In this document: positions 1 through 64,000 of the stretch, one piece after another
Layout of the letters: every line of letters starts with the position of its first letter
How positions within the stretch are numbered: position 1 is the first letter of the stretch
Source of the DNA: Chiloscyllium plagiosum
Taxonomy: Eukaryota
Direction: 5' to 3'
Assembly (NCBI RefSeq): GCF_004010195.1
Contig: NC_057714.1
Location: 61,219,868-61,283,867 of the forward strand
Length of the DNA stretch: 64,000 nt
Notes under the pieces: model-generated
What the model saw: the letters and a program-made list of their open reading frames with translations, nothing else
Told to the model about the DNA's origin: nothing
Database searches by the model: none
Position numbers and translations under genes: made by a program

Positions 1-1541
1 GTCAGCAAGGCGGCCTTTGTGTGGAGCCACAGAAAATGGGAGAGATACTAAACGAGTATTTTGCATCAGTATTTACTGTGGAAAAGGATATGGAAGATAT
101 AGACTGTAGGGAAGTAGATGGTGACATCTTGCAAAATGTCCAGATAACAGAGGAGAAAGTGCTGGATGTCTTGAAATATAAAATGGTGGATAAATCCCCA
201 GGATCTGAACAGGTGTACCCCAGAACTCTGTGGGAAGCTAGAGAAGTGATTGCTGGGTCTCTTGCTGAGATACCTGTATCATCAATAGCCACAGATGAGG
301 TGCCAGAAGACTGGAGGTCGGCTAACATGGTGCCAGTGTTTAAAAAGGGTGGTAAGGACAAGCCAGGGAACTATAGACCAGTGAGCCTGACATCAGTGGT
401 GGGCAAGTTGTTGGAGGGACTCCTGAGGGACAGGATGTACATGTATTTGGAAAGGCAAGGACTGATTAAGGATCGTCATCATGTCTCACAAACTTGATTG
501 AGTTTTTTGAAGAAGTAACAAAGAGGATTGATGAGGGCAGAGCTGTAGAAGTGACCAATATGGACTTCAGTAAGGTGTTCGACAAGGGTCCCCATGGGAG
601 ACTGATTAGCAAGGTTAGATCTCATGGTATACAGGGAGAACTAGCCATTTGGATACAGAACTGGCTCAAAGGTAGAAGACAGAGGGTGGTGGTGGAGGGT
701 TGTTTTTCAGACTGGAGGCCTGTGACCAATGGAGTGCCACAAGGATCGGTGCTGGGTCCTCTACTTTTTTGTAATTTACATAAATGATTTGGATGTGAGC
801 AAATGGGGTACTGTTAGTAAGTTTGCAGAGGACACCAAAATTGGAGGTGTAGTGGACAGCAAAGAGGATTACCTCAGAGTACANNNNNNNNNNNNNNNNN
901 NNNNNNNNNNNNNNNNNNNNNNNNNNNNNNNNNNNNNNNNNNNNNNTACAGGAGTTGGGAGGTCATGTTGCGGCTGTACAGGACATTGGTTAGGCCACTG
1001 TTGGAATATTGTGTGCAATTCTGGTCTCCTTCCTATTGGAAGGATGTTGTGAAACTTAAAAGGGTTCAGAAAAGATTTAAAAGGATATTGCCAGGGTTGG
1101 AGGATTTGAGCTATCCCTGACGAAGCTGGGGCTGTTTTTCCTGGAGCTTCGAAGGCTGAAGGGTGACCTTATAGAGGTTTATAAAATCACGAGGGACATG
1201 GATAGGATAAATAGATAAGGTATTTTCCCTGGGGTGGAGGAGTCCAGAACTAGAGGGCATACTTTTAGGGTGAGGGGCGAAAGTTATAAAAGGGACCTAA
1301 GAGGCAACTTTTTCATGCAGTAGGTGGCATGTGTATGGAATGAGCTGCCAGAGGAAATGGTGGAGGCTGGTACAGTTACAACATTTAAAAGGCATCTGGA
1401 TGGGTATATGAATAGGAGGGGTTATAGGGATAAGGGTCATGTGCTGGCTAATGGGACTAGATTAGGTTGGGATATCTGGTCAGCATGGATGAGTTGAACC
1501 AAAGGTTTCCATGCTGTACAGTTCTGTGACTCTATGACTCT
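1..1541 (+). mobile_element. CR1-clade LINE (HER1-like), decayed RT and 3' end; spans N gap 884-946
   Basis: ORF fragments [52 protein letters not shown]; ends in (CTATGACT)-type tail at about 1523-1541. Confidence 0.9.
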
Positions 1542-1562
1542 AATTGTGCAACAATACATGGT

Positions 1563-1868
1563 AGGGCGGCACAGTAGCACATTAGATAGCACTACTGTCT
1601 CACAGAGCCAGAGACTTGGGTTCAATACCTGCCTTGAGCAACTGTCTGTGTGGAGTTTGCACATTCTCCCCGTGTCTGCGTGGGTTTCCTCCGGGTGCTC
1701 CGGTTTCCTCCCACAGTCCAAAGATGTGCAGGTTAGGTGAATTGGTCATGCTAAATTGCCCATAGTGTTTGGTGTAGGGAATGTGTCTGGGTGGGTTGCT
1801 CTTCGGAGGGTCAATGTAGACTTGTGGGCTGAAGGGCCTGCTTCCATACTGTAAGTAATCTAATCTAA
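1563..1868 (+). mobile_element. HE1-like tRNA-derived V-SINE
   Basis: tRNA-like head with GGTTCAA B box; V-domain TGTGTGGAGTTTGCACATTCTCCCCGTGTCTGCGTGGGTTTCCTCCGGGTGCTCCGGTTTCCTCCCACAGTCCAAAGATGTG; CR1-like 3' tail. Confidence 0.85.
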
Positions 1869-2701
1869 AAAACAAAAAAATACACAGTGAATAGCTGTTT
1901 GTGGCTAGCAGTGTTTGACGTGGTACGCAGCTGGGAATAAACACGGCACTGGTGAGTATATCTACTGTTGCTGAATGCAAGATAGGGTGACAGTGGTGCT
2001 ATAGACACATTGTGCATACACAATAAAGTGAGCCGCAGAGAACTGTGTAAAATAGCTTGCTCGAGCTCACAGAGAGAAATCCTCCAAGAAACTCCCCAAA
2101 ATTGACACTTAGCTGACTTTTAATGGAATTCAGCCGTATGTCTTTGTATTTAAGTGTGACCATATGTTAGGCTTCCTTCCTTGCCATCTAACACTGGTTT
2201 TAATGTTTGACCTGTCAATATCATAGGGTTCACAAGATCTGTGAGAGAATTCTGGAAATAAAGCCATATTGCATACTGTTCACAAATCTATTCTTCAAAT
2301 CTACTTTGCCTAATTTGTGGAAACGCACTATATTATTAAAGCTAAACTAAGACACCATAGGAAGGACAATTCACAAGCTGAAAATCAGAACAGTAAATGC
2401 AGGACATGCAATGCATATTTATCAAAAATTTGCAAAGTGCAATAGATTCATGCTTTGGTGATCCTTCTGCAAAATTCCAAAACAGATGTAAGATATAAAC
2501 CCAAAAGAGAAGCAACAGGTCAATCTTTTTTTTACTGAAGGGCCTCTTGTGAATCTCCAGAATTTTCTAATTTTATTTCAGAAATCCAGGATTCCATTCT
2601 ATTTCTTTTTATCAGCCCAAATGTGAGATTTTGAATATATCTGGAACTGTAGTTTATTGCCATTTTGTTCTGTTTTTATTAGATTCTGTAACTCTTGGAG
2701 G

Positions 2702-2795
2702 ATGCCAGTTTCAACGCGTGCTTTACAGCAGATGGCTATATACTTGGGAATAGTATCTGGAGGAGGATGTGCAGTGATGTACTACCTTATGCAAC
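2702..2795 (+). CDS. COA1: COA1 (cytochrome c oxidase assembly factor 1 / MITRAC15) coding exon 1
   Basis: Acceptor ttattag|2683; ATG at 2702; MPVSTRALQQMAIYLGIVSGGGCAVMYYLMQ includes a TM-like segment; donor c|gtaag, phase 1. Confidence 0.88.
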
Positions 2796-3724
2796 GTAAG
2801 AACACAAAAACACAACCTGTTAGACTTATTATTTGTTCCAAAACCTTATTCCCACTGACATTTGGTAGATATCATAGACTTGGCTGAGTAACAAGCTTAA
2901 GAACAGCATTATATTGAAAAATTTGTGATAAGTCAGAAAACTGGTATGCATTTTAAGAAATAGCAAAGAATGACAAATAAAATAAAGGAGGGCAATGTCG
3001 AGTAATGAGAAAAAAAGTGAGTAATGTAGAATCTGTCTCTGTTTTAATCAGTAGTTAAATTGGGAAAGGATAACTAAAGCTGATGTTGGTCCTCTAGAGA
3101 GCGAAACTGGGGAATTGATAATAAAAAAGAAATGAAGGAACAGTTTGAACAGGTATTTTGCATCAGTCTTCACTGAAGCAAATTTAGAAAATTTCTCAAA
3201 GGTACTGTACCTTCGTGCACTGTACAGCTTGCTGTGCAGCAGTATACAAAGACAATCTCACATCTTGACCATGTGCCAGCAGTTTACTTGGCAAACACAG
3301 TTATATGCAGCAAACAGACAGCCATGTCTCAAAGTCATAGGGGTGTATTTTCACTGAAGTCCATGGAGGTTAAGTGAGTCAGGGAGTCCCGACACAGTGT
3401 CAAGGGCAGCCTCCTGTTCCCTGACCAGCGGATAGAATGCCTGTCCTTGGCCTATTGAGATGATCGTGGTTCGAGAGTTTGTACCTCTGCAGTCTCTGGG
3501 GAGTGAGCTGTAGTCAGTCCTGTTACTACATAGCAACCAATCTGTGGGGTAGGGTAATGCAGTCAGAGAGATACATAGGTTTCAATCAGGGGTGTGCGCA
3601 TTTCTTACCTCAAGCTGTTCAGCTATATTGGTCAATGGGGTTAGCTATAGTGATCTATCAGGTTCACAGGAAATATAGACATACAAAATTTGTGCAAAAG
3701 TAGGCATTTGCGCAACTTATAATG

Positions 3725-3950
3725 ATCATTGCTGCTCATCCAACTCAATAGCCTGTTCCTGCTTTGTTCCCCCATATCCTTTGATCTCTTTGTCCTAAAT
3801 GCTATCCAATTCCTTCTTGAAATTGTGCAATATTTTGGCCTCAACTGCTTTATGTAGCAGGAAATTCCACAGGATCACCTCTCGTGTGAAGAAATTTCAC
3901 CTCAATGCAGCCCTAAATGGTTTATGCCATATCCTGAAACCATGACCCCA
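3725..3950 (-). mobile_element. CR1 3' fragment, old
   Basis: Reverse complement of the CR1 3' region (ttcttcacacgagaggtgatcctgtggaattt). Confidence 0.6.
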
Positions 3951-4379
3951 GGAAAGGCCACTCTCATGAGGCCCTTTTAAAGGGATCGAATGTTGCACAA
4001 AGACCCATGCGCTATATAGGAGACAGACCTGCAGGTTCCCTAATCCTGGCCATCCTCATGCATTGGCCCCCTGTGTACTGCACACTTTGCTGCCCCAGAC
4101 ATCACTGACCATCTCATTTCACACCAGCACAGAGGCCAGAATGAGAATGAGGAACACTGGTGTCAGCAGAACTCATTGTCCTATATTTTTCCACATTCTC
4201 CAGCAGACTTTCAGTACAGACATCCATGGTACATCCTGTGATGACATGAAGTTAGGCATTCTTTCTGGCATGGTTTCATGGTACTACACAGTGACTCAGA
4301 CAAACAGAGATAGAACAAAAACAATCTATACAAACAGAAGACTTCATATACAGTGCAATGTCACGTACCACAAAAGTGT

Positions 4380-5065
4380 TAAGGGTTTCTCTTGTTGGAG
4401 ATTGTCATTGTCTGGCACTTGTGTGGTACAAATGTTGTTTGCCACTTGTCAACTTAAGCCTAGATATTGTCCAGGATTTGTTCCTTTTGTGGATGGGTTG
4501 TTTTAGAACCTGAGGAGTCATGAATGATGCCAAATGTGGTGCCGTTATCAGCGGAATCCCCACTTCTGATCTTATGATGAAGGAAAGGTGTTTGGGCGCT
4601 TTCCTGATGAACTCCTGCAGAGATGTCCAGGAGCTGAGATGACTGACCTCCAACAAGTACAGTCATCTCCTTTGTGCCAGGTATGGTTCAATCCACAGAC
4701 AGCTTCGTCTGCCGTTCGCTCCCCCACACTCCCCATTTCCTGTTGACTCCACTTTAGGGTTCCTTGATGCTTCACTCATCAAATGGCCTTGATGTTGAGG
4801 GCTGTCATTCATGTTTCATCTCTGGAATTCAGCTTGTTTGTCCATGTGTGAACAAAGCTGTAATGAGATCAAGAGCTAAGTGGCTCTGGCTTAATCCAAA
4901 TGAAACATTAGTAGGCAGTTTATTGCTAAGCAAGAACTGCTTAATAGCACTGTTGATGACACCCTTCATTACTGAACTGATGATGAGGCAGTAATTGCAA
5001 GGTTCCATTTGTCCTGCTTTTTATGTACCATATATACCTGGGCACTTTTCTACTTAGCTCAAAGG
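4380..5065 (-). mobile_element. Decayed CR1/L2-group LINE fragment (second family)
   Basis: Degenerate RT-region sequence in the same style as 33470-34210; no intact ORF. Confidence 0.5.
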
Positions 5066-5165
5066 TGGCCATACTTTCCCCTTTACTAAAAGGCCAAAAC
5101 TCCAACACCCCTTTCAAATGCTACTCTCCTTATTGGTTTTTCTCGTCTACTTTACCCAAGTCACA

Positions 5166-5545
5166 CTATAGAACATAGAAAGGTACAGCACAGAGCAGGC
5201 CCTTTGGCCCACAATGTTGTGCCGAGGTTTAATCCTAATGTAAAATATAGAAACTTAACATATGCACCCCTCAACTCACCGCTGTCCATGTGCATGTCCA
5301 GCAGTCGCTTAAATGTCCCCAATGACTCTGCTTCCAACACCACAGCTGGCAACGCATTCCATGCATTCACAACTCTCTGCATAAAGAACGTCTGCCTTTA
5401 TACCTTCCTCCTAATATCTTCAAACTATGACTTCTCGTGCCAGTCAATCCTGCCCTGAGGAAAAGTCTCTGGCTATTGACTCTATCTATTCCTCTCATTA
5501 TTTTGTACACCTCAATGAGGTCACTTCTTTTCCTCCTTCTCCCAG
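5166..5545 (-). mobile_element. CR1 3' end
   Basis: QRVVNAWNALPAVVLEAESLGTFKRLLDMHM; (TTCTATG)-type tail. Confidence 0.85.
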
Positions 5546-5809
5546 TGTCCCATACTTCCTGACTTTATGAATGAGCTATGTGTTGTTCTAAAGCCTTCCT
5601 TCCTTTAGTTTATGAACTGACTCATGAGTTTTGGAATTTCAGCTTTATCTCAGCTCTTCTTGTCCATTTCCTTCAAAATTTGTCATAATCTCTTAATGTG
5701 AATAAATGAGTTGGTGGTTAAAATTGACTTACAGATTTGGTGGCTGGGGGTGGGCTTGATACTGTATGGATTTGATGCAGATCTCTCTTGTGAATAATTG
5801 TTTTTATAG

Positions 5810-5961
5810 AAAATTTTGCCAAATCAGAATACTATAAGTTGGCAATTGAAGAACTCAACAAAAATGACACAGCATTAGAAGCCCTGGGAGCTCCTCCATT
5901 GCACATCCGAAATATCAAACTCACTGACAGGAACAATCATGTGGATGGAAAAAGTGCAAGG
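5810..5961 (+). CDS. COA1: COA1 coding exon 2
   Basis: tttttatag|; (Q)NFAKSEYYKLAIEELNKNDTALEALGAPPLHIRNIKLTDRNNHVDGKSAR resembles recalled human [38 protein letters not shown]; donor gtacag, phase 0. Confidence 0.92.
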
Positions 5962-6280
5962 GTACAGTTTTCAGTTATTATTTCTTTTGTCAACTCTGCT
6001 TTTGCATCTAAACTTATAAGTTGTTTATGGACCAGTAACATCATTGTGCAGGTTTCTTCCATATGTCCGTTTTGGTTTTCATGTACCTTTTAATTTTAAC
6101 TATTAGCTGAATTGTTTCCATTCTTGATGCTACAGAAGGGAATATATATTCCTTTTAAATAACGAATGAAGTTTGTGAGTGGATGTTAAGTGAAAGCATA
6201 GAATTAGAATAAATGTGCGCTAGTCTATGGAATCCAGATAAACTGACTCTATTAACTAATTGTATGGCATTGGTTTATAG

Positions 6281-6357
6281 ATTAAAATCCCAGTTTGTGG
6301 ATCAAAATCAGCTGGATATCTCCACACCTATTCTGTTCGGGATGGTCTACAGAAAAG
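6281..6357 (+). CDS. COA1: COA1 coding exon 3
   Basis: tttatag|IKIPVCGSKSAGYLHTYSVRDGLQK(R)|gtaacc; resembles human LKIPVSGSKSEGLL; phase 2. Confidence 0.92.
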
Positions 6358-6545
6358 GTAACCTATAGACAAGTAACCAACTAAATGATTGTTGTTTCAA
6401 TGTTGTTGTTTAAAGGTCAATTTGATTTCCATAATCAGTAGAATTATGCATATATTTTAGTTCTGTCAACAAGTGTTATGTGGTATGAACATATCTGGAG
6501 ATGAATATTTTAGACATTTTCACACACATTTGAAAGAATTATCTA

Positions 6546-6703
6546 GAATTCACAGAATTCTTCACAGAAGCACTTCACAGGAGGCTCCCAAGCACTGAGG
6601 ATGTCACCTAGACGGGACGAAACGTCTGCAACACAAATTCCCAGCTTGGCGAACAGAACCACAACAACGAGCACCCGAGCTACAAATCTTCTCCCAAACT
6701 TTG
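6546..6703 (+). mobile_element. Penelope-type 3'/pLTR fragment with hammerhead motif (family D)
   Basis: TSD AAGAATTATCTA at 6534-6545 and 6704-6715; similar to the Penelope 3' end at 41410-41522. Confidence 0.75.
6592..6629 (+). ncRNA. Minimal type I hammerhead ribozyme motif
   Basis: GCA-CTGAGGA-T-GTCACC tagac GGGAC-GAAAC-GTC-TGC; stem I GCA/TGC. Confidence 0.7.
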
Positions 6704-7877
6704 AAGAATTATCTATACTTTCTCAGGTTGTCCTGACTTGGTTTCAGAGAATGAGGAAACTGAACATAGCCAAGAAGTGTGGCAGTAAACAAGGTGATTT
6801 AGACTTAATGAGAAGAAATTTATGACTTTTGTTCTACTCCACTTGGCGCAAAGTGGAGAACTTGCATTGCATTCTTTATGCTGTAATGGTGAACGACAGT
6901 ATGAAGAAGTTCTGCAAAGATATAATTCAGTGCAGTTATTTATGATTTATGCTGCCTCCTGTACAACATTTTCTTCTGTTGAAAAGTTCTAAAGTAGAGA
7001 ACAACCTGAAGAGGATCAAAGAATACAGCACAATTTTAAACAGCTATTGGAGATATAAACAGCAACCACTTTCAAAGGTGTGATGTGAGAAAAATGAAAT
7101 GATTGGAGAAAAGAAAATACTGCTTATAAAAATGACCAGTATTCAGTAAGAATTCATTTAGATGTGATAGAGATTTAATTAAATAAGATTTGACTGGGAT
7201 TTAAAGGAATCTTATGAAATAAGATGCATCAATAGGAACCAAATTGTGCTTTAGATTCCAAAAAATGTCTAAAACATTTCTGGTCAAATGTTTGTATTAA
7301 TTGTTATATTGATGTTTAATTAAACTAGAGTCTGTAAAATGTACCATCTTTTTATTGACTGTAGATTGGGTAACTAAAGACCTTTAAATGTGTGTTAATT
7401 GTTTTTCTCTCTGATTCTTTTTTTAAAAATCCTATCTATGCAAAGTGGATTGTTTTGGACCAAGCATTAGTTCACTTGAAAGGCTTTAAGGATTATCTTG
7501 ATGGCTTGTTGGATATTTTCTGCATCTTGTGGAAAATGAGAGAGAAAAACTTGGCAAGACCAGAATTGATTTTCAAAATAGTATTTTCATGTCAGTCAGT
7601 TACTAGTGTTCTCAACTGACATTGTGGCAGAGGTCACAGATTTAATCCCTTATCTACTGAGTGAGCTGCTTCAGCCAAGACAGTTTTAAGTTCTGTCCCT
7701 AGTGTGCCTGGATAGGAAATGGAAAAGATCAGTCAGGTACCTACTCTTTAATGTCTCCAAGGAAAATGTACAAGTGTGATATTGAGTGAGGACATGGTTG
7801 AGCTTGACTGAGCTTGAAAGAGCAACTAGGGGATATACATTCACTCATTTACAAAGAATAGGTATTTGGGATGCTTT

Positions 7878-7984
7878 GTGATGCATGGTAATGCCCCTAT
7901 CTCTGGGTCAGGAGGTCTGGGTTCAGGTACCACTTGCTCCAGAGGTGTGTCATAACATTTCTGAATAGGTTGATTTGAAAATAA
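7878..7984 (+). mobile_element. Short tRNA-derived SINE
   Basis: A/B-box-like head (TGGGTTCAGG); homologous to 8840-8950. Confidence 0.55.
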
Positions 7985-8251
7985 ACAAAAACAATTGGAA
8001 GACATGGGTGATTTACTGGTGGTATTTAATAGATGGAAAACATACCATCTATTTTGATATGGTGATTGGGGAAAACATTCAGTTGTGTGTAAAGCAGATT
8101 TGGCCATAAATAATTTTGAAAAAAGAGAATACCTACTTGATTAATTAGAAAACATGGAGGATTTACTGGTGGTAGTCAATAAGTGAAAAAATACTATGGG
8201 TAATTTGGTGATGAGGAAAAGGAAACATACAGTTATGTGAGAGAGCACTTA

Positions 8252-8816
8252 AGAGTCATAGAAATGCACAGCATAGAAACAGTCCAACCCGTCCATGCCG
8301 ACCAGATATCCCAACCCAATCTAGTCCCACCTGCTAGCACCCGGCCCATATCCCTCCAAACCCGACCCCAGGGAAAGGACTTTGCCTATTTACCCTATCC
8401 ATGCCCCTCCTAATTTTGTAAACCTTTATAAGGTCACATCTCAGCCTCTGACGCTTCAGGGAAAACAGCCCCAGCCTGTTCAGCCTCTCCCTGTAGCTCA
8501 AATCCTCCAACCCTGGCAACATCCTTGTAAATCTTTTCTGAACCCTTTCAAGTTTTACAATATCTTTCCTGTATGAAGGAGACCAGAATTGCATGCATTA
8601 TCCAATAGGGGCCTGACCAATGTCCTGTACAGCCGCAACATGACCTCCCAACCCCTGTACTCAATACTCTGACCAATAAAAGAAAGCATACCAAACACCA
8701 CCTTCACTATTCTGTCTACCTGCGACTCCACTTTCAAGGAGCTATGAACCTGCACTCCAAGGTCTCTTTGTTCAGCAACACTCCTTAGGACCTTACCACT
8801 AAATGTATAAGTCCTG
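8252..8816 (-). mobile_element. CR1 3' fragment
   Basis: QFWSPSYRKDIVKLERVQKRFTRMLPGLEDLSYRERL. Confidence 0.9.
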
Positions 8817-8839
8817 TGAAATAAAACTGTTTGGAGGCC

Positions 8840-8950
8840 TGTCGTGGTACAGTGGTTATATTTCTGTCTTTGAACCAGGAGACCTGGGTTCAAGTCCCAT
8901 CTGCTCCAAAGGTGCGTCAGAACATCTCTGAACAGGATGATTAGAAAATA
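8840..8950 (+). mobile_element. Short tRNA-derived SINE
   Basis: GTGGTACAGTGGTTA ... CCTGGGTTCAAGTCCCA (A and B boxes). Confidence 0.6.
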
Positions 8951-9105
8951 TAAGAATAGAGATTTGGATAAGGTACCTGAGGATTGACAAAACATCTGAA
9001 ATCATGACTGATCCTAACTCAAGCTTATGAGAAATGAGAATTTTGGAAATTTTGCTGAATTATTTGTTAATCACTCTACCTGTGGTGTTTCTTCTTTTTT
9101 ATTAG

Positions 9106-9196
9106 ATGGTTTCTACAAGAAGCTGTGTTGCAGCTGCTGGATGGCCAACAAGTTTTAGTTTATCCATTGACTGAAGATAAAGACCACCAACATTAA
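9106..9196 (+). CDS. COA1: COA1 last coding exon with stop
   Basis: tttttattag|(R)WFLQEAVLQLLDGQQVLVYPLTEDKDHQH-TAA; the four exons sum to 414 nt in one frame (137 aa plus stop). Confidence 0.9.
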
Positions 9197-9341
9197 TGCA
9201 TGAGCAAAGTTGTATTCTTTACAATGTAATTCAAGCATTGATGTTATTTCAAACAAAATAATTTTTCAAAAGAGTTTGAAGCTAAAAATCACACAGTTGT
9301 TTCTAAAATTAGTGCATCCAACAATTTCAGTTAAACAAAAA

Positions 9342-9347
9342 AATAAA
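9342..9347 (+). promoter_or_regulatory. Candidate COA1 polyadenylation signal (alternatives at 9667 and 10107)
   Basis: First AATAAA after the COA1 stop codon. Confidence 0.4.
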
Positions 9348-9349
9348 GT

Positions 9350-9566
9350 CAAAGATGTTGTAAATCATAAACAAAAACAGAAATTGCTAGAAAGCCCAGC
9401 AGGTCCAGCAGCATCTGTGGTGAAAAAGCAGAGTTAAATTTTGGGTCCAGTGACCCGCCTTAAGAATTGAAGGTTCTGAAGAAAGGTCTCTAGATTCGAA
9501 ATGTTAACTCTGTTCTCTCCACAGATGCTACTGGACCAGCTGAGTTTTTCAGCAATTTCTGTTTTC
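9350..9566. mobile_element. Hairpin element with decayed hammerhead core (family B)
   Basis: Arms aaaacagaaattgct...gagttaa and ttaactc...agcaatttctgtttt; CTGAAGA at 9476, GAAA at 9498. Confidence 0.7.
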
Positions 9567-11659
9567 ATTTTATTTAAAGGATTGCTACAAACCTTTTTCA
9601 GGCCAATTTGATGTAAGGAGAAAGTTTTTGTTGTGTCCTCAAACCATGTACAGACATGTTCCTGAGAATAAATAGTAATTCTGTTGAAAAGCTGATGTTA
9701 GTTTGATTAGTAACCTTGACTATAGGTTGAATTGACCGGATTTTTATTTTTTGCACAATGTGTTTTATTAAGAAAACTTTAGATGTTTGTCGATATTGAT
9801 CGCAAGGAATACAAGAAATGTACATATAACACCAATGTCAAATTACTTGACATTCAACCAGCAACTAGGGAACATACTTTTCTACCTACAGGTAGTCAAT
9901 GCACAAACATGTACCTTTCAGATCTTGGAGGAGCTTGCACTGAGTGTCGTTCCAGTCACTATATGTCTTATGAGCTAAATCCTCAGTTCTTGAATGGAAC
10001 GGTAACAAAAACATTTGGATATGAAATAACAAATCCAAAGTTAATGGAGTTTCAAGCATTAAATTCAAAAAGAGCTGGAAATATGAGAAGTGATGTATGC
10101 TGTATTAATAAATTTGACTTGGTCTACATATATATCTTTTAATAATCATTCAACCCCTGACACAAACCTTATAAAGTCTGGGAATAGAATTTGAAATGTT
10201 CACTTGTGAAGATCAGTTTGGAGTGCAGCACTGTTGAAGTATGTTAGTGTGCACTGCCAAATTAAGATGCTAATGCTTGGTGAAAGCACATCCAAGTGTT
10301 CCATACAGCAATACAATAGGTCTTATTCTTGTGGAAGAGATGCCTCAGTCTGTCAACTTGAGCAGTATCCAATGATAGATTTATAATTTAGTGTTTATGG
10401 ATGCGCTTGAACTGATTAACCAATTTCTTCATTTAAAAAACTTAATTCTCAGGCTGTCAGCACCATTGTTGTCTATCATTTCCAGTTGTCTGCTGACAAG
10501 GATGGATATGCTACAGGAACCACAGAGGCAGTCCTTCTTGTGATGGTGTTCCCACATCAGTGTAATATTGTCTTATCATCAAGATCTGATTGGCTGAATG
10601 TTTCTGGAGAGAATCAAATACTACCACTGAGGCATAAAGCAGGAGACAATCCAGTACTGGTGGACAGCAGGAATTAACAGTAATGCCCCTCCAGAACTGC
10701 TGCCCCAGTCAGAGGGCTGACTCCTCACCAGCAATGGCAATGCCATCAACAGCAGGGGTGCTGCTGAAAATGCCAGAGGAAGGACAAAGTGGCTCCAGGA
10801 TCTGGTGCCCTTGGAAAGAAGGTAAATTTTACTGGTGATTTTAATCTCTGTATAGTGGATTCATCAGTATCAACCTGAAACTGATGCACTTTATTACTCA
10901 GAACTGAATATCTGCAGTCTTTTTTGTTTGTTGAAGCAAACAGAATAGATAAGCAGGCTTTTCAACCTGTCATTAACTCGTCAGGGCTGCAAATTGTACA
11001 TTTGTGGTAGTTGGTAGAAACTGGTCATGTGATGTCAATATACCAGACTCAACCTTATGCCAAGCTTAGTTAACAGATCAGCCAACATTGAAACCTTGAT
11101 AGAATGGTATAGTGAGGATGAACCAAGTGATGTGGGGAAAGGGAGGAGGAGACTCCCTTTTAACTGGTTCAGTGTAAAATGGCCAATATTGGTTTATTGC
11201 CCATTTTACATCACTGTTGATTTTCATTTCATTCATTGGAATACATAAATAAATTCCAGGATAAACAGGTAACAGAACAGGAGGAATGCAGTTTCAATGC
11301 AATGTTCCATTGTCAAGATCAAGAAACACTGATATCTACATTGGTTTTTGAAAATGTCAGTGCTGTCGTGCTTTTCCCTATAGAAAGCATACGAGGTACC
11401 TAGGTACAAAATTTTAGATTACATCTTTTTCTAATTTATTCCTAAGATTTTGTACCTAGGTATCTTGTGCCTGAAGTGACACAATGGACTGAAATGCTGA
11501 ACCTTTTTTAAAAATTTATTCCTAAGAACCTGTACTGAGGTACGTTTGTACCGGAGATGGTGCTGTAAGTTATGATTGTAAACTTTTCACTGCACTCGAG
11601 TACACGACAATAAATTGAGCAAAGAATGTAATGAAAATTGTGCACTGTGTTAAATTAAT

Positions 11660-12770
11660 GGGGGGAGCCATCGGATGTGGTTTATTAGGACTTTAAGAAG
11701 TCTTTCTACAAAGTCCTACCTTAGAGATCGGTATATAAAATTAATGTACATGGTGTTGGGGCTAGTATATTGAGGTGCTCAAAACTGTTTGGTAATGAGT
11801 AGGAATAAATGTGTCTTTTTCCAAATGGCAGGTAATGACTAGTGGGGTACCTCATGGATCAATGCGAAGACTCCAATTATTCACAATATATATTAATGAT
11901 TTGGATGAGAGAACTAAATGTAATATCTCTAAATTGGCAGATGACACAAAGCTTGGTGGGAGAGGGAACTGTGAGGAGTATGCAGAGATATTTTGGATAA
12001 CCACATGCCAGATGCAGTATAATGCAGAGAAATGAGAGCTTTGGTAGCAAAAACAGGAAGGCAGATTATTATCTGATTGGCTATAAATTGAGAAGGGGAA
12101 TGTGAAAGGAGACCTGGGCATCCAGTCACTGAAGGTAAGCATGCAGGTGCATATGTGCTAAAGTAGGCAAATGGTACATTGGCCATCAGAGCAAGAGGAT
12201 GAAGGTGCAGGGCTGAATTGCTGCAATTATACAGGGTCTTGGTGAGATCAGACCAGGAATATTGTGTGCAATTTTGGTCTCCTTACCTGAGGAAGGATGT
12301 TCTTACTCTAAAGGGAGTGCAATAAAAGGTTCACCAGATTGATTCCTTGGATGGTGGAACTGATATGAGGAGAGATTGAATCAAGATCATAATTGCTGGA
12401 GTATAGAAGAACAAGGCACATTCTCATAGAAACATATAAAATTCTCATAGGTTCGATGCAAGAAGAATGTGCCTGTTGATAGGGAGTCCAGAATCAGGGG
12501 TCATAGTCGAAGGATACAGGGCATACCATTTATGCCTAAGATGAGACATTTCTTCACCCAGAGTAGTGAACTTCCACAGAAAGCAGTTGAGGCCGAAACA
12601 TAATGTTGTCAAGTAGTTGTTGAATCCAGCACTTGGAGCTAAAGGGATCATACTATATGGGGTAAAGCAGCAACAGAATATTAAGCGGGATCAGTCATGA
12701 TCATAATGAATAGCGGAGCAGGTGCAAAAGGACTAAATGGACTACTTCTGCTCCTATTTTCTGTTTCTGT
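11660..12770 (+). mobile_element. Decayed CR1 RT/3' region
   Basis: SGVPHGS, FTIYINDLD, ISKLADDTKLGG. Confidence 0.85.
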
Positions 12771-13034
12771 AACTAGGTGAAGTTGTGGACAATGCAAAAT
12801 ATTATTATTTAAACGAAAGTCTATTATGTCAAGTTAATAAATACTATTGATCATTAAATAATGAATGCTTGTATTTTGTGCGCTATAAACTAAATATCTA
12901 TGCACTAAGCTGCTAGTCATGTCTGGCTTGCAGGAATGTTTAATATATGTACATTTCAGTCCCAATCTCTAAAGTCTGAAGATTATTTATTCAGTAATTA
13001 TACTTAAGCACAAATGAATAAGCAGTCAGATATG

Positions 13035-13040
13035 TTTATT
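13035..13040 (-). promoter_or_regulatory. Candidate STK17A polyadenylation signal (alternatives at 12986 and 14504)
   Basis: TTTATT on + at the distal end of a repeat-free AT-rich block after the stop codon. Confidence 0.4.
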
Positions 13041-14912
13041 AAAGGAATATGTACATCTTTATGATAAAGATACAAAACTGCCTCACCCACAGCCCCTCAC
13101 TCCCCAACTATTACTGCAGGTAAAAGAATTGGCTAGCAATTGTTAAGTTTACAGTATACTTCTGAACACAAAGGTAACACTGTCAAAAGTTCAACTTAAA
13201 ATCAAAATCAATTAGAGAAAATTAGATTTTACTATATAATTATGAAAACATGGCTATGGCTACCTCAAACTTACCAGAAATAAATTTATCAAAAATACTG
13301 GTTAACATTTTAGATGCAGAAATAAGAAAAAAGATCTTTAGTAGCAAAAACTTGTTCTGTTAGTTGAGGTTGTATTTCATTTAGCACCATTTGCAGACAA
13401 ATTCTGGAGATTGGGTGACGTGGCAATGTATTCTGAAAATCTACTTCAAGGCTTGGAAGCAGCTTTGTATCACTTTCATCTATTATTACCCCATTAGCCC
13501 TTAAACGGCCAGTAATATTTGTTTTAACCGAAAGGTTAATATTTACATTAATTGTGCAGTAACTTATTGAGGGGTGGGGAAAGAAATCAAAGAAAATGGG
13601 TGCAATGTGAATTTAAGAAACAAGACTAAGATTACTTTTTAAAAAAACTTTACTTAGTAAAAATAATCATAATTAAAATATATGGCAATATTCAGGGATC
13701 CCTGAGTTTTTTTTAAAATGGAGATTTTATCTTGTGAAAATGTACATTTTTGTGCTGTAGAATTTTAAATTGGTGTGAAATACTGAATATAATAATCTGG
13801 CACAAACATAAGCTGCTGTCCAGAACTTAGTTCTGTTCTTTAGTAATTAAACTTGTTCTAATTCCTCAAGACCAGTGATTCTGTTGCTCGTTACAACATA
13901 ATGGTCTTCTATTCTGCTGACTGCACACTGATGTGGATAATTTTAAAAATGTATTTTTAAATGGATTCATAAATGTGTGTCGCTTTAATAGCTTTGTAAT
14001 TCATTAGAAAGCTAACAAATAGTTTACTGTTAACCAGATTACCATTAAAAAATGTACATTTAACAAATTAAATTTTGCAGTCCTGTGCATAATGAATACC
14101 ACATAAATTTCTAATCTGTAAGGCACCAATAGAGTAACATCTATCGCTGTCCATCATGCAGCAATTTTCCTGAATAAGTTCATCTCATCCTGGGAAATTT
14201 AAGCATTTGTTTCCATTCACAAAAATATTCAAACATTAAAAAATACATATACAAACAATATAATTATTCAAAAATGAAATCAATCAAGTTTAAGAAAAGT
14301 CAAAGAAACCAACCTTTGACTTGTCTAATTAATTCATACATGCTTAAAAAGAAAAGGAATGTAGCAAATAATTCTAGATAGCAACATAAATCCCAAATGT
14401 GTGTGTTATTTGTAACTATAGCTTGCTGTAATATTTTAGGGAACAGGTACTTTTAGAATTCAAACAAAACGTTGAAGTGCATTATTCACAAGAACTGCAT
14501 ATTTTTATTGCTGACAGTACAGCGGCTTAAAGGATCAATCTAGATCTAATTTTCTTCTCCCCCTACCAGTGTCCCCCCCCGCCACCAATTGTGCAAATAG
14601 AATGGATATTCCAATTAATGCTCTGCCAGTCATCTTTTGTGAAATAAGTATCAGCTCCGAATTATGTTCTGAAGGAACGCATTTCAGTTATCTCCAACCC
14701 TTTATACTCTCTGCTGAGCTTTACTTTGAACATTGCTAACATATTGTATCAGAAGCATGGCACAACAGTGCTTGGCCTTTAAGCATTAAAACAGTTTTTG
14801 TTTAGTTTTTGAGTATCTATAGTGAAACTGAAGCTCACAAAATAACTGTTTTGTCAGAGTCTGTCATTTAAAAGACTCTATTAAAATGTAGTGTGTATTT
14901 CCATAGCATAAG

Positions 14913-15210
14913 TCAATAGATAAACTCTCCTGAAATTTCCTGTAAGGTATTAAATGGTTCTTCAAATTTGAAGCGTTTGGAGATGGCTTTTTGGTCAGTT
15001 TTAATGTTTTCTTTCTCAGATTGTCTGCACTGTCCCAATGTGTATGATGCCATGACAATGAGCTCTTCTGTTTCTTGGTTTTGTGTTTCTGATTCTTCCA
15101 AAGCTTTAGATTCAAGGGCATTGGTTGAAGCTTCAGTGACAAATTCTGTTTCATCGCATTCAAAAGCCAACCATGGATGCCTGAGGCACTCCTCAGCTAA
15201 AGCTCGCTCT
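14913..15210 (-). CDS. STK17A: STK17A (DRAK1) last coding exon
   Basis: tttggcag|(E)[14 protein letters not shown]...[26 protein letters not shown]; C-terminus matches recalled STK17A KRFKFEEP...GEFIY. Confidence 0.92.
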
Positions 15211-16397
15211 CTGCCAAAGAAAAGCAGATAATATAAACAAAGGTAGAAAAATCAAAACTACTTGTAAATTCAATCATACTAAAGGCACTGCATGAGAAAA
15301 TGTAGTAGCATGGATCAACATCAGTTGACAGATACAAATTAGACTAGGAATGGGTTTGGAATGAACCATCACAAGAGGTTAGGGATCATTTGCATTTGAG
15401 CAAAAGGAACCTCAATCTTGAATGGTGCTAAACTTCCTATAAACATGAGCAATCAGTTAAGATTCCTTTAGGAGGAGAATAGGGTAACAATGGCAAAATA
15501 GACAACAGATACAAATATGGATATTTTGTTCGACATAAGAAATAGCACTAAGTTTGGAAAGAAAAATAAGGAATGAGAGAATCCACTCAGTGGAATGTAG
15601 AGAGATCAACCAGTTCGAATACATTATTTCCTGAAGAGCTTGATAAAACCACAATAAAAGTCAATAGCTTTTTATGTTTTATAATAAACAGTTACAAAAT
15701 TAAAGTAATAAATCTGTTTAAAAAAGCCATAATAAGATAAGTATACACGTTAGAGCATTATAGATAAGGCTATTAATGTCTTTGAGGGAATGGAACAAAG
15801 ATTAATCAGGATGAGGTTGAAGCTGAAACTAGTTTTGGTAGAAATTATTGGAGATATTTCCAGTGGAGCAGAGAAGCTTGAGTGAAGACTTAGTGGGGGA
15901 GAAAATTCTTGCTGGTGGATTCTCTAATTTATTCCTAGTACATGAGCTGCTAAGGCCAGTATTTGTTGGAATCCCTCAGTTACCTTTTGTGAAGCCAAGG
16001 GGATAAACCTATAAACAAAACAGTGATACTTGAAAGTGAAAGTACTGGTTGCATTGGAGATCCATTTTGAAGTTACAAGTCAGACCAATATGTTTGATTC
16101 ACAAGTTTTACTAGTTTTTCTTCTGAGAAGGTAGTCATGAATCACTGTCTTAAACTGTAGTCAGTCAGGTGTTGGTACACCCATAGTGCTCTTAGACAAG
16201 GAGGTCCAAGTTTTCAACCAGTGACAAGTGTTAATTTGCCATGGTCCATGAGGAGGCACAAGCATTTTTCCTTGTTAGGAAGAGACTAGTGGCTTTATAC
16301 ATTAAGGGACATGACAACATTAAAATGGGGAAAGCAAGGAGATAGATTGTCACAGCTGGTACAGAGATTGAACACATGCACCACACAGTTGATAAGA

Positions 16398-16554
16398 TTA
16401 AAAATCACACAACACCAAATTATAGTCCAACAGGTTTATTTGAAAGTACAAGCTTTGGGTGTGCTGCTAGCTGACTAAGGAGCAGTGCTCTTACTTCCAA
16501 ATAAACCTATAGCCTGGTGGGGTGTGATTTTAACCTTGTCCAGCACCTCCACTT
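16398..16554. mobile_element. Hairpin element, family C, decayed
   Basis: TSD CAGTTGATAAGA at 16386-16397 and 16555-16566; homologous to 26637-26847. Confidence 0.7.
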
Positions 16555-16789
16555 CAGTTGATAAGAGAACTGACCCAATTCAGTTACGGTGATGGAACAG
16601 CAAGGATTGCTCTCACGTGATTCCTTTTTTTTTAAGCTTTCATTAATAATAAAACACTTGCAATAGCTTCTCTTCCTTTCCTGCAGTGTTTTCTCTGGCA
16701 TGGCCATATCAATAGTTAGTTTCCAATTCTCATCTGTATTCTGCTCCTCCCTAATATTTAAAGTTGGTTAATTTTCAAACATACACTGA

Positions 16790-17760
16790 CCAAACTCAAC
16801 TCGATCGCATCATCTCTCCCGAATCACCACTGTTGGTAGATTAGCAGCCTGCTTACCCAACATCCAGTACTGCATGAGCAGAAAATTTCTCCAATTAAAT
16901 ACTGAAGCTATTGGTTTTGGTCTTCACTTCAAACTTCTCACTCTCATGACTGACTCTAAACTTTACCTTGAATGTTGACTGAGATTAAGATTAAGCTAGT
17001 TTGTCTACAAACTTCATGTCACATTTGAATGAGAGATGAGCTTCTGACCTCCCATTCCAAATATCACCAAGATGCCGATATCCACCTCTAACTTAATCTG
17101 ATTGATTGTCTCAGCTCACCTGAAACTCTTATCCTGCCTTTTATCTCTAAACTTGACTGTTCCAATACGCTAGATTAGAGTGGTGCTGGAAAAGCACAGC
17201 AGGTCAGGCAGCATCTGAGGAGCAGGAAAATCGACATTTTGAGCAAAAGTCCTTCATCCTGATGAAGGACTTTTGCCCAAAACGTCGATTTTCCTGCTCC
17301 TCAGATGCTGCCTGACCTGCTGTGCTTTTCCAGCACCACTCTGGTTTCCAGCATCTGCAGTCCTCACTTTTGCCTGTTCCAATGCACTGCTGGCTGATCT
17401 TCCACATTCTACCCATTCTAATTTTGGGGCCATCTAAAACTCATTGCCTGTGTTTAGCTGGCAGCAACTCATATTCCCCGATCTCCCCTGTGCTTGATCG
17501 GGAGCCAAGATAGTTGAACGAGTAAAGTGTTGGCATGAAAAAGCTTTTTCCTGTTTTCAAATCTTTCTCTGCCTGCACTCCTACATATTTCTCCAGCCCC
17601 AAAATCTGCAATGTCTGTGCTCTATTCCTGAACAGAATTACGCATTTTCCATTATAACTGCTGCACCAATGGTAGTGTTATCTTCAGTTACTTAGACCCA
17701 AGATTCTGAAATTTCTCACCTACCCTTCTCTGTCTCTTGAAAAATCAACTTCATTGTTCA
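16790..17760 (+). mobile_element. L2-like LINE 3' fragment interrupted by a hairpin element
   Basis: Degenerate ETLI.AF.S.LD.SNALLA.L motif split at 17157-17390. Confidence 0.6.
17172..17373. mobile_element. Hairpin element, family A
   Basis: About 82-bp inverted arms 17177-17258 and 17261-17342; CTGATGA at 17259; TSD CTGTTCCAAT at 17157 and 17374. Confidence 0.85.
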
Positions 17761-18177
17761 AATATTTGGATGTCTAACCTCATATCTTCTTAAGCCTTGT
17801 GCCAATTTAAATCCTTTGGTATCTGAGCAATTAATGCTTTGTGTGTGTGTTTTGGTTTTAATCTTAAATGAAAGGGTGATGATTATCAAGGGTATTGATT
17901 AATTCTTCAAACTAAGCTTCTGTGTGAGTCCAAATATCCAATATGTCAACACAAATACAGAAGCTAACCTGACTGCAATCATTGAAGAAAGAAGATCAGT
18001 AAACAAAAACATTGGCCCCAGAAGTCAAACTCAAACCCTTGGAGGTAAGAAAGTATTTTGATTCTAGGGATATTAAAAATAAACTTGTTATTTAATAATA
18101 ATGAAGGTAACAAATGAATCATTCCATTACAATATGAAGCCACAATATACCAAAATTGAATGCCTAGAAACACCACT

Positions 18178-19588
18178 TAGAATCATAGAGATATACAGCA
18201 TGGAAACAGACCCTTCGGTCCAATCCGTCCATGCCGACCTGATATTCCAACACAATCTAGTCCCACTGCCAGCACCCGGACCATATCCCTCTAAACCCTT
18301 CCTATTCATATACCCATCCAAATGCCTCTTAAATGTTGCAATTGTACCAGCCTCCCCCACTTCCTCTGGCAGCTCATTCCATACACGTACCACCCTCTGC
18401 GTGAAAACATTGCCCCTTATGTCTCTCATATCTTTCCCTCTCACCCTAAACCTATGCCTCTAGTTCAGGACTCCCCACCCCCAAAGGAAAATACTTTGCC
18501 TATTTACCCTATCCATGCCCCTCATAATTTTGTAAACCTCTAAGGTCACCCCTCATCCTTCGATGCTCCAGGGAAAACAGCCCCAGCCTGTTCAGCCTCT
18601 CCCTATAGCTCAAATCCTCCAACCCTGGCAACATCCTTGTAAATCTTTTCTGAACCCTTTCAGGTTTCACAACATCTTTCCGATAGGAAGGAGACCAGAA
18701 TTGCACACAATATTCCAACAGTGGCCTAACCAATATCCTGTACAGCCGCAACATGACCTCCTGACTCCTGTACTCCATACTCTGACTAATAAAGGAAAGC
18801 ACACCAAACGCCGCCTTTACTATCCTATCTACCTGCAACTCCACTTTCAAGGAGCTATGAATCTGTACTCCAAGGTCTCTTTGTTCAGCAACACTCCCTA
18901 GGACCTTACCATTAAGTGTATAAGTCCTGCTAAGATTTGCTTTCCCAAAATGCAGCACCTCGCATTTATCTGAATTAAACTCCATCTGCCACTCAAATGG
19001 CTAGTTCTCCCTGTATTCCATGAGATCTAACCTTGCTAATCAGTCTCCCATGGGGAACCTTGTTGAACACCTTACTGAAGTCCATATAAATCACATCTAC
19101 TGCTCTGCCCTCATCAATCCTCTTTGTTACTTCCTCAAACAACTCAATCAAGTTCATGAGACATGATTTCCCACGCACAAAGCCATGTTGACTATCCCTA
19201 ATCAGTCCTTGCCTTTCCAAGTACATGTACATCCTGTCCCTCAAGATTCCCTCCAACACCTTGCCGACCACCGACGTCAGGCTCACTGATCTATAGTTCC
19301 CTGGCTTGTCTTTACCACCCTTTTTAAACACTGGCACCACATTAGCCAACCTCCAGTCTTCCGGCACCTCACCTGTGACTATCGATGATACAAATATCTC
19401 AGCAAGAGGCCCAGCAATCACTTCTCGAACTTCCCACAGAGTTCTCGGGTACACCTGATCAGGTCCTGGGGATTTATCCACCTTTACCAGTTTCAAGACA
19501 TCCAACATTTCCTCCTCTGTAATATGGACATTTTTGCAAGATGTCACCATCTATTTCCCTACAGTCTATATCTTCCATATCTTCCACT
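18178..19588 (-). mobile_element. Young CR1 copy with internal deletion near 18993
   Basis: 185-aa and 158-aa RT ORFs; highly similar to 1-1541. Confidence 0.92.
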
Positions 19589-19747
19589 TAGAAAACTCAA
19601 GTATCAATTGATGGGAGAGAAAAAAAAAAATCAAAAAAAGAACAGACAGTGACAAAATAAATAAGGTGTATGAAAATACAGTCCTGTTGGATATCTTCCA
19701 ATAAACTAAATAAATTAATGAAGGAAAGATAAAAATCAGAAACTTAC

Positions 19748-19927
19748 TCAGGCTCCTTAACAAGCAACGTCTTGATGAAGTCTATGGCCTGTTTGGAGAT
19801 GTTCTCAAAATCATCTTCTGTAAAGCTGAGATTTAACTGGGAAATGTTGAGAAAAGTTTCTTGTTTGTTATCTCCCAGGAATGGAGAAATGCCTGTTAGC
19901 ATCACATACGCAAGGACACCTATACTC
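19748..19927 (-). CDS. STK17A: STK17A coding exon, 180 nt (kinase subdomains IX-XI)
   Basis: tttag|(W)[59 protein letters not shown]|gtaagt. Confidence 0.95.
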
Positions 19928-20013
19928 CTAAACAGAGGAAAGTCATTCTGAGAAGCAGTTCCAACAAATTCAATTACAATCATTTTAAAAGGTTACACTC
20001 GACATTAACTTAC

Positions 20014-20062
20014 CACATATCTGTTGCTGTGCTGATCGGCTCATAATTTAAAATTTCAGGAG
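20014..20062 (-). CDS. STK17A: STK17A coding exon, 49 nt
   Basis: tttcag|(A)PEILNYEPISTATDM(W)|gtaagt; phases fit both neighbours; not in the ORF track. Confidence 0.93.
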
Positions 20063-20964
20063 CTGAAAACAGAAGAAATAAATACATTTTTGGACATGAA
20101 TTTATTGGATGTCATTAAAAGCCAGGGTGCACTGAATGCACCAAATAACTTAGAGTCATACAGCATAGAAACAGACATGGTGGGCCAAAGAGCTGATGTC
20201 AACCAACAAGCACCAAACTGCACTGGCATTATTATGCTCTGGCATTTTATGTGCTCATCCAGATACTTTGTCATACATACAGCATAGAAACAGACCCTGT
20301 GGTCCAACCAATCCTTGCCAAACATGACCCCAAACTAAATTCATCTCACCTGCCTGCTCCTGGCCGATATCCCTCAAAACCCTTCCTATTTATGTATCTA
20401 TCCAAATGTCTTTTAAATGTTGTAACTGTACATGCATCCACCACTTCCTCGGGAAGTTTATTCCATATGCGAACTACCCTCAGTGTAAAAAAAACTTGAT
20501 ACCTACTGTCACCACTCTGTCAGGCAGCACATGCCAAATGTCTATCACCCTTTTGGTAAAAAGCAACTTTTTTCTCAGATCTCCTCTAAATCATTTGCTC
20601 CTCACCTTAAACTTACGCCCTCTGGTCTTAAGTTTAATATGGAAAAGATTCTCATGATTACTCTGTCTATATTTTTCATAATTGTATAGGTCAATCAGAT
20701 ACCTCCTCGGCCTCCTGTGCTCCAAGGAAGACAAATCCAGCCTATCCAGTCTCTCCTTATAACAGACTTTTTATCCCAGGCAACATCGTGATGAATCTCT
20801 TCTGCACCTTCTCCAGTGCAATCGTGCTTTTCTGGAGAGTATGAGGCAACCAGAACTACACACATTATTCCATCTGTGGCCTAACCAATGTTTTATACAG
20901 TTGTAACAAGATTTCCCTGCTCCTATATTCTACTTTCAGCTAATGAAGGCAAGCATCCACTATG

Positions 20965-21106
20965 ACAAAGTGAGGAGTGCAGATGCTGGAGATCAGAGCT
21001 GAAAATGGGCAGCAGGTCAGGCAGCATCTAAGGAGCAGGAGAATCGACGTTTCGGGCATGAGCCCTTCTTCAGGAATGCATGTGCTTTTCCAGCAACACA
21101 TTTTCA
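20965..21106 (-). mobile_element. Family A element with intact hammerhead core
   Basis: 16-bp TSD GCAAGCATCCACTATG at 20949-20964 and 21107-21122; minus strand reads CTGAAGA-A-GGGC tcat GCCC-GAAAC-GTC. Confidence 0.8.
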
Positions 21107-21800
21107 GCAAGCATCCACTATGCCTTCTTCACCACCCTGTCTACCCATGCTGACACCTTCAGGGATCTATGGACTTGTACACCAAGGTCCCTTTATTCCT
21201 CAGTATTCCCCAAGGACCTACCAATCATTTTGGATATCCTTCCCTTATTAGAATTCCCAAAATGCATCACCTCATACTTATCAAGACTAAATTCCATCTT
21301 CCATTGTTCTGCCCAATTTCAAGTTGTAGCCCGAGACCATCCTCCTCATTATCAACAACACCCCAATTTTCATGTTACTATTTATACCATCTCCATTCAC
21401 ATCCAAGTCATTAATGTGCATTACAAACAGAAAGGGCCCCAACACCGATCTCTGTGGTACACTGCTGGTCACAGACTTCCAATTACAAAAACAATCCTCT
21501 TCCATTAGATTTTGCCTCCTATTTGTAAACCAATTCTAGATCCAGTTTGCCGATTTGTCTTAGATGCAGTGAGCAGCTTTCCATGTAAACCGCATCAACT
21601 GTACTCTCCTCATCAATATATTTAGTCACTTCTTTTTCAAAAAAAACTCAATTAAAATAGTCATACAGGATCTCTCTCAAATCTATGCTGGTTATTCCTG
21701 ATTGATCCCTGCCTTTCCAAGTATTAATTAATTCTGTCCCTCAATTTTGTTCAATAATTTCCTACCACTGATGTTTGACTAACTGCTCTGTAATTACCTG

Positions 21801-21887
21801 CTGAAAATGTGTTTCTAGAAAAGCGCAGCAGGTCAGGCAGCATCCAAGGAGCAGGAGAATCGATGTTTCGGGCATGAGCCCTTCAGG
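21801..21887 (-). mobile_element. Family A single-arm fragment
   Basis: TSD AATTACCTG at 21792 and 21888; hammerhead core partly deleted. Confidence 0.7.
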
Positions 21888-21995
21888 AATTACCTGGCCC
21901 ATTCCTGCTTCCCTCCTTGAACAGAGAAACCACATTAGCTATCCTCCAGTCTTCTGGCACTTCACTTGTGGCCCGCAAAGTATTAAATATCTCAC

Positions 21996-22140
21996 ATTCT
22001 TAAGAACTAGTTCTAAAGAAGGGTCACTGGACCAGAAACATTAACTTTGCTTTCTCTCCACAGATACTTCCAGACCTGCTGAGTTTTTCGAGCAATTGTT
22101 TATTGTTTCTAATTTCCAGCATCTGCAGTTCTTTTGTTTT
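21996..22140 (+). mobile_element. Family B single-arm element
   Basis: ttctaaagaagggtcactggaccagaaacattaact followed by the family B tail. Confidence 0.65.
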
Positions 22141-23263
22141 TTTTTAAATTAGGTATCTCCACCAGGGCCCCAGAAATTTCTTCCTTTGCCTCCTAAAGCA
22201 GCTAGGGATACATCTCATCAGGGCCTGGGGATTTATGCACCTTTATGCCCATTGAAACATTTAATACTTCCTCCTTTATTAACCTTAACATGTTTCAGAA
22301 CTTCTCTACCCAAAAAGAAATCCCCGGCTGCAACATCTTTCTCCTCCATGAATATAGATGGTAAGTATTTATTTGAGCACCTCACCAACATTCACTAGCT
22401 CCATACACAGGTTGCCCCTTTGGTCTCACTTAGGCCCCACTCTTTCTCTGGTAATTCATTTACTCTTAGTATACTTAGAAAAAGCTTTGTAGTTTCCTTA
22501 ATCCTATCTGCCAAAGACATTTTGTGGCCCTTCTTTGCCTAATTTCTTTTTTAAGCAACTCTCTATACTCTGAACTTTTGAAGTGCCTCCCCTGTTTTTA
22601 ACACTGTACCTGACCTATGCTTCCCTCTTGTTCTTTATCAAACTCTCAATATCCCTTGACATCCAGTATTCGCTAGACATGCTGCCCTTCTCCTTCACTC
22701 TTCGAAGAACATGTTGGGCCTGAACTCTCACTATACTTTTGAAAGACTCCCACTTTCCAAATGTAGACTTCAACTGGGAGCAGCTGCTCCCAGTCTACGT
22801 TTGCCAGATCCTGTCTAATGACATTAAAATTGGCCTTCCGCCAATTTAGACTCTTCTCTATTCTTCGTTTCCATAACAACTTTGAAACTTAGAGTTACAG
22901 TCACTATCCCTAAATTGCTCACCCACCGAAACTCCTAACCACATGACCGGCTTCATTCCCAAGGATTAGGTCATGCATTGCCCCATCTCTACTAGGACTA
23001 TCTATGTACTGCAGAAAAACTCTCCTAGATGCATTTTAAGATTTCCACTCGAATTCTTTCATGCTAAGACAATTCCATTTAACTTTAGCAAAGTTAAAGT
23101 CCCCTATGACTACAACCCTGTTTCTCACACAACTTTGTGAGTTGCTCCTCTATCTCCCTCTGACTGTTGAGAGGCCTATTTTATATTTCCAGCTAACTAA
23201 TTGCCCTTTTTAAAAAAAAATTAAGCTCCATCCAAACGGCTTCCTTTGAAAAGCCTTCAAAAA

Positions 23264-23380
23264 CAGCTCAGTGGTTAGCACTGCTGCCTCACACCACCAG
23301 AGTTCTGGGTTTGATTCCAGCCTTGGGTGACTGTCTGTGTGGAGTTTGCACATTCTCCCTGTGTCTTCAGGGGTTTCCTC
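23264..23380 (+). mobile_element. HE1-like SINE 5' fragment
   Basis: CAGTGGTTAGCACTGCTGCCTCAC ... TGTGTGGAGTTTGCACATTCTCCC. Confidence 0.75.
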
Positions 23381-24089
23381 TTCTGCCAACTTTAAAACCT
23401 AAACAGCACAAGCAAAACCCACCCCTACTCCCCCAGCAAGCATATTGACACATTCCAGTTCATATGCGACCTGTTCAACTTGTACAAGCCTGCCTAATTC
23501 AGAACTGTTCTAATCATCCAAAAATCTAAAGCCCTCCCTCCTAGAACATCCCTTTAGCCACACATTCATCTGACCTATTTTCCCTTTCCTATACTAAGTA
23601 GTGCGTGGCACTGAAAGTAATCAGAATTTAGCAGTCTTTCTCTTTAACCTACCATCTAACTCTCGCAATTCCTGTTGCAGGACCTCATTTCTTTTTTTCA
23701 CTCATGTTGGCAATACTGACATATACCAAGATTGCTGGCTGTTTACCCTCCCCCTTCAGTATGTCCTGCAGCCGCTCGGAGACATCCCTGACCTTAGTAC
23801 AAGAGAGGCAACACACCATTCGAGAGTCTCATTTATTGCCACAGAACTGTCTGTCAATTCCCCTTACAATCAAGTTACCCTAACACTGAAGCTCCCTCAG
23901 TCTTTTTCCTCTCCTGCTGTGCAGCAGAGCCAATTGTACTGCCACAAACACGGCTGTTGCTGCTTTCCCCTCAGATCCAACCCCCCAAAAAAAACAATAT
24001 ATGTGTTTAACAGGGGTCTGAACTTCCTTCAATATTTCCTAGAAACTAATATTAGTCATATAGAATCAGTAGGAAAATGTCTACACATT

Positions 24090-24875
24090 AAGCAAGTCAG
24101 TCAGAAGGTAGGGATAACTCACAAATTTGAGATTCCCACAAGCAGTGGAGTTTAAACAGGTGCATCCCAATTTACAGCTGTCAGTTGGAATACAAGAGGG
24201 AGAAATGGGAGGTTATACATTTGGCAGGAAGAATAGAGGAGCTGAATATTATTTAAGTGAGAAAGATTGCTGACAGCTGCAGAGCAGAGGGGTTTAGGAG
24301 TCCTCATCCATGCATCACAAAAAGCTAGCATCCAAGTTCAATGGGTAATCAGAAAGACAAATGGAACATCAGCCTTTATTGCAAAGGGAGTGGAGTATTA
24401 TTATAGGAAGGTTTTGCAAAAACTATACAAACCATTTATCAGATCACAGCAGGAATATTGTGAACAGTTTTGGGCTCCTTGCCCAAGAAAGGATATACTG
24501 AAATTGGAGGCAACCAAAGTGGTTCACTAGGCTGATACCAGGGATGGACAGGCCGTTTTATACGGAAAGGAGTCGACTGGGCCCGTACTTGTGGAGATAT
24601 ACAAGAATGACAGGTGACTTCATTGAAACACTCTTAATGGACATTTATTAGAGAGGAGGAATTGTGAATCCCCTCAGAAGGCTCTTCAGGCAGAGTCATT
24701 AAGGATTTTCAAGGCTGGGATTGACATATTGTGAATCAGTCAGGGAATCTAGACTTATTATTAAAGGGTAGGAAAGTGAAGGTAACGATTATTAATTAGC
24801 CAAGATCTCATTGAATGGCAGAGCAGACTTGATAGGCTGAATGGCCCATTTCTACCTTGATGTTTTATAGTCTTC
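24090..24875 (+). mobile_element. Decayed CR1 3' region
   Basis: EQRGLGVLIH, EYCEQFWAP. Confidence 0.75.
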
Positions 24876-26140
24876 AAGTAGGGAGCCAGTTGTTGACGGG
24901 CATAGCAGTAGGTAACTTCATCCTGGAAACAAAGGTCAATTGGTAACTATCAGTAGGGTGACAATGTAAGGGGCACATAATTCTGATGAAAGGTATTTTG
25001 ATGTCGATGGAAATGGGGGTTGCTTGGGGCAGGGGAGTTTGAAAGTGGGTGGCGAGCAGGAGATTTGGAGGTTCAAGGTCTCAGTGGGTAGGGGTTTGGC
25101 TGGACCTCTATCATGGACTTGCTGTAATTTTTCTATTTGTTAAAAAAATAATATACTCCAGGTAACTGCAACTCCAGGTATCTCCCAGTCTGATGTACAG
25201 AGCTAAGGGTATGACTATGAAGTATGATCACATTAGAAAGATTTAATTGAAACTAAACAGATTGCACATAGGGAATGTGTGTTCCAGGCCACCAATGTTG
25301 AGAATAGGCCAGTTGATGGTGTAGCTGGAGCAATTACAAGTTTGAAGAAAAATTTAACATGGAATGGAACAAACAGAAATCATCAATTTGTGGTAATTAG
25401 CAAACCACAATATTCACAATTCTGGTATATTGAATAAAGAATCAATCCTACTTAAATATACTGGTAGTTTATTCCAGTGACAATTTAGTATCTATATATT
25501 AAAAAAAAAAGAGTTAAACATATGATGGTTACTCAAAGTAGTGCTGCTAACTTAAAATAAAACATGGTTTGTGTAAATGATGGGTTGCTAACATCTCAGT
25601 TAAATCGCTAACCGTGCCAGGTCAAGTCAAATTCGGCATACAGGCAATTTGGAGTTATCATTAAACTTGAACAGGATGATTTTAAGGATTTAAATCCTAG
25701 TCTTGACTCTTATTTAAGCCTTTTAAATCCACTAAGAGCCAAGCTGCAGATTGGAGTTAGTTCCAGCCTGGAAAGCACAACTCTCTGACTGGTCATCAAG
25801 CAGAGTTGAAAGCAGTAGAATAAAAATGTATCAACTGAGACCACAAGAGGACAAATGTTAAGAAAATCTAACTGTATTGAACAATAAAGTGGAGCAGAAA
25901 ATGCTCAGGAGGACGTAGACTGTGGAGTAGGCGTGTGTCAGATGTAATTTAATGCAGAGAATTGTAAAGTGATACATTTTAATAAGCAAAAGCAAAATAA
26001 GAGACAACATAAACTAAATGGTACAACTTTAAAAGGAGGTGCAGGAATAGAGCCACCAGCACAAAAGTACGCAGACAATTCTTTTAAAGTTGAAAAGGCT
26101 GCTAAAAATCTACATGGGATCATTGACTATTAATAGAAGT

Positions 26141-26334
26141 AGGTTGAAATCTTCGAGGAGAAAGTGAGGTCTGCAGACGCTGGAGATCAAAGCTGAAACT
26201 TTATTGCTGGAACAGCACAGCAGGTCAGGCAGCATCTAGGGAACTGAAGAAGGGCATGTGCCCGAAACGTCGAATCTTCTGTTCCCTAGATGCTGCCTGA
26301 CCTGCTGTGCTGTTCCAGCAATAAAGTTTCAGCT
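26141..26334 (+). mobile_element. Family A hairpin element with intact hammerhead core in the loop
   Basis: 54-bp perfect inverted repeat 26191-26244 and 26281-26334; CTGAAGA-A-GGGC atgt GCCC-GAAAC-GTC at 26244-26271; TSD CTATTAATAGAAGT at 26127 and 26333. Confidence 0.85.
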
Positions 26335-26636
26335 ATTAATAGAAGTGGCATACAAAGAAGTTACACTCAACTATTATTACATAAAATCGGAGGAAGAGTC
26401 ATTTGACTTGACATGTTAACTCTGATTTCACTCCACAGATGCTGGCAGATCTGCTGAGCTTTTTCCAGCAATTTCTGTTTTTGTTTATTATTACATAAAC
26501 ACTGTTTACGGCTTGTGCTGAAGTATTTTAGCTAATTGAGGGCACTACACACATTAGGAAGGATGTTAAGTCATTAGAGAGAATACAAATGGGATGTAAC
26601 GACAGTTGCTATGTGGTTGAATGCCTTAATTAAGTG

Positions 26637-26847
26637 ATGTGGAGGTGCTGGTATTGGATTGGGATGGACAAAGTTAAAAATTACATAACACCAAGTTATT
26701 GTCCAACAGGTATATTTGCAAGTACAAGCTTTTGGAGCACTACTCTGTTGTCAGGTAGCTACCTGACGAAGGAGCAGGACTTCAAAAGCTTGTACTTCTA
26801 AATAAACCTGTTGGACTATAACCTGGTGTTATGTAATTTTTAACTTT
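26637..26847. mobile_element. Family C palindrome
   Basis: Arms 26670-26758 and 26759-26847 with no spacer; CTGACGA at 26763; TSD TTAATTAAGTG at 26626 and 26846. Confidence 0.8.
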
Positions 26848-27546
26848 AATTAAGTGGAGAGACCAAAGAAGCTGGGATTCTTCTTAAAGCAGAAAAGATT
26901 AATAAGGGTTCTGACAGATGTGATCAAATCATGAATAGTCTTATTAAAACAAAAATGAACAACTATTTCCAGTGGCACAAGTGATAGTGACAGGAGAATA
27001 CAGATTTAAGGCAAAAGAAACTATTTTAAAAAACACGACAATTTGTTGTGAACGTGAATACATTGCCTGAAAATGTAGCAGATGTCATTGTAATTTTTGT
27101 TTAATACATGAAGGGAAAATCTATGGGGCTGCAAGAAAAGAGCAGAATAGTGGCCTACAAAAGAGCAAGGAGAGCTATGATGAACTGAATGGCCTTCTTC
27201 TGTGCTATATCATTATCTTTCATAGACTCAGAAAAATATAAATATTGAACAAGTGATACTATAATAAACTATACAATGAACAAAAACTGGGACATTGAGA
27301 TTCTGTGATCTGCAACACATGAAAGTCACAGTATATTTTAATAGACAATGTTTGCATGGATAGGTATTCTTCTGCATTTAGAGTCTTCTGAAAAATAAAC
27401 ACATTGAGAGTTCATCTAGTTACAAGAGTCCACTGCAGGAAATGGTGAACAATGGTGCCCACAGTGAGATTTTGCAAAATTTATAAATCCCTTAAGTTAT
27501 AAAACTGAACCATTTTCAGTTTGAGTGAAACTTAAGAATAACCTAC

Positions 27547-27673
27547 CCACATATTCAGGTGTTCCCATAATTTCTCTAAGCTCTTCATTATTATTGACTT
27601 GTCGTGAAAGGCCAAAGTCAACTATCTTTATATCTCCCAGAGGTGACACACTCGTCAAAAGGATATTTTGTGG
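27547..27673 (-). CDS. STK17A: STK17A coding exon, 127 nt (DFG and activation loop)
   Basis: cctag|[42 protein letters not shown]|gtaggt; not in the ORF track. Confidence 0.95.
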
Positions 27674-27994
27674 CTAGGATAGAAAGAAAAAAAAACATAG
27701 GAATTAGGTAGTGATCAAAAAGAAACACAATAACAAAAAGTAGTTTTAGTTGTGTTTTAACTATTTAAAATGATTTTTATATAATTTTCATTATCAAAGC
27801 CTGACTTGTTACAATATTCAACAACCTAACAAATGTTTAACTGCACACAGACATTATTGGACAATTTAAAGGCAATATAACAAAAAGTTTGAAATTTTAT
27901 AATATACTATACTTACTCCCCACTTGAAGAAAAACAACTCTTACATTAAAAATAATATGGTATAAATATGACTAAATCGACATTAACAGTACCT

Positions 27995-29945
27995 AAAGAA
28001 TAAATAAAATTTACAGCCCAGGAACAGGTCCTTCAGCCCTCCAAGCCTGTGCCAATCCAAATCCACTGTCTAAACCTATCGCCCAATTCCTAAACATCTG
28101 TATCCCTCTGCTCCCCACCTACTCATGCATCAGTCCAGATGCTCCTTAAATGAAACTACCATGCCTGCCTCTACTACCTCTGCTGGCAACACATTCCAGG
28201 CACCTACCATCCTCTGTGTAAAGTACTTGCTGCATATATCCCCCTTTCACCTCTTACCTTGAACGTGTGACCTCTTGTTATTGAATCCCTCACCCTGGGA
28301 AAAAGCTTATGTCTATCCACCCTGCCTATACTCTTCATGATTTTGTGGACCTCAATCAGGTACCCCCCTCGATCTCCTTTTTTCTATTGAAAACAATCCT
28401 AACCTACTCAACATCTCTTCATAGCTAGCACCTTCCATACCAGGCAATATCCTCGTAAACCTTCTCTGCACCCTCTTCAAAGCATCCACATCCTTTTGGT
28501 AATGTGGCGACCAGAACTGTACACAGTATTCTAATTGTGGCTGAACCAAAGTCTTGTACAATTTTAATGTGACCTGCCAGCTCTTATACTCAATACCCCA
28601 TCTGATGAAGACAAGCATACCATATTCCTTCTTCATCACTCCATCCAGCTGTTCAGTCACCTTCAGAGTACAATGGACCTGAACTCCCAGATCTCTTTGC
28701 TCATCAACTTTTCCCAAGGCTCTTCTATTTATAGTATAGTTCACTCTAGAATTAGACTTCCCAAAATGCATCACCTCACTTTTGCCTGGATTGAACTCCA
28801 TCTGCCACTTCTCCACCCAGCTGTCCAGTCTATTGTCCTGTATTCTTCGACAGTCCCCTATACTTTCTGCTACTCCAACAATCTTCATGTCATCTGCAAA
28901 CTTACTGATCAGACTAACAATGCCCCCCTTCTAGATCATTTATGTATATCACAAACAACAGTGGCCCCAGCACCGATACCTGTGGAACACCACGAGTCAC
29001 CCTTCTCCATTTCAAGAAACTCCCTTCAACATACTACTCTCTGTATCCTATTGCTCAACTAGTTCTTTATCCACCTAGCTAGAACATCCTGCACACCATG
29101 TGACTTCACTTTCTCCATTAGTTTACCATGGGGAGCCTTATCAAACACCTTACTAAAGTCCATGTATATGACATCTACAGCCCTTCCTATCAACTTGGTC
29201 ACTTCCTCGAAGAACTCTTAAGTTGGTAAGATCCGCACGCATAAAACCATGTTGCCTATCATTGATAAGCCCATTCTTTTCCAAATAAAAATAGATTTTA
29301 TCCCTCAGTACCTTCTCCAGCAACTTTCCCACCACTGGCATCAGGCTCACTGGTCTGTAGTTACCTGGAATATCCCTACTACCCTTCCTGAACAGGGGGA
29401 CAACATGAGCAACCCTGCAGTCCTCCCGCACTTCACTTGTGTTTAAGGATGCTACAAAGATCTGTCAGGGCCCCAGCTATTTCATCTCTCGCCTCCCTCA
29501 GCAACCAGTCCTGGAGATTTGTCCACCTTAATATCCTTTAGCCTACCCAACACATCTTCCCTCCTTATGTCAACATGATCCAGAGTAAACAAACATTCAT
29601 CATGTCCCTGTCCTCAGTAAACACTGATGCAAAGTAATCATTGAGAATTTCACTCATTTTCTCAGGTTTGACACACAACCTTCCCTCCTTATCTTTGATG
29701 CACCAACTCTTTCTCTAATTACCACTTGCTTCTTATATATGAATAAAAGGCTTTGGGATTCTTCTTAATTCTGCTCATTAAAGTTATTTCATGACCCCTT
29801 TTAGCCCGCTTGATTCCTTGTTTAAGATTGGTCCTACTGTCCCAATATTCCTCCAGGGCCCGTTCTATCCTTAGCTACCTGGACCCTTTTCCTCTTGGCT
29901 ACTCGCACAATTTCTCCTATCATCCACGGTTCATGAATCTTACCT
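27995..29945 (-). mobile_element. CR1 RT and 3' end
   Basis: 178-aa ORF (EKWQMEFNPGKSEVMHFG ... LEYCVQFWSP); PGNYRPVSL. Confidence 0.9.
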
Positions 29946-30499
29946 GAGAGTTAATAGATTGGATTTCAATTTGTTGTTGCTGTAATCATAACTAAAATAT
30001 ATATGGTCAAGTTTTCAGAGTAATTTACTTGTGAAAAAATGTTTTACCTCAACGCCATACAGGTTTAGCAAACATACAATCATGACATGATATAATGAAA
30101 GGAGCAATTTCCTCTTTTTAACTTACATAACTTCAATGAACCTGACTTCTTTCTCTTTCTGTCTAAGTCTTTCTCCTATTTCCATTGGCTTGACTCAGCT
30201 ATCTCAGCATTACTAACTGTCAAAACTAAATGTTGATTACTAATCCCAATCAGTGATTGAGACTGTGACATTGATTAATTTGTCAAATCAAAAACCCTGA
30301 CTCGCTTTACTAATAGACAACCTGCTACTGGCAGACTTCCAGTTTATTTGCAACTTTGACATTTTTTTCCTGACTTTCTCTTGGAAACGTAGGGGACATT
30401 TGGACGGTGAGGTTCATCATCCTTTCCTTCACTTAGATTTCCTCATTCAAGCAGATGATCCATGTGACAATGATGCACACACTCTGCAACTTTCATTAG

Positions 30500-30856
30500 A
30501 TCATAAAATTATGGAATTTCTACAATGTGAAAGCAGGCCGTTTGGCCTGAGTCCACACTGACCCTCCAAGCATCCCATGCAGACCCACTCCATATCCTAT
30601 TCCTGTAACCTGCATTTTCAATGGCTAACCAACTAGCCTGCAGATGCCTGAATATTATGGGTAATTTAGCTTTGGCCAATCCACCTAACCTGCACATTTT
30701 TGGACAGAGGTGAAACCAGAGCACCCGGAGGAATGCCATGCAGACATGAGGAGAATGTGCAAACTCCACACAGACAATTGCCAGAGGATAGAATTAAACC
30801 TGGGTCTCTGGCATTATGAGACAACAGTGCTAACCACTGAGCCACTGTGCTGCCGT
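30500..30856 (-). mobile_element. HE1-like SINE
   Basis: Reverse complement of tRNA head plus V-domain. Confidence 0.8.
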
Positions 30857-31379
30857 AAGATATATAAATACACTCTGCCTCTTGCAGTAACGTCAATCAC
30901 ACATTCTTTTCACCATGATCTTCTGGCCACCATCAAGTGCCAAGCTTGATGTATCTTAATGCATTTCACTTTGTCTTGCTTTTCTTTGGCTTTGTTACTG
31001 ATATCAAGCTTAAGTAAACTTGATCCTACCAGCATTTTTCAACACAAATTCAAATGTTGAACAACTCATTGTACAACCATGGGGGTTATCTTGCAAGAGA
31101 AGAGAAAATTGACTAACCTCTATTGACAGAAAATATACAAATTACTGTCTGCCTCATCACCTAGCATATACCCTTGTAAAGATCTTTTCACAATCTGTAG
31201 CCTTCCTTCCAGACAACGTTGAGATGTGTGATGAGTTTTCGTTTCAGTTTGTGAAGGTAACTATTTCCAAAAAGAGGTCAGGAAGACATTGAATAAAGTG
31301 ACCTAAATACATCATATCAAGAAAGCATGTGATTTAGCAAGTGCCTAGCCAGATACTTGTGACGTTGATACTTCCAAGG

Positions 31380-31680
31380 AACAAGAATAGGCCACTTGGC
31401 CCTTCAAGCCTACTCCACCAATCAATAACATCATGATTGATTACTTTTAACTTCAACTCTACATTCTTGCATATCTTGAGAATGCATTAGCCCCTTGGTA
31501 ATCAAGATTCTATCTCCTACTGTCTTAAAGATATTTAAAAACTCTGCATCTTTATGATTCCTCATTTTTTGAGGCAGGGAATTCAAAAGGCTCTCAACCC
31601 TCAAAAAGAAAGAAATGTTTCCTCATCTGTCTTAAATGGGCAATCCTTATTTCTCGACTATGACCCCTAGTTCTAGATCT
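31380..31680 (-). mobile_element. CR1 3' fragment
   Basis: Degenerate CR1 tail (tatgacccctagttctagat). Confidence 0.55.
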
Positions 31681-32115
31681 GAATTTCTCAGCTGAAAATC
31701 CTTCTCTTCAATACCCTTTAAAGGAATTTATGAAAATCTTTTTTTTAAAGCACAAGGTGGAAATATGGAGCAGATAATTTCAATTTCTTTAGAACACTTG
31801 AAGTGTTTACTCTGTTTATGATGTACAAAAAAAATTGCAATGACGGTAGATTAATTTATGTTGATCTCAGAAGAATTAGGATTCACTTTCCTGCTGACAG
31901 ATGAAATGTTTTTCAGTTCAGCAGAACCATTTCACCCTCGCAGAAGGGCAGATCAGTTCGGAAAGTCTCCAAGTTGTGAGAGTTTGTATAAACTTTTGCA
32001 AGTGGTCAGAACTGAAAAGGTATTTAGTTTGTTAGAATTCAAAGGAGCTCCAAGGCTATCAGAACTTAAGTCTTAAAACTATTTCAGTGGTCCAAAAATG
32101 AAATCTGTAGAGACT

Positions 32116-32425
32116 GGGCAGCACGGTGGCACAGTGGTTAGCACTGCTGCCTCACAGCGCCAGAGACCCGGGTTCAATTCCCGCCTCAGGCGACTGACTG
32201 TGTGGAGTTTGCACGTTCTCCCCGTGTCTGCGTGGGTTTCCTCCGGGTGCTCCGGTTTCCTCCCACAGTCCAAAGATGTGCAGGTCAGGTAAATTGGCCA
32301 TGTTAAATTGCCTGTAGTGTTAGGTAAGGGGTAAATGTCGAGGGTATGGGTGGGTTACGCTTCGGCGGGTTGGTGTGGACTTGTTGGGCCGAAGGGCCTG
32401 TTTCCACACTGTAATGTAATGTAAA
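32116..32425 (+). mobile_element. HE1-like SINE, near intact
   Basis: GGGCAGCACGGTGGCACAGTGGTTAGCACTGCTGCCTCACAGCGCCAGAGACCCGGGTTCAATTCC; (TGTAA)n tail. Confidence 0.92.
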
Positions 32426-32920
32426 ATGTAAAATTAATTAGAAATTAAAGCATTAGGATTGAAATGGTGTTTCACTGGGATTCAGTACCTGAAAAAGACA
32501 ACCCATATTTTTGCTGTTTATGGTAAGATATTTTCATATGAATGAATATATACATTAAATATATAGTTTGTGTATGCTTATGTAATAAACTTTTGTTCTT
32601 GTGTCAAAAGAACATTTGCAGCCTCGTGTGAATATATTCAAAGACTAACCACCATGGATTCTATCTGCAAAAACTAAACTTACATCTATCACATCAGATT
32701 GGTCTCATATTACCCAAAGCTGAGTTCATAATAGGTGCACTCAATAACTTCTCACCAGCTCTTCAAATTCTTGATCTATTTTTGGATCTACCAAAAAATA
32801 ACATCTTGCTTTTGCTTTTATGCAGAGATATAGGCTACTGCCCAACTCTAATTGCCCAAGTTGTGGAGACACTCGCAGTGCTGTTAGGCAGGAATTCACA
32901 GGATGTTGGGCCAATAGTGT

Positions 32921-33473
32921 CAGAGTCATAGAGATGTACAGCATGGAAACAGACCCTTCGGTCCAACCCGTCCATGCCGACCAGATATCCTAACCCAATC
33001 TAGTCCCACCTGCCAGCACCCGGCACTTATCCCTCCAAACCCTTCCTATTCATATACCCATCCAAATGCCTCTTAAATGTTGCAATTGTACCAGCCTCCA
33101 CCACATCCTCTGGCAGCTCATTCCATACACGTACCACCCACTGCGTGAAAAAGTTGCCCCTGAGGTCTCTTTTATATCTTTCCCCTCTCACCCTAAACCT
33201 ATGCCCTCTAGTTCTGGACTCCCTGACCTCAGGGAAAAGACTTTGCCTATTTACCCTATCCATGCCCCTCATAATTTTGTAAACCTCTATAGGTTCACCC
33301 CTCAGCCTCTGACGCTCCAGGGAAAACAGCCCCAGCCTATTCAGCCTCTCCCTGTAGCTCAGATCCTCCAACCCTGGCAACATCCTTGTAAATCTTTTCT
33401 GAACCCTTTCAAGTTTCACAACATCTTTCCGATAGGAAGGAGACCAGAAATGCATGCAATATTCCAACAGTGG
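32921..33473 (-). mobile_element. Young 5'-truncated CR1
   Basis: 172-aa ORF ending FFTQWVVRVWNELPEDVVEAGTIATFKRHLDGYM. Confidence 0.92.
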
Positions 33474-34210
33474 TCTGAAGGAATGAAGATATACTTCCAG
33501 GTCAAGATGATGTGTAGCTGGACGGAAACTTGCAGGGGATAACATTTACGTGCATGTGCTACCTTTAACCTTTGAGATACCCATAACCAATGACACGCAA
33601 TTTCCTAAGTGGACAATCATACTAGTTAGTGAATGATTGCTGAATATAACCACGATGGAAGGTGATGTTGGAGGAGCCTTGGTGAGTTACTGCAGTGTAC
33701 CCTGTAAATGATACAAACTGCTGCCACTGTGCAATGATAGTGAAGACAGCAGATGCCAGTCAAGACAGATAATTCGTCCCAGTTGGTATCAAAGTTACTG
33801 AAGTGTTGCAGCAACTCCACCCATCAAGACAACTGGAGAGTATTCCATTGAACTCCCGACTTGTTTCTTCTGAATGGTGGATAGGAACAAAATGATATCC
33901 AGCATCTGCAGTATTTTGTTTCTATAATAAGATGGTGGACCTTTCTTGGGATAACTGGAGTTGCTTTGCTTGCCACAGAATACCTACTCTCTGACCTACA
34001 TTTGTAGCCACTGTATTTCTATGGCTAACCCAATTCCATTTCTGGTCAATGCAATTCCCCAGGATATTGATAGTGAGGGATTCAGCAATGGTATTCTCCA
34101 GCATATTGATAGTCAGGGATTCAGCAATGGTAATTCCATTGAACATTAAAAGGTGATGGTTAACTTCTCTCATTCTCTAAGACTCATGGAGCATGTTTGG
34201 TACTTGCTAC
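33474..34210 (-). mobile_element. Decayed CR1/L2-group LINE fragment
   Basis: FNGITIAESLTINILG..IDQKWNWVSH; internal 39-bp tandem duplication at about 34064-34135. Confidence 0.6.
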
Positions 34211-35227
34211 TTATCAGCCTAATCGTGGATGTTGGATGTTTGAACTCTTCTTTGTTCAATTCTCACATGAAGCCTTCAGAGGCATTTTCCAATTACACAT
34301 TGTGCTCTTCTCACTGTGTACCTGAACTTGGTGTGAAGATGGAGCAATCTTTCCAACTGCTCAAAATATCCTCAGTATTAACTTCAGAGGTAGTAAACAG
34401 TGTGCCATAATGTTCTTCAGTTCTTAATTTAAAAAATGGAATCTAAAAAAAGAATTACATCCATCTTCATTAGCTTTCTGTTGTTTATTGCACTGAGTAA
34501 GAATGACAAGTACTCACCTGCAGGCAGCCATTATTCAACAACTTTATTTACACCTCCCAGAGAGAGCGAGAAAGGGCAACACAACAAAATGTTAAGCTGT
34601 TACAATGGATGTTTTAAGCAAAAATTAACTGAAAATTTATAGCAAGTTTAACTTTCTAGTGTCCCCACAATTCACGAAACGTTAGCTGTCTTTTTTTTTG
34701 TGTGGGGAAAAGCAGACTGAATAGACTACCAAAGCTGGTCCCTTCACATGTTATCACTTTATTCAGTGACCGCATGTCGCAAGGACATATGGAAGCATTA
34801 CTGACTAAATGCTCATTGACATCACTGTTAAATTAAAACATCTCAATCTCAATTTCTCCCAAAATGTATTTAGAAAGGGTTCCTTCTCATCTCTGCCCAG
34901 CACCACCCCCCCCGCCACCAATTCAAATTGAAAAGTTCTGGATATTCATTGGCTTGAATTAGAACCAACGCAAACAGGATAAGCTCATGAGACTTGTCAT
35001 GGATTTATTTGACAGAACCCAGATTAAAGTGCCTGGACCGAAGATAATGACTGTGCTTTACATCGATAAATAGGGGAAACAGATTTTCTGAAGTCAAAAC
35101 TGTAACTCATTTTTTTAGTGAGGTCATGTCTGGACTGTTGATAGAAAGTAATTCAAATCCTAGTCAGTGAACATGAGCAACCATTATTATGGGTGTACAC
35201 TATATACAAGAGATGATAAGAGCAGAC

Positions 35228-35541
35228 ATTAGATTACTTAGTGTGGAAACAGGCCCTTTGGCCCAACAAGTCCACACTGACCTGCCGAAGCGCAACCCAC
35301 CCAGACCCATACCCCTACATTTACCCCTGCACCTAACACTACAGGCAATTTAACATGGCCAATTCACCTAACCTGCACATTTTTGGACTGTGGGAGGAAA
35401 CTAGAGCACCCGGAGGAAACCCACGCAGACACGGGGAGAATGTGCAAACTCCACACAGCCAGTTGCCCGAGGCGGGAATTGAACCTGGGTCTCTGGCGCT
35501 GTGAGGCAGCAGTACTAACCACTGTGCCACCGTGCTGCCCA
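35228..35541 (-). mobile_element. HE1-like SINE, near intact
   Basis: Reverse-complement match to 32116-32425. Confidence 0.9.
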
Positions 35542-36147
35542 CATGTCTAGAAACCTATGTTCTTAGATCCCAGTGTCATCTTACGATAACATACATGCTC
35601 AGGTTTCTTTTATTAGTGAGATATAGTTAATGTTAAACTCCACATGACTGTAGGGGCTTCATGATGATTGACACATTGAGTGACCAATATCAGTGTGTGC
35701 AGGTGGGGCAGTAGGACACTGAGATAATATTGCCAGAAAATGTACACGTAGAATTGAAACTCTCTGAAGATTGTTTTCTCATCTGTCTACCAATATCATT
35801 GTAAAATTATTCTCTCTTTTAAGGAATATATCTCCACCTTTCCTTTCAAGATTGACACAGATCAGTAGATTAACTTCAAGATGGAACCACTTACAGTTTA
35901 AAACCGAGAAATGGCTGCACAGTCCTTTCTCCCACGTTGACTTTGTTTAAAGCCTTTTCCTGCATTTATTTAAAAATGGACTTTTACTCACCAGCAATTT
36001 TAGGCTGTGTTTGGAATTTTAATGATGGCAGGAGCCATTCAAAAAAAAATATTTGGAGAGTGATAGTCCATAAAAGGATTACAGGCATCACGCTCCATTA
36101 AGGAGATAATTAATTAGGCATAGCCGGAGGGTAACCACCCCACAATG

Positions 36148-36428
36148 TACGGTGGCACAGTGGTCAGCACTGGTGCTGTGAGCCAGATTTAATTCCACCC
36201 TCTGGGGACTGTGCAAACTCCATACAGTCTACCGATGTGCTGGTTAGGTGGTTTGGCCATGCTAAATTGCCCATAGCATGGAAGGACATGCAGGTTAGCT
36301 GGGTTTGCCATGGGTAATGCAGGGTTACTGGGATAGGGTAAGGGGGGAGGGGGGGGGGTGGGATGCTCGTCGGACGGTCAGTGTGGACTCAATAGTCTGC
36401 TTCCACACTATACGGATTCTATGATTCA
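36148..36428 (+). mobile_element. HE1-like SINE, rearranged
   Basis: tRNA head and 3' half present; V-domain segment is inverted (gtgcaaactccatacagtc). Confidence 0.7.
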
Positions 36429-37339
36429 CAGAATACAATAAGGAAACAGGCCTGTGTAAACTACCACAGCCACTAAGGGGTTTGAATCTGCACTATTAGC
36501 TTTATTCTGCATCACACTGTAGTCATCTAGCTAACTAACCACAATACACAATATCTATTATATTTAAAATCTACTTTGTTTTGAAAACAATAGTCTTGCA
36601 AATATTAAATATTTCTGGACCCAGATTCAATTGCTTCTTGTAAATTATATAAGAATTTCTTCATGAATGACAGATTTTGCTTTCTAGTGCTGGCTTGCTC
36701 TCCTCCTTCCTCCAAGTTTAGTTTTCTCTGTCTACCTGACTGCACTGCACTAAATTACATCATTGGCTAAGCTAGCCATAGATACAGAAAGGTTTTAGTG
36801 AATCTAAAAGTCGGTCATTTAGTGCAGGTGAGCAGAGGGGGCAATAAGGCTGGAGGATGGAGAAAGTGATTGAAGACGTATTAATGTCCATTTCTCACTT
36901 CCAAGCTTGGAAATTTCAAAGACTTGGAAGATAAAATCCAAGTAATTAAATGCTGAAGTTCTCTCCATTTAAACATGCGAGATGGGCTAAAAAGGGGAGG
37001 GCTGTCCGCTCAGAGCTGAAAAAAAATTCAAACATTCTGACATTCGAGATACCAGGACACTTGAAGCTGACACTTGGTTCTGTGTGCAGATGTAGCTGGG
37101 TGGCAATAAGTAGTAGATTGGTTCATGATCTATTGACCAGTTATTGATGACAAAAGCTTTTTAACCTGCCAACAAACATGTGATCAGTTCTCGGGTAACA
37201 GAACAGCTTGGGGCAGTGAGCAAGTTAGAGAGGTATATTGAGAAGTGGCTTCTCTATACTCAAAAACTTACTTTAAACTTGGAAAAACAAGTTTCCTTCC
37301 TTCAGCCATTGCAGAGCTGTGGCATTTAACCAATAAGGC

Positions 37340-38850
37340 AGAGATAAGGTCAATATAACGTACGTGGAAGCATTGGGTACTTTGAAATGCAGTAAAGTAG
37401 ACAAGTCACAAAGGCCAGACAGGATCTATCCCAGGGTACTCTGAGAAGCAAGGAAGGAAATAGATGTGGATTAATAGATACCTTTGCATCCACTTTGGCC
37501 TCAAGCAATGTTCCAGAGGACTGGAGAATGGCTAGTGTTGTTCCTTTGTTTAAGAAGGGAGACAGAGGTAATCCAGGTAATTACAGGCCAGTGAGCCTGA
37601 TGTCAGGATGCTGTTGGAGAAGATACTGGGAAACAGGATTTATTCTCATTTGGAAGCAAATGGACTTGTTAGTGATAGGCAGCATGGGTTTGTGCAGGGA
37701 AGGTCACATCTCACCAAATTGAGGAGATAACTAGAATGATTGAGGGAAGGACAGTGGATGTTGTCTACATGGACTTCAGTAAGACATTTCATAAGGTATC
37801 TCCTGGCAGGCTGATACAAAAAGGTAGAGTCTCATCGGATGCAGGGCGTGCTGGCTAAATGGGTACAGAAGTGGTTTGGTCATAAAAGACAGAGAATGGC
37901 AGTGGAAGGGTGCTTTTCAGAATGGAGATCAGTGATTAGTGGTGTTCCGCAGGGATCAGTGCTGGAACCTTTGTTGTGACCTGGAGGAAAATGTAGGTGG
38001 TCTGATTAGTAAGTTTAAGGATACGTACAACAAGACATAAATTTATTAAAGATTTGAGCAAAGAAACAGATGCAGTTTAATCCGGACTAATGCGAGGTGA
38101 TGCATTTTTGAAGATCAAATTCAGGTGCGACTTATACAAGAAATGGTAGAATGCTTAGGAACATTGCTGTAGAGAGGGTCTGGTCATACAGGTTTAACCA
38201 GATCCCTGAAAAATGGTAACACAGGTGGATAAGGTGGTCAAGAAGGCACACAGCACACTGGTCTTCATCGGCCAGGGCATCGAATATAAAAATTTGCAAA
38301 TTATGTTATAGCTGTATAAAACTTTAGCTAGGCCTCATTTGGGACATTGCATGCAGTTCTGGTTGCCACACGATGGAGGCTTTGGAAAGAGTGCATAGAA
38401 GGTTTACCAGGATGTTGCCAGGTTTGGAAGATTTTATTAGGACGGAAGGTTGGATAAACTAGAATTGTTTTTATTAGAAAGACAGAAGCTGAGGTGTGAT
38501 CTGATAGAGGTATACAAAATTATGAGAGGTTAAGATAGGGTGGATAGTCAGAGGCTTTTTCCCCAGGTGGAAAGGTCAACTACAAGAGGTCACAGGTTCT
38601 AGGAGAAAAATGCAGGGAAAGGTTTTGACATGGAGGGGGTGAGTGCCTGGAATGCATTGCCAGTGGAGGTGGTGGAAGCAGGCACGTTAACAATGTTTAA
38701 GGCATATCTTGATAGACACATGAACAGGAAGTGAGCAGAGAGAAAGTAACTGCATATGGGCAAGAAGTATCAGGTTTAAATAAGGACTAGGAATTGGTAC
38801 AAGTTTAGTGACCGAAGGGCTTGATCCTTTGCTGTGTTGTACGTATTCTT
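37340..38850 (+). mobile_element. CR1 RT and 3' end
   Basis: VPEDWRMASVVPLFKKGDRGNPGNYRPVSL; GVPQGSVL. Confidence 0.88.
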
Positions 38851-40089
38851 TTATAGTGAACCAGCCACCTCGTGTCTCTTGCAAATTAATGAAAGCATCT
38901 GGAGAAAGACAACTGAATACGAGCATTCTGACTAGCATAAGAATCTCGGTATTATCTCATCAACCCTCAATTAAGATATGCTTCCCAGTTTTCCTTTGCC
39001 CATAACCTATTTTTCTTGCTCTGTGTGTGCATGTGTGTGTAAAGGGGAATTTATAAGGGGATTAGAGTTTTAATTTATAGTGTTATGTGCTGATGGTGTA
39101 TAATAGTTTACCTGTAGCTAGTGTCTAATTATTTACAGAGCGTCTTCCAGGGACTTCCCTTGGAGCTGGCAGCAGTCGGAGGCCGGAGACTCAGGAAGCA
39201 GTAAAGAGCTAAACAGCTTCTGGTAAGAGGGAGCAGGAAATCCCAAAGTGTTATTGCAGCCAAGTCAGTAAGTGATTGGCTGATTGAAGGTTGAGTATAA
39301 CTTTTTAATTGTTTACTCTAATCAAATAGCCAGTTGGCATTTCTGTTCCTTCTAGTTAACTTTTAGTGTGTGTTAATGAGAATTCGATTTAGATTTTTAT
39401 TAAGTGGGGAGTGTTTGGGTTAATTAATTAAAGGGATATTAAGCTAGCACCTTCAAGTAGTACGCTCCACCTGCTCCATCAGAGTTCTTGGGCGCTGATG
39501 GCACCGATGAGCAACGCGTGTGCAGGAGATGCCATCAGTAACTCCAACTTGATAGCCAGGTTACAGAGCTTCAGTGAGGTCTGGAGGTGATAAGCATCTG
39601 GGAGAATGAGAGTTACATGGAGAGTTACACAAAATAAAAGGGTGCAGGAGGATAGGGAATGGGTGGCCATCCCTTGCAAGTATAAGGAGAGGCAGGTACT
39701 GCAGGAGTTCCCTAAGGCTGCGCCAATAACCCACTGGTACTCTGTGTTGAATTCTGGTGATGGTGATAATGCCTCAGGGAATTTCAGCCAAAGCAAAACC
39801 CACAGCACTGTGGGTTGCTCAGCTGCAGAGTAGGGAGAAAAAAGCTATTAGCACTGTAGTGATAGGTGACTCAATCGTTAGGGGAGCAGACAGCTGCTTC
39901 TGCAGCCACTCTCGTGACAAAAGGATAGTGTGGTGAGTCCCTGGTGCAAGGGTCCTGCAGGTTACTGAGTGGCTGCTGAGGGTGGGGAGGTGAAACCAGT
40001 CAGTAGTCGCGGTACACGTTCGTACCGATGACATGGGTAGGAAGAGGGATGAAGTCCTGATAGCTAATGAGGGATTTTAGAGAAGATAT

Positions 40090-40778
40090 GTAGCTCAGAT
40101 TGTGGATCAGATTGTACATTTGCTCGCTGAGCTGGTAGATTTTTTTGTCAGACGTTTTGTCGCCATGCTAGGTTACATCATCAGTGAGCCTCCGATGAAG
40201 CGTTGGTGTTCTGCCCCGCTTGCTATTTGTGTCTTGGTCTGTTGTGGTGAGTGATCTCATTTCTTGTTCTGTTTCTGAGAGGTTGGTCAATGGGGTCCAA
40301 ATGGATGTATTTGTTAATGGAGTTCTGGTTTGAATGCCAGGCCTCTCAGAATTCCTGTGCATGTCTTTGTTTAGCCTGTCCTAGAATGGATATATCGTCC
40401 CAGTCGAACTGGTGCCCCTCTTCATTTATGTGTATGGATACTAGTGATAGTAGGTTAGGTCTTTTGGTGGCTAGTTTCCTGCCTGTCTGTCCAATGTAAT
40501 GTTTGTTGCAGTCCTTGCAGGGTATTTTGTATATGACATTCGTCCTGATGGTTGTTGATACAGGGTCCTTTAAATTCATCAGGAGCTGTTTCAGTGTGGT
40601 GGTAGGTTTGTGAGCTACCATGATGCCTAGGGGCCAGAGTAGTCTGGTTGTCATCTCCGAGATGTCTTTAATGTATGGCAGGGTGGCTAGAGTATCTGGG
40701 TGTGTTGTGTCATCTTGTTTAGGATTGTTGTGTAGGAATTGGTGAACTGCACTAATTGGGTACCCATTGTTCCTGAAT
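40090..40778 (-). mobile_element. Penelope-like element 3' part (GIY-YIG endonuclease plus hammerhead), left arm
   Basis: NVIYKIPCKDCNKHYIGQTGRKL. Confidence 0.88.
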
Positions 40779-40805
40779 ACATTGCATCAGTGCTTTTCCT
40801 CAACA

Positions 40806-41522
40806 ATGTATTCAGGAACAACGGGTACCCAATAAGCGCAGTCCGCCAATTCCTACACAACAATCCTAAACAAGACGACAACAAACGCAGAGACTCTCGC
40901 TACCCTGCCGTACATTAAAGACATCTCGGAGATGACAACCAGACTACTCGAGCCCCTAGGCATCATGGTAGCCCACAAACCTACCACCACACTGAAACAG
41001 CTCCTGATGAATTTAAAGGACTCCGTATCAACAACCAGCAGAACAAATGTTATATACAAAATACCCTGCAAGGACTGCAATGAACATTACATTAGACAGA
41101 CAGGCAGGAAACTAGCCACCAAGATACATGAGCACCAACTAACCACCAAAAGACATGGCCAACTATCACTAGTAACCATACACACAGATGAAGAGGGACA
41201 CTAGTTCGACTGAGAGAATACATTCATCCTGGAACACACTAAACAAAGACACACACTGGAATTCCTACAGGCCTGGCATTCAAACCAGAACTCCATTAGC
41301 AAACACGTTGATTTGGACACCATTTACCAACCTCTCAGAAACAGAACCGGAAGTGGTAACACCTACCGTAACTGACCAAGACACAAATAGCAAGCGGGGC
41401 AGAACACCAGCGCTTTATCGGAGGCTCGCTGATGATGTTACCTAGCATGGTGATGAAACGTCTGAGAACAAACCTACCAGCTCAACGAGCAAACTTACAA
41501 CACGATGCTTAACCTGAGCTAC
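40806..41522 (+). mobile_element. Penelope-like element 3' part (GIY-YIG endonuclease plus hammerhead), right arm
   Basis: TLPYIKDISEMTTRLL; NVIYKIPCKDCNEHYIRQTGRKLATKIHEH. Confidence 0.88.
41425..41466 (+). ncRNA. Minimal type I hammerhead ribozyme motif in the Penelope 3' end
   Basis: CTCG-CTGATGA-T-GTTACC tagcat GGTGAT-GAAAC-GTC-TGAG. Confidence 0.75.
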
Positions 41523-44500
41523 GGAGGGAATTAGGAGCCAGGATGAAAGCCGGGACCTCAAACCTCTCTAGATCACGAACTGTGCCATGTGATAGTAAGA
41601 CAAGGAATTGGCAGATTAGACAGTTTACTATGTGGCAGGGGGAGTGCTGTCTGGGAGAGAGCTATAGACTCCTGAATAACTGGGGCAATTTCTGGGGGAG
41701 GTGGAATCTGTCCAAGAGAGGGACAGCCTTCACCCCAACAGTGACCGGACTGATATTCTTGTGGGTGGTTTAGCTAGCACTGTTGGCTGGACTTTAAACT
41801 AGTTTGGCAGGGAGATAGGAACCAAAGGGGAAGATCTGAGTAAGCTAGACTGGGTTAGAGCTTAAGGAAAACAAGAATCAACACAGTAAATAAAAAGCAA
41901 GAAGTAGCTGAGCAGTGTAGCACTGAGGTGAGTGGAAACCGAGTAGTGACAGAAAAAGTGAGAATGTTTGAAAACAAGAAGGTTCTTCTGGTAGAGGTGT
42001 TAGGATTCAAAAGGTATGAAATCTAGCATCTGGGCACTTTACCTGAATGCTCACAGCATTCAAAACAAGATGAATGAGTTGACAGCACAAATCATCACAA
42101 ATGGATATGATTCAGTGGCCATTAAAGAGACATGGGTGGTCACAATTGAGAGTTAAATATCCAAGAGTATCGGACTATTTGGAAGGACAGACACAAAGAA
42201 AAGGGAGCTGGCGTAGCTTTGATATTTAAGGATGACATCAGGGCAATAGTGAGAGATGATGCAGATTCTATGGAGAAATGAGTTGAATCAACAGGTGTAG
42301 GAATTAGAAATGGTAAGGGGAATAATTACTGATAGGTGCGGTCTGTCAGCCACTAAATAACAACATCGTGGTGGCGTGGGCAATAAACAACTGGTTCGGC
42401 AGATATCATGGGGTGTTTTAATCTATATATTGATTGGTCAAACCAAGTTGGTCATGGCAGCTTTGAGGAGTTCATACAGCGTATGTGACTTAGTTTCCTC
42501 AAACAGAATGTAATGGAACCTACGACAGAGCAAATTATCCTAGATCTGACCCTGTGTAATGAGACAGGAATAATAGATGATCTCAAAATTAGGGATCCTC
42601 TCGGAAGGAGCAATCACAGTACAGTTGAATTTAAAATACCGTTGGGAGGGTGAGAAGGTAAAATCCAATACAGTGTCTTATGCTTAAATGAAAGGAGACT
42701 GCAATGGGATGGAAGAGGAGTTGGCTAAGGTAGACTGGGAGCAAAGACTATACGGTGGGACAATGGAGGAACAGTAGTGGACCTTCAAAGCAATTTTTCA
42801 CAGAGCTCAGCACAAGTATATAACAGTGACAAGGAAGGACTGTAGGAAAAGGGAAGATGAGCCATGGATAGCAAAGAAAATAAAGGAAGGTATCATAAAG
42901 GAAGGTATCAAACAAAAAGCAAATGCACACAAAGTGTCAAAGTTTAGTGGGAAACTAGGGAATTGGAAAATCTTTAAAGGTCAACAGAAAGCCATGAGAA
43001 AAGCTATGAAGAAAAGTAAGATAGATTATGAGAGTAAACTAGCTCAAAATATATAAAGTGAAAAAAGCCAATGTCTGAGGTAAACAATGGTCCTTTAGAG
43101 GATGAAAAGGGGGATGTAATAATGGGAAATGAGGATATGGCCCAGGCATTGAACAGCGGAAGAAAAAATAACATGCCAATAATTGATGACAAGTACATTA
43201 TAGCAGATGAGGACCAGAAACAAATCATTATCACTAAAGAGCAGGGGGCAAGCTAATGGGGCTACAGCTAGACAAGTCCCCTGGTCCTGATGAAATGTAT
43301 CCCAGGGTACTAAGTGATAGCGGTGGGAAATAGCAAAATGTGCTTGTGGTAATTTACCCAAAATTTGGTGAACTCTAGGGCTGTTTGGCAAATTGGAAAA
43401 CAGCAAATGTGACGCCACTGTTTAAGAAACGAAGCAGACAAAACGAGGGTAACTATAGGCCTTGCTAGCTTAGCTTCTGTAGTAGGGAAAATGTTTGACT
43501 CTATCAAAGAAGAAATAATGAGCCATTGGGGTAGAAATTGCCACATCGGGCATACGCAACATTGGTTCTTGAAAGGCAGGTCATATTTAACTAATTTACT
43601 GGAATTCTTTGAGGACTTTATGAGCAGACTGGATAATGGGGAACTGCAGATGAGGTATATCTTGATTACGGAAGGCATTCGACAAGGTCACATACAAAAA
43701 GCTGCAAAAGGCACAAAAGGTAAAAGTGCACAGTGTTCCGGGTAATGTATTAGCATGGATAGAAGATTAGTTAACTAATAGAAAGCAAAAAGTGGGGATT
43801 AATAGCTGTTTGTCTGCTTGGTGATCAGTGGCTGGTGGTGTGCCTCAAGGATCAATTTTGGGACCACAATTGTTTACAATTTACATATAGTTGGGGACTA
43901 AGTGTAGTGTGTCAAAGTTTGCAGATGACACTACAATGAATGGTACAGCAAAGTGCGCAGAGGAAACTGAAAGTCTGCAGAGGGATATAGATAAGTTAAG
44001 TGAGTCAGCAGGGGTGTGGCAGATGGATGACTGCAATATTGGTAAATGTGAGCTCATCCATTTTGGTAGGAATAACAGCAAAGTGGACTATTATTTAAAT
44101 GGTGCAAAGTTGAAGCTTCCTACTGTGCAGAGGGTCCTAGTTGTCCTCGTGCATGAATCACAAGGCGGCAAACAGAATATTGTCCTTCATTGTTAGAGGG
44201 ATGGAGTTTAAAAGTTTGATTTTTCTGGGACACCTCATGCCTAAGAATGTACAAAAATCCCTGCCTATTTATACAGAAAAGAAACACGCAGTCAGAGATG
44301 CTGCAGCTGTATAGGGAGTTGGTGAGGCCACACCTGGAGTATTGTGGAAAGTTTTAGTCTCCTTATTGAGAAAGGATGTACTGGCACTGGAAGGGGTGCA
44401 GAGGAGGTTCACTAGATTGATTCCAAAGTTGACAGTGTTGTATTATGAGGAGAGATTGAGTAGACTGGGACTATACTCATTGGAATTAAGAAGAATGAGG

Positions 44501-45109
44501 GGCATTCTTATAGAAACATATAAAATTATGAAGGGAATAGATAAGATAGGTCCACGGAGGTTGTTTTCACTGGCAGGTGAAATTAGAACGCGGGGGGGTG
44601 CATAGCCTCAAAATAAGGGCAAGAAGATTTAGAACCGAGTTGAGGAGGAACTTCTTCACCCAAAGGGTTGTGAACCTGTGGAATTCCCTGCCCAGTGAAG
44701 CAGTTGGGGCTACCTCGTTGAATGTTTTTAAGGCGAAGATCGATAAATTTTTGAAAACTAAAGTAATTAAAGGTTATGGTAAGCGGGGCGGGGGGGGGGG
44801 GGGAGGTGGAAATAAGTAGAGCTAAGTTCATAAAAAGATCAGCCATGGTCTTATTGAATGGTGGAGAGGGTTTGATGGGCTAGATGGCCTACTTCTGCTC
44901 CTGTTTCCTAATGTACTTGTAATAAAGAGAATCTTCCTAAGAACACAAACCTGATTTGTGTTTCCTGTCAACCTGAGTCTGAAAGTCAGGTAAATTGTAT
45001 GCACCTTTTTTTCTCTTAAGCATCTTTGACTTTTGGGACAACTCCACAAATAGCAGGGCTTGATTTTCTAGTATGGTTCACTGGTGAAATGTGACAAGAT
45101 ACACAAAAG

Positions 45110-45324
45110 GAGAAAGTGAGGGCTGCAAATGCTAGAGATCAGAGCTGAAAATGTGTTGCTGGAAAAGCGCAGCAGGTCAGGCAGCATCCAAGGAACAGGA
45201 GAATCGACGTTTCGGGCATAAGCCCTTCTTCAGGAATCAGGGCTGAAGAAGGGCTTATGCCCGAAACGTCGATTCTCCTGTTCCTTGGATGCTGCCTGAT
45301 CTGCTGCGCTTTTCCAGCAACACA
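45110..45324. mobile_element. Family A hairpin with an intact hammerhead core on each strand
   Basis: 82-bp arms 45152-45233 and 45243-45324 with 1 mismatch; TSD ACAAGATACACAAAAG at 45094-45109 and 45322-45337. Confidence 0.88.
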
Positions 45325-46479
45325 AGATACACAAAAGTACATGTAAAATACACTGCCCAGCAACTATGGCAACTGCCAAGGTTTTTAGTATAACTAAGTC
45401 TTTTTTTAAGCATTGACACAAGATACAAGCAGATGTTCCTTTAGAGAAGAATATACAAGTTATAAATAGACTATTGATGCTTTGAACTAAATATTTTGTT
45501 TTGCAAACACAACAAAGAAGATACTGTATTAATTTCTAATATGTCATCTAAATAAATAGCATCACTGACTCAGTGTATCCAGACAGAACAGGAGTTTTTC
45601 TCCATTCTTAAACTCAAGTAGATACACAACAATAACAGTGGCTGACAAAAAATACCAATAGCAACCAAAGTAGATTCCTTTGGAATGCAACATTTATATG
45701 TCTTTTAGTGCCACCAAGTGAGATAAGACTACTGTCAAAACATAAGTGTGATTTTTTTTGAAAAAGGGAGGTCAGCAATTTGACTGATTCCTCATGCCGA
45801 AAAGTGTCAAAAAAAAACCCACCTATTTATACAGAAAAGAAACACACAGTCAGTCAGAGATCCTGTTATTAGGCCTAATATTGTAAATGGGCACAGGACT
45901 TTGGGACACATGACTAACATCCCTGTATATTTAGAAATATTAACCTATCTGCAGTAATCTAGTGTAAGAATGAGAAAAGTTACATCAAGATAGGAAAGGG
46001 GATACCCATAAAATGGTTCTTAAACTGACAACCATTCTTCCCATAGCAAAATATTCCTTTCACAGTTGAATTTCTGATACAAGGCAAAATCATTTAATTT
46101 AAATAAAAGCCATGAGCTGTGTTTAGTATTCAAATCACTGCTGGTGGCTTTTGGAGGAGCTCAGAAAATGCGTAGTTGTGGCTTAAACTAAATCTCCTTG
46201 AACAGGAAAGTTCCTGCTTTCTATATAAAGTCCAAACCGAAAGATTATATGACTTTGAGAATACAATGTGTATATGAGCAAACAGGCCCTACACACCCAA
46301 TAATCAAATGTTACAGTCAACCCAACATATGCCTTATCCTTTGTAAAGCTTGCGGTAATACTTTTACAAGCACACTCCTTATACAAATCCTCATCTGCAA
46401 GATTCATCCAGGTAAACGATGGCTATTAGGATTTTACATTGCCAGCATTTTCTGGAAGGCTAAAACATTGCCCAGTTAT

Positions 46480-48380
46480 GATATGCATAATGTGATAATA
46501 GTAGGGAAATTATAAACGAGACTATTATAAAGTGATTACTGGATATTGTATTTGGAAAATAATTGTCTGATTCAGTCGAGTCAACTTGGTTTAGCGAAGT
46601 GGAAAATCACATTTGAAAAGCCAAATAGATTTTCTAGAGACCGTCACTAACCAAGTGAATACACAAAACTAGTGGATGCGGTGTATTTGGACTTTTGGAA
46701 GGCTTTTGATGTAGTCCAGTAGTGCAAGTTAGTAAACACAGTCAAAGCATGTGAAATTGGGGGTATTACATGAGCATGGATTAAAGATTGGTTGACAGGT
46801 AGTGTTATGAAGGTGTAAGAGGTACTGTACCTTTAAGGGAGTTGAAGAACTTAGAGAAGTACAGAGAGTGCTAAAGTACAGAGAGTGCTGGAGAAGTTAC
46901 AATGTAACTTTTGGTTTAAAGCAGCTAGCACTGGCTGGGTTGCCTGGAGACAAAAATAAATTTAAATTTGGTCAATCAGTTTAAATTATACCCCAAAATA
47001 CCAATCTTCAATCAAGTTTGAATTGAGGATATTGACAATATTAAACAACCAATGAAACAATCCAACGCCTAGGGGTATAAGACCGGGGAAAATTGAATAA
47101 TTGGGGAGGAGAACTGCCAAGCCACCAGCATGTACAGACTGCCTGAAACACAGCTCTCTTAAAAGATACCTTTATCTATCAATGACCTGTGAAACAGGAA
47201 TCTGTAAGAAGAAAATCCATACAGAAAGACACAAAGGGAAGATTCGACAGCTGCCTGGTTTTGAAATTTGAATTTTTGGTAAATCTTAAATCGGGGTTTT
47301 ATCGGACTAGTATTATAAAAGGGAAAGCAAAAGATAGGTTAGAGAAAGGAGTTGTAAAGAGTTGTTAGTAACTATTCTCTGTTAAACTTTAAGAAATAAA
47401 GTTGTTACTTTTTTACTTTAAATTGTTCTTGGCCTCTTGAACTTTCACAGATTACAGCATGGGATGAACCTTTTGTGTGTCAGGTTTAAATTAGCAGAAT
47501 GGTTTACCCGGTGTTGTAACAGTAGAAAGCGAAAAATAGAAATAAAAGGGATGATTCTAAGACTGACAGGCTGTGACTGATGGGGGTATTGCTTGGGATC
47601 ATAATTTATATTAATGATTAGATGTCAGGACCATTTGTAATATTTCCAAGTTTGCAAATGACAAAACTTGGTGGGAATGTGATTTGTGAGGAGGGTGCCA
47701 TGAAGCTCCAGAGGGATTTAGACAGTTGAGTGATTGGCAAGAGCATAGCAAATGGAATATAGTGTGGTTAAGTGCGACACTATCCACTTTGGTAGGGGCA
47801 GAGTATTGCTTGAATAGTGAGACGATAGAGAATATTGATGTCCAAAGTCACCCAAGGTCATTAGTCACTGGAAGTTAGTACATAAGTGCAGCATCAATTT
47901 AAAAAGTTTTAACAGAATATCAGCCTTCATTGCAAGAGGACTCTAGTTCAGGAGTGAAAAGGGTTTGTTTCAATTATACAGAACACTACACCTGGAGTAT
48001 TATGTGCATTTTTACCACTCCCTGAGGCAAGATATACTTACTATAGAGGTTAACCAGATTGATTCCTGTGATGGTTACACTGTCTTGTGAGAAGTGATTT
48101 AGGGGATTGAGCCTGTTTTCTCTGATGGTTAGAAAAACAAGAGACAATTTTGTAGGGACAAAATAGGTGCAAAAGGATGGTTTCCCCTAGCTATGATCTG
48201 TGGAATCAGCAGTCACTGTCTCAGAATAAATGGCAAGCCAGTTAGCACTGAGATGAGGTATTTCTTCACACAGAGAGGATTTGGTTTAATGTGAGAATAG
48301 AGCTTTGAGGTAGATGATTTACCATTCCAGATCATGGATGAATAAGACTTGAGGGCCTAAAAGGCCTCCTGCTACTCCTT
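46480..48380 (+). mobile_element. Decayed CR1 interrupted by a solo LTR
   Basis: VDAVYLDFWKAFD before the LTR and ISKFAND after it. Confidence 0.75.
46803..47521 (+). mobile_element. Solo LTR (719 bp)
   Basis: TGTTA...TAACA termini; GTAG TSD at 46799-46802 and 47522-47525; CCAAT, TATAA (about 47076), AATAAA (47395). Confidence 0.85.
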
Positions 48381-48460
48381 TATTCCCCTGCTTCAATCTA
48401 TTGTATTTGTTAGATGTCAAGTATAGAAAACTAGTTTTTAAAATAGTGCTGCTTTAGAAA

Positions 48461-48675
48461 AGTGGTGGAAAAGCACAGCAGGTCCGGCAGCATCCGAGCG
48501 ACGGAAAAAATGACATTTCAGGCAAAAGCCCTTCATCAGGAAAGTCCTGATGAAGGGCTTTTGCCCGAAACATCGATTTTCCTGCTTCTCAGATGCTGCC
48601 TGACCTGCTGCACTTTTCTAGCGCCACTCTAATCTTGACTCTGATCTCCAGCATCTACAGACCTCACTCTTGCCT
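48461..48675. mobile_element. Family A hairpin element
   Basis: Inverted arms around the AAAGT centre at 48541-48545. Confidence 0.85.
48537..48584 (+). ncRNA. Type I hammerhead ribozyme motif with full stem I
   Basis: CAGGAAAGTC/GATTTTCCTG 10-bp stem I; CTGATGA; GGGC-TTTT-GCCC; GAAAC; ATC triplet. Confidence 0.75.
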
Positions 48676-49343
48676 GCTTTAGACAGGCTCTACAGAAACC
48701 AAAATAACTAGGAAATGATGAGTTATCACCTGAACATAGAAACACGTCTCAAAATAACTTTGTGCTAAATAAGAAAAAAAAAATCCAGGACTTGAATCTA
48801 GTCCTTATTTACAATATGAAAATATTTATTTTGCTGTAGTTGTCTGCCTCGTTTTGTTGGGTAGGTTAATAAAAGCTAGTAGTTGCAAAGGGTTGAGATC
48901 ACTAGTGATAACAGCAGGGCCAATAGCTGACCCTGCCAATGTAACGCAAGGTCAGTGAATTTAAATACACTCCACGTGTTGCAGTGTTTAACATGGGAAT
49001 TAGAGAATACATTCTTTAGCAGCTGTCGTAAAGTATACAACATGGGGAGGCCTTAGGAAATGCTAAGAAATCAATTAAAAGGGATACAACAGTATATTTT
49101 CTGAACAGCAATCAGCCTTTCGAAATCCTGCACTTGGGGATACTAAATGGTATCAACAGAGAAGTGAACCACTAAAGGAACAAGAACAGATTGAAGGCAA
49201 CAAAAAGAGCTATGCTAACTGCTGACTCCCAGTTTGACAGCTGAAGAAGTGGAAATGAGGAGAAGGTGAGAAACTCACTTCAGGATGCTGTCCCAATAAA
49301 ATGACAAATGTACATACCTAGCAGAAGATGCAGAATACAACTG

Positions 49344-49875
49344 CAAGATGGCAGCAGTGGAGCAGAGGTGTATGTGCCTATTCTGAGGCCAGGACTCTTC
49401 CGCTTCCATCTGCCATTCTATCTTCTCGTTTTTATTTTCCCCTTTTTTGGCAGGAATGTCAGGAGCGGTGGGAGCAGCTATTTCCCGGAATGTTGGCAGC
49501 GATGGGCCCACCGTTGATTTTGAGCCCAGTTCTGGGTGTGGCTGCTTCAGCATTGCTGAGATTGGTCCTAGCACAGACTCATGGCAAGACCACCCTCAAA
49601 AATGGCAATATGGTTCCAGTGGTGCAGGCACCCGAGTGTTCGCAGACTGAGGGACGGACTTTGTGGCTTTGTTCTTCTGGTGGCTGGACCCATGGCAGAG
49701 GTGGGCGAGTGACATGGATGTTTACTTTTTTTTGACTGGCTTTTTTATTTCTGTTTTTAATCCTATCTTTTGAATAGTAAGATGGCACCGGAAAACAGCA
49801 ACTATGCACACTTTTCACTGTACTCCTGCATTCGTGCAGTCGAGTGTACGTGACGATAAAAAAAAGTCTAAATCT
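49344..49875 (+). mobile_element. Unclassified non-autonomous retroposon with LINE-like tail
   Basis: GC-rich block ending AAGATGGC...CTTTTCACTGTACTC...GAGTGTACGTGACGATAAA; related tail at 11555-11614. Confidence 0.45.
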
Positions 49876-51540
49876 AGAATAGGCTGAATACTGTGTACAA
49901 TATCTGCAAATCCCAGCAATAGATATGGGAGAAAATAGAATATCATAAAAGAGAGTGGACTCAGTAAGGTATCAACATTACCAGGTACCAGAACTGATGA
50001 TGACACAATTACCAGCCTCAAAATGTAGCCTTTCAACTTGTAATACAATCTCTCCATGATCATACAACCCTTTCTGTCCATTTCACGCACACCCATACTC
50101 CAAGCAAAGCACACATTCAACTTACAACAGCAAACCTTCCAGTGGTTTCACTACAACACACCCAGTTTGGATTTCAGGTCAGATTTATGACTGTTATCAT
50201 CAACATCTTTTTCCTGGGACATGAAGCAGTTGTGGTGACATTCAGAAGCAAGTCACTTCTTACAGTGGAAAAGCAGCTGAAAGTGAAGGCTAGCTGAGCA
50301 CTGGCTGATAATGCAGTACTAGATGAGTACCATAACCTTGACAATTGATGGAAGTACTTCCAGTGTTAGAATGCATCTGTAGGCATGCTCGCTGCAGGTG
50401 AAAGACAGAGTCTGAAGCAGCTGTCCATTGTCCTTGATGAGTAAGTGTGTCAAGGTTTGGCGTCTGCTGATGCCAGGCATTGTTCATTGCTCATATACTG
50501 CTTAGGAAATAATTCATTTTTATTTGTATTTAGGATGAGAGCATTGCTGCTGAGGCCAGCATTTATTACCCAATGCTGCTGCTTTTTGAGAAACTAGTGG
50601 TGAACTGCCTTTTCGAATACAACCAAATAACTTGCTATGCCATTTCAGAGGGCAATTAAGAGTCAACTACATTGCTGTGGTCTGAGTTCACATATACAGC
50701 ACCCTGGTTAAGGAAGGAAGAGTTCCTTCCCTCAAGGACATTATTAAATCAGAGGCATTTTTATGATCATTCTGTAGTTTAAATAATCTAGACGATTTAT
50801 TTAATTAATTGAATTTTATTGCCCCAGCTACCACAGCAATAATAACACTGCAATATGAACTCACCTCTTGATTATTATTCCAGGCTTCAGGGGTTATTAC
50901 TCAGGTAAAAGAATCACAATGCAGTGGAAAGGGCAAATCTGGTTGGGTTGTGCATCCTACTCTTTATAGAATCTGTCTGATTTGTCAATCCATTGAAATA
51001 AATAAAATGAAAATCATACAAGATTAACACAAACATACAAGCAAGGAACACAAGGATGTTTCTCAACCCTTCAGGCCTGCTCTGCCATTCAATAAATCAA
51101 TTCTCTAGATTTCTATTAATAAGATCATCAACTAATTTGTTAACTTTTTTTTTAAATTACCTGTTTTTACATTTTTAGCTAGATTTCTCCAGTCCACTAA
51201 AATTTCCCTCATTAATTGGTTTAGTAAGTTGTTGCTTTTTAATATTTTGTCCAATATTCTGACAAGCTACCTATTTTTGCACAATTATATGCTTTACATG
51301 AATCTGAAAATAATCTTTGACTTTTTCTTAGTTAACCACTGGTGGTGTATCAGTCCCTTAGAATTTTTTGTTATGTTGGAATGTGTCTATTCTGTGATTG
51401 CCAGAATATCCCCTTAATGTTGCTACTGATTTTCTATTGGTCTATACCTTGACCTGCTTTGCTACAGAAACACAAGAGAGGTAAAGCAACAAAGAAGGAA
51501 ACTGGTGAAAGGGAAATTAAGTAGAGGTTTCCATTTGAAA

Positions 51541-51645
51541 GAAAAACAAAAACAGAAGTTGCTGGAAAATCTCAGCAGGTCTTGGAGCATCTGTGGAGAG
51601 AAACCAGAGTTAACATTTCGGGTCCAGTGACCTTTCTTCAGAACT
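51541..51645 (-). mobile_element. Family B single arm with near-intact hammerhead core
   Basis: Minus strand reads AGTT-CTGAAGA-AAGGTC actg GACCC-GAAAT-GTT-AACT. Confidence 0.7.
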
Positions 51646-52957
51646 GTCTCCATTGCAAAGACCTTTTTAATCAAAATTGTCCCATTTTGTACATTCAAAA
51701 CAGCTGTAGAGAGCTACATTTTTGCATGGTCCAGGAACTGTTAAAGCTTCCGTATGTGAGTGTACATGCATGGCCAAGAGCATCCTCATGTCACTCATGT
51801 CAATTGGTCACTCCGTCCTGAGCATGTGTCAACTAACATTAAGTTGATGAACAGTGTACAGAAATAATGAATTTAGAAATTAATGAATCACAGGACTTTG
51901 AGTAACAATGACAGCGGAACACTCAGCATTCACTGTGAATACACCACTGAACCACGTTTCAACTTTGAAAGTCTGCACAGATGCGATATTTCACAAAGAT
52001 GTTCGTATATCAAAGATTAATGTTTTACTTTCATCAGCTGTATTGATTCATTGAACTTTTCTTTTTAAAAAAAAGCACATTTTTATTGTCACACTTTGCA
52101 ACATACTTTATTTGACAAAGGAATCCTAGAGGTATGTGAACAGTTTTCATCCGGCTTTACCAAGGGATACCTACAGAAGCTTAAAATGTTGGAAATAGAA
52201 CAATACAAATCTGATTAGCCAGGGCCACGAAACAATAGCTAAGTTAATTGTGTCAACATGAGCTGATCAAATTACCTTCTGGAAAATGCAATTATATTTT
52301 GCTCTATTCCCCTTAATTAGAGCAAGTCACATGACCAGCAAAACGATTTTGAGAGATCATTAGACACATCATTAGGTATGCAGGGAGAACTATTGATGAA
52401 CTGTGGACAAACAGTTGAAGAGCTGCAGCATTCCTCTCCCTCTAATCTTAGAAAATCTCTGAGCCCTTTTGCTTATTGAATCCAACCAGAGATCATTTAA
52501 AGTACCTGGCTTCTGAATTATGCTTACAATTACAAATCAATTAGAATCATCAGTCAGGCTCACAATATGACTTAATTGCATGCACCAGAAGCTACATTTA
52601 TTAATAAACAAGGAGCATTTTTTTTATAGACAAAGAAAATGTATATGCATTGTGCCTGTTTTAACTCAATAAATTAGGTGACAGCCATTTGCTGATTCAT
52701 TTCTCAGGACAATGCCCTGAGAAATCAGATTTAACCTGCCTGGTTTGAATTCTAAACAAAGCCTGGCAGTTAACTGCCACTGATCACAAATTGATACTTT
52801 TTTTTTGGAAACACCTCTACCAGAGTTCATTTGCCACCATTCAGCACTCTCCTCTCATGCAGTATAAAAGTGTTGGTTTTCACTCTGCTTTGATATTCTT
52901 CTGAATTGTCCTAATCAGTGCATGAAAACCTTCAAGAAATGTCTTTTAAACGCAATA

Positions 52958-53116
52958 CAGAGGAACCTCGATTATCTGGCATTAGATTATCCGAATATTA
53001 GATTATCCGGCAAGATCACAAGGTCCCGATGCTCGGCTAAACTACGTTAACTGGCATTCGATTAAACGAACAAAATACTGCCTGCCTGTGTCCTTCGGAT
53101 AATCGAGGTTCCTCCT
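52958..53116. mobile_element. Tigger/mariner-like MITE
   Basis: TA|CAGAGGAACCTCGATTATC ... GATAATCGAGGTTCCTC terminal inverted repeats; internal GATTATCC repeats. Confidence 0.75.
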
Positions 53117-53555
53117 TATTCAAGTTCTGTATGACTAAACGACATTTGAAATCCAATAATATGCATTATAGTTCAGAAGGATCAAAATTATTGAAAACAA
53201 AACCAACATACTGTAGATGCTGGAAATCTGAAAAAAAATTTCTTGGAGAAACTGACTAGGTCTGCAGCATCTGCAGAGAGAGAAACAGTTAACGAGAAAA
53301 CAGAAAAAAGCAGATGCTGGAAGTCAGAAACTAAAACAAAAACTGGTGAATAACCTTAGCAGGTGTGGCAACATCTTTGGAGAAAAAGCAGAGTTAACAT
53401 TTTGAGTCCAATATAACTTCATGAAATAACTCCACAGAGGCCAGTATCCCATCACCAAACAACATTTTATTTATACATGGAGAGTCCTTGAAACTGATCC
53501 AGCTTCGTCAGAGCTCGCTCGCAGTGTGAACAGAATCGCTGACACTCCTGGTCTT

Positions 53556-54005
53556 TTCTTTTTTGCTCTTCTTACACGCGCACTCACACACTGATCCAAC
53601 TCTCAACAGGGAAAACACCCAAGTGGCCAGTGACAAGCAATGCCCCTCACATCAAAGGGTAATGCTGTGTGATCACATTCCCCTTTTTTCTTTTTCACTC
53701 TTTTTTTTTAAATTAACCCCCACACTACCGCCTAACCGCGGTAGTGCTTATTTTTTCCCCAGCACCCATGTGTGTGTGTACAGGTGTGAGACACAGTGAA
53801 AGACACAAAGTGCATGAATCTTTATTCAATTTCCACCACCAGGAAGATAGGAAAACACCCGGGTGGCCAGTGACAAGCAGTGCCCTTCACATCAAAGAGC
53901 AGTGCTGTGTGATCAAAACAGTGAAGGGGAGGGTAGGGACTAAATCAAAATAGAATTGGAGGGAGGACACTCCTGTTCTTTTTTTTTCTTTTTTTTTCTT
54001 TCCTC
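53556..54005 (-). mobile_element. Stacked poly(A)-tailed 3'-end insertions (putative Tx1-like)
   Basis: T-tracts on +, bracketed by GACACTCCTG(T/G)TCTT at 53541, 53966 and 54006. Confidence 0.6.
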
Positions 54006-54789
54006 GACACTCCTGTTCTTATCTGTCAGCCATGGCTCTCTGATTGGACCAGATTAACAGCCCCAATCAGGGAATTCATATTCTACGAGGACCAGCTGCC
54101 CTTTTGAGTGTGAGGACATAGGCCATTTTTATTTGTAGCTTCTCCTGGGGTGCTTTAGCACCTGGTCAGATTCCTTCAACTCTGCCTCTGATATGTGCGG
54201 TGTGTAATGCACAGTAGCTCGCCTCTTGTGCCTGGAGAATCTAGGAAGAAATTCATTCCCTTTAGGTGGTAAAGGCATTGAGGTGGTGACATTTGCCATG
54301 TCCATCTCAGATTCCAAGGTATCTTCAACTCTTGATGGAGAGGGAGAACCCATGGTTTCTGGAACAGTTGGAAATGCTGTTGAGGAACTGGGCACGTTTT
54401 GCTCCCTCACTGTTTGTGAGGTTGCAGCTTTTCTATGGTCCACATGTTTGTTCAGGATTGTCACATCGACCCATACTTTATACATCACTGCACCTGATCT
54501 CACATCGAACATGCTTCTTATCCATGCAGGGCCATTCCTATAGTTCCTACACCAAACTTCATTCGCTGAAGTAAACAATCTCTCTTGCTTATCAGAGTCT
54601 TATATCCAGCATCGGCATTTCTGATGCCATTATTGGCACTCCTGACGCTGCATTCAATTCGGACACCAGACATAACTTCACACCAGCATCTTCATTTTGG
54701 AAACCCTTAGATGATCCTGGTGAACTTCAGTCAGTATCTGGCGGTGACCTTTGCTTGGGACAATCACTCATGATTCCCATAATAATATG

Positions 54790-55080
54790 CCGTCCTCTAC
54801 CATAAGCTGGTCTCTCAAGGTTGAAAGTGCAACCAAAAGCAGAGGAGGAGGTTTTTGAGAAAATCAAAAAGGGAGTGCAAATGCCCACATGCAATATACA
54901 CGTGGTCCACGGACTCCACAGCGCCACAGAACAAGCAGTTGGGCTGGGAGTCCGTGAACCACCGCAATCTGTGGTTGCAGGGGACCACTGCGTGCAGCAC
55001 CCTCCACCCCAGATCCCCAAGAGAAAGGGGGAGGACTCTTCGTAGAGACCCCTCCACTGGGGATCCCCACCGCCCGGTGG
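54790..55080 (-). mobile_element. Tx1/L1-group LINE ORF2 C-terminal zinc-finger fragment
   Basis: DLGWRVLHAVVPCN..L..F....NCLFCGAVESVDHVYIAC (zf-RVT-like CCHC). Confidence 0.8.
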
Positions 55081-55859
55081 GACACTCCTGTTCTTATCTG
55101 TCAGCCAGGGCTTCCTGATTGGAGCAGATTAACAGCCCCAGTCAGGTCACTCATTCTATGAGGTTGACCTGGCTGACCTTGTTACAATCACTACACTTCA
55201 GAACTTGAAGACTCTGAAGAAGAGCTCTATTAGACTCAAAACATTAACTCTATTTCTCCCTCTACGCAAGCTGCCAAATCTACTTAGCTTTTCCAGCAAT
55301 TTTTAAAAAAATGTTATTACCTTCTGTATTATATCAAATGATTTATCAAATGGAATTTTTATTTGAACCTCAAATGTAAGTGAGAGATATAAAACATTCT
55401 TTAAACAGTAATTATCTCATCCTTCTTGGAAATGCTGGTACGGACGGTCACTTGTCCTGAAGAAAGATGAGGCACATCCTGTTCCTATATTAATATTTTC
55501 TAAAGGCCATATAAACAGCAGCTTGCTGCCAAATTATCTATGACCTCAGGATATGGTGATATTAAAAAAAAGTGATTCTATTGATGGCTTGGACATAAAT
55601 GATTTTGTACATTTTTATTCAATACATCCAGCAAGTTTATTTGTCTGGTTGTAATTCCTGAAGAGGACATGTTTCTTTGTCTGCGGATGCTGCCAGACCT
55701 GCTGAGTTTCTTCAGCACTTGCTGGTTTTACTTCAGACCTCTAGTTTCCACAGCACTTTACATTTATCTCAGCTGATTTCAGAATAAAGAGAACAAACAT
55801 TTACTTTCTACCAATCTAATGGTTGGCAGGCTAACTGCAGCTGAACAACTGGCTACCTT

Positions 55860-57770
55860 CATAGAGGAAATGGTTTGGATACAGTCAAGATATATTTCCT
55901 CAAATAAGAAAAGGTAGGACAAATAAATCCAAAGATCTCTGGATAACGACGGAAATAGAAATTAAGTTATACAACAAAAAGTGTCCTTATCGCAGATGTA
56001 TACATACAATTGAAACCCAAGCTGAGTTCAGATGGTTTAGAAACAACATGGAGGAGAAAGTGAGGTCTGCAGATGCTGGAGATCAAAGTTGAAACTTTAT
56101 TGCTGGAACAGCACAGCAATGAGAAAGCAAATGTGAGAAGCAAAGTGGGATCATGAAGAAAAACTAGCAGCTAACATAATGGAAAAGTCCAAAGGTCTTT
56201 TATAAGGACATCAATAGTAAAATGATAAGAAAAGGAAGAGTGACATTAATTAGATGGGATTTGCACATGGAGGCAAGAGGCACAGCTCAAGTTTTATATT
56301 AATACTTTTGCATCTGTCTTTGCCTACAACTTTTCTTAATGTTGATAGGCATCAGGACCGGATAGATACGTCCAAGGATACGGAAAGAAATAAGTGGAAA
56401 TCACAAGGGCACTGGCAATAATCTTTCAGTCTTCCCTTGAGTCAGGGGTGGTGCCGAAGGACTGCAGTATTACAACCATTGTATTGCTAAAAAAAAGTTG
56501 CACATTTTTGTCTAACAGTCAGTTTAGCTTCAATGATGAGGAAACTTCTAGAAGCAATCATTTAGGATAGAATTAATAGTCTCATTAAAAAAAGTAAATA
56601 AATTTGGAAGAATCAGCACAGATTTGTTAAATGAGATTTGTGTCTAACTAATTTTCAGGAGTTTTTCTACAGAGGTAACAGAGAGGGTTGATGAGGGAAA
56701 GACTGTTGATGTGAATACATGTGGACTTCCAAAAGGTATCAGCCCTGAGGAAATATTTAGGCCATGAAATAAAGGGACAGTAGCAACATAAATACAAAAT
56801 TGGCTGAGGGAAACAAAGCAGGGTAGAATAGCTTATAGGTATTTATTGGCCTGGTAAAAAGGTTCATAGTGGAGATCCCCAGGACATTGGTTGTTGGATT
56901 CTTGCTTTTCCTGATATATGTTAATGATCTAAATTATAGTGTACAGGTGACAATTCAAAGTTTGTGGACAACACAAAACAAAACTGAAGAGGGCAGTGTT
57001 GAATTTCTAAAGGGCAGTGATATGTTGGCAGAGTGGATGGATAGATAGGTAAATGATGGTATGCTATTTGGCATGCAGGAGAATTGAGATCTTGATGCAT
57101 ACCTAAAGCAGTCATTAAAAGTGGAAGGACAGGTAAAGACAGTGATTAGTAAACATTACAGTCTTACAGACTTCTTGAATCGGGGTACAAGAGCAGAGAA
57201 GTTGTGATAAACTTACAGAAAAATCTGGTAAGACATCAACTGGAATATTGTAGAGTTCTGGGCATCACGCTGTAGGAAGGATGTGAAGGATGACATTGGA
57301 GAAGAGGTCTGCAAGAATTATTCTCGGGATAAGATGCTTTTGTTATTAGGAAAGACTGAGGAGGCTGCGACTGTTTTCATTGGAGAGGAGAAGGTTAAGT
57401 GGAGATGAGATAGAAAATTTCAATATCGCGAAGGGTTTGGACAGAGTGGATAGGGAGACAGAGTGGATAGGGAAAAACTGGTCCCACTTCTAAATGGATC
57501 GAGAACCAGACAGCACATTCTTAATGTGTTTTGCAAACAAACAAAGCAAGTATGAAGTACAGCAGGTATTTAAGGTGTAGAATGTACTGCCTGGAAGCAT
57601 AGTAGCACACAGCCAATTAAGACATTCAAGAGGGCATTGGATGATTATTTAAAGAGTAGCTATGTACAGAATTAGGAGAATAAGCAGGAAATAGACTCCC
57701 AGTTAAAATGCACAGATAGCCACTGCAGACAAGATAGGCTGAGTGGCCTCCTCTTGCGTTGTTAAAATTC
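55860..57770 (+). mobile_element. Old CR1 ORF2 region (family A fragment nested at 56051-56118)
   Basis: Degenerate QHRFVK..CLTNF.EF, EVTERVDEG, CR1 tail. Confidence 0.7.
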
Positions 57771-58518
57771 TGTGAAGAATATTAATTGTAAAATTAAGAT
57801 GTAGTACTGTCAACTTAGCTGCATAAGTAACTAGATTAAAATTTCCCAAACGTGTTGCACCTTGGATTTTTTTGGGCTTATCGTGGCCTATCAAACTGGG
57901 CTACAGCATACGGCTGGCATCATCAGAATCATTAAGAGTAAGTTTAACCGCGAGTTATGCTGCAGAAAAAGAAATTTCTAGATTGGCATATCCATCATCT
58001 GGCTACTGTCTCAATTACCACCACACCTACTTTTCCGGCTATTAAATATCAGGTTGGAGAATACTGTCCATATCATTTAATCATTGACTCTATTTTCTGC
58101 ATGTACCTTTGTTAATAAAACAAATTTTACACACATTCACAGAGCGACATTTCTCTTGATGTCTTTGAGCTGCCACATTGTTTAATGTTTACTCATCACC
58201 GCTTGTAAGGAACTCTTAAAGATTGACTTCCGCAGGTTTGCAACAACTCACATGATTCATATATGATGTGGGAGAATATTAATACTCAAAGAGTTGGGTG
58301 GTGCTAATAACCCACTATCTGACTAATGCCCAACAGGAAATCTACTCTGGATTCGTTCACATTTCTGGGTGGTACATTTTCACACGATGCAGGGCCAAGG
58401 CAATCATTCCAGAAGGAAAAATGTAGTGGATATTTTTAAATGGGAATGTTAAGTTGGATTAACTCTTCAGACCTGAATTAATAAATTCAAATCGGCACAC
58501 GAGATGTCTGAATAATAA

Positions 58519-59078
58519 AGTCATAGAGTTGTACAACACGGAAACAGATCCTTCGGTCCAACTCATCCATGCTGACCAGATATCCTAAATTGATCTAATC
58601 CTATTTGCTAACATTTGGCTCATTTCCTTCCCAACTCTTCCTATTCAAATACCCATCCAGATGCCTTTTAAATGTTGTAATTGTACCAGCCTCTACCACT
58701 TCCTCTGGCAGCTCATTCCAAACATGGACCACCCTCTGTGTGAAAAAGTTGCCCCTTAGGTCCCTTTTATAGCTTACCTGTCTCACCTTAAACCTATACT
58801 GTCCTGTTATGGACTCCCCTAACCCAGGGAAAAGACCTTGAATATTCACTGTATTCATACCTCTCATGATTTTATTAAGTCACCCGCCAGCCTCCAACAT
58901 TCCAGGGAAAACAGCCCCTGTCTATTCAGCCTCTCCCTAGAGCTTAAACATTCCAACCCTGGCAACATCTTTGCAAATCTTTTCTGAACCCTTTCAAGTT
59001 TCACAACATCATTCCTATAGCAAGGAAACCAGAAATGAATGCAGTATTCTAAAAGTGGCCTAACCAATGTCCTGTACA
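58519..59078 (-). mobile_element. 5'-truncated CR1
   Basis: YRTLVRPLLEYCIHFWFP; FFTQRVVHVWNELP. Confidence 0.9.
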
Positions 59079-59229
59079 TAATAATGGTGATTATTTTTTG
59101 TCGATGTCATAGTGAGAGAAGCAGCAGCGGTGGAAATATCACCATATTGCTTGTGGATAAGCCATTTTCACTTATTGTGGAAATACTGGCTATGGTACAG
59201 TCACTGTAGGGATTGACAGAAAACAAAAG

Positions 59230-59427
59230 GATAATTAGGTAGGATGCCAGAGAGAAATCCTGTTACAGTATCTTTTATGAGCACCCAGGAACTGACAAGT
59301 TTTAATATAGCATCTCATCTAATTCCTCAGTACAGCACTTAAGTAGCTGCCTCAGCATTGTATTCATGCGTCTGGAATGACGTTTGAACCCACGACTAGA
59401 TGACTTAGAGTGCTACCATTGAGCCAT
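59230..59427 (-). mobile_element. Old tRNA-derived SINE (possibly SacSINE1/Deu-type)
   Basis: Minus strand TGGCTCAATGGTAGCACTCT...GTGGGTTCAAAC (A and B boxes); family assignment is from recall only. Confidence 0.45.
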
Positions 59428-60707
59428 GTCTTACATTAAAAGGTCTTGCACAAGTGTAATTTTTCTTTCTTAGTTGGGAGAGGCTGCTCGATAGATGGTG
59501 CATTCTTGGTGGAGGTGCAGTTAATTAGGTTATCTCCTGTGAATTGTCTTGTTACTGTCTGAAAGTTAGGTATTTAATTTTAAAAAGAGAGGAACGAGGA
59601 GAGTTAAATGACCATAGGAAGAATTGTCCAAGTTACCCAGTAGGGAGAAATTAAGGGATCAAGATGTGGATGATGGGGTAGATTGTTCAAGGCAAGCTCA
59701 AGGTTATTGCCGTATGAGGTCTGTTGTTGCAGTTCTCCAGCCTTGATGGGTGTGGTTACTTTGAGAGGTGATTATGTACTCTGGATTATGTGGGTTTAAG
59801 AAAAATGTCAAGAGTTCTTGGCTTTAGCTATCCAAAAACACTGGCTCATTGTTAATGAATTGTTTTTCCTGAATGTTTAGTTCTCTGTAGTCTCTCACAC
59901 ACTTTCATTTCACGCAAATCTAACCTGACAGAGTTCTATTTTTTAAAAAATGACATTTCCCATCAGCTTGCGACAAAGAAATTTGCATTGCATTCCAATG
60001 ATTCAGCACTAGCTGCTATTAAATCTCTCCTCAAACAGCAACCAGCTAATTGTAAACAATGAAGTTCAAAAATTAAAATGTAAAATAAAGGGGTATTTCC
60101 CTACAACAAAAATCCAGCCTGCTTTAGACTAAGTGTATATGCAACAAAACTGATTTAGCAATCAACTAGACATGTCTAACAGACCACAACAAGTACTACT
60201 GCACCTTCATCTTCTCTGTTAAAACTGTTCACTACTCCAGGATTAATGAAAGAAATCTCCCGAAAATTTGCCAATCTACCCTCAACTCCAACAACTCTGT
60301 CCTGATCTGTTCTTCTTCTTCAGCTACACAGGTCACAGAACTGTTACAGCACAGAAAGAGACCACTTGGTCTTTTGTGTCTACACCACTTTTCCATCAGA
60401 ATAACTTACCTAATGCCACTCACACCCCACTCCCCACAGCCCTGTAGATTCTCTTCTCAGATAAAAAAGCAATACCTCAATGTAATTTGGCTCTAGCACA
60501 ATCTCAGACAGTGCAATCCAGATCTTTGCTGTGCGAACCAGTTTTCATCATGTCACCACATTTTTTGTACCAGTTACCTTAAATCTGCACCTTCTTACTC
60601 TCAGTCCTTCCACAAACAGGAAGACTTTTTAATCCCCCATCTGTCATGATTTTGAATCCCATCTCCAAGACAAACAAGGATGGGAAATAAATACCCATAA
60701 ACATTTA

Positions 60708-60924
60708 CAAGCAGTCCCCGGATTGTGAACGAATTCTGTTCTCGAGTCCGTTCACAAATCAATTTGTACACAAGATGAAAGACAATGCAAAATGTTATAA
60801 AGTAGCTGTTTGTAACTACAGGAAATATTTCAGTGTCAGATCTTTAAAATTACATCCTCTTATGAAATCACCTTTGTTAATACAAGCGACTGCAAGTCAA
60901 ACATTCATAAGTTGGAGACCATTG
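60708..60924. mobile_element. Old Tigger-like MITE
   Basis: TA|CAAGCAGTCCCCGGATTGTGAAC ... TTCATAAGTTGGAGACCATTG|TA imperfect terminal inverted repeats. Confidence 0.55.
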
Positions 60925-61409
60925 TATTCCATTTCCCTACCAATTTTCTGAAATATTCTTATCAAATATAGCCTTCCTCTTTATGTTGTCATTCCTGATT
61001 AGCCTTTAACCTTCCAAATTTTATCTTGTATTGTGAACCAAATAATCGACAAAAGGAATTAGGGCTGATTGGCCTAAGACTTACTTTCTTTCTCTCTTTT
61101 CTCCCTATCCTTGAACATGGTTGAGTACTGCGTATCCTCAAAATATTTGCCATTCTACCAATTTATCAAAACTGTTTGTAAACAATGTTTAATGATATGA
61201 CCATCTTCTCACTGATTGTACAATCATATTCAAGTCTTAGGATTTCAAGGAAACTCACAATCACTCATTCATACAATTGGCCATTGACTTTGAATGTGAA
61301 GACACTGCACCCTATTGAGTACCAGGTAACATCCAACTTCCCGATACATAACAACTTTAAAATTCAGAGGCAGTTATATAAACTTACAGCAAGAACATGG
61401 TGCACTTAC

Positions 61410-61554
61410 TTTTAAATCAAGGTGGACGATGTTGTTTCGGTGCAAGAAAGTCACACCCTCTAATATCTGCCTCATGAGCCGTTTGACATCTTTTTCTTTG
61501 AAGGCCTCTTCCCTCTCGGCTACACATTGGTTAAAAATTTCACCTCCAGCAGCA
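61410..61554 (-). CDS. STK17A: STK17A coding exon, 145 nt (catalytic loop); upstream exons lie beyond the window
   Basis: ccacag|[48 protein letters not shown]|gtaagt. Confidence 0.95.
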
Positions 61555-62849
61555 CTGTGGAAGAGAGTAAAGAAGTTATTGTAACTCAATTTAAGTGCGT
61601 TGGTAATAAGGATTAAAAAAAAACCCACAAATATGCCCCAAACACTTTCTTTGCTCAGCTACTAAAGATGTACTCCAGAAGGAAACCCCAGCATGACTAT
61701 CACACATCTTTTTGCACAACTCCCTGTTTTCTTTACATTTCGAAAATAAATAGTAACACAATGGTTGAGCATGCCTTGGACACTACACCAGGACACTTGT
61801 TATATTCCTACCCAAGACAGTACATTATAATCATTCATGGTGCTCGTAGATAACCTGCTCACACACAAGGGTAGGATGAGTGTGAAAATCTACCCCACTG
61901 TTATATTCCCTTAAGGAATATTAAGCCAAATTTAAGAACAAAATAATTTGCAATTTTTTTTTTAAATGTTTCAAGTTAGTTAAGAATCTATCATTTGCAA
62001 GCAATACAATGTTACAGGCTGTACTGAAAATAGATCATTGCATCATTTGCCTGTGATATCTTTGCAAATTGTAACACTTCTTCCACAAAGCAAAATGGTT
62101 TTCAAATCTGTTTTTCACTATGTCAATATCCTAATTAACTTCACTGGGCATAATACAGAGATATCATGCAGTGCTATGCTATTAACGAGATTCAGCTAAC
62201 TCTCAACATCATTGTACATTCTGATCTGCTTCCAATTACAAAAATATTCTTCAAGAACTCGAAATATTTCATGTGGAAAACAAAATCTATGAAGTTAATA
62301 GAACTTTTCATTATAAACAATGAGGAGAATAAAAGGTTGGTTTTGGAGTGAACAGTAAATGAAAATTGTTTGCACCTTCACTACTTTGTATACTTTGAAA
62401 CTGTTACATTAATAATAAGGATTGGCACACAAAAATATTCCCCTGCTTATATTCGTGATTCTGTTCAAAGAAATATTGGGGAGATGGGAAAATGGAAAGA
62501 GGTTTTATTATTCAGGTTTAAATATATGGTGTGGCTAATAGTCAGATTGTCATTTATAGTGTAAGTAACAGAATCATAAATTTAAATAAAAGTAGACTAA
62601 AATCCTACCTACATCCTTACAATACCTGCACACAGTAGTTTTGTCTGTCTGTTCAGTTATCTTTCCTGATGTTAAATTATATGTCTATTAACTTAATCAA
62701 GGAAAATGCAAACTAGTGTTTAATTGAAGTCAAAATTGCTTTCAAGTATTATTCACAAATAAACAAGCAAGATGCAATTTATTCCCAATGCTACATGGAA
62801 ATCACAACAAGAGAACTGGAGGCTTAGCCCAACCAGTTGCTATTGGCCA

Positions 62850-62952
62850 TGTTCTGAAGAAAGGTCTCTGGTCTCAAAATGTTAACTCTGCCTTCTCTCC
62901 ACTGATGCTGCCAGACATGCTGAGTTTTTCCAGCAATTGTGTTTTTGTTTCA
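62850..62952 (+). mobile_element. Family B single arm, decayed
   Basis: gttctgaagaaaggtctctggtctcaaaatgttaactctg plus family B tail. Confidence 0.65.
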
Positions 62953-64000
62953 GTCTCTGTTAGGATTTAGCTACCATATGAGCAGAAGTCTTATTCCATG
63001 TTCTTGCTCCTTTTCTGATCTCTTTATGCATTTCTCCTTCAGCTACCGATTTACCTTACTGTTAAATGTAGCAATGCTCTCCACTATGGTGTAATGGTTT
63101 AGCAGAGTGAGCCTATGGGATTGTGACTTAATGATAGTGTAACATCACATGCAGATTTCATGGAGGAGACACTCTGAACATGCGTGGTCAATGTCTGTAG
63201 TGTTAGTATAGAAATAGAAGGCCATCATTTTGCAGAATCAGGTAAGAGACAAGAACACCCATCAGACCAACCAGATGATGAAATATGGTGGCAACAAGGT
63301 GACAGTGCATAGAACTGAAATCTTACAGAAAAGAATCCAAAAGATTCCACAACTGAAAAAGCCAAATCATAACTGTGCAAAACTACAGCAATATCTTCAA
63401 TCTACAGTTGAAATTACGATAGAAAAAGCCACGTCTATGACTTAGCAGCAAGCAGACATTGTGACCTAGGAGCATAGCAAAAGCCAAGTCAATGGCAGAG
63501 CTTCAAGCAGGCAAGAGGATGGAAGCACCACTGCTACTACCCAACTCGCATCCGAGAGAAAAAGGCTTGCATTTGGCGTTATTGTGAAATGACTTGAGAC
63601 TTGCTTCCACAGATATCAACCAAGCTCAGGATTGGAGAAAAACGAGTAACACGCTCTGGTCTGTGCATTCACCCCATACCCCCATTGGAGATGATTTGCT
63701 GACAAAACAAGATGTGGATGGAACGTTACCTTTTCACAACAAAGTCCACGACACATTTTTCAGCTTCCAAGAAAACTTAATAATCAAATGGGCTAGCTTC
63801 AATAAATGGGAGGTAATGACCAGGCGAGTTTAGCTCTTTGATATTATTTTTGGATGAGGCACTGGTGGATATTTTGCAATCCAAAAGATCACTTAACATT
63901 CATGAAGGCATTACCATTCTTACTCCTGAAGGTTTGTAATGGTTCAACAAGACACCTCACCACCATCATTCTTAGGGCAATTGGGGATGGATAATAAATG

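Follow-up and report, generated by a model that had tools for sequence, protein, structure and literature searches.

Short hammerhead-bearing repeats in the genome of Chiloscyllium plagiosum are end-pieces of four families of Penelope-like elements

The short repeats found in a 64,000-nucleotide stretch of the Chiloscyllium plagiosum genome (hereafter the window) are end-pieces of four protein-coding families of Penelope-like elements (PLEs), here called A to D, and are of a kind that is already known. We consider it probable that they represent the terminal modules (about 90–130 bp per arm) of four autonomous, endonuclease-bearing PLE families, that paired modules are formed by two-ended target priming, and that the cDNAs of families A to C run off at the transcription start. 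The class itself is ordinary, as PLE terminal repeats with minimal hammerheads have been published and so have inverted copies and tails; our literature search, with Repbase and Dfam outside it, returned no description of these four families. The insertions are easy to mislabel as MITEs or miRNA hairpins during annotation, and, more importantly, they offer abundant natural material for studying how PLEs insert. Their arm geometry, the sharpness of their 5' boundary and the missing excess of ends at the cleavage site narrow down how inverted pLTRs can arise and which roles the ribozyme does not play.

Inventory of the insertions and their coding relatives

An initial annotation had placed 16 short elements in the window, and all 16 were found, within about 60 bp of their listed positions. 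However, an intact hammerhead core, as defined by a strict descriptor (CTGANGA, a paired stem II and GAAA), is present in only five of them (6546, 20965, 26141, 45110 and 48461); no copy of family B or C in the window matches this descriptor, and the element at 56051 lacks the hammerhead part. A 17th element, absent from that list, occupies 40092-41520; it is an inverted family-D copy of 1.4 kb that retains coding sequence, each arm holding the 3' portion of an ORF of Penelope/Poseidon type (a GIY-YIG remnant) with the hammerhead immediately downstream. The features are given below, with arm coordinates (- and +) relative to the C of CUGA in the hammerhead core, the strand where one applies, and the target-site duplication (TSD).

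6562..6703, plus strand: D1 single arm, -32 to +111; intact core at 6595; TSD 14 bp with 1 mismatch
9353..9565: B head-to-head pair; core decayed; no TSD found
16398..16554: C head-to-head pair with internal deletions; TSD 12 bp, exact
17172..17368: A (older subfamily) head-to-head pair; left arm short, right arm tailed; TSD 14 bp with 1 mismatch
20964..21108: A1 minus-strand tailed arm (-4 to +124) plus a 28-bp opposite stub; intact core at 21073; TSD 16 bp, exact
21800..21890, minus strand: A1 single short arm, -3 to +90; small deletion in the core; TSD 9 bp
22008..22141, plus strand: B single tailed arm, start at -3/-4
26157..26334: A1b head-to-head pair; intact core at 26244; TSD 16 bp with 1 mismatch
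26387..26486, plus strand: B single arm; core decayed; TSD 14 bp, exact
26635..26847: C2 head-to-head pair whose arms meet in the palindrome TAGCTA at -7; left arm tailed; TSD 11-13 bp
40092..41520: D2 1.4-kb inverted insertion; intact core at 41429
45109..45324: young A1 head-to-head pair; cores at 45233 (minus) and 45243 (plus) intact; 3' end long on one arm and short on the other; TSD 16 bp, exact
48462..48669: A (older subfamily) head-to-head pair; cores at 48539 and 48547; TSD 12 bp with 1 mismatch
51544..51646, minus strand: B single arm, start at -4
53297..53420, minus strand: left arm of a B palindrome, its centre split by a later 1,775-bp insert
55196..55302, plus strand: right arm of the B palindrome whose left arm is 53297..53420
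56053..56118, minus strand: A1b tail fragment, +60 to +125, without hammerhead
62851..62951, plus strand: B single arm, start at -1/-2; core decayed

The proposal that the pieces at 53310 and 55200 belong to one element proved right; the insert that splits this palindrome ends in TG...CA and shows a 5-bp duplication. The elements had also been called mostly palindromic, which fits the list itself, where nine of the 16 are head-to-head, but not a position-neutral sample of the same genome (864 kb, of which 842 kb are called bases), where palindromes make up only 69 of the 199 insertions (by family, A 38/103, B 9/54, C 16/29, D 6/13). The density in this sample is about 236 insertions per Mb of called bases, and 165 of the 199 are at most 300 bp long and consist of the terminal module only.

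Longer copies in the same genome connect all four families to PLE reading frames, with remnants of RT, GIY-YIG or both upstream of the modules, which bears out the suggested Penelope origin and extreme truncation. The best case is family A, where locus L115 carries a 561-aa frame with matches to RVT_1 (E 1.4e-8) and GIY-YIG (E 5e-4) that stops about 160 bp before the hammerhead; this frame has an Atlas score of 0.97 to HTH_animal/RVT_1/GIY-YIG clusters, and a PDB sequence search with it matched nothing. The GIY-YIG domain of L055 lies above the Pfam cut-off. Homologous EN remnants stand immediately upstream of family-B arms at L175, L177, L189, L190 and L202, and PLE frames stand upstream of a family-C arm at L210 and of family-D arms in the window copy and at L240; Pfam matches of the C and D endonuclease frames are weak (E 0.097 and 0.061), and the two D frames of the window have no Pfam support. 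A single ORF with RT plus a GIY-YIG at the C terminus, upstream of the module, places the families among the EN+ PLEs, the frames of B, C and D being broken and their Pfam scores weaker. Families A to C appear to be of Neptune type and D of Penelope/Poseidon type, clade names that rest on a Cys-rich linker present in the A, B and C frames and absent in D (a criterion quoted in the accessible text of PMC8557442).

The family-A module also adjoins the ORF start, as a pLTR in partial tandem, at L026, L310, L269, L003, L261 and L259; two of these six copies, L026 and L310, extend upstream past -3, to -115 and -47. No module was seen at the ORF start of B, C or D in the sample. The termini that the initial annotation proposed to look for on full-length RT+GIY-YIG elements are present on the long coding copies, but none of 20 candidate loci is a complete, intact copy, many being broken by N.

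The hammerhead motif and its published relatives

The strict descriptor gave eight matches in the window, where 30 dinucleotide shuffles averaged 0.27 and never exceeded 1, and 70 matches in the 864 kb versus 0-4 in five shuffles. Across eight subfamilies, 22 of 24 modal pairs in stem I, with three pair types per column, and 29 of 32 in stem II are Watson-Crick; none of 5,000 shuffles equalled either count, a test that overstates independence because the compared subfamilies are related. The covariation that had been put forward as a check was thus obtained for both stems, and from sequence the motif can be classed as a minimal type I hammerhead, as first suggested, with a conserved core, covarying stems I and II and a palindromic stem III. 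The palindrome after the core had been given earlier as ACGT or AAGCTT; the 4-mer of stem III reads AGCT in family C (GAAAGCTA or GAAAGCTT). The Rfam check proposed at the same time came out negative, with no hammerhead family matched in the window at E<=5; the Rfam miRNA matches there are under gathering scores and reflect hairpins. Dimer cleavage is the subject of Lunse et al., as cited in the review PMC6765202. In a palindrome, one hammerhead is on the plus and the other on the minus strand, and the two are predicted to form a single long hairpin (-176.9 kcal/mol for 45109-45324), so they cannot serve as each other's dimer partner.

These features are in line with the min-HHR described in pLTRs of metazoan PLEs by Cervera and de la Pena 2014 (PMC4209133, cited from its available main article), which likewise have a type I core with an extra nucleotide before stem II and G-C at its base, a short stem I, a palindromic stem III and thousands of dispersed copies from truncated PLEs; opposite-strand hammerhead pairs 100-700 bp apart are reported there as well. 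Its hosts are fish, coelacanth, Xenopus and reptiles, sharks being unnamed in the main article, and its counts are 4,000-9,000 motifs per genome, whereas here a single family-A core pattern alone has 64,334 exact matches genome-wide, in agreement with the initial description of the elements as very abundant.

Non-LTR retrozymes, as described in the accessible text of PMC7229834, share the type I hammerhead, the PLE pLTR origin and the non-coding nature of the repeats, and the available part of a preprint (bioRxiv 10.64898/2026.07.22.740005) reports retrozymes in its one chondrichthyan genome. Retrozymes form head-to-tail tandem arrays that yield circular RNAs, whereas the elements here carry TSDs and occur as lone arms or in head-to-head pairs. 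The initial annotation had regarded them as non-autonomous or retrozyme-like. On this reading the palindromes would be true non-autonomous elements: each master, retrozyme- or SINE-like, would be transcribed as a unit and moved as such by the PLE protein. The very high copy number, the subfamily letters common to both arms of one element and some recurring junctions (about ten C2 loci are centred on TAGCTA, and 9/0 and 5/-2 recur in A1) would suit such masters. However, junctions vary between copies and are mostly unique, the recurring ones falling on microhomologies, no head-to-tail arrays occur in the window or among the short elements listed as groups in the 864-kb sample, and coding copies exist for each family. 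Moreover, the stubs are devoid of the post-tail, ORF-start sequence that the protein of the Anolis carolinensis Poseidon element PAc needs on its template (Frangieh et al. 2024, PMC11167929, in its accessible part), and a palindromic transcript would, from its predicted fold, be one hairpin with the motif sequestered. We regard such masters as highly unlikely.

Arm geometry, target-site duplications and junctions

Two-arm groups are exclusively head-to-head (192 versus 0 tail-to-tail, among 602 groups). Their arms had been described as mirror images, which does not hold: in 176 of 188 classifiable pairs one 3' end is long and the other short, one arm carrying an extra 3' tail of 30-40 nt. TSDs were found in 55 of 61 young A palindromes and in only four of 150 mismatched-flank control pairs, every one of the latter being 7 bp; the TSDs anticipated at 9-16 bp therefore exist but tend to be longer, with 43 of 61 at 14-16 bp and a range of 8-20 bp.

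This variability, together with the direct continuity with RT+GIY-YIG frames, upholds the warning that the elements are not MITEs. That they are MITEs of a DNA transposon with hammerhead-like centres arisen by chance would agree with short, palindromic, abundant sequences flanked by TSDs and with the lack of a hammerhead match in Rfam; a transposase-coding element would imply a short TSD of constant length and matching, equal inverted repeats at the ends. Neither was found: the ends are unequal, and the stems covary. The RT+GIY-YIG frames and the variable TSDs refute this explanation. The window elements are likely dead-end PLE insertions, neither MITEs nor retrozymes.

In the published EN+ PLEs (Craig et al. 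2021, PMC8557442; Arkhipova et al. 2013, PMC3846280; both from their accessible text), 5' truncation, an adjacent inverted 5'-truncated copy, a one-sided 30-40-bp tail, a variable TSD and TATA plus Inr-like pLTR motifs are found as here; mostly terminal modules alone and a sharp 5' boundary set the present insertions apart. For rotifer Penelope, PMC3846280 proposed that head-to-head copies arise by self-priming, i.e. fold-back of one cDNA or antisense template. Palindromic centres on which this could start do exist (TAGCTA in C2, GGAATTCC in A1), and the subfamily letters of the two arms agree (44 of 46 pairs at a 53:46 column, versus 50% expected). Fold-back nevertheless requires a copy nested in the template arm at both ends, a geometry seen in the 29 of 108 A pairs in which the long arm reaches at least 5 nt further 5', whereas the short-ended arm does so in 59 (within 4 nt in 20) and single fold-back priming cannot produce these; the short-ended arm also reaches further 5' in C 16/42, B 13/17 and D 6/9 pairs. 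Fold-back is thus contradicted for the majority class and could account for a minority; the arm geometry argues against the self-priming account as given in that source, and we attach very little credence to it as a general explanation.

Two-ended target priming, the reading we prefer, would proceed as follows. The module is found on both sides of the coding region, after the RT+GIY-YIG frame and again immediately before the ORF start, and the TSDs of mostly 14-16 bp show a staggered target cut. The subfamily letters that both arms of an element have in common are in keeping with this scheme. The PLE protein likely primes one short cDNA on each strand of this cut, giving a head-to-head pair, and the two 3' ends, about 35-40 nt apart and one per arm, would correspond to two internal RT start sites like those that define the tail of PAc in the available text of PMC11167929. 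The arm 5' ends, which lie off the cleavage site, would represent the RNA 5' end at which the cDNA runs off, and the two cDNA ends would be joined via microhomology or a few untemplated bases. The ribozyme may be kept on master elements, with most templates uncleaved and the stubs not copyable again. PAc is a close parallel, as it has its hammerhead at the pLTR-ORF junction, both target strands are cut and extended, and its main template is uncleaved RNA; unlike PAc in that text, families A to C have the Cys-rich linker, and the family-A ORF appears to begin after the tail and not within the hammerhead. We lean towards a specific version of this scheme, in which roughly 10^5-10^6 fossil PLE products stem from priming of both strands at two internal sites near the RNA 5' end and from strong-stop-like run-off at a TATA/Inr start at the hammerhead's 5' edge, the template hammerhead being normally uncleaved. 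If two-ended priming and run-off are true, the head-to-head pLTR and the one-sided tail are explained without antisense self-priming and the open PLE replication cycle becomes directly testable; no statement of the run-off model was found in the literature searched, which left out most subscription journals.

The 5' boundary of the arms

Arm 5' ends pile up at -3/-2 in families A and B and at about -5 to -8 in C. Matched patterns counted genome-wide gave 6,375 starts at -3, 281 at the cleavage site (+29) and 275 at a control position (+34), so that a peak at the cleavage site was rejected; a few clean copies begin at +29, and an apparent B peak there was an alignment artefact from CpG decay. 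Among 84 arms picked by position in the 864 kb, the 5'-end rate per nt was 0.085 (29 ends) at +5..-5 and 0.004-0.025 in the other bins; by family, the rate at 0..-5 was 0.091 in A1, 0.095 in A2 and 0.133 in B. Single arms with TSDs, a set partly chosen for an intact core, start at -7..+2 in 22 of 34 cases. The 24 D1 arms show no pile-up, with no end in -19..0 and one in -20..-29, and have a TATA box at -52. A D2 peak at -2 was an artefact of a missing reference (an unrepresented subfamily). The C2 peak falls on the palindromic TAGCTA, which possibly favours junctions by itself.

TATA-type matches lie at -31..-38 in B and at -37..-40 in C (18 in 27 long copies in each), and an initiator-like TCA(G/T)T occurs at -3 in A1 and B. 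It is because of this TATA about 30 nt upstream and this initiator that we take the arm 5' ends as the probable RNA 5' end. A rival reading keeps the PLE origin and two-ended priming but takes the pile-up for a stop, caused by structure or by protein, at the hammerhead's 5' edge (stem I). In its favour, the A and B peaks fall on the 5' strand of this stem, canonical TATA is absent from all 126 long copies of young A1 and A2, where the pile-up is sharpest, D1 lacks a peak at 30 nt downstream of its TATA box, and the PAc protein assists hammerhead folding (PMC11167929, accessible text) and so contacts the region of the stop. RT would, however, reach the 3' strand of stem I first (+29..+32), where there is no peak; the C peak is past the end of stem I (-2), some 30 nt downstream of the TATA box, and D1 carries a hammerhead yet shows no stop. 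We therefore think such a stop unlikely.

A splice-site origin of the boundary was rejected for A1 because the sequence upstream of single arms is unique to each copy. Of 17 untemplated junctions, 10 have G as the letter before A-3, versus 4 of 15 at -2, and so do 59 of the first 100 matches listed (hand count), many of these Gs coming from the opposite arm; a cap-derived G at the junction is only suggested by these counts. The natural letter before A-3 in A2 is T.

A second raw RNA run gave no reads. In one run under a related species label (2,273 reads), molecule starts showed no pile-up; reads came from both strands, with the module about 100-fold deeper than the ORF start and host read-through and element transcripts not separable. 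Loose read ends were seen in two places, -3 and the long 3' end.

Hammerhead-bearing stubs and their genomic abundance

The short repeats of the window are almost certainly terminal stubs of Penelope-like elements (PLEs) with minimal hammerheads; stubs of this class have already been published, as have the motif and the inverted-plus-tail layout. All 16 elements listed in the initial annotation (families A to D) were found. Two more decayed B/A-like tail fragments, absent from that list, lie at 53212–53281 and 55676–55736. The core described as shared, CTGANGA-stem II-GAAA, is intact in five listed elements, but in none of the window's B or C copies. Likewise, nine of the 16 are head-to-head pairs (palindromes), as "mostly palindromic" implied, but in an 864-kb sample chosen by position, with 842,386 called bases, only 69 of 199 insertions are so arranged, and 165 of the 199 measure ≤300 bp. 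A strict hammerhead descriptor returned 8 cores in the window versus 0.27 in shuffles, and 70 cores in 864 kb of this genome versus 0–4; one family-A core pattern matched 64,334 times in the 3.56-Gb assembly, its reversed control 0 times. In this assembly (G000) the window occupies positions 61219868–61283867 of contig C5. The suggested Rfam check found no matching hammerhead model in the window.

Eight subfamilies share an unchanging core but differ in their stems, and stems I and II covary. Watson-Crick pairs make up 22/24 modal pairs in stem I (three pair types per column) and 29/32 in stem II, values attained in 0 of 5000 partner shuffles for either stem, a result that is not a probability since the subfamilies are kin. 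The stem III palindrome is ACGT in A, B and D1 (a subfamily of D) and AGCT in C. The motif matches the min-HHR of PMC4209133 and is a predicted ribozyme. Because the two motifs of a palindrome lie on opposite strands and its transcript is predicted to fold into one hairpin, the head-to-head pair is not a dimer ribozyme.

Connection to PLE coding sequence

The proposed Penelope origin was borne out, as longer copies join every family to PLE coding sequence; non-autonomous or retrozyme-like units, also proposed, are very unlikely. In family A, the sought combination of reverse transcriptase and endonuclease precedes the hammerhead at locus L115, where a 561-aa frame (RVT_1, E 1.4e-8; GIY-YIG, E 5e-4) stops ~160 bp before it; at L055, GIY-YIG scores above the Pfam cut-off. 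Family B arms (single copies of the module, i.e. motif plus tail) lie downstream of broken frames homologous to the L115 protein at at least five loci. A family C arm at L210 is preceded by a third PLE frame and then a 700-bp untranslated stretch; a relative at L149 has a weak GIY-YIG match. For family D the link lies inside the window:

40092–41520: 1.4-kb inverted insertion, endonuclease remnant in each arm directly before the hammerhead

Its arms are 84–92% alike, and a search for a target-site duplication (TSD) found none. The remnant has no Pfam match and scores 0.95 in Atlas to HTH_animal/GIY-YIG clusters; related loci carry RVT_1 (E 8.8e-7). A Cys-rich linker precedes the endonuclease in A, B and C and is absent in D, which by the linker criterion quoted in PMC8557442 makes them putatively Neptune-type and Penelope/Poseidon-type, respectively.

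At six loci the family-A module continues past its tail into the ORF N-terminus, thus placing it at both element ends, as in the PLE terminal repeat (pLTR). The copies at these six loci (L026, L310, L269, L261, L003 and L259) are chimeric: once the module has entered the start of the ORF, the sequence skips to the 3' untranslated region. These internally deleted partial tandems are probably due to template jumps. Five loci (L119–L123; contigs C1, C5, C10, C19 and C20 of G000) carry near-identical 315-aa frames from the endonuclease end of family A, which suggests a recent burst of one subfamily. A further D subfamily, absent from the window, has other upstream sequence and stem II GTTACC/GGTAAT (L123, L179, L255, L277, L291).

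Paired arms and their 5' boundary

Among 602 groups (the position-chosen sample plus loci selected by search), 192 two-arm groups were head-to-head and 0 tail-to-tail. Numbering from the C of CUGA as +1 (family A predicted cleavage after +28), one arm ends at ~+125 and the other at ~+82 to +95 in 176 of 188 classifiable pairs, four having been dropped because their reference lacks a tail. PMC8557442 describes the same one-sided tail for PLEs, and PMC11167929 attributes it to the use of two RT start sites within the template. TSDs, as claimed, flank 55/61 young A pairs (43 at 14–16 bp), 24/37 C, 7/9 D and 4/15 old B pairs, versus 4/150 in the control. Junctions are variable and show either a short overlap or a few untemplated bases; those that recur sit on microhomologies. 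Subfamily letters agree between arms at four columns (44/46, 33/34, 43/45 and 43/49; expected 50–76%), which implies a single source or homogenisation.

Most palindromes are likely to have arisen by two-ended priming. Fold-back of one cDNA would require the copy to nest in its template arm, and in 59 of 108 A pairs it is the short-ended arm that extends further 5' (long arm 29, ties 20), so that those 59 need two independent primings. This is in line with the Poseidon PLE of Anolis carolinensis (PAc), which according to PMC11167929 cuts and extends both target strands in vitro.

In 84 arms from position-chosen blocks, arm ends pile up at +5 to −5 (0.085 per nt); rates elsewhere range from 0.004 to 0.025, with 0.010 near the cleavage site. 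With more references, rates at 0 to −5 were 0.091 (subfamily A1), 0.095 (subfamily A2) and 0.133 (B); family C had 0.042 there and 0.052 at −6 to −11. In genome-wide counts with matched patterns, 6,375 arms begin at −3, compared with 281 at the cleavage site and 275 at +34, and the pile-up recurs in single arms with TSDs (22/34). At L258, L363 and L366 the arm's opening ATTCCTG is locally duplicated just before −3, as if the polymerase had re-engaged at the template end.

TATA boxes lie ~30 nt upstream of the B and C peaks, and A1 and B have initiator-like sequence at −3, by general promoter consensus sequences. Since the template must contain ORF sequence beyond the RT start (PMC11167929), priming would occur at the pLTR-ORF junction, near the transcript start, and cDNA would then run off at the RNA 5' end. 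Together with the pile-up and promoter placement, this makes run-off at the transcription start the best reading, and a moderately probable one. Against it, canonical TATA occurs in 0/126 A1/A2 copies, D1 has no peak of arm ends, two ORF-linked copies reach upstream past −3, the boundary falls on the stem I edge, and the RNA reads examined give no support.

Other repeats in the window

53421–55195: 1,775-bp insert inside a family B palindrome centre, TG...CA ends, 5-bp duplication CTTCA
3–1430, 8280–8880, 18180–19550, 28000–29460, 32920–33550, 58520–59080: truncated LINE copies, RT remnants by eye
1554–1790, 23266–23380, 32116–32340, 35305–35540: tRNA-related SINE copies

The insert, probably a deleted LTR-type element, has internal 85-bp and 66-bp repeats and a 156-aa open frame (54132–54599, minus strand) with no significant Pfam match; related ends occur ~80 kb downstream on contig C5 of G000. 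The LINE copies, which we take to be CR1/L2-type, and the SINEs make up much of the window, and PLE stubs are often inserted into them.

Follow-up and report, generated by a model that had tools for sequence, protein, structure and literature searches.

The segment at positions 48449-48683 of the window, by which we mean the whole 64,000-nucleotide stretch of Chiloscyllium plagiosum DNA analyzed here, is a decayed head-to-head insertion with two arms, whose source was likely the 3' end of a Penelope-like retroelement (PLE). The initial annotation described the 10-bp pairing at its centre as stem I of a complete type I hammerhead ribozyme. This pairing was instead produced by the junction between the arms and does not complete a ribozyme. 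We hold with high confidence the combined account, in which the two-armed insertion was made by target-primed reverse transcription (TPRT) and the stem arose at the junction. The unit is an ordinary copy, one decayed locus among very many with an already published architecture, and the statistics of its family bear on how the inverted repeats of PLEs form and on what the hammerhead does.

The insertion and its surroundings

The insertion lies between two consecutive exons of a protein kinase gene on the reverse strand, in a stretch with approximate bounds of 27674 and 61420 that we read as a single intron of about 34 kb. The flanking exons encode HLDLK at about 61424 and PQNILL at 27673 (Pkinase, E 2e-10). 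The gene, which we take to be STK17A/DRAK1-like, covers most of the window, with Ser/Thr kinase exons at 14916-15251, about 19800-20070, 27550-27673, and 61420-61560. The ribozyme proposed for the forward arm is antisense to this gene, and since the unit is located between reverse-strand exons, the core that the host gene would transcribe is that of the mirror arm, which is more degenerate, and not that of the forward arm.

The unit is bounded by 10-bp target-site duplications of CTGCTTTAGA on the forward strand, at 48449-48458 and 48674-48683, the second of which overlaps the end of the element by 2 nt. The final 5 nt of the first duplication (TTAGA) are shared with the mirror arm at its outer end. 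With family positions numbered from 0 at the C of CTGATGA, the tail-less mirror arm (48454-48542, reverse strand) is an inverted copy of positions of about +86 to -3 and differed from the commonest subfamily letter at 12 of 77 positions. The tailed arm (48543-48675, forward strand) covers -4 to about +130 and corresponds to the pLTR region, at the 3' end, of a Penelope-like element; it was 89.6% identical to the long family copy L051. Its last 43 nt or so (48633-48675, forward strand) form a 3' extension, here called the tail, which is confined to this arm. The arms abut at 48542|48543 and form an 88-bp inverted repeat (48454-48541 with 48545-48632), with the proposed ribozyme piece at its centre. 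The insertion had been said to begin almost exactly at the 5' boundary of the ribozyme, but the start bounded by the duplication is at about 48454-48459, roughly 85 nt upstream of the junction. The forward arm starts at 48543, four bases before the core, and the boundary assigned to the ribozyme, 48537, falls inside the mirror arm. In the flank, a contig of run X2 contained a 14-base insertion relative to the window at 48045, likely a polymorphism.

Several other repeats were identified in the window. Short, partly palindromic repeats of a second family, with a CTGAAGA...GAAA core, were located at 9353-9571, 21997-22140, 26387-26492, 51543-51646, 53297-53412, and 62851-62959, and a third palindromic family, whose core is of the CTGACGA type, at 16398-16468 and 26674-26843. 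LINE-type reverse transcriptase fragments, presumably CR1-like, were present in several copies (3-1117, 18130-19550, 28355-29464, and 33030-33545). A different Penelope-type family was represented at 40349-41201 and 41429-41466. Two endonuclease-like frames, one on each strand (an internal inversion), are followed there by a hammerhead-like motif that is distinct and has a longer stem II; a related motif was seen at 6595. A Pfam search with the window's other endonuclease-like frames matched 0 of 2.

Origin of the central pairing

The strands reported for stem I, CAGGAAAGTC (48537-48546) and GATTTTCCTG (48575-48584), were found where they had been placed, around CTGATGA-A, GGGC-TTTT-GCCC, and GAAA-CATC, and the pairing is real: folding of 48537-48584 alone gave 10 pairs, one of them G-U (z -5.3; 0 of 200 shuffles). 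The mirror core was likewise present on the reverse strand, and its upstream sequence GGACTTTC formed no long stem. The description as a complete type I hammerhead could not be upheld, in that helix III is absent, with CATC directly after GAAA, and no hammerhead was matched in Rfam. A search of the whole window gave no hammerhead at the gathering score, and the 13 matches obtained for 48300-48800 with a limit of E=10 included none, being only hairpin-type chance matches.

The 5' strand of the proposed stem (48537-48546, forward strand) is a chimera, to which the mirror arm contributes its inner end at 48537-48542 (CAGGAA) and the forward arm its start at 48543-48546 (AGTC). CAGGAA represents TTCCTG as copied in the mirror arm. 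The monomer has this hexamer at two places, -3 to +2 and past the cut site, so that a mirror arm with its end at -3 is enough for pairing with the downstream strand. AGTC is the ATTC of the family with one substitution. A junction at -3|-4 would alone give 9 of the 10 pairs, the tenth having been supplied by the later T-to-G change. Alternatively, AGTC could derive from +28 to +31 by short templated copying and a single A-to-G change, another route to the same conclusion of a chimera.

The sequence GGAAA(A/G)TC was found upstream of the core in none of the 52 untruncated copies with a scoreable core; instead, 48 of these had ATTC just before the core, and their longest contiguous stem was 4 bp. 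Among 132 scoreable arms, the locus copy was the only one with a stem of more than 5 bp. Exact matches in the genome numbered 10,791 for the family form CTCATTCCTGATGAAGGGC versus 76 for GGAAARTCCTGATGAAGGG, the GGAAA(A/G)TC form, and the AGTC variant CTCAGTCC had 98 matches compared with 10,791 for CTCATTCC, as expected for a sporadic mutation. When 30 of the 76 loci were classified by eye, the strand was derived from the mirror arm in 25, from family upstream sequence in 0, and was other or unclear in 5. The unmutated junction CAGGAA|ATTC was seen at 23 loci at least, among the first 100 of 108 matches, and the AG form of the window in 2 rows.

The family accordingly lacks GGAAA(A/G)TC before the core, an outcome that the initial annotation itself had named as refuting its reading. 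The stem of 10 bp is therefore no ancestral feature and cannot show which arm is the original. The asymmetric centre, which had been taken to mark the forward arm as the primary copy, amounts to one base only, and 6 of the 10 bases of the stem strand belong to the mirror arm. The forward arm does stand out, as the sole arm with a 3' tail, but not for the stem that had been put forward as the reason. It is true that the 48-nt fragment folds with 10 pairs and that CUGAUGA and GAAA are intact, as the initial annotation would have it; with the strand present in 0 of 52 long copies, its bases largely those of the mirror arm, helix III missing, the ACGU palindrome broken by CATC, and the stem gone in context, we regard an original complete type I hammerhead whose stem I marks the primary copy as extremely improbable.

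The context was explored by folding longer pieces. In the best fold of the isolated 48-nt piece, the core was paired with itself, and the open-core form had a weight of about 1%. With 12 more upstream bases (48525-48590), the predicted probability of stem I was 0.00, and in the whole element the hammerhead-like fold was predicted to cost about 27 kcal/mol relative to the arm-arm hairpin. These models predict that the motif is buried in a long hairpin in its context, and that the ribozyme at the locus is inactive.

The forward arm does contain a minimal hammerhead motif (48547-48578, forward strand). It consists of CTGATGA (48547-48553), an extra base A (48554, between positions 9 and 10.1), GGGC/GCCC with the pair G10.1-C11.1, GAAA (48567-48570), and CATC, which is CGTC in the family, with ATC (48572-48574) as the NUH triplet of a conserved core. 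The predicted cut is after 48574, GATT provides the 3' side of a helix I that is no longer than 4 bp, and helix III is lacking, as in minimal hammerheads. The degenerate core of the mirror arm (48512-48539, reverse strand) is altered in stem II, at the CGTC step, and immediately past the predicted cut site. In the 52 long copies, the strands of helix I were ATTC/GATT in 36 and ATTC/GAAT in 5, all 52 had at most 4 contiguous pairs in this helix, and the palindromic 15.2-16.2 step, which corresponds to helix III of a dimer, was CG in 36. At the locus this step is lost (CA on the forward arm, TG on the mirror arm), and the CpG change breaks the ACGU dimer palindrome. Since the family has the CG palindrome and the locus copy does not, the locus is a decayed descendant.

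We also considered selection acting on the chimeric stem once it had been inserted, by which it would have become a new functional ribozyme or RNA structure of the host intron. The stem is the sole one of 10 bp among the scoreable arms, but it is antisense to the host gene and predicted to be buried in a hairpin, the decay of the forward arm is ordinary (8 differences in 77 positions, with a subfamily range of 0% to 22%), and a single substitution in a recurrent junction is enough to produce it. We give such selection hardly any credence. Rather, the locus serves as a caution that the junctions of inverted Penelope arms create perfect-looking hammerhead stems that can mislead ribozyme searches. 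Stems made in this way reach 60 bp, in the copy L230. In L230 (at about position 1500), L207, L215, and L229, the mirror arm stops at the predicted cut site, with the join at CTGATGA. The whole arm pair then serves as a helix I of 15-60 bp, the core being otherwise open; such copies could be accidentally folded minimal hammerheads.

Inverted pairs and end points in the family

The family was surveyed in 141 stretches, consisting of the window, 20 neighbouring and 120 spaced stretches picked regardless of the family, which amounted to 1.46 Mb of the 3.56-Gb genome. It was very abundant, with 247 arms in the sample, 115 of which were left out of the comparison of cores because the core was not scoreable; row L060 was left out of the arm alignment. 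Copies of the same family with differing centres and truncations were counted in the window at 17170-17377, 20969-21078, 21808-21885, 26163-26320, 45115-45324, and 56059-56118.

The hammerhead sits in the terminal repeat of the family elements, and long copies continue upstream via a pyrimidine-rich region into reading frames. Motifs of the RT or GIY-YIG type were recognized by eye in L051, L075, L084, and L088: a Cys-rich linker and a GIY-YIG-like motif are seen in a frame of L051, which belongs to the subfamily of the locus, and of L084, and RT-like GVAMGT and YIDD motifs in L075, of a related subfamily. Pfam matched one of the 4 frames, that of L088, to GIY-YIG with an E-value of 0.005 and 17.6 bits, which is below the curated cut-off of 22.6, and a PDB search with the RT-like frame gave no match. 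Tandem repeats of about 53 bp were observed within the coding region of one element (L119:4204-4410). According to PMC8557442, a Zn-finger-like RT-EN linker is common to Neptune and Nematis, and the Cys-rich linker suggests one of these clades rather than Penelope or Poseidon, an assignment that we infer from motifs seen by eye.

The sample contained 40 head-to-head pairs of arms and 0 tail-to-tail pairs. In 37 of the 40 pairs the tail was present on one arm, and the remaining 3, which were not of the tail/no-tail type, were dropped. The flanks shared at least 10 bases in 29 of the 40 pairs, as compared with 0 to 2 in ten shuffles. Furthermore, the arms of a pair agreed at 83% of the variable columns versus 58% in shuffled pairs (maximum 67%), which argues that both arms share one source. 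With a threshold of 8 nt, the tail-less arm reached further upstream in 13 of the 37 pairs and the tailed arm in 9, and the two were within 8 nt in 15. Each arm held sequence that the other lacked, also in little-diverged pairs (L196, L127, and 26163-26320 of the window). At their outer ends, the tail-less arms had a mean microhomology of 1.9 nt with the target, against a chance level of well under 1 nt obtained by arithmetic and not by simulation; it was 3 nt or more in 9 of 23 pairs and 5 nt at the locus, with 14 of the 37 pairs left out as having no usable target-site duplication or register.

Two arrangements of other kinds were also seen. At one locus (L226/L227, G000:C9:43550177-43550275), two family arms, head to head, enclose a near-perfect palindrome. 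This palindrome, about 60 nt long, does not belong to the family and is possibly a captured filler that was itself mirrored. In L033 (oriented 1248-1626), upstream family sequence is inverted beside a forward 3' end in a non-overlapping inversion, which we take to resemble the twin-priming inversions of L1.

The inversion and truncation points were nonrandom, as the initial annotation had anticipated, and clustered just upstream of CTGATGA. Raw BLAST 5' ends overstate this cluster because the subfamilies diverge upstream; after correction by an all-versus-all upstream comparison, which may overshoot by a few bases, 54 of the 89 single copies that ended between -99 and +60 did so at -20 to +6 (binomial p 2e-20 versus uniform). 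Another 44 of 133 single copies reached at least 100 nt upstream, 18 of the 151 single arms having been dropped because they adjoin N or an edge. The inner ends of inverted-pair arms were at -12 to +6 in 68 of 96 cases, with a reference that began at -12. There was no excess of ends at the predicted cut site (+28) in the unbiased sample, where the cut-site bin contained 4 of 17 (p 0.17) and 4 of 28 (p 0.50) ends. With ends just 5' of the core and no excess at +28, the inserts usually keep an uncut ribozyme.

A footprint of cleavage had seemed apparent at the GGAAA(A/G)TC loci, 19 of 30 of which had a mirror arm ending exactly at the cut site, but that search selected for such ends. In a looser search, of which the first 100 of 1,720 matches were inspected by eye, at least 5 rows (7 including ambiguous ones) ended there, about 12 ended at +9/+10, and other positions of short homology had comparable numbers. 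A splice acceptor as the source of the 5' cluster was not supported, as ATTC without AG was found in 48 of the 52 long copies. In about 2% of one single-cell polyA run, of a library type that cannot show 5' ends, no read covered the unique flanks, and family-like reads were of both strands with no pile-up of ends. Promoters of PLEs are located in the terminal repeat according to PMC2377424 and PMC6765202, which makes the template's 5' end plausible as the stop point.

In the mechanism that we propose, the insertion would have been made by TPRT of the element 3' end. The element protein would cut both target strands 10 bp apart, and one target strand would prime copying at the tail site. The other strand would anneal via a few bases (TTAGA at the locus) and prime on the same source sequence, about 43 nt upstream of the tail site. 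Copying would in both cases stop, probably at the template 5' end or a strong stop, just 5' of the uncut hammerhead, and the two copies would be joined head to head by short homologies. Two priming events, one per target strand, are what we infer from the pairs in which the tail-less arm extends further 5' and from the outer-end microhomology; they agree with the extension of two strands and the two start sites seen in vitro.

A different route, in which the left arm is a fold-back duplicate as initially annotated, was not established. Here a tail-primed cDNA would have reached the template 5' end, folded, and been copied back, with the centres trimmed later, leaving the same chimeric stem. 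The arms of the locus, ending at -3 and -4, are nearly symmetric and fit this route equally well, so the locus alone does not separate the two. The sharing of subfamily variants between arms would also be explained, as would the preference of junctions for short homologies seen by eye. However, a fold-back predicts that the tail-less arm never has extra upstream sequence, and at least 8 such bases were present in 13 of the 37 pairs, little-diverged ones included, so that extra deletions are needed; deletions at palindrome centres after insertion could mimic this asymmetry. Self-priming has been proposed for such palindromes, there on an antisense template, in PMC3846280. We consider the fold-back possible but distinctly the less probable of the two routes.

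It is very unlikely that the palindromic unit is a self-propagating non-autonomous element of the MITE or retrozyme type that moves as a whole. The very high copy number, the similar overall size, and the duplications at both ends would be in line with such an element, but the centres and outer ends vary between copies, short single-arm copies have a 3' end in common with long copies linked to reading frames, and no head-to-tail arrays were noted in the sample. Returning to two-strand priming, we tentatively suggest, as a speculative extension, that the stubs are a genome-scale record of this process, possibly with two RNAs held together by the ACGU dimer and with copying ending at the helix I 5' strand of the uncut ribozyme. 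If so, the minimal hammerhead would be a scaffold or end marker for insertion and not a cutter.

Comparison with known systems

A literature search of titles and abstract openings found no mapping of PLE junctions in sharks. Endonuclease-bearing PLEs form units with a pLTR, an adjacent inverted 5'-truncated copy, a one-sided tail of 30-40 bp, and a short target-site duplication (PMC3846280; PMC8557442). The locus is similar in its head-to-head arms, its palindromic junction, the tail on one arm, and an inverted arm that is shorter by about 40 nt, and its duplication of about 10 bp compares with 8-10 bp in the rotifer examples. It differs in being only about 220 bp, without an ORF, and in the extreme abundance of the family. 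The 5' ends of the shark family are clustered just upstream of the hammerhead core, a clustering not seen in the available parts of PMC3846280 and PMC8557442.

With the minimal hammerheads (min-HHR) of PMC4209133, which also occur close together on opposite strands, the motif shares the type I order, the absence of helix III, the palindromic 15.2-16.2 step, the extra base before stem II, the G-C first pair of stem II, and the short helix I. Helix II is 4 bp here, whereas it is 7-8 bp in the Schistosoma families. Unlike in min-HHR, the palindrome of the locus is lost, with CA for CG, and the 10-bp pairing is made by the junction and is not a feature of the family.

The PAc protein of the Anolis carolinensis Poseidon element extends both target strands, with two internal starts a tail apart, and uses uncut RNA, hammerhead cleavage not being needed for insertion (Frangieh et al. 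2024, PMC11167929). The shark family resembles this system in that its hammerhead precedes the 3' ends by about 110-130 nt, that its 3' ends fall into two classes a tail apart, and that an uncut hammerhead is retained in the inserts; it differs in the Cys-rich RT-EN linker. Finally, non-LTR retrozymes (bioRxiv 10.64898/2026.07.22.740005) are similar in their type I hammerhead, non-coding nature, and kinship with the pLTR of PLEs, but they are head-to-tail tandem repeats, whereas the locus is a single head-to-head unit with a target-site duplication.

Follow-up and report, generated by a model that had tools for sequence, protein, structure and literature searches.

A LINE retrotransposon in the shark Chiloscyllium plagiosum, of the Tx1L lineage, preferentially occupies the long terminal repeat (LTR) of an old Gypsy-type element. 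We consider it probable (about 0.8) that this LINE targets the LTR at its TATA-like box, where it builds arrays and has acquired 5′ ends (heads) derived from the LTR, and that the locus described here also holds a segment imported from contig C30. LINEs that choose their target form a small and useful class. They supply model endonucleases for programmable insertion and raise the evolutionary question of why an element keeps its target. With thousands of copies, on and off target, and graded 5′ heads, the present family can be used to test whether a LINE keeps its target by borrowing the promoter found there. The series of LTR-derived heads and the imported segment are new here.

The window is the whole stretch of 64,000 nucleotides of contig NC_057714.1 that was analysed. 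A preliminary description had located a 15-mer four times in it and had read the surroundings as insertions of a Tx1-clade LINE into both LTRs of one Gypsy element. All four positions are correct: 53541 (with one mismatch), 53966, 54006 and 55081. Shuffled sequence gives a mean of 0.18 matches, and none of 100 shuffles gave four or more. T-tailed inserts do lie between the first three copies, and the fragment adjoining the fourth is indeed the zf-RVT end of an ORF2 in the same orientation as the tails; its Pfam match (E = 2.6e-5) is below the curated cut-off, and it is 46% alike to Xenopus Tx1 ORF2 over 71 aa. The region is made up of the following features.

53417–53421, plus strand: 5-bp target duplication CTTCA to the left of the solo LTR; matches 55196–55200 in sequence
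53422–53540, minus strand: solo Gypsy-type LTR, downstream half (probably the R/U5 side), with a terminal CA when read on the minus strand; 76–83% to LTRs of host elements and 68–81% to C30 LTRs
53541–53555, plus strand: native copy of the target, forming the left side of the target duplication; sequence match with one mismatch to 55081
53556–53675, minus strand: short copy, with a tail, of the junction found in class II 5′ heads of the LINE; by alignment, long copies L135, L137 and L143 carry this junction at their 5′ ends
53676–53965, minus strand: 3′ portion of the Tx1-type LINE (final ORF2 codons, 3′ UTR and poly(A) tail) with a target-like remnant; the tail motif has 4186 genome matches and is contiguous with ORF2 in long copies
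53937–54827, minus strand: 891-nt segment copied from the C30 locus; it differs from that locus at 4 of 891 positions, whereas the adjoining 234 nt on the left hold 22 differences
53966–54020, plus strand: imported 15-mer, 25-bp tail and 15-mer; the identical unit is found at C30, twice in the array there
54021–54097, minus strand: imported upstream LTR half with CCAAT-box hairpin, far end deleted; 92/92 to the C30 3′ LTR
54098–54827, minus strand: imported Gypsy-type interior (integrase-end region), internally deleted; 74–81% to other host copies carrying RT_RNaseH and rve
54823–55080, minus strand: 5′-truncated Tx1 ORF2 fragment (zf-RVT) without a tail of its own; Pfam and Xenopus Tx1 matches, up to 94% to long copies
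55081–55095, plus strand: native target copy at the TATA-like box of the LTR, right member of the duplication; sequence match and LTR comparisons
55096–55195, minus strand: upstream half (probably the U3 side) of the solo LTR, starting with TG on the minus strand; 80–86% to other LTR copies
55196–55200, plus strand: 5-bp target duplication CTTCA to the right of the solo LTR, from the sequence

The outer halves (53422–53555 and 55081–55195) share the CTTCA duplication, and in the simplest reading they form one solo LTR (53422–55195) with a composite insert. They do not appear to be two LTRs of one element, since the middle is C30-derived and the outer halves are only 68–83% to the C30 LTRs. A genome search with the Gypsy piece identified the near-identical C30 locus, where the Gypsy interior continues to the empty 5′ LTR of the element; both of its own LTRs are present there and the 3′ LTR holds a long array. 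The window segment is 99.6% identical to this locus and its inner LTR half matches completely, whereas the LINE piece just to its left has diverged. The left junction has 29 nt of overlap or homology with the LINE 3′ piece and the right junction 5–6 nt of microhomology. These comparisons indicate import of 891 nt from another chromosome. The solo LTR would thus have received a head-derived short copy and a LINE copy of ~800 nt, which would have lost ~275 nt, replaced by the 891 nt from C30. Template switching onto read-through RNA and homology-primed DNA repair from the C30 locus would both fit as the route.

The 25-bp tail, the 15-mers at 53966 and 54006 and the inner LTR half came with the import, and the native hits in the window therefore number one to three, rather than the at least three independent hits in both LTRs that had been proposed. 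The idea that the 25-bp tail marks a fresh hit in the window was rejected because the same tail is present at C30. The insert of 410 bp described earlier is T-tailed as stated; it is not a single insert but a composite of a 120-nt copy of the LINE 5′ head (53556–53675) and a LINE 3′ end. The head copy consists of a piece of the LINE's own 3′ UTR followed by a clipped LTR-derived piece, and 39 other scored places in the genome match it at 80–92%.

The anatomy first proposed, a single Gypsy element whose two LTRs were each hit independently before a large internal deletion, does predict a 5-bp duplication flanking the outer ends and the order of LTR half, interior and second LTR half. The identity of the middle 891 nt to C30 right up to the junction, with outer halves at 68–83% and host copies differing by ~20%, would then call for a deletion together with a conversion tract that stops precisely where the deletion lies, and we regard this anatomy as close to refuted. 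A mis-join or haplotype artefact of the assembly is very unlikely as the source of the identity between window and C30. The assembly is fragmented (101,977 contigs) and has N gaps near young copies, but there are four real differences in the 891 nt, the window stretch holds no N gap and both junctions lie at homology or microhomology with LINE sequence. By carrying halves of LTRs and parts of the interior from one chromosome to another, the arrays can lead annotation to report two-LTR elements that do not exist.

The 15-mer has 808 exact matches in the 3.56-Gb genome, against 15 for a control. In the first 30 loci it is a single-copy part of a ~235-bp repeat bounded by TG and CA, with an insert at the 15-mer in 8 of the 30. 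It is also single in empty LTRs, so the repeated 15-mers are not part of the LTR consensus, the possibility that the preliminary description had named as an objection to itself. LTRs vary at this site, and the exact 15-mer represents one of several forms. Host copies carry RT_RNaseH and rve, and in L162 the RNase H region precedes the integrase end; paired LTRs are found in L157–L159 and L161, and interior copies are 76–80% alike. With TG..CA LTRs, a short target duplication (5 bp at the window LTR) and the RT-RNase H-integrase order, the host is an old, abundant Gypsy-type LTR retrotransposon family. Its LTR copy number is crudely ~20,000, from cross-matches of 2/30 and 2/50. The long LINE copies are 85–98% alike, which places the LINE later than the host family. 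Among 32 empty LTRs the TATA-like box reads TAAGAAC in seven and TATAAAC in six, and 14 have an initiator-like motif at +30 from the box; the LINE cut thus falls within what would be the TATA box of the LTR. We note that in at least 7 of 50 LTRs (L210, L211, L224, L232, L241, L243 and L247) the spacer between the inverted CCAAT-box arms is itself inverted, a recurrent hairpin micro-inversion.

Walking through natural copies gives a full LINE of ~6.7–7 kb. ORF2 in L136 and L140 matches Pfam Exo_endo_phos and RVT_1 above cut-off, that is an N-terminal APE endonuclease followed by the reverse transcriptase (RT), and the closest solved relatives are L1 EN and ORF2. The closest named protein is Xenopus Tx1 ORF2 (YTX2_XENLA, P0007), at 53% over 726 aa, 45% over the endonuclease and 69% in the RT region. 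In an RT tree of 15 proteins, all of them protein-search hits, midpoint-rooted without a non-Tx1 outgroup and without named Keno or Tx1-Mar sequences, the element falls, with support of 100/99, in one group with Xenopus Tx1, one unnamed protein and proteins from turtle, ray and sturgeon, the ray protein being its closest relative; alligator and other fish (teleost) proteins lie apart. The Tx1-clade assignment made earlier therefore holds. A poly(A) tail, 5′ truncation and target-site duplication, traits of the clade, are all present. A separate ORF1 with one CCHC knuckle was found in three of five copies translated, all with broken frames, and a Pfam search of the ORF1 pieces gave no family match. 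The 3′ piece and the ORF2 piece, whose joining had been suggested as a check, belong to one family: they are collinear, ~305 nt apart, in 18 loci among the matches listed, a count that includes overlapping fetches of one copy. Metagenome scans by protein and by tail motif found no relatives. In L137 two long copies stand in tandem, both with class II heads. In L100 (2218–2360) a LINE copy runs straight into sequence that we take to be 5S rRNA-like, possibly a template-switch chimera.

Target preference was assessed on the first 57 independent loci of one contig (C1, first 86 Mb), obtained by merging exact matches to the tail motif. An LTR half directly adjoins the tail in 32 of these by script and in 35 after three were added by eye. 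All LTR-hosted tails lie at one LTR position and in LTR sense orientation; chance hosting would be ~3 per million on the crude figure of ~20,000 LTR copies. The 35 of 57 loci exceed the one sequence type in more than 20% of flanks that Kojima's rule asks for. Within arrays, 23 of 23 junctions with insert sequence among those listed stand directly before the same LTR word, with a 13–16-nt target copy and in the LTR sense direction. From the side of the host, 50 LTRs were picked by an upstream motif, blind to the site: 7 were occupied, 38 empty and 5 unscorable, so that 7 of 45 scorable LTRs had been hit.

No LTR host was scored for the remaining 22 of the 57 tail loci, and the LINE thus shows a preference rather than R2-like exclusivity. 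Many of these loci lie at T-rich sites with 11–17-bp duplications ending in T-rich steps. Target remnants between T-runs at several of them suggest source copies in LTR arrays. Four long copies (L135, L139, L142 and L144) lack an LTR half at the 3′ end. Where the commonest tail type is the only one at a locus, LTR and non-LTR loci are equally frequent (18 each), and a comparison of tail subtypes (18/36 vs 12/16, p = 0.13) did not establish a link to LTR hosting. The preliminary description had proposed a target-specific LINE and had named random flanks of other copies as grounds for giving it up. What survives is a strong preference for one LTR site, with 13–16-bp duplications and fixed orientation; the flanks of the other 22 copies do not support strict specificity. 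A second target site, suggested by L060 and L077, was rejected because it lies inside the passenger family described below. Beside the usual 11–17-bp duplications, long ones of ~115–150 nt occur at L033, L041 (1360–1670) and L073.

Dedicated targeting could be dispensed with if an abundant L1-like element loosely preferred T-rich sequence, with the LTR box and earlier T-tails acting as hot spots, and if the arrays were mostly local duplication. About a third of loci are indeed off the LTR at T-rich sites, and identical junctions and multi-unit blocks do recur within arrays. The count of 35 of 57, however, is of independent loci and not of units, at one position and orientation and about five orders of magnitude above chance (with the crude copy number); 22 LTR-hosted loci have only one motif-bearing tail, and the LINE heads derive from the target. 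We therefore judge this explanation highly improbable and retain the reading of an LTR-targeting LINE.

The targeting LINE, which encodes an ORF1 with one CCHC knuckle and an ORF2 with APE endonuclease, RT and zf-RVT, would nick the LTR antisense strand at a T-rich/A step inside the TATA-like box. Reverse transcription would be primed on the LINE poly(A), with duplication of ~13–16 bp. By analogy with Tx1L biochemistry, the endonuclease probably sets the insertion site, and a looser T-rich preference may account for the off-LTR third. Each insertion rebuilds the target site, and the mostly 5′-truncated copies thus stack into head-to-tail arrays. Some loci hold about ten T-tailed units with a target copy between units. 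The 5′ ends cluster at ~170–190, 245 and 300 nt from the tail (65, 14 and 15 of 241), and single arrays repeat one 5′ junction up to four times, so that unit counts overstate independent events; stacked copies cannot be counted as independent hits. The repeated junctions could arise from cDNA annealing to a neighbouring unit, from re-insertion of array transcripts or from local duplication. The C30 array (L157, 1400–4180) has about a dozen units; multi-unit blocks recur in it, one 5′ junction is found four times and another repeat interrupts it.

The same target is used by a second family of tailed elements, ~1.9 kb long and containing tandem repeats (L139, 7680–9660; also L028, L037, L066, L072 and L078). 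Its motif has 660 genome matches, and most of the 15 tails among those listed follow a target-like word. Searches of Rfam, Pfam and protein BLAST gave no match. Its head weakly resembles the downstream half of the LTR. It is likely a non-autonomous passenger, by analogy with SINEU and Tx1-Mar.

The LINE 5′-UTR motif has 154 genome matches, of which the first 30 loci were classed by their heads. Eight (class I) carry 67–100 nt of LTR sequence, from the target through the initiator-like motif, 84–90% to empty LTRs, with alignment scores of 87–103 against at most 43 for shuffles; three of the eight continue into the ORF1 region. In 15, by reading, the LTR piece is clipped, and in 14 of these it follows sequence from the end of the LINE's own ORF2 and from its 3′ UTR, the latter incomplete and lacking the poly(A) signal. 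The LTR piece is nearly gone in the other seven. About 12 of the 30, by eye, reach a tail soon after the head, in the same targets. The possibility that such head-type pieces are the 3′ end of a separate family was rejected, as they are the 5′ region of the same LINE. The alignments indicate that the heads originate from LTR sequence just downstream of the cut, and the duplications of 115–150 nt show how an LTR-derived head could arise.

Given this origin, a long copy inserted on target regains the upstream boxes, TATA, initiator and leader of the LTR ahead of ORF1. Whether the LINE uses the LTR promoter in this way is, in our estimate, evenly balanced. Most or all of the LTR piece is missing from 22 of 30 heads, which start with sequence from the 3′ region of the LINE itself; an internal or a read-through promoter would account for these equally well. 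A sequencing-run search with an empty LTR copy gave no RNA run among those listed. Two single-cell poly(A) runs were compared with a class I head locus; one gave 56 partial reads without a start pile-up and the other none. All 56 reads were less than 95% alike, mostly from other LTR copies, with 174 letters over the head skipped as repeats.

Targeting may be real and the LTR promoter nonetheless unused, the head being a passive relic of a long target duplication and transcription starting from a promoter in the 3′ part of the unit upstream, the arrangement of HeT-A arrays. This is a serious though less favoured possibility. It draws on the class II and III heads, which begin with the LINE's ORF2 end and partial 3′ UTR, have no poly(A) signal and vary in their 5′ ends, and on the long duplications at L033, L041 and L073. 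Class I heads, on the other hand, have the target as their starting point and still contain the initiator-like motif at +30, three of eight run into the ORF1 region, and the sense orientation is invariant. Taken further, promoter capture leads to a scheme that we put forward only tentatively and think somewhat doubtful as a whole: a promoter-less LINE lives on the promoter of a dead LTR family, cutting at the TATA box, with a head that would rebuild TATA, initiator and leader. Only on-target long copies would then be expressed, and specificity would be self-selected. In later subfamilies, sequence from the 3′ region of the LINE would have replaced the head, a switch of the HeT-A kind that would have gone along with a loss of specificity, while the arrays collected head-only retrocopies, the non-coding passenger family and kilobase cargo from other chromosomes.

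The target was first thought to be of an undescribed class. This proved wrong: Kojima 2015 (PMC4494074) describes two crocodilian Tx1 families with LTR preference, Tx1-8_Crp and Tx1-4_AMi, and the shark family is therefore not a new principle. These cluster with Keno in the Tx1-Mar group, whereas the shark family groups with Xenopus Tx1 among the 15 proteins compared; the head of Tx1-4_AMi is U1-derived and that of the shark family LTR-derived. Tx1L of Xenopus laevis also uses one site in another transposon (PMC1950540, PMC4494074). That target is the DNA transposon Tx1D, as opposed to an LTR region of presumed promoter function, and Tx1L is described as stringent, its endonuclease nicking almost only its target (PMC1950540), whereas about a third of shark loci are off target. 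A literature search turned up nothing published on a shark Tx1 family that inserts in the TATA box of an LTR, a weak negative because Repbase Reports and most subscription papers lie outside its coverage.

Keno, Utopia and R2 likewise insert at one set position in a repeated unit that bears a promoter; that unit is a host RNA gene, in contrast to the terminal repeat of a decayed retroelement used by the shark family. R2 also has target-derived 5′ ends. R2 is reported to depend on flanking transcription (PMC4494074), and Utopia-1_NVit to insert in tandem (PMC4640811). HeT-A and TART of Drosophila likewise form head-to-tail arrays with 3′-region sequence repeated at the 5′ end (PMC1636488). Theirs are telomeric, whereas the shark arrays are interstitial, in LTRs. 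HeT-A and TART belong to the Jockey clade.

Elsewhere in the window, positions 45152–45324 and 48454–48632 each hold a near-perfect inverted pair of a short abundant repeat, 82–88 nt long and 3–9 nt apart, which we take to resemble Penelope-type ends. Another reverse transcriptase fragment is found at 18996–19550 (RVT_1, E = 2.2e-10).
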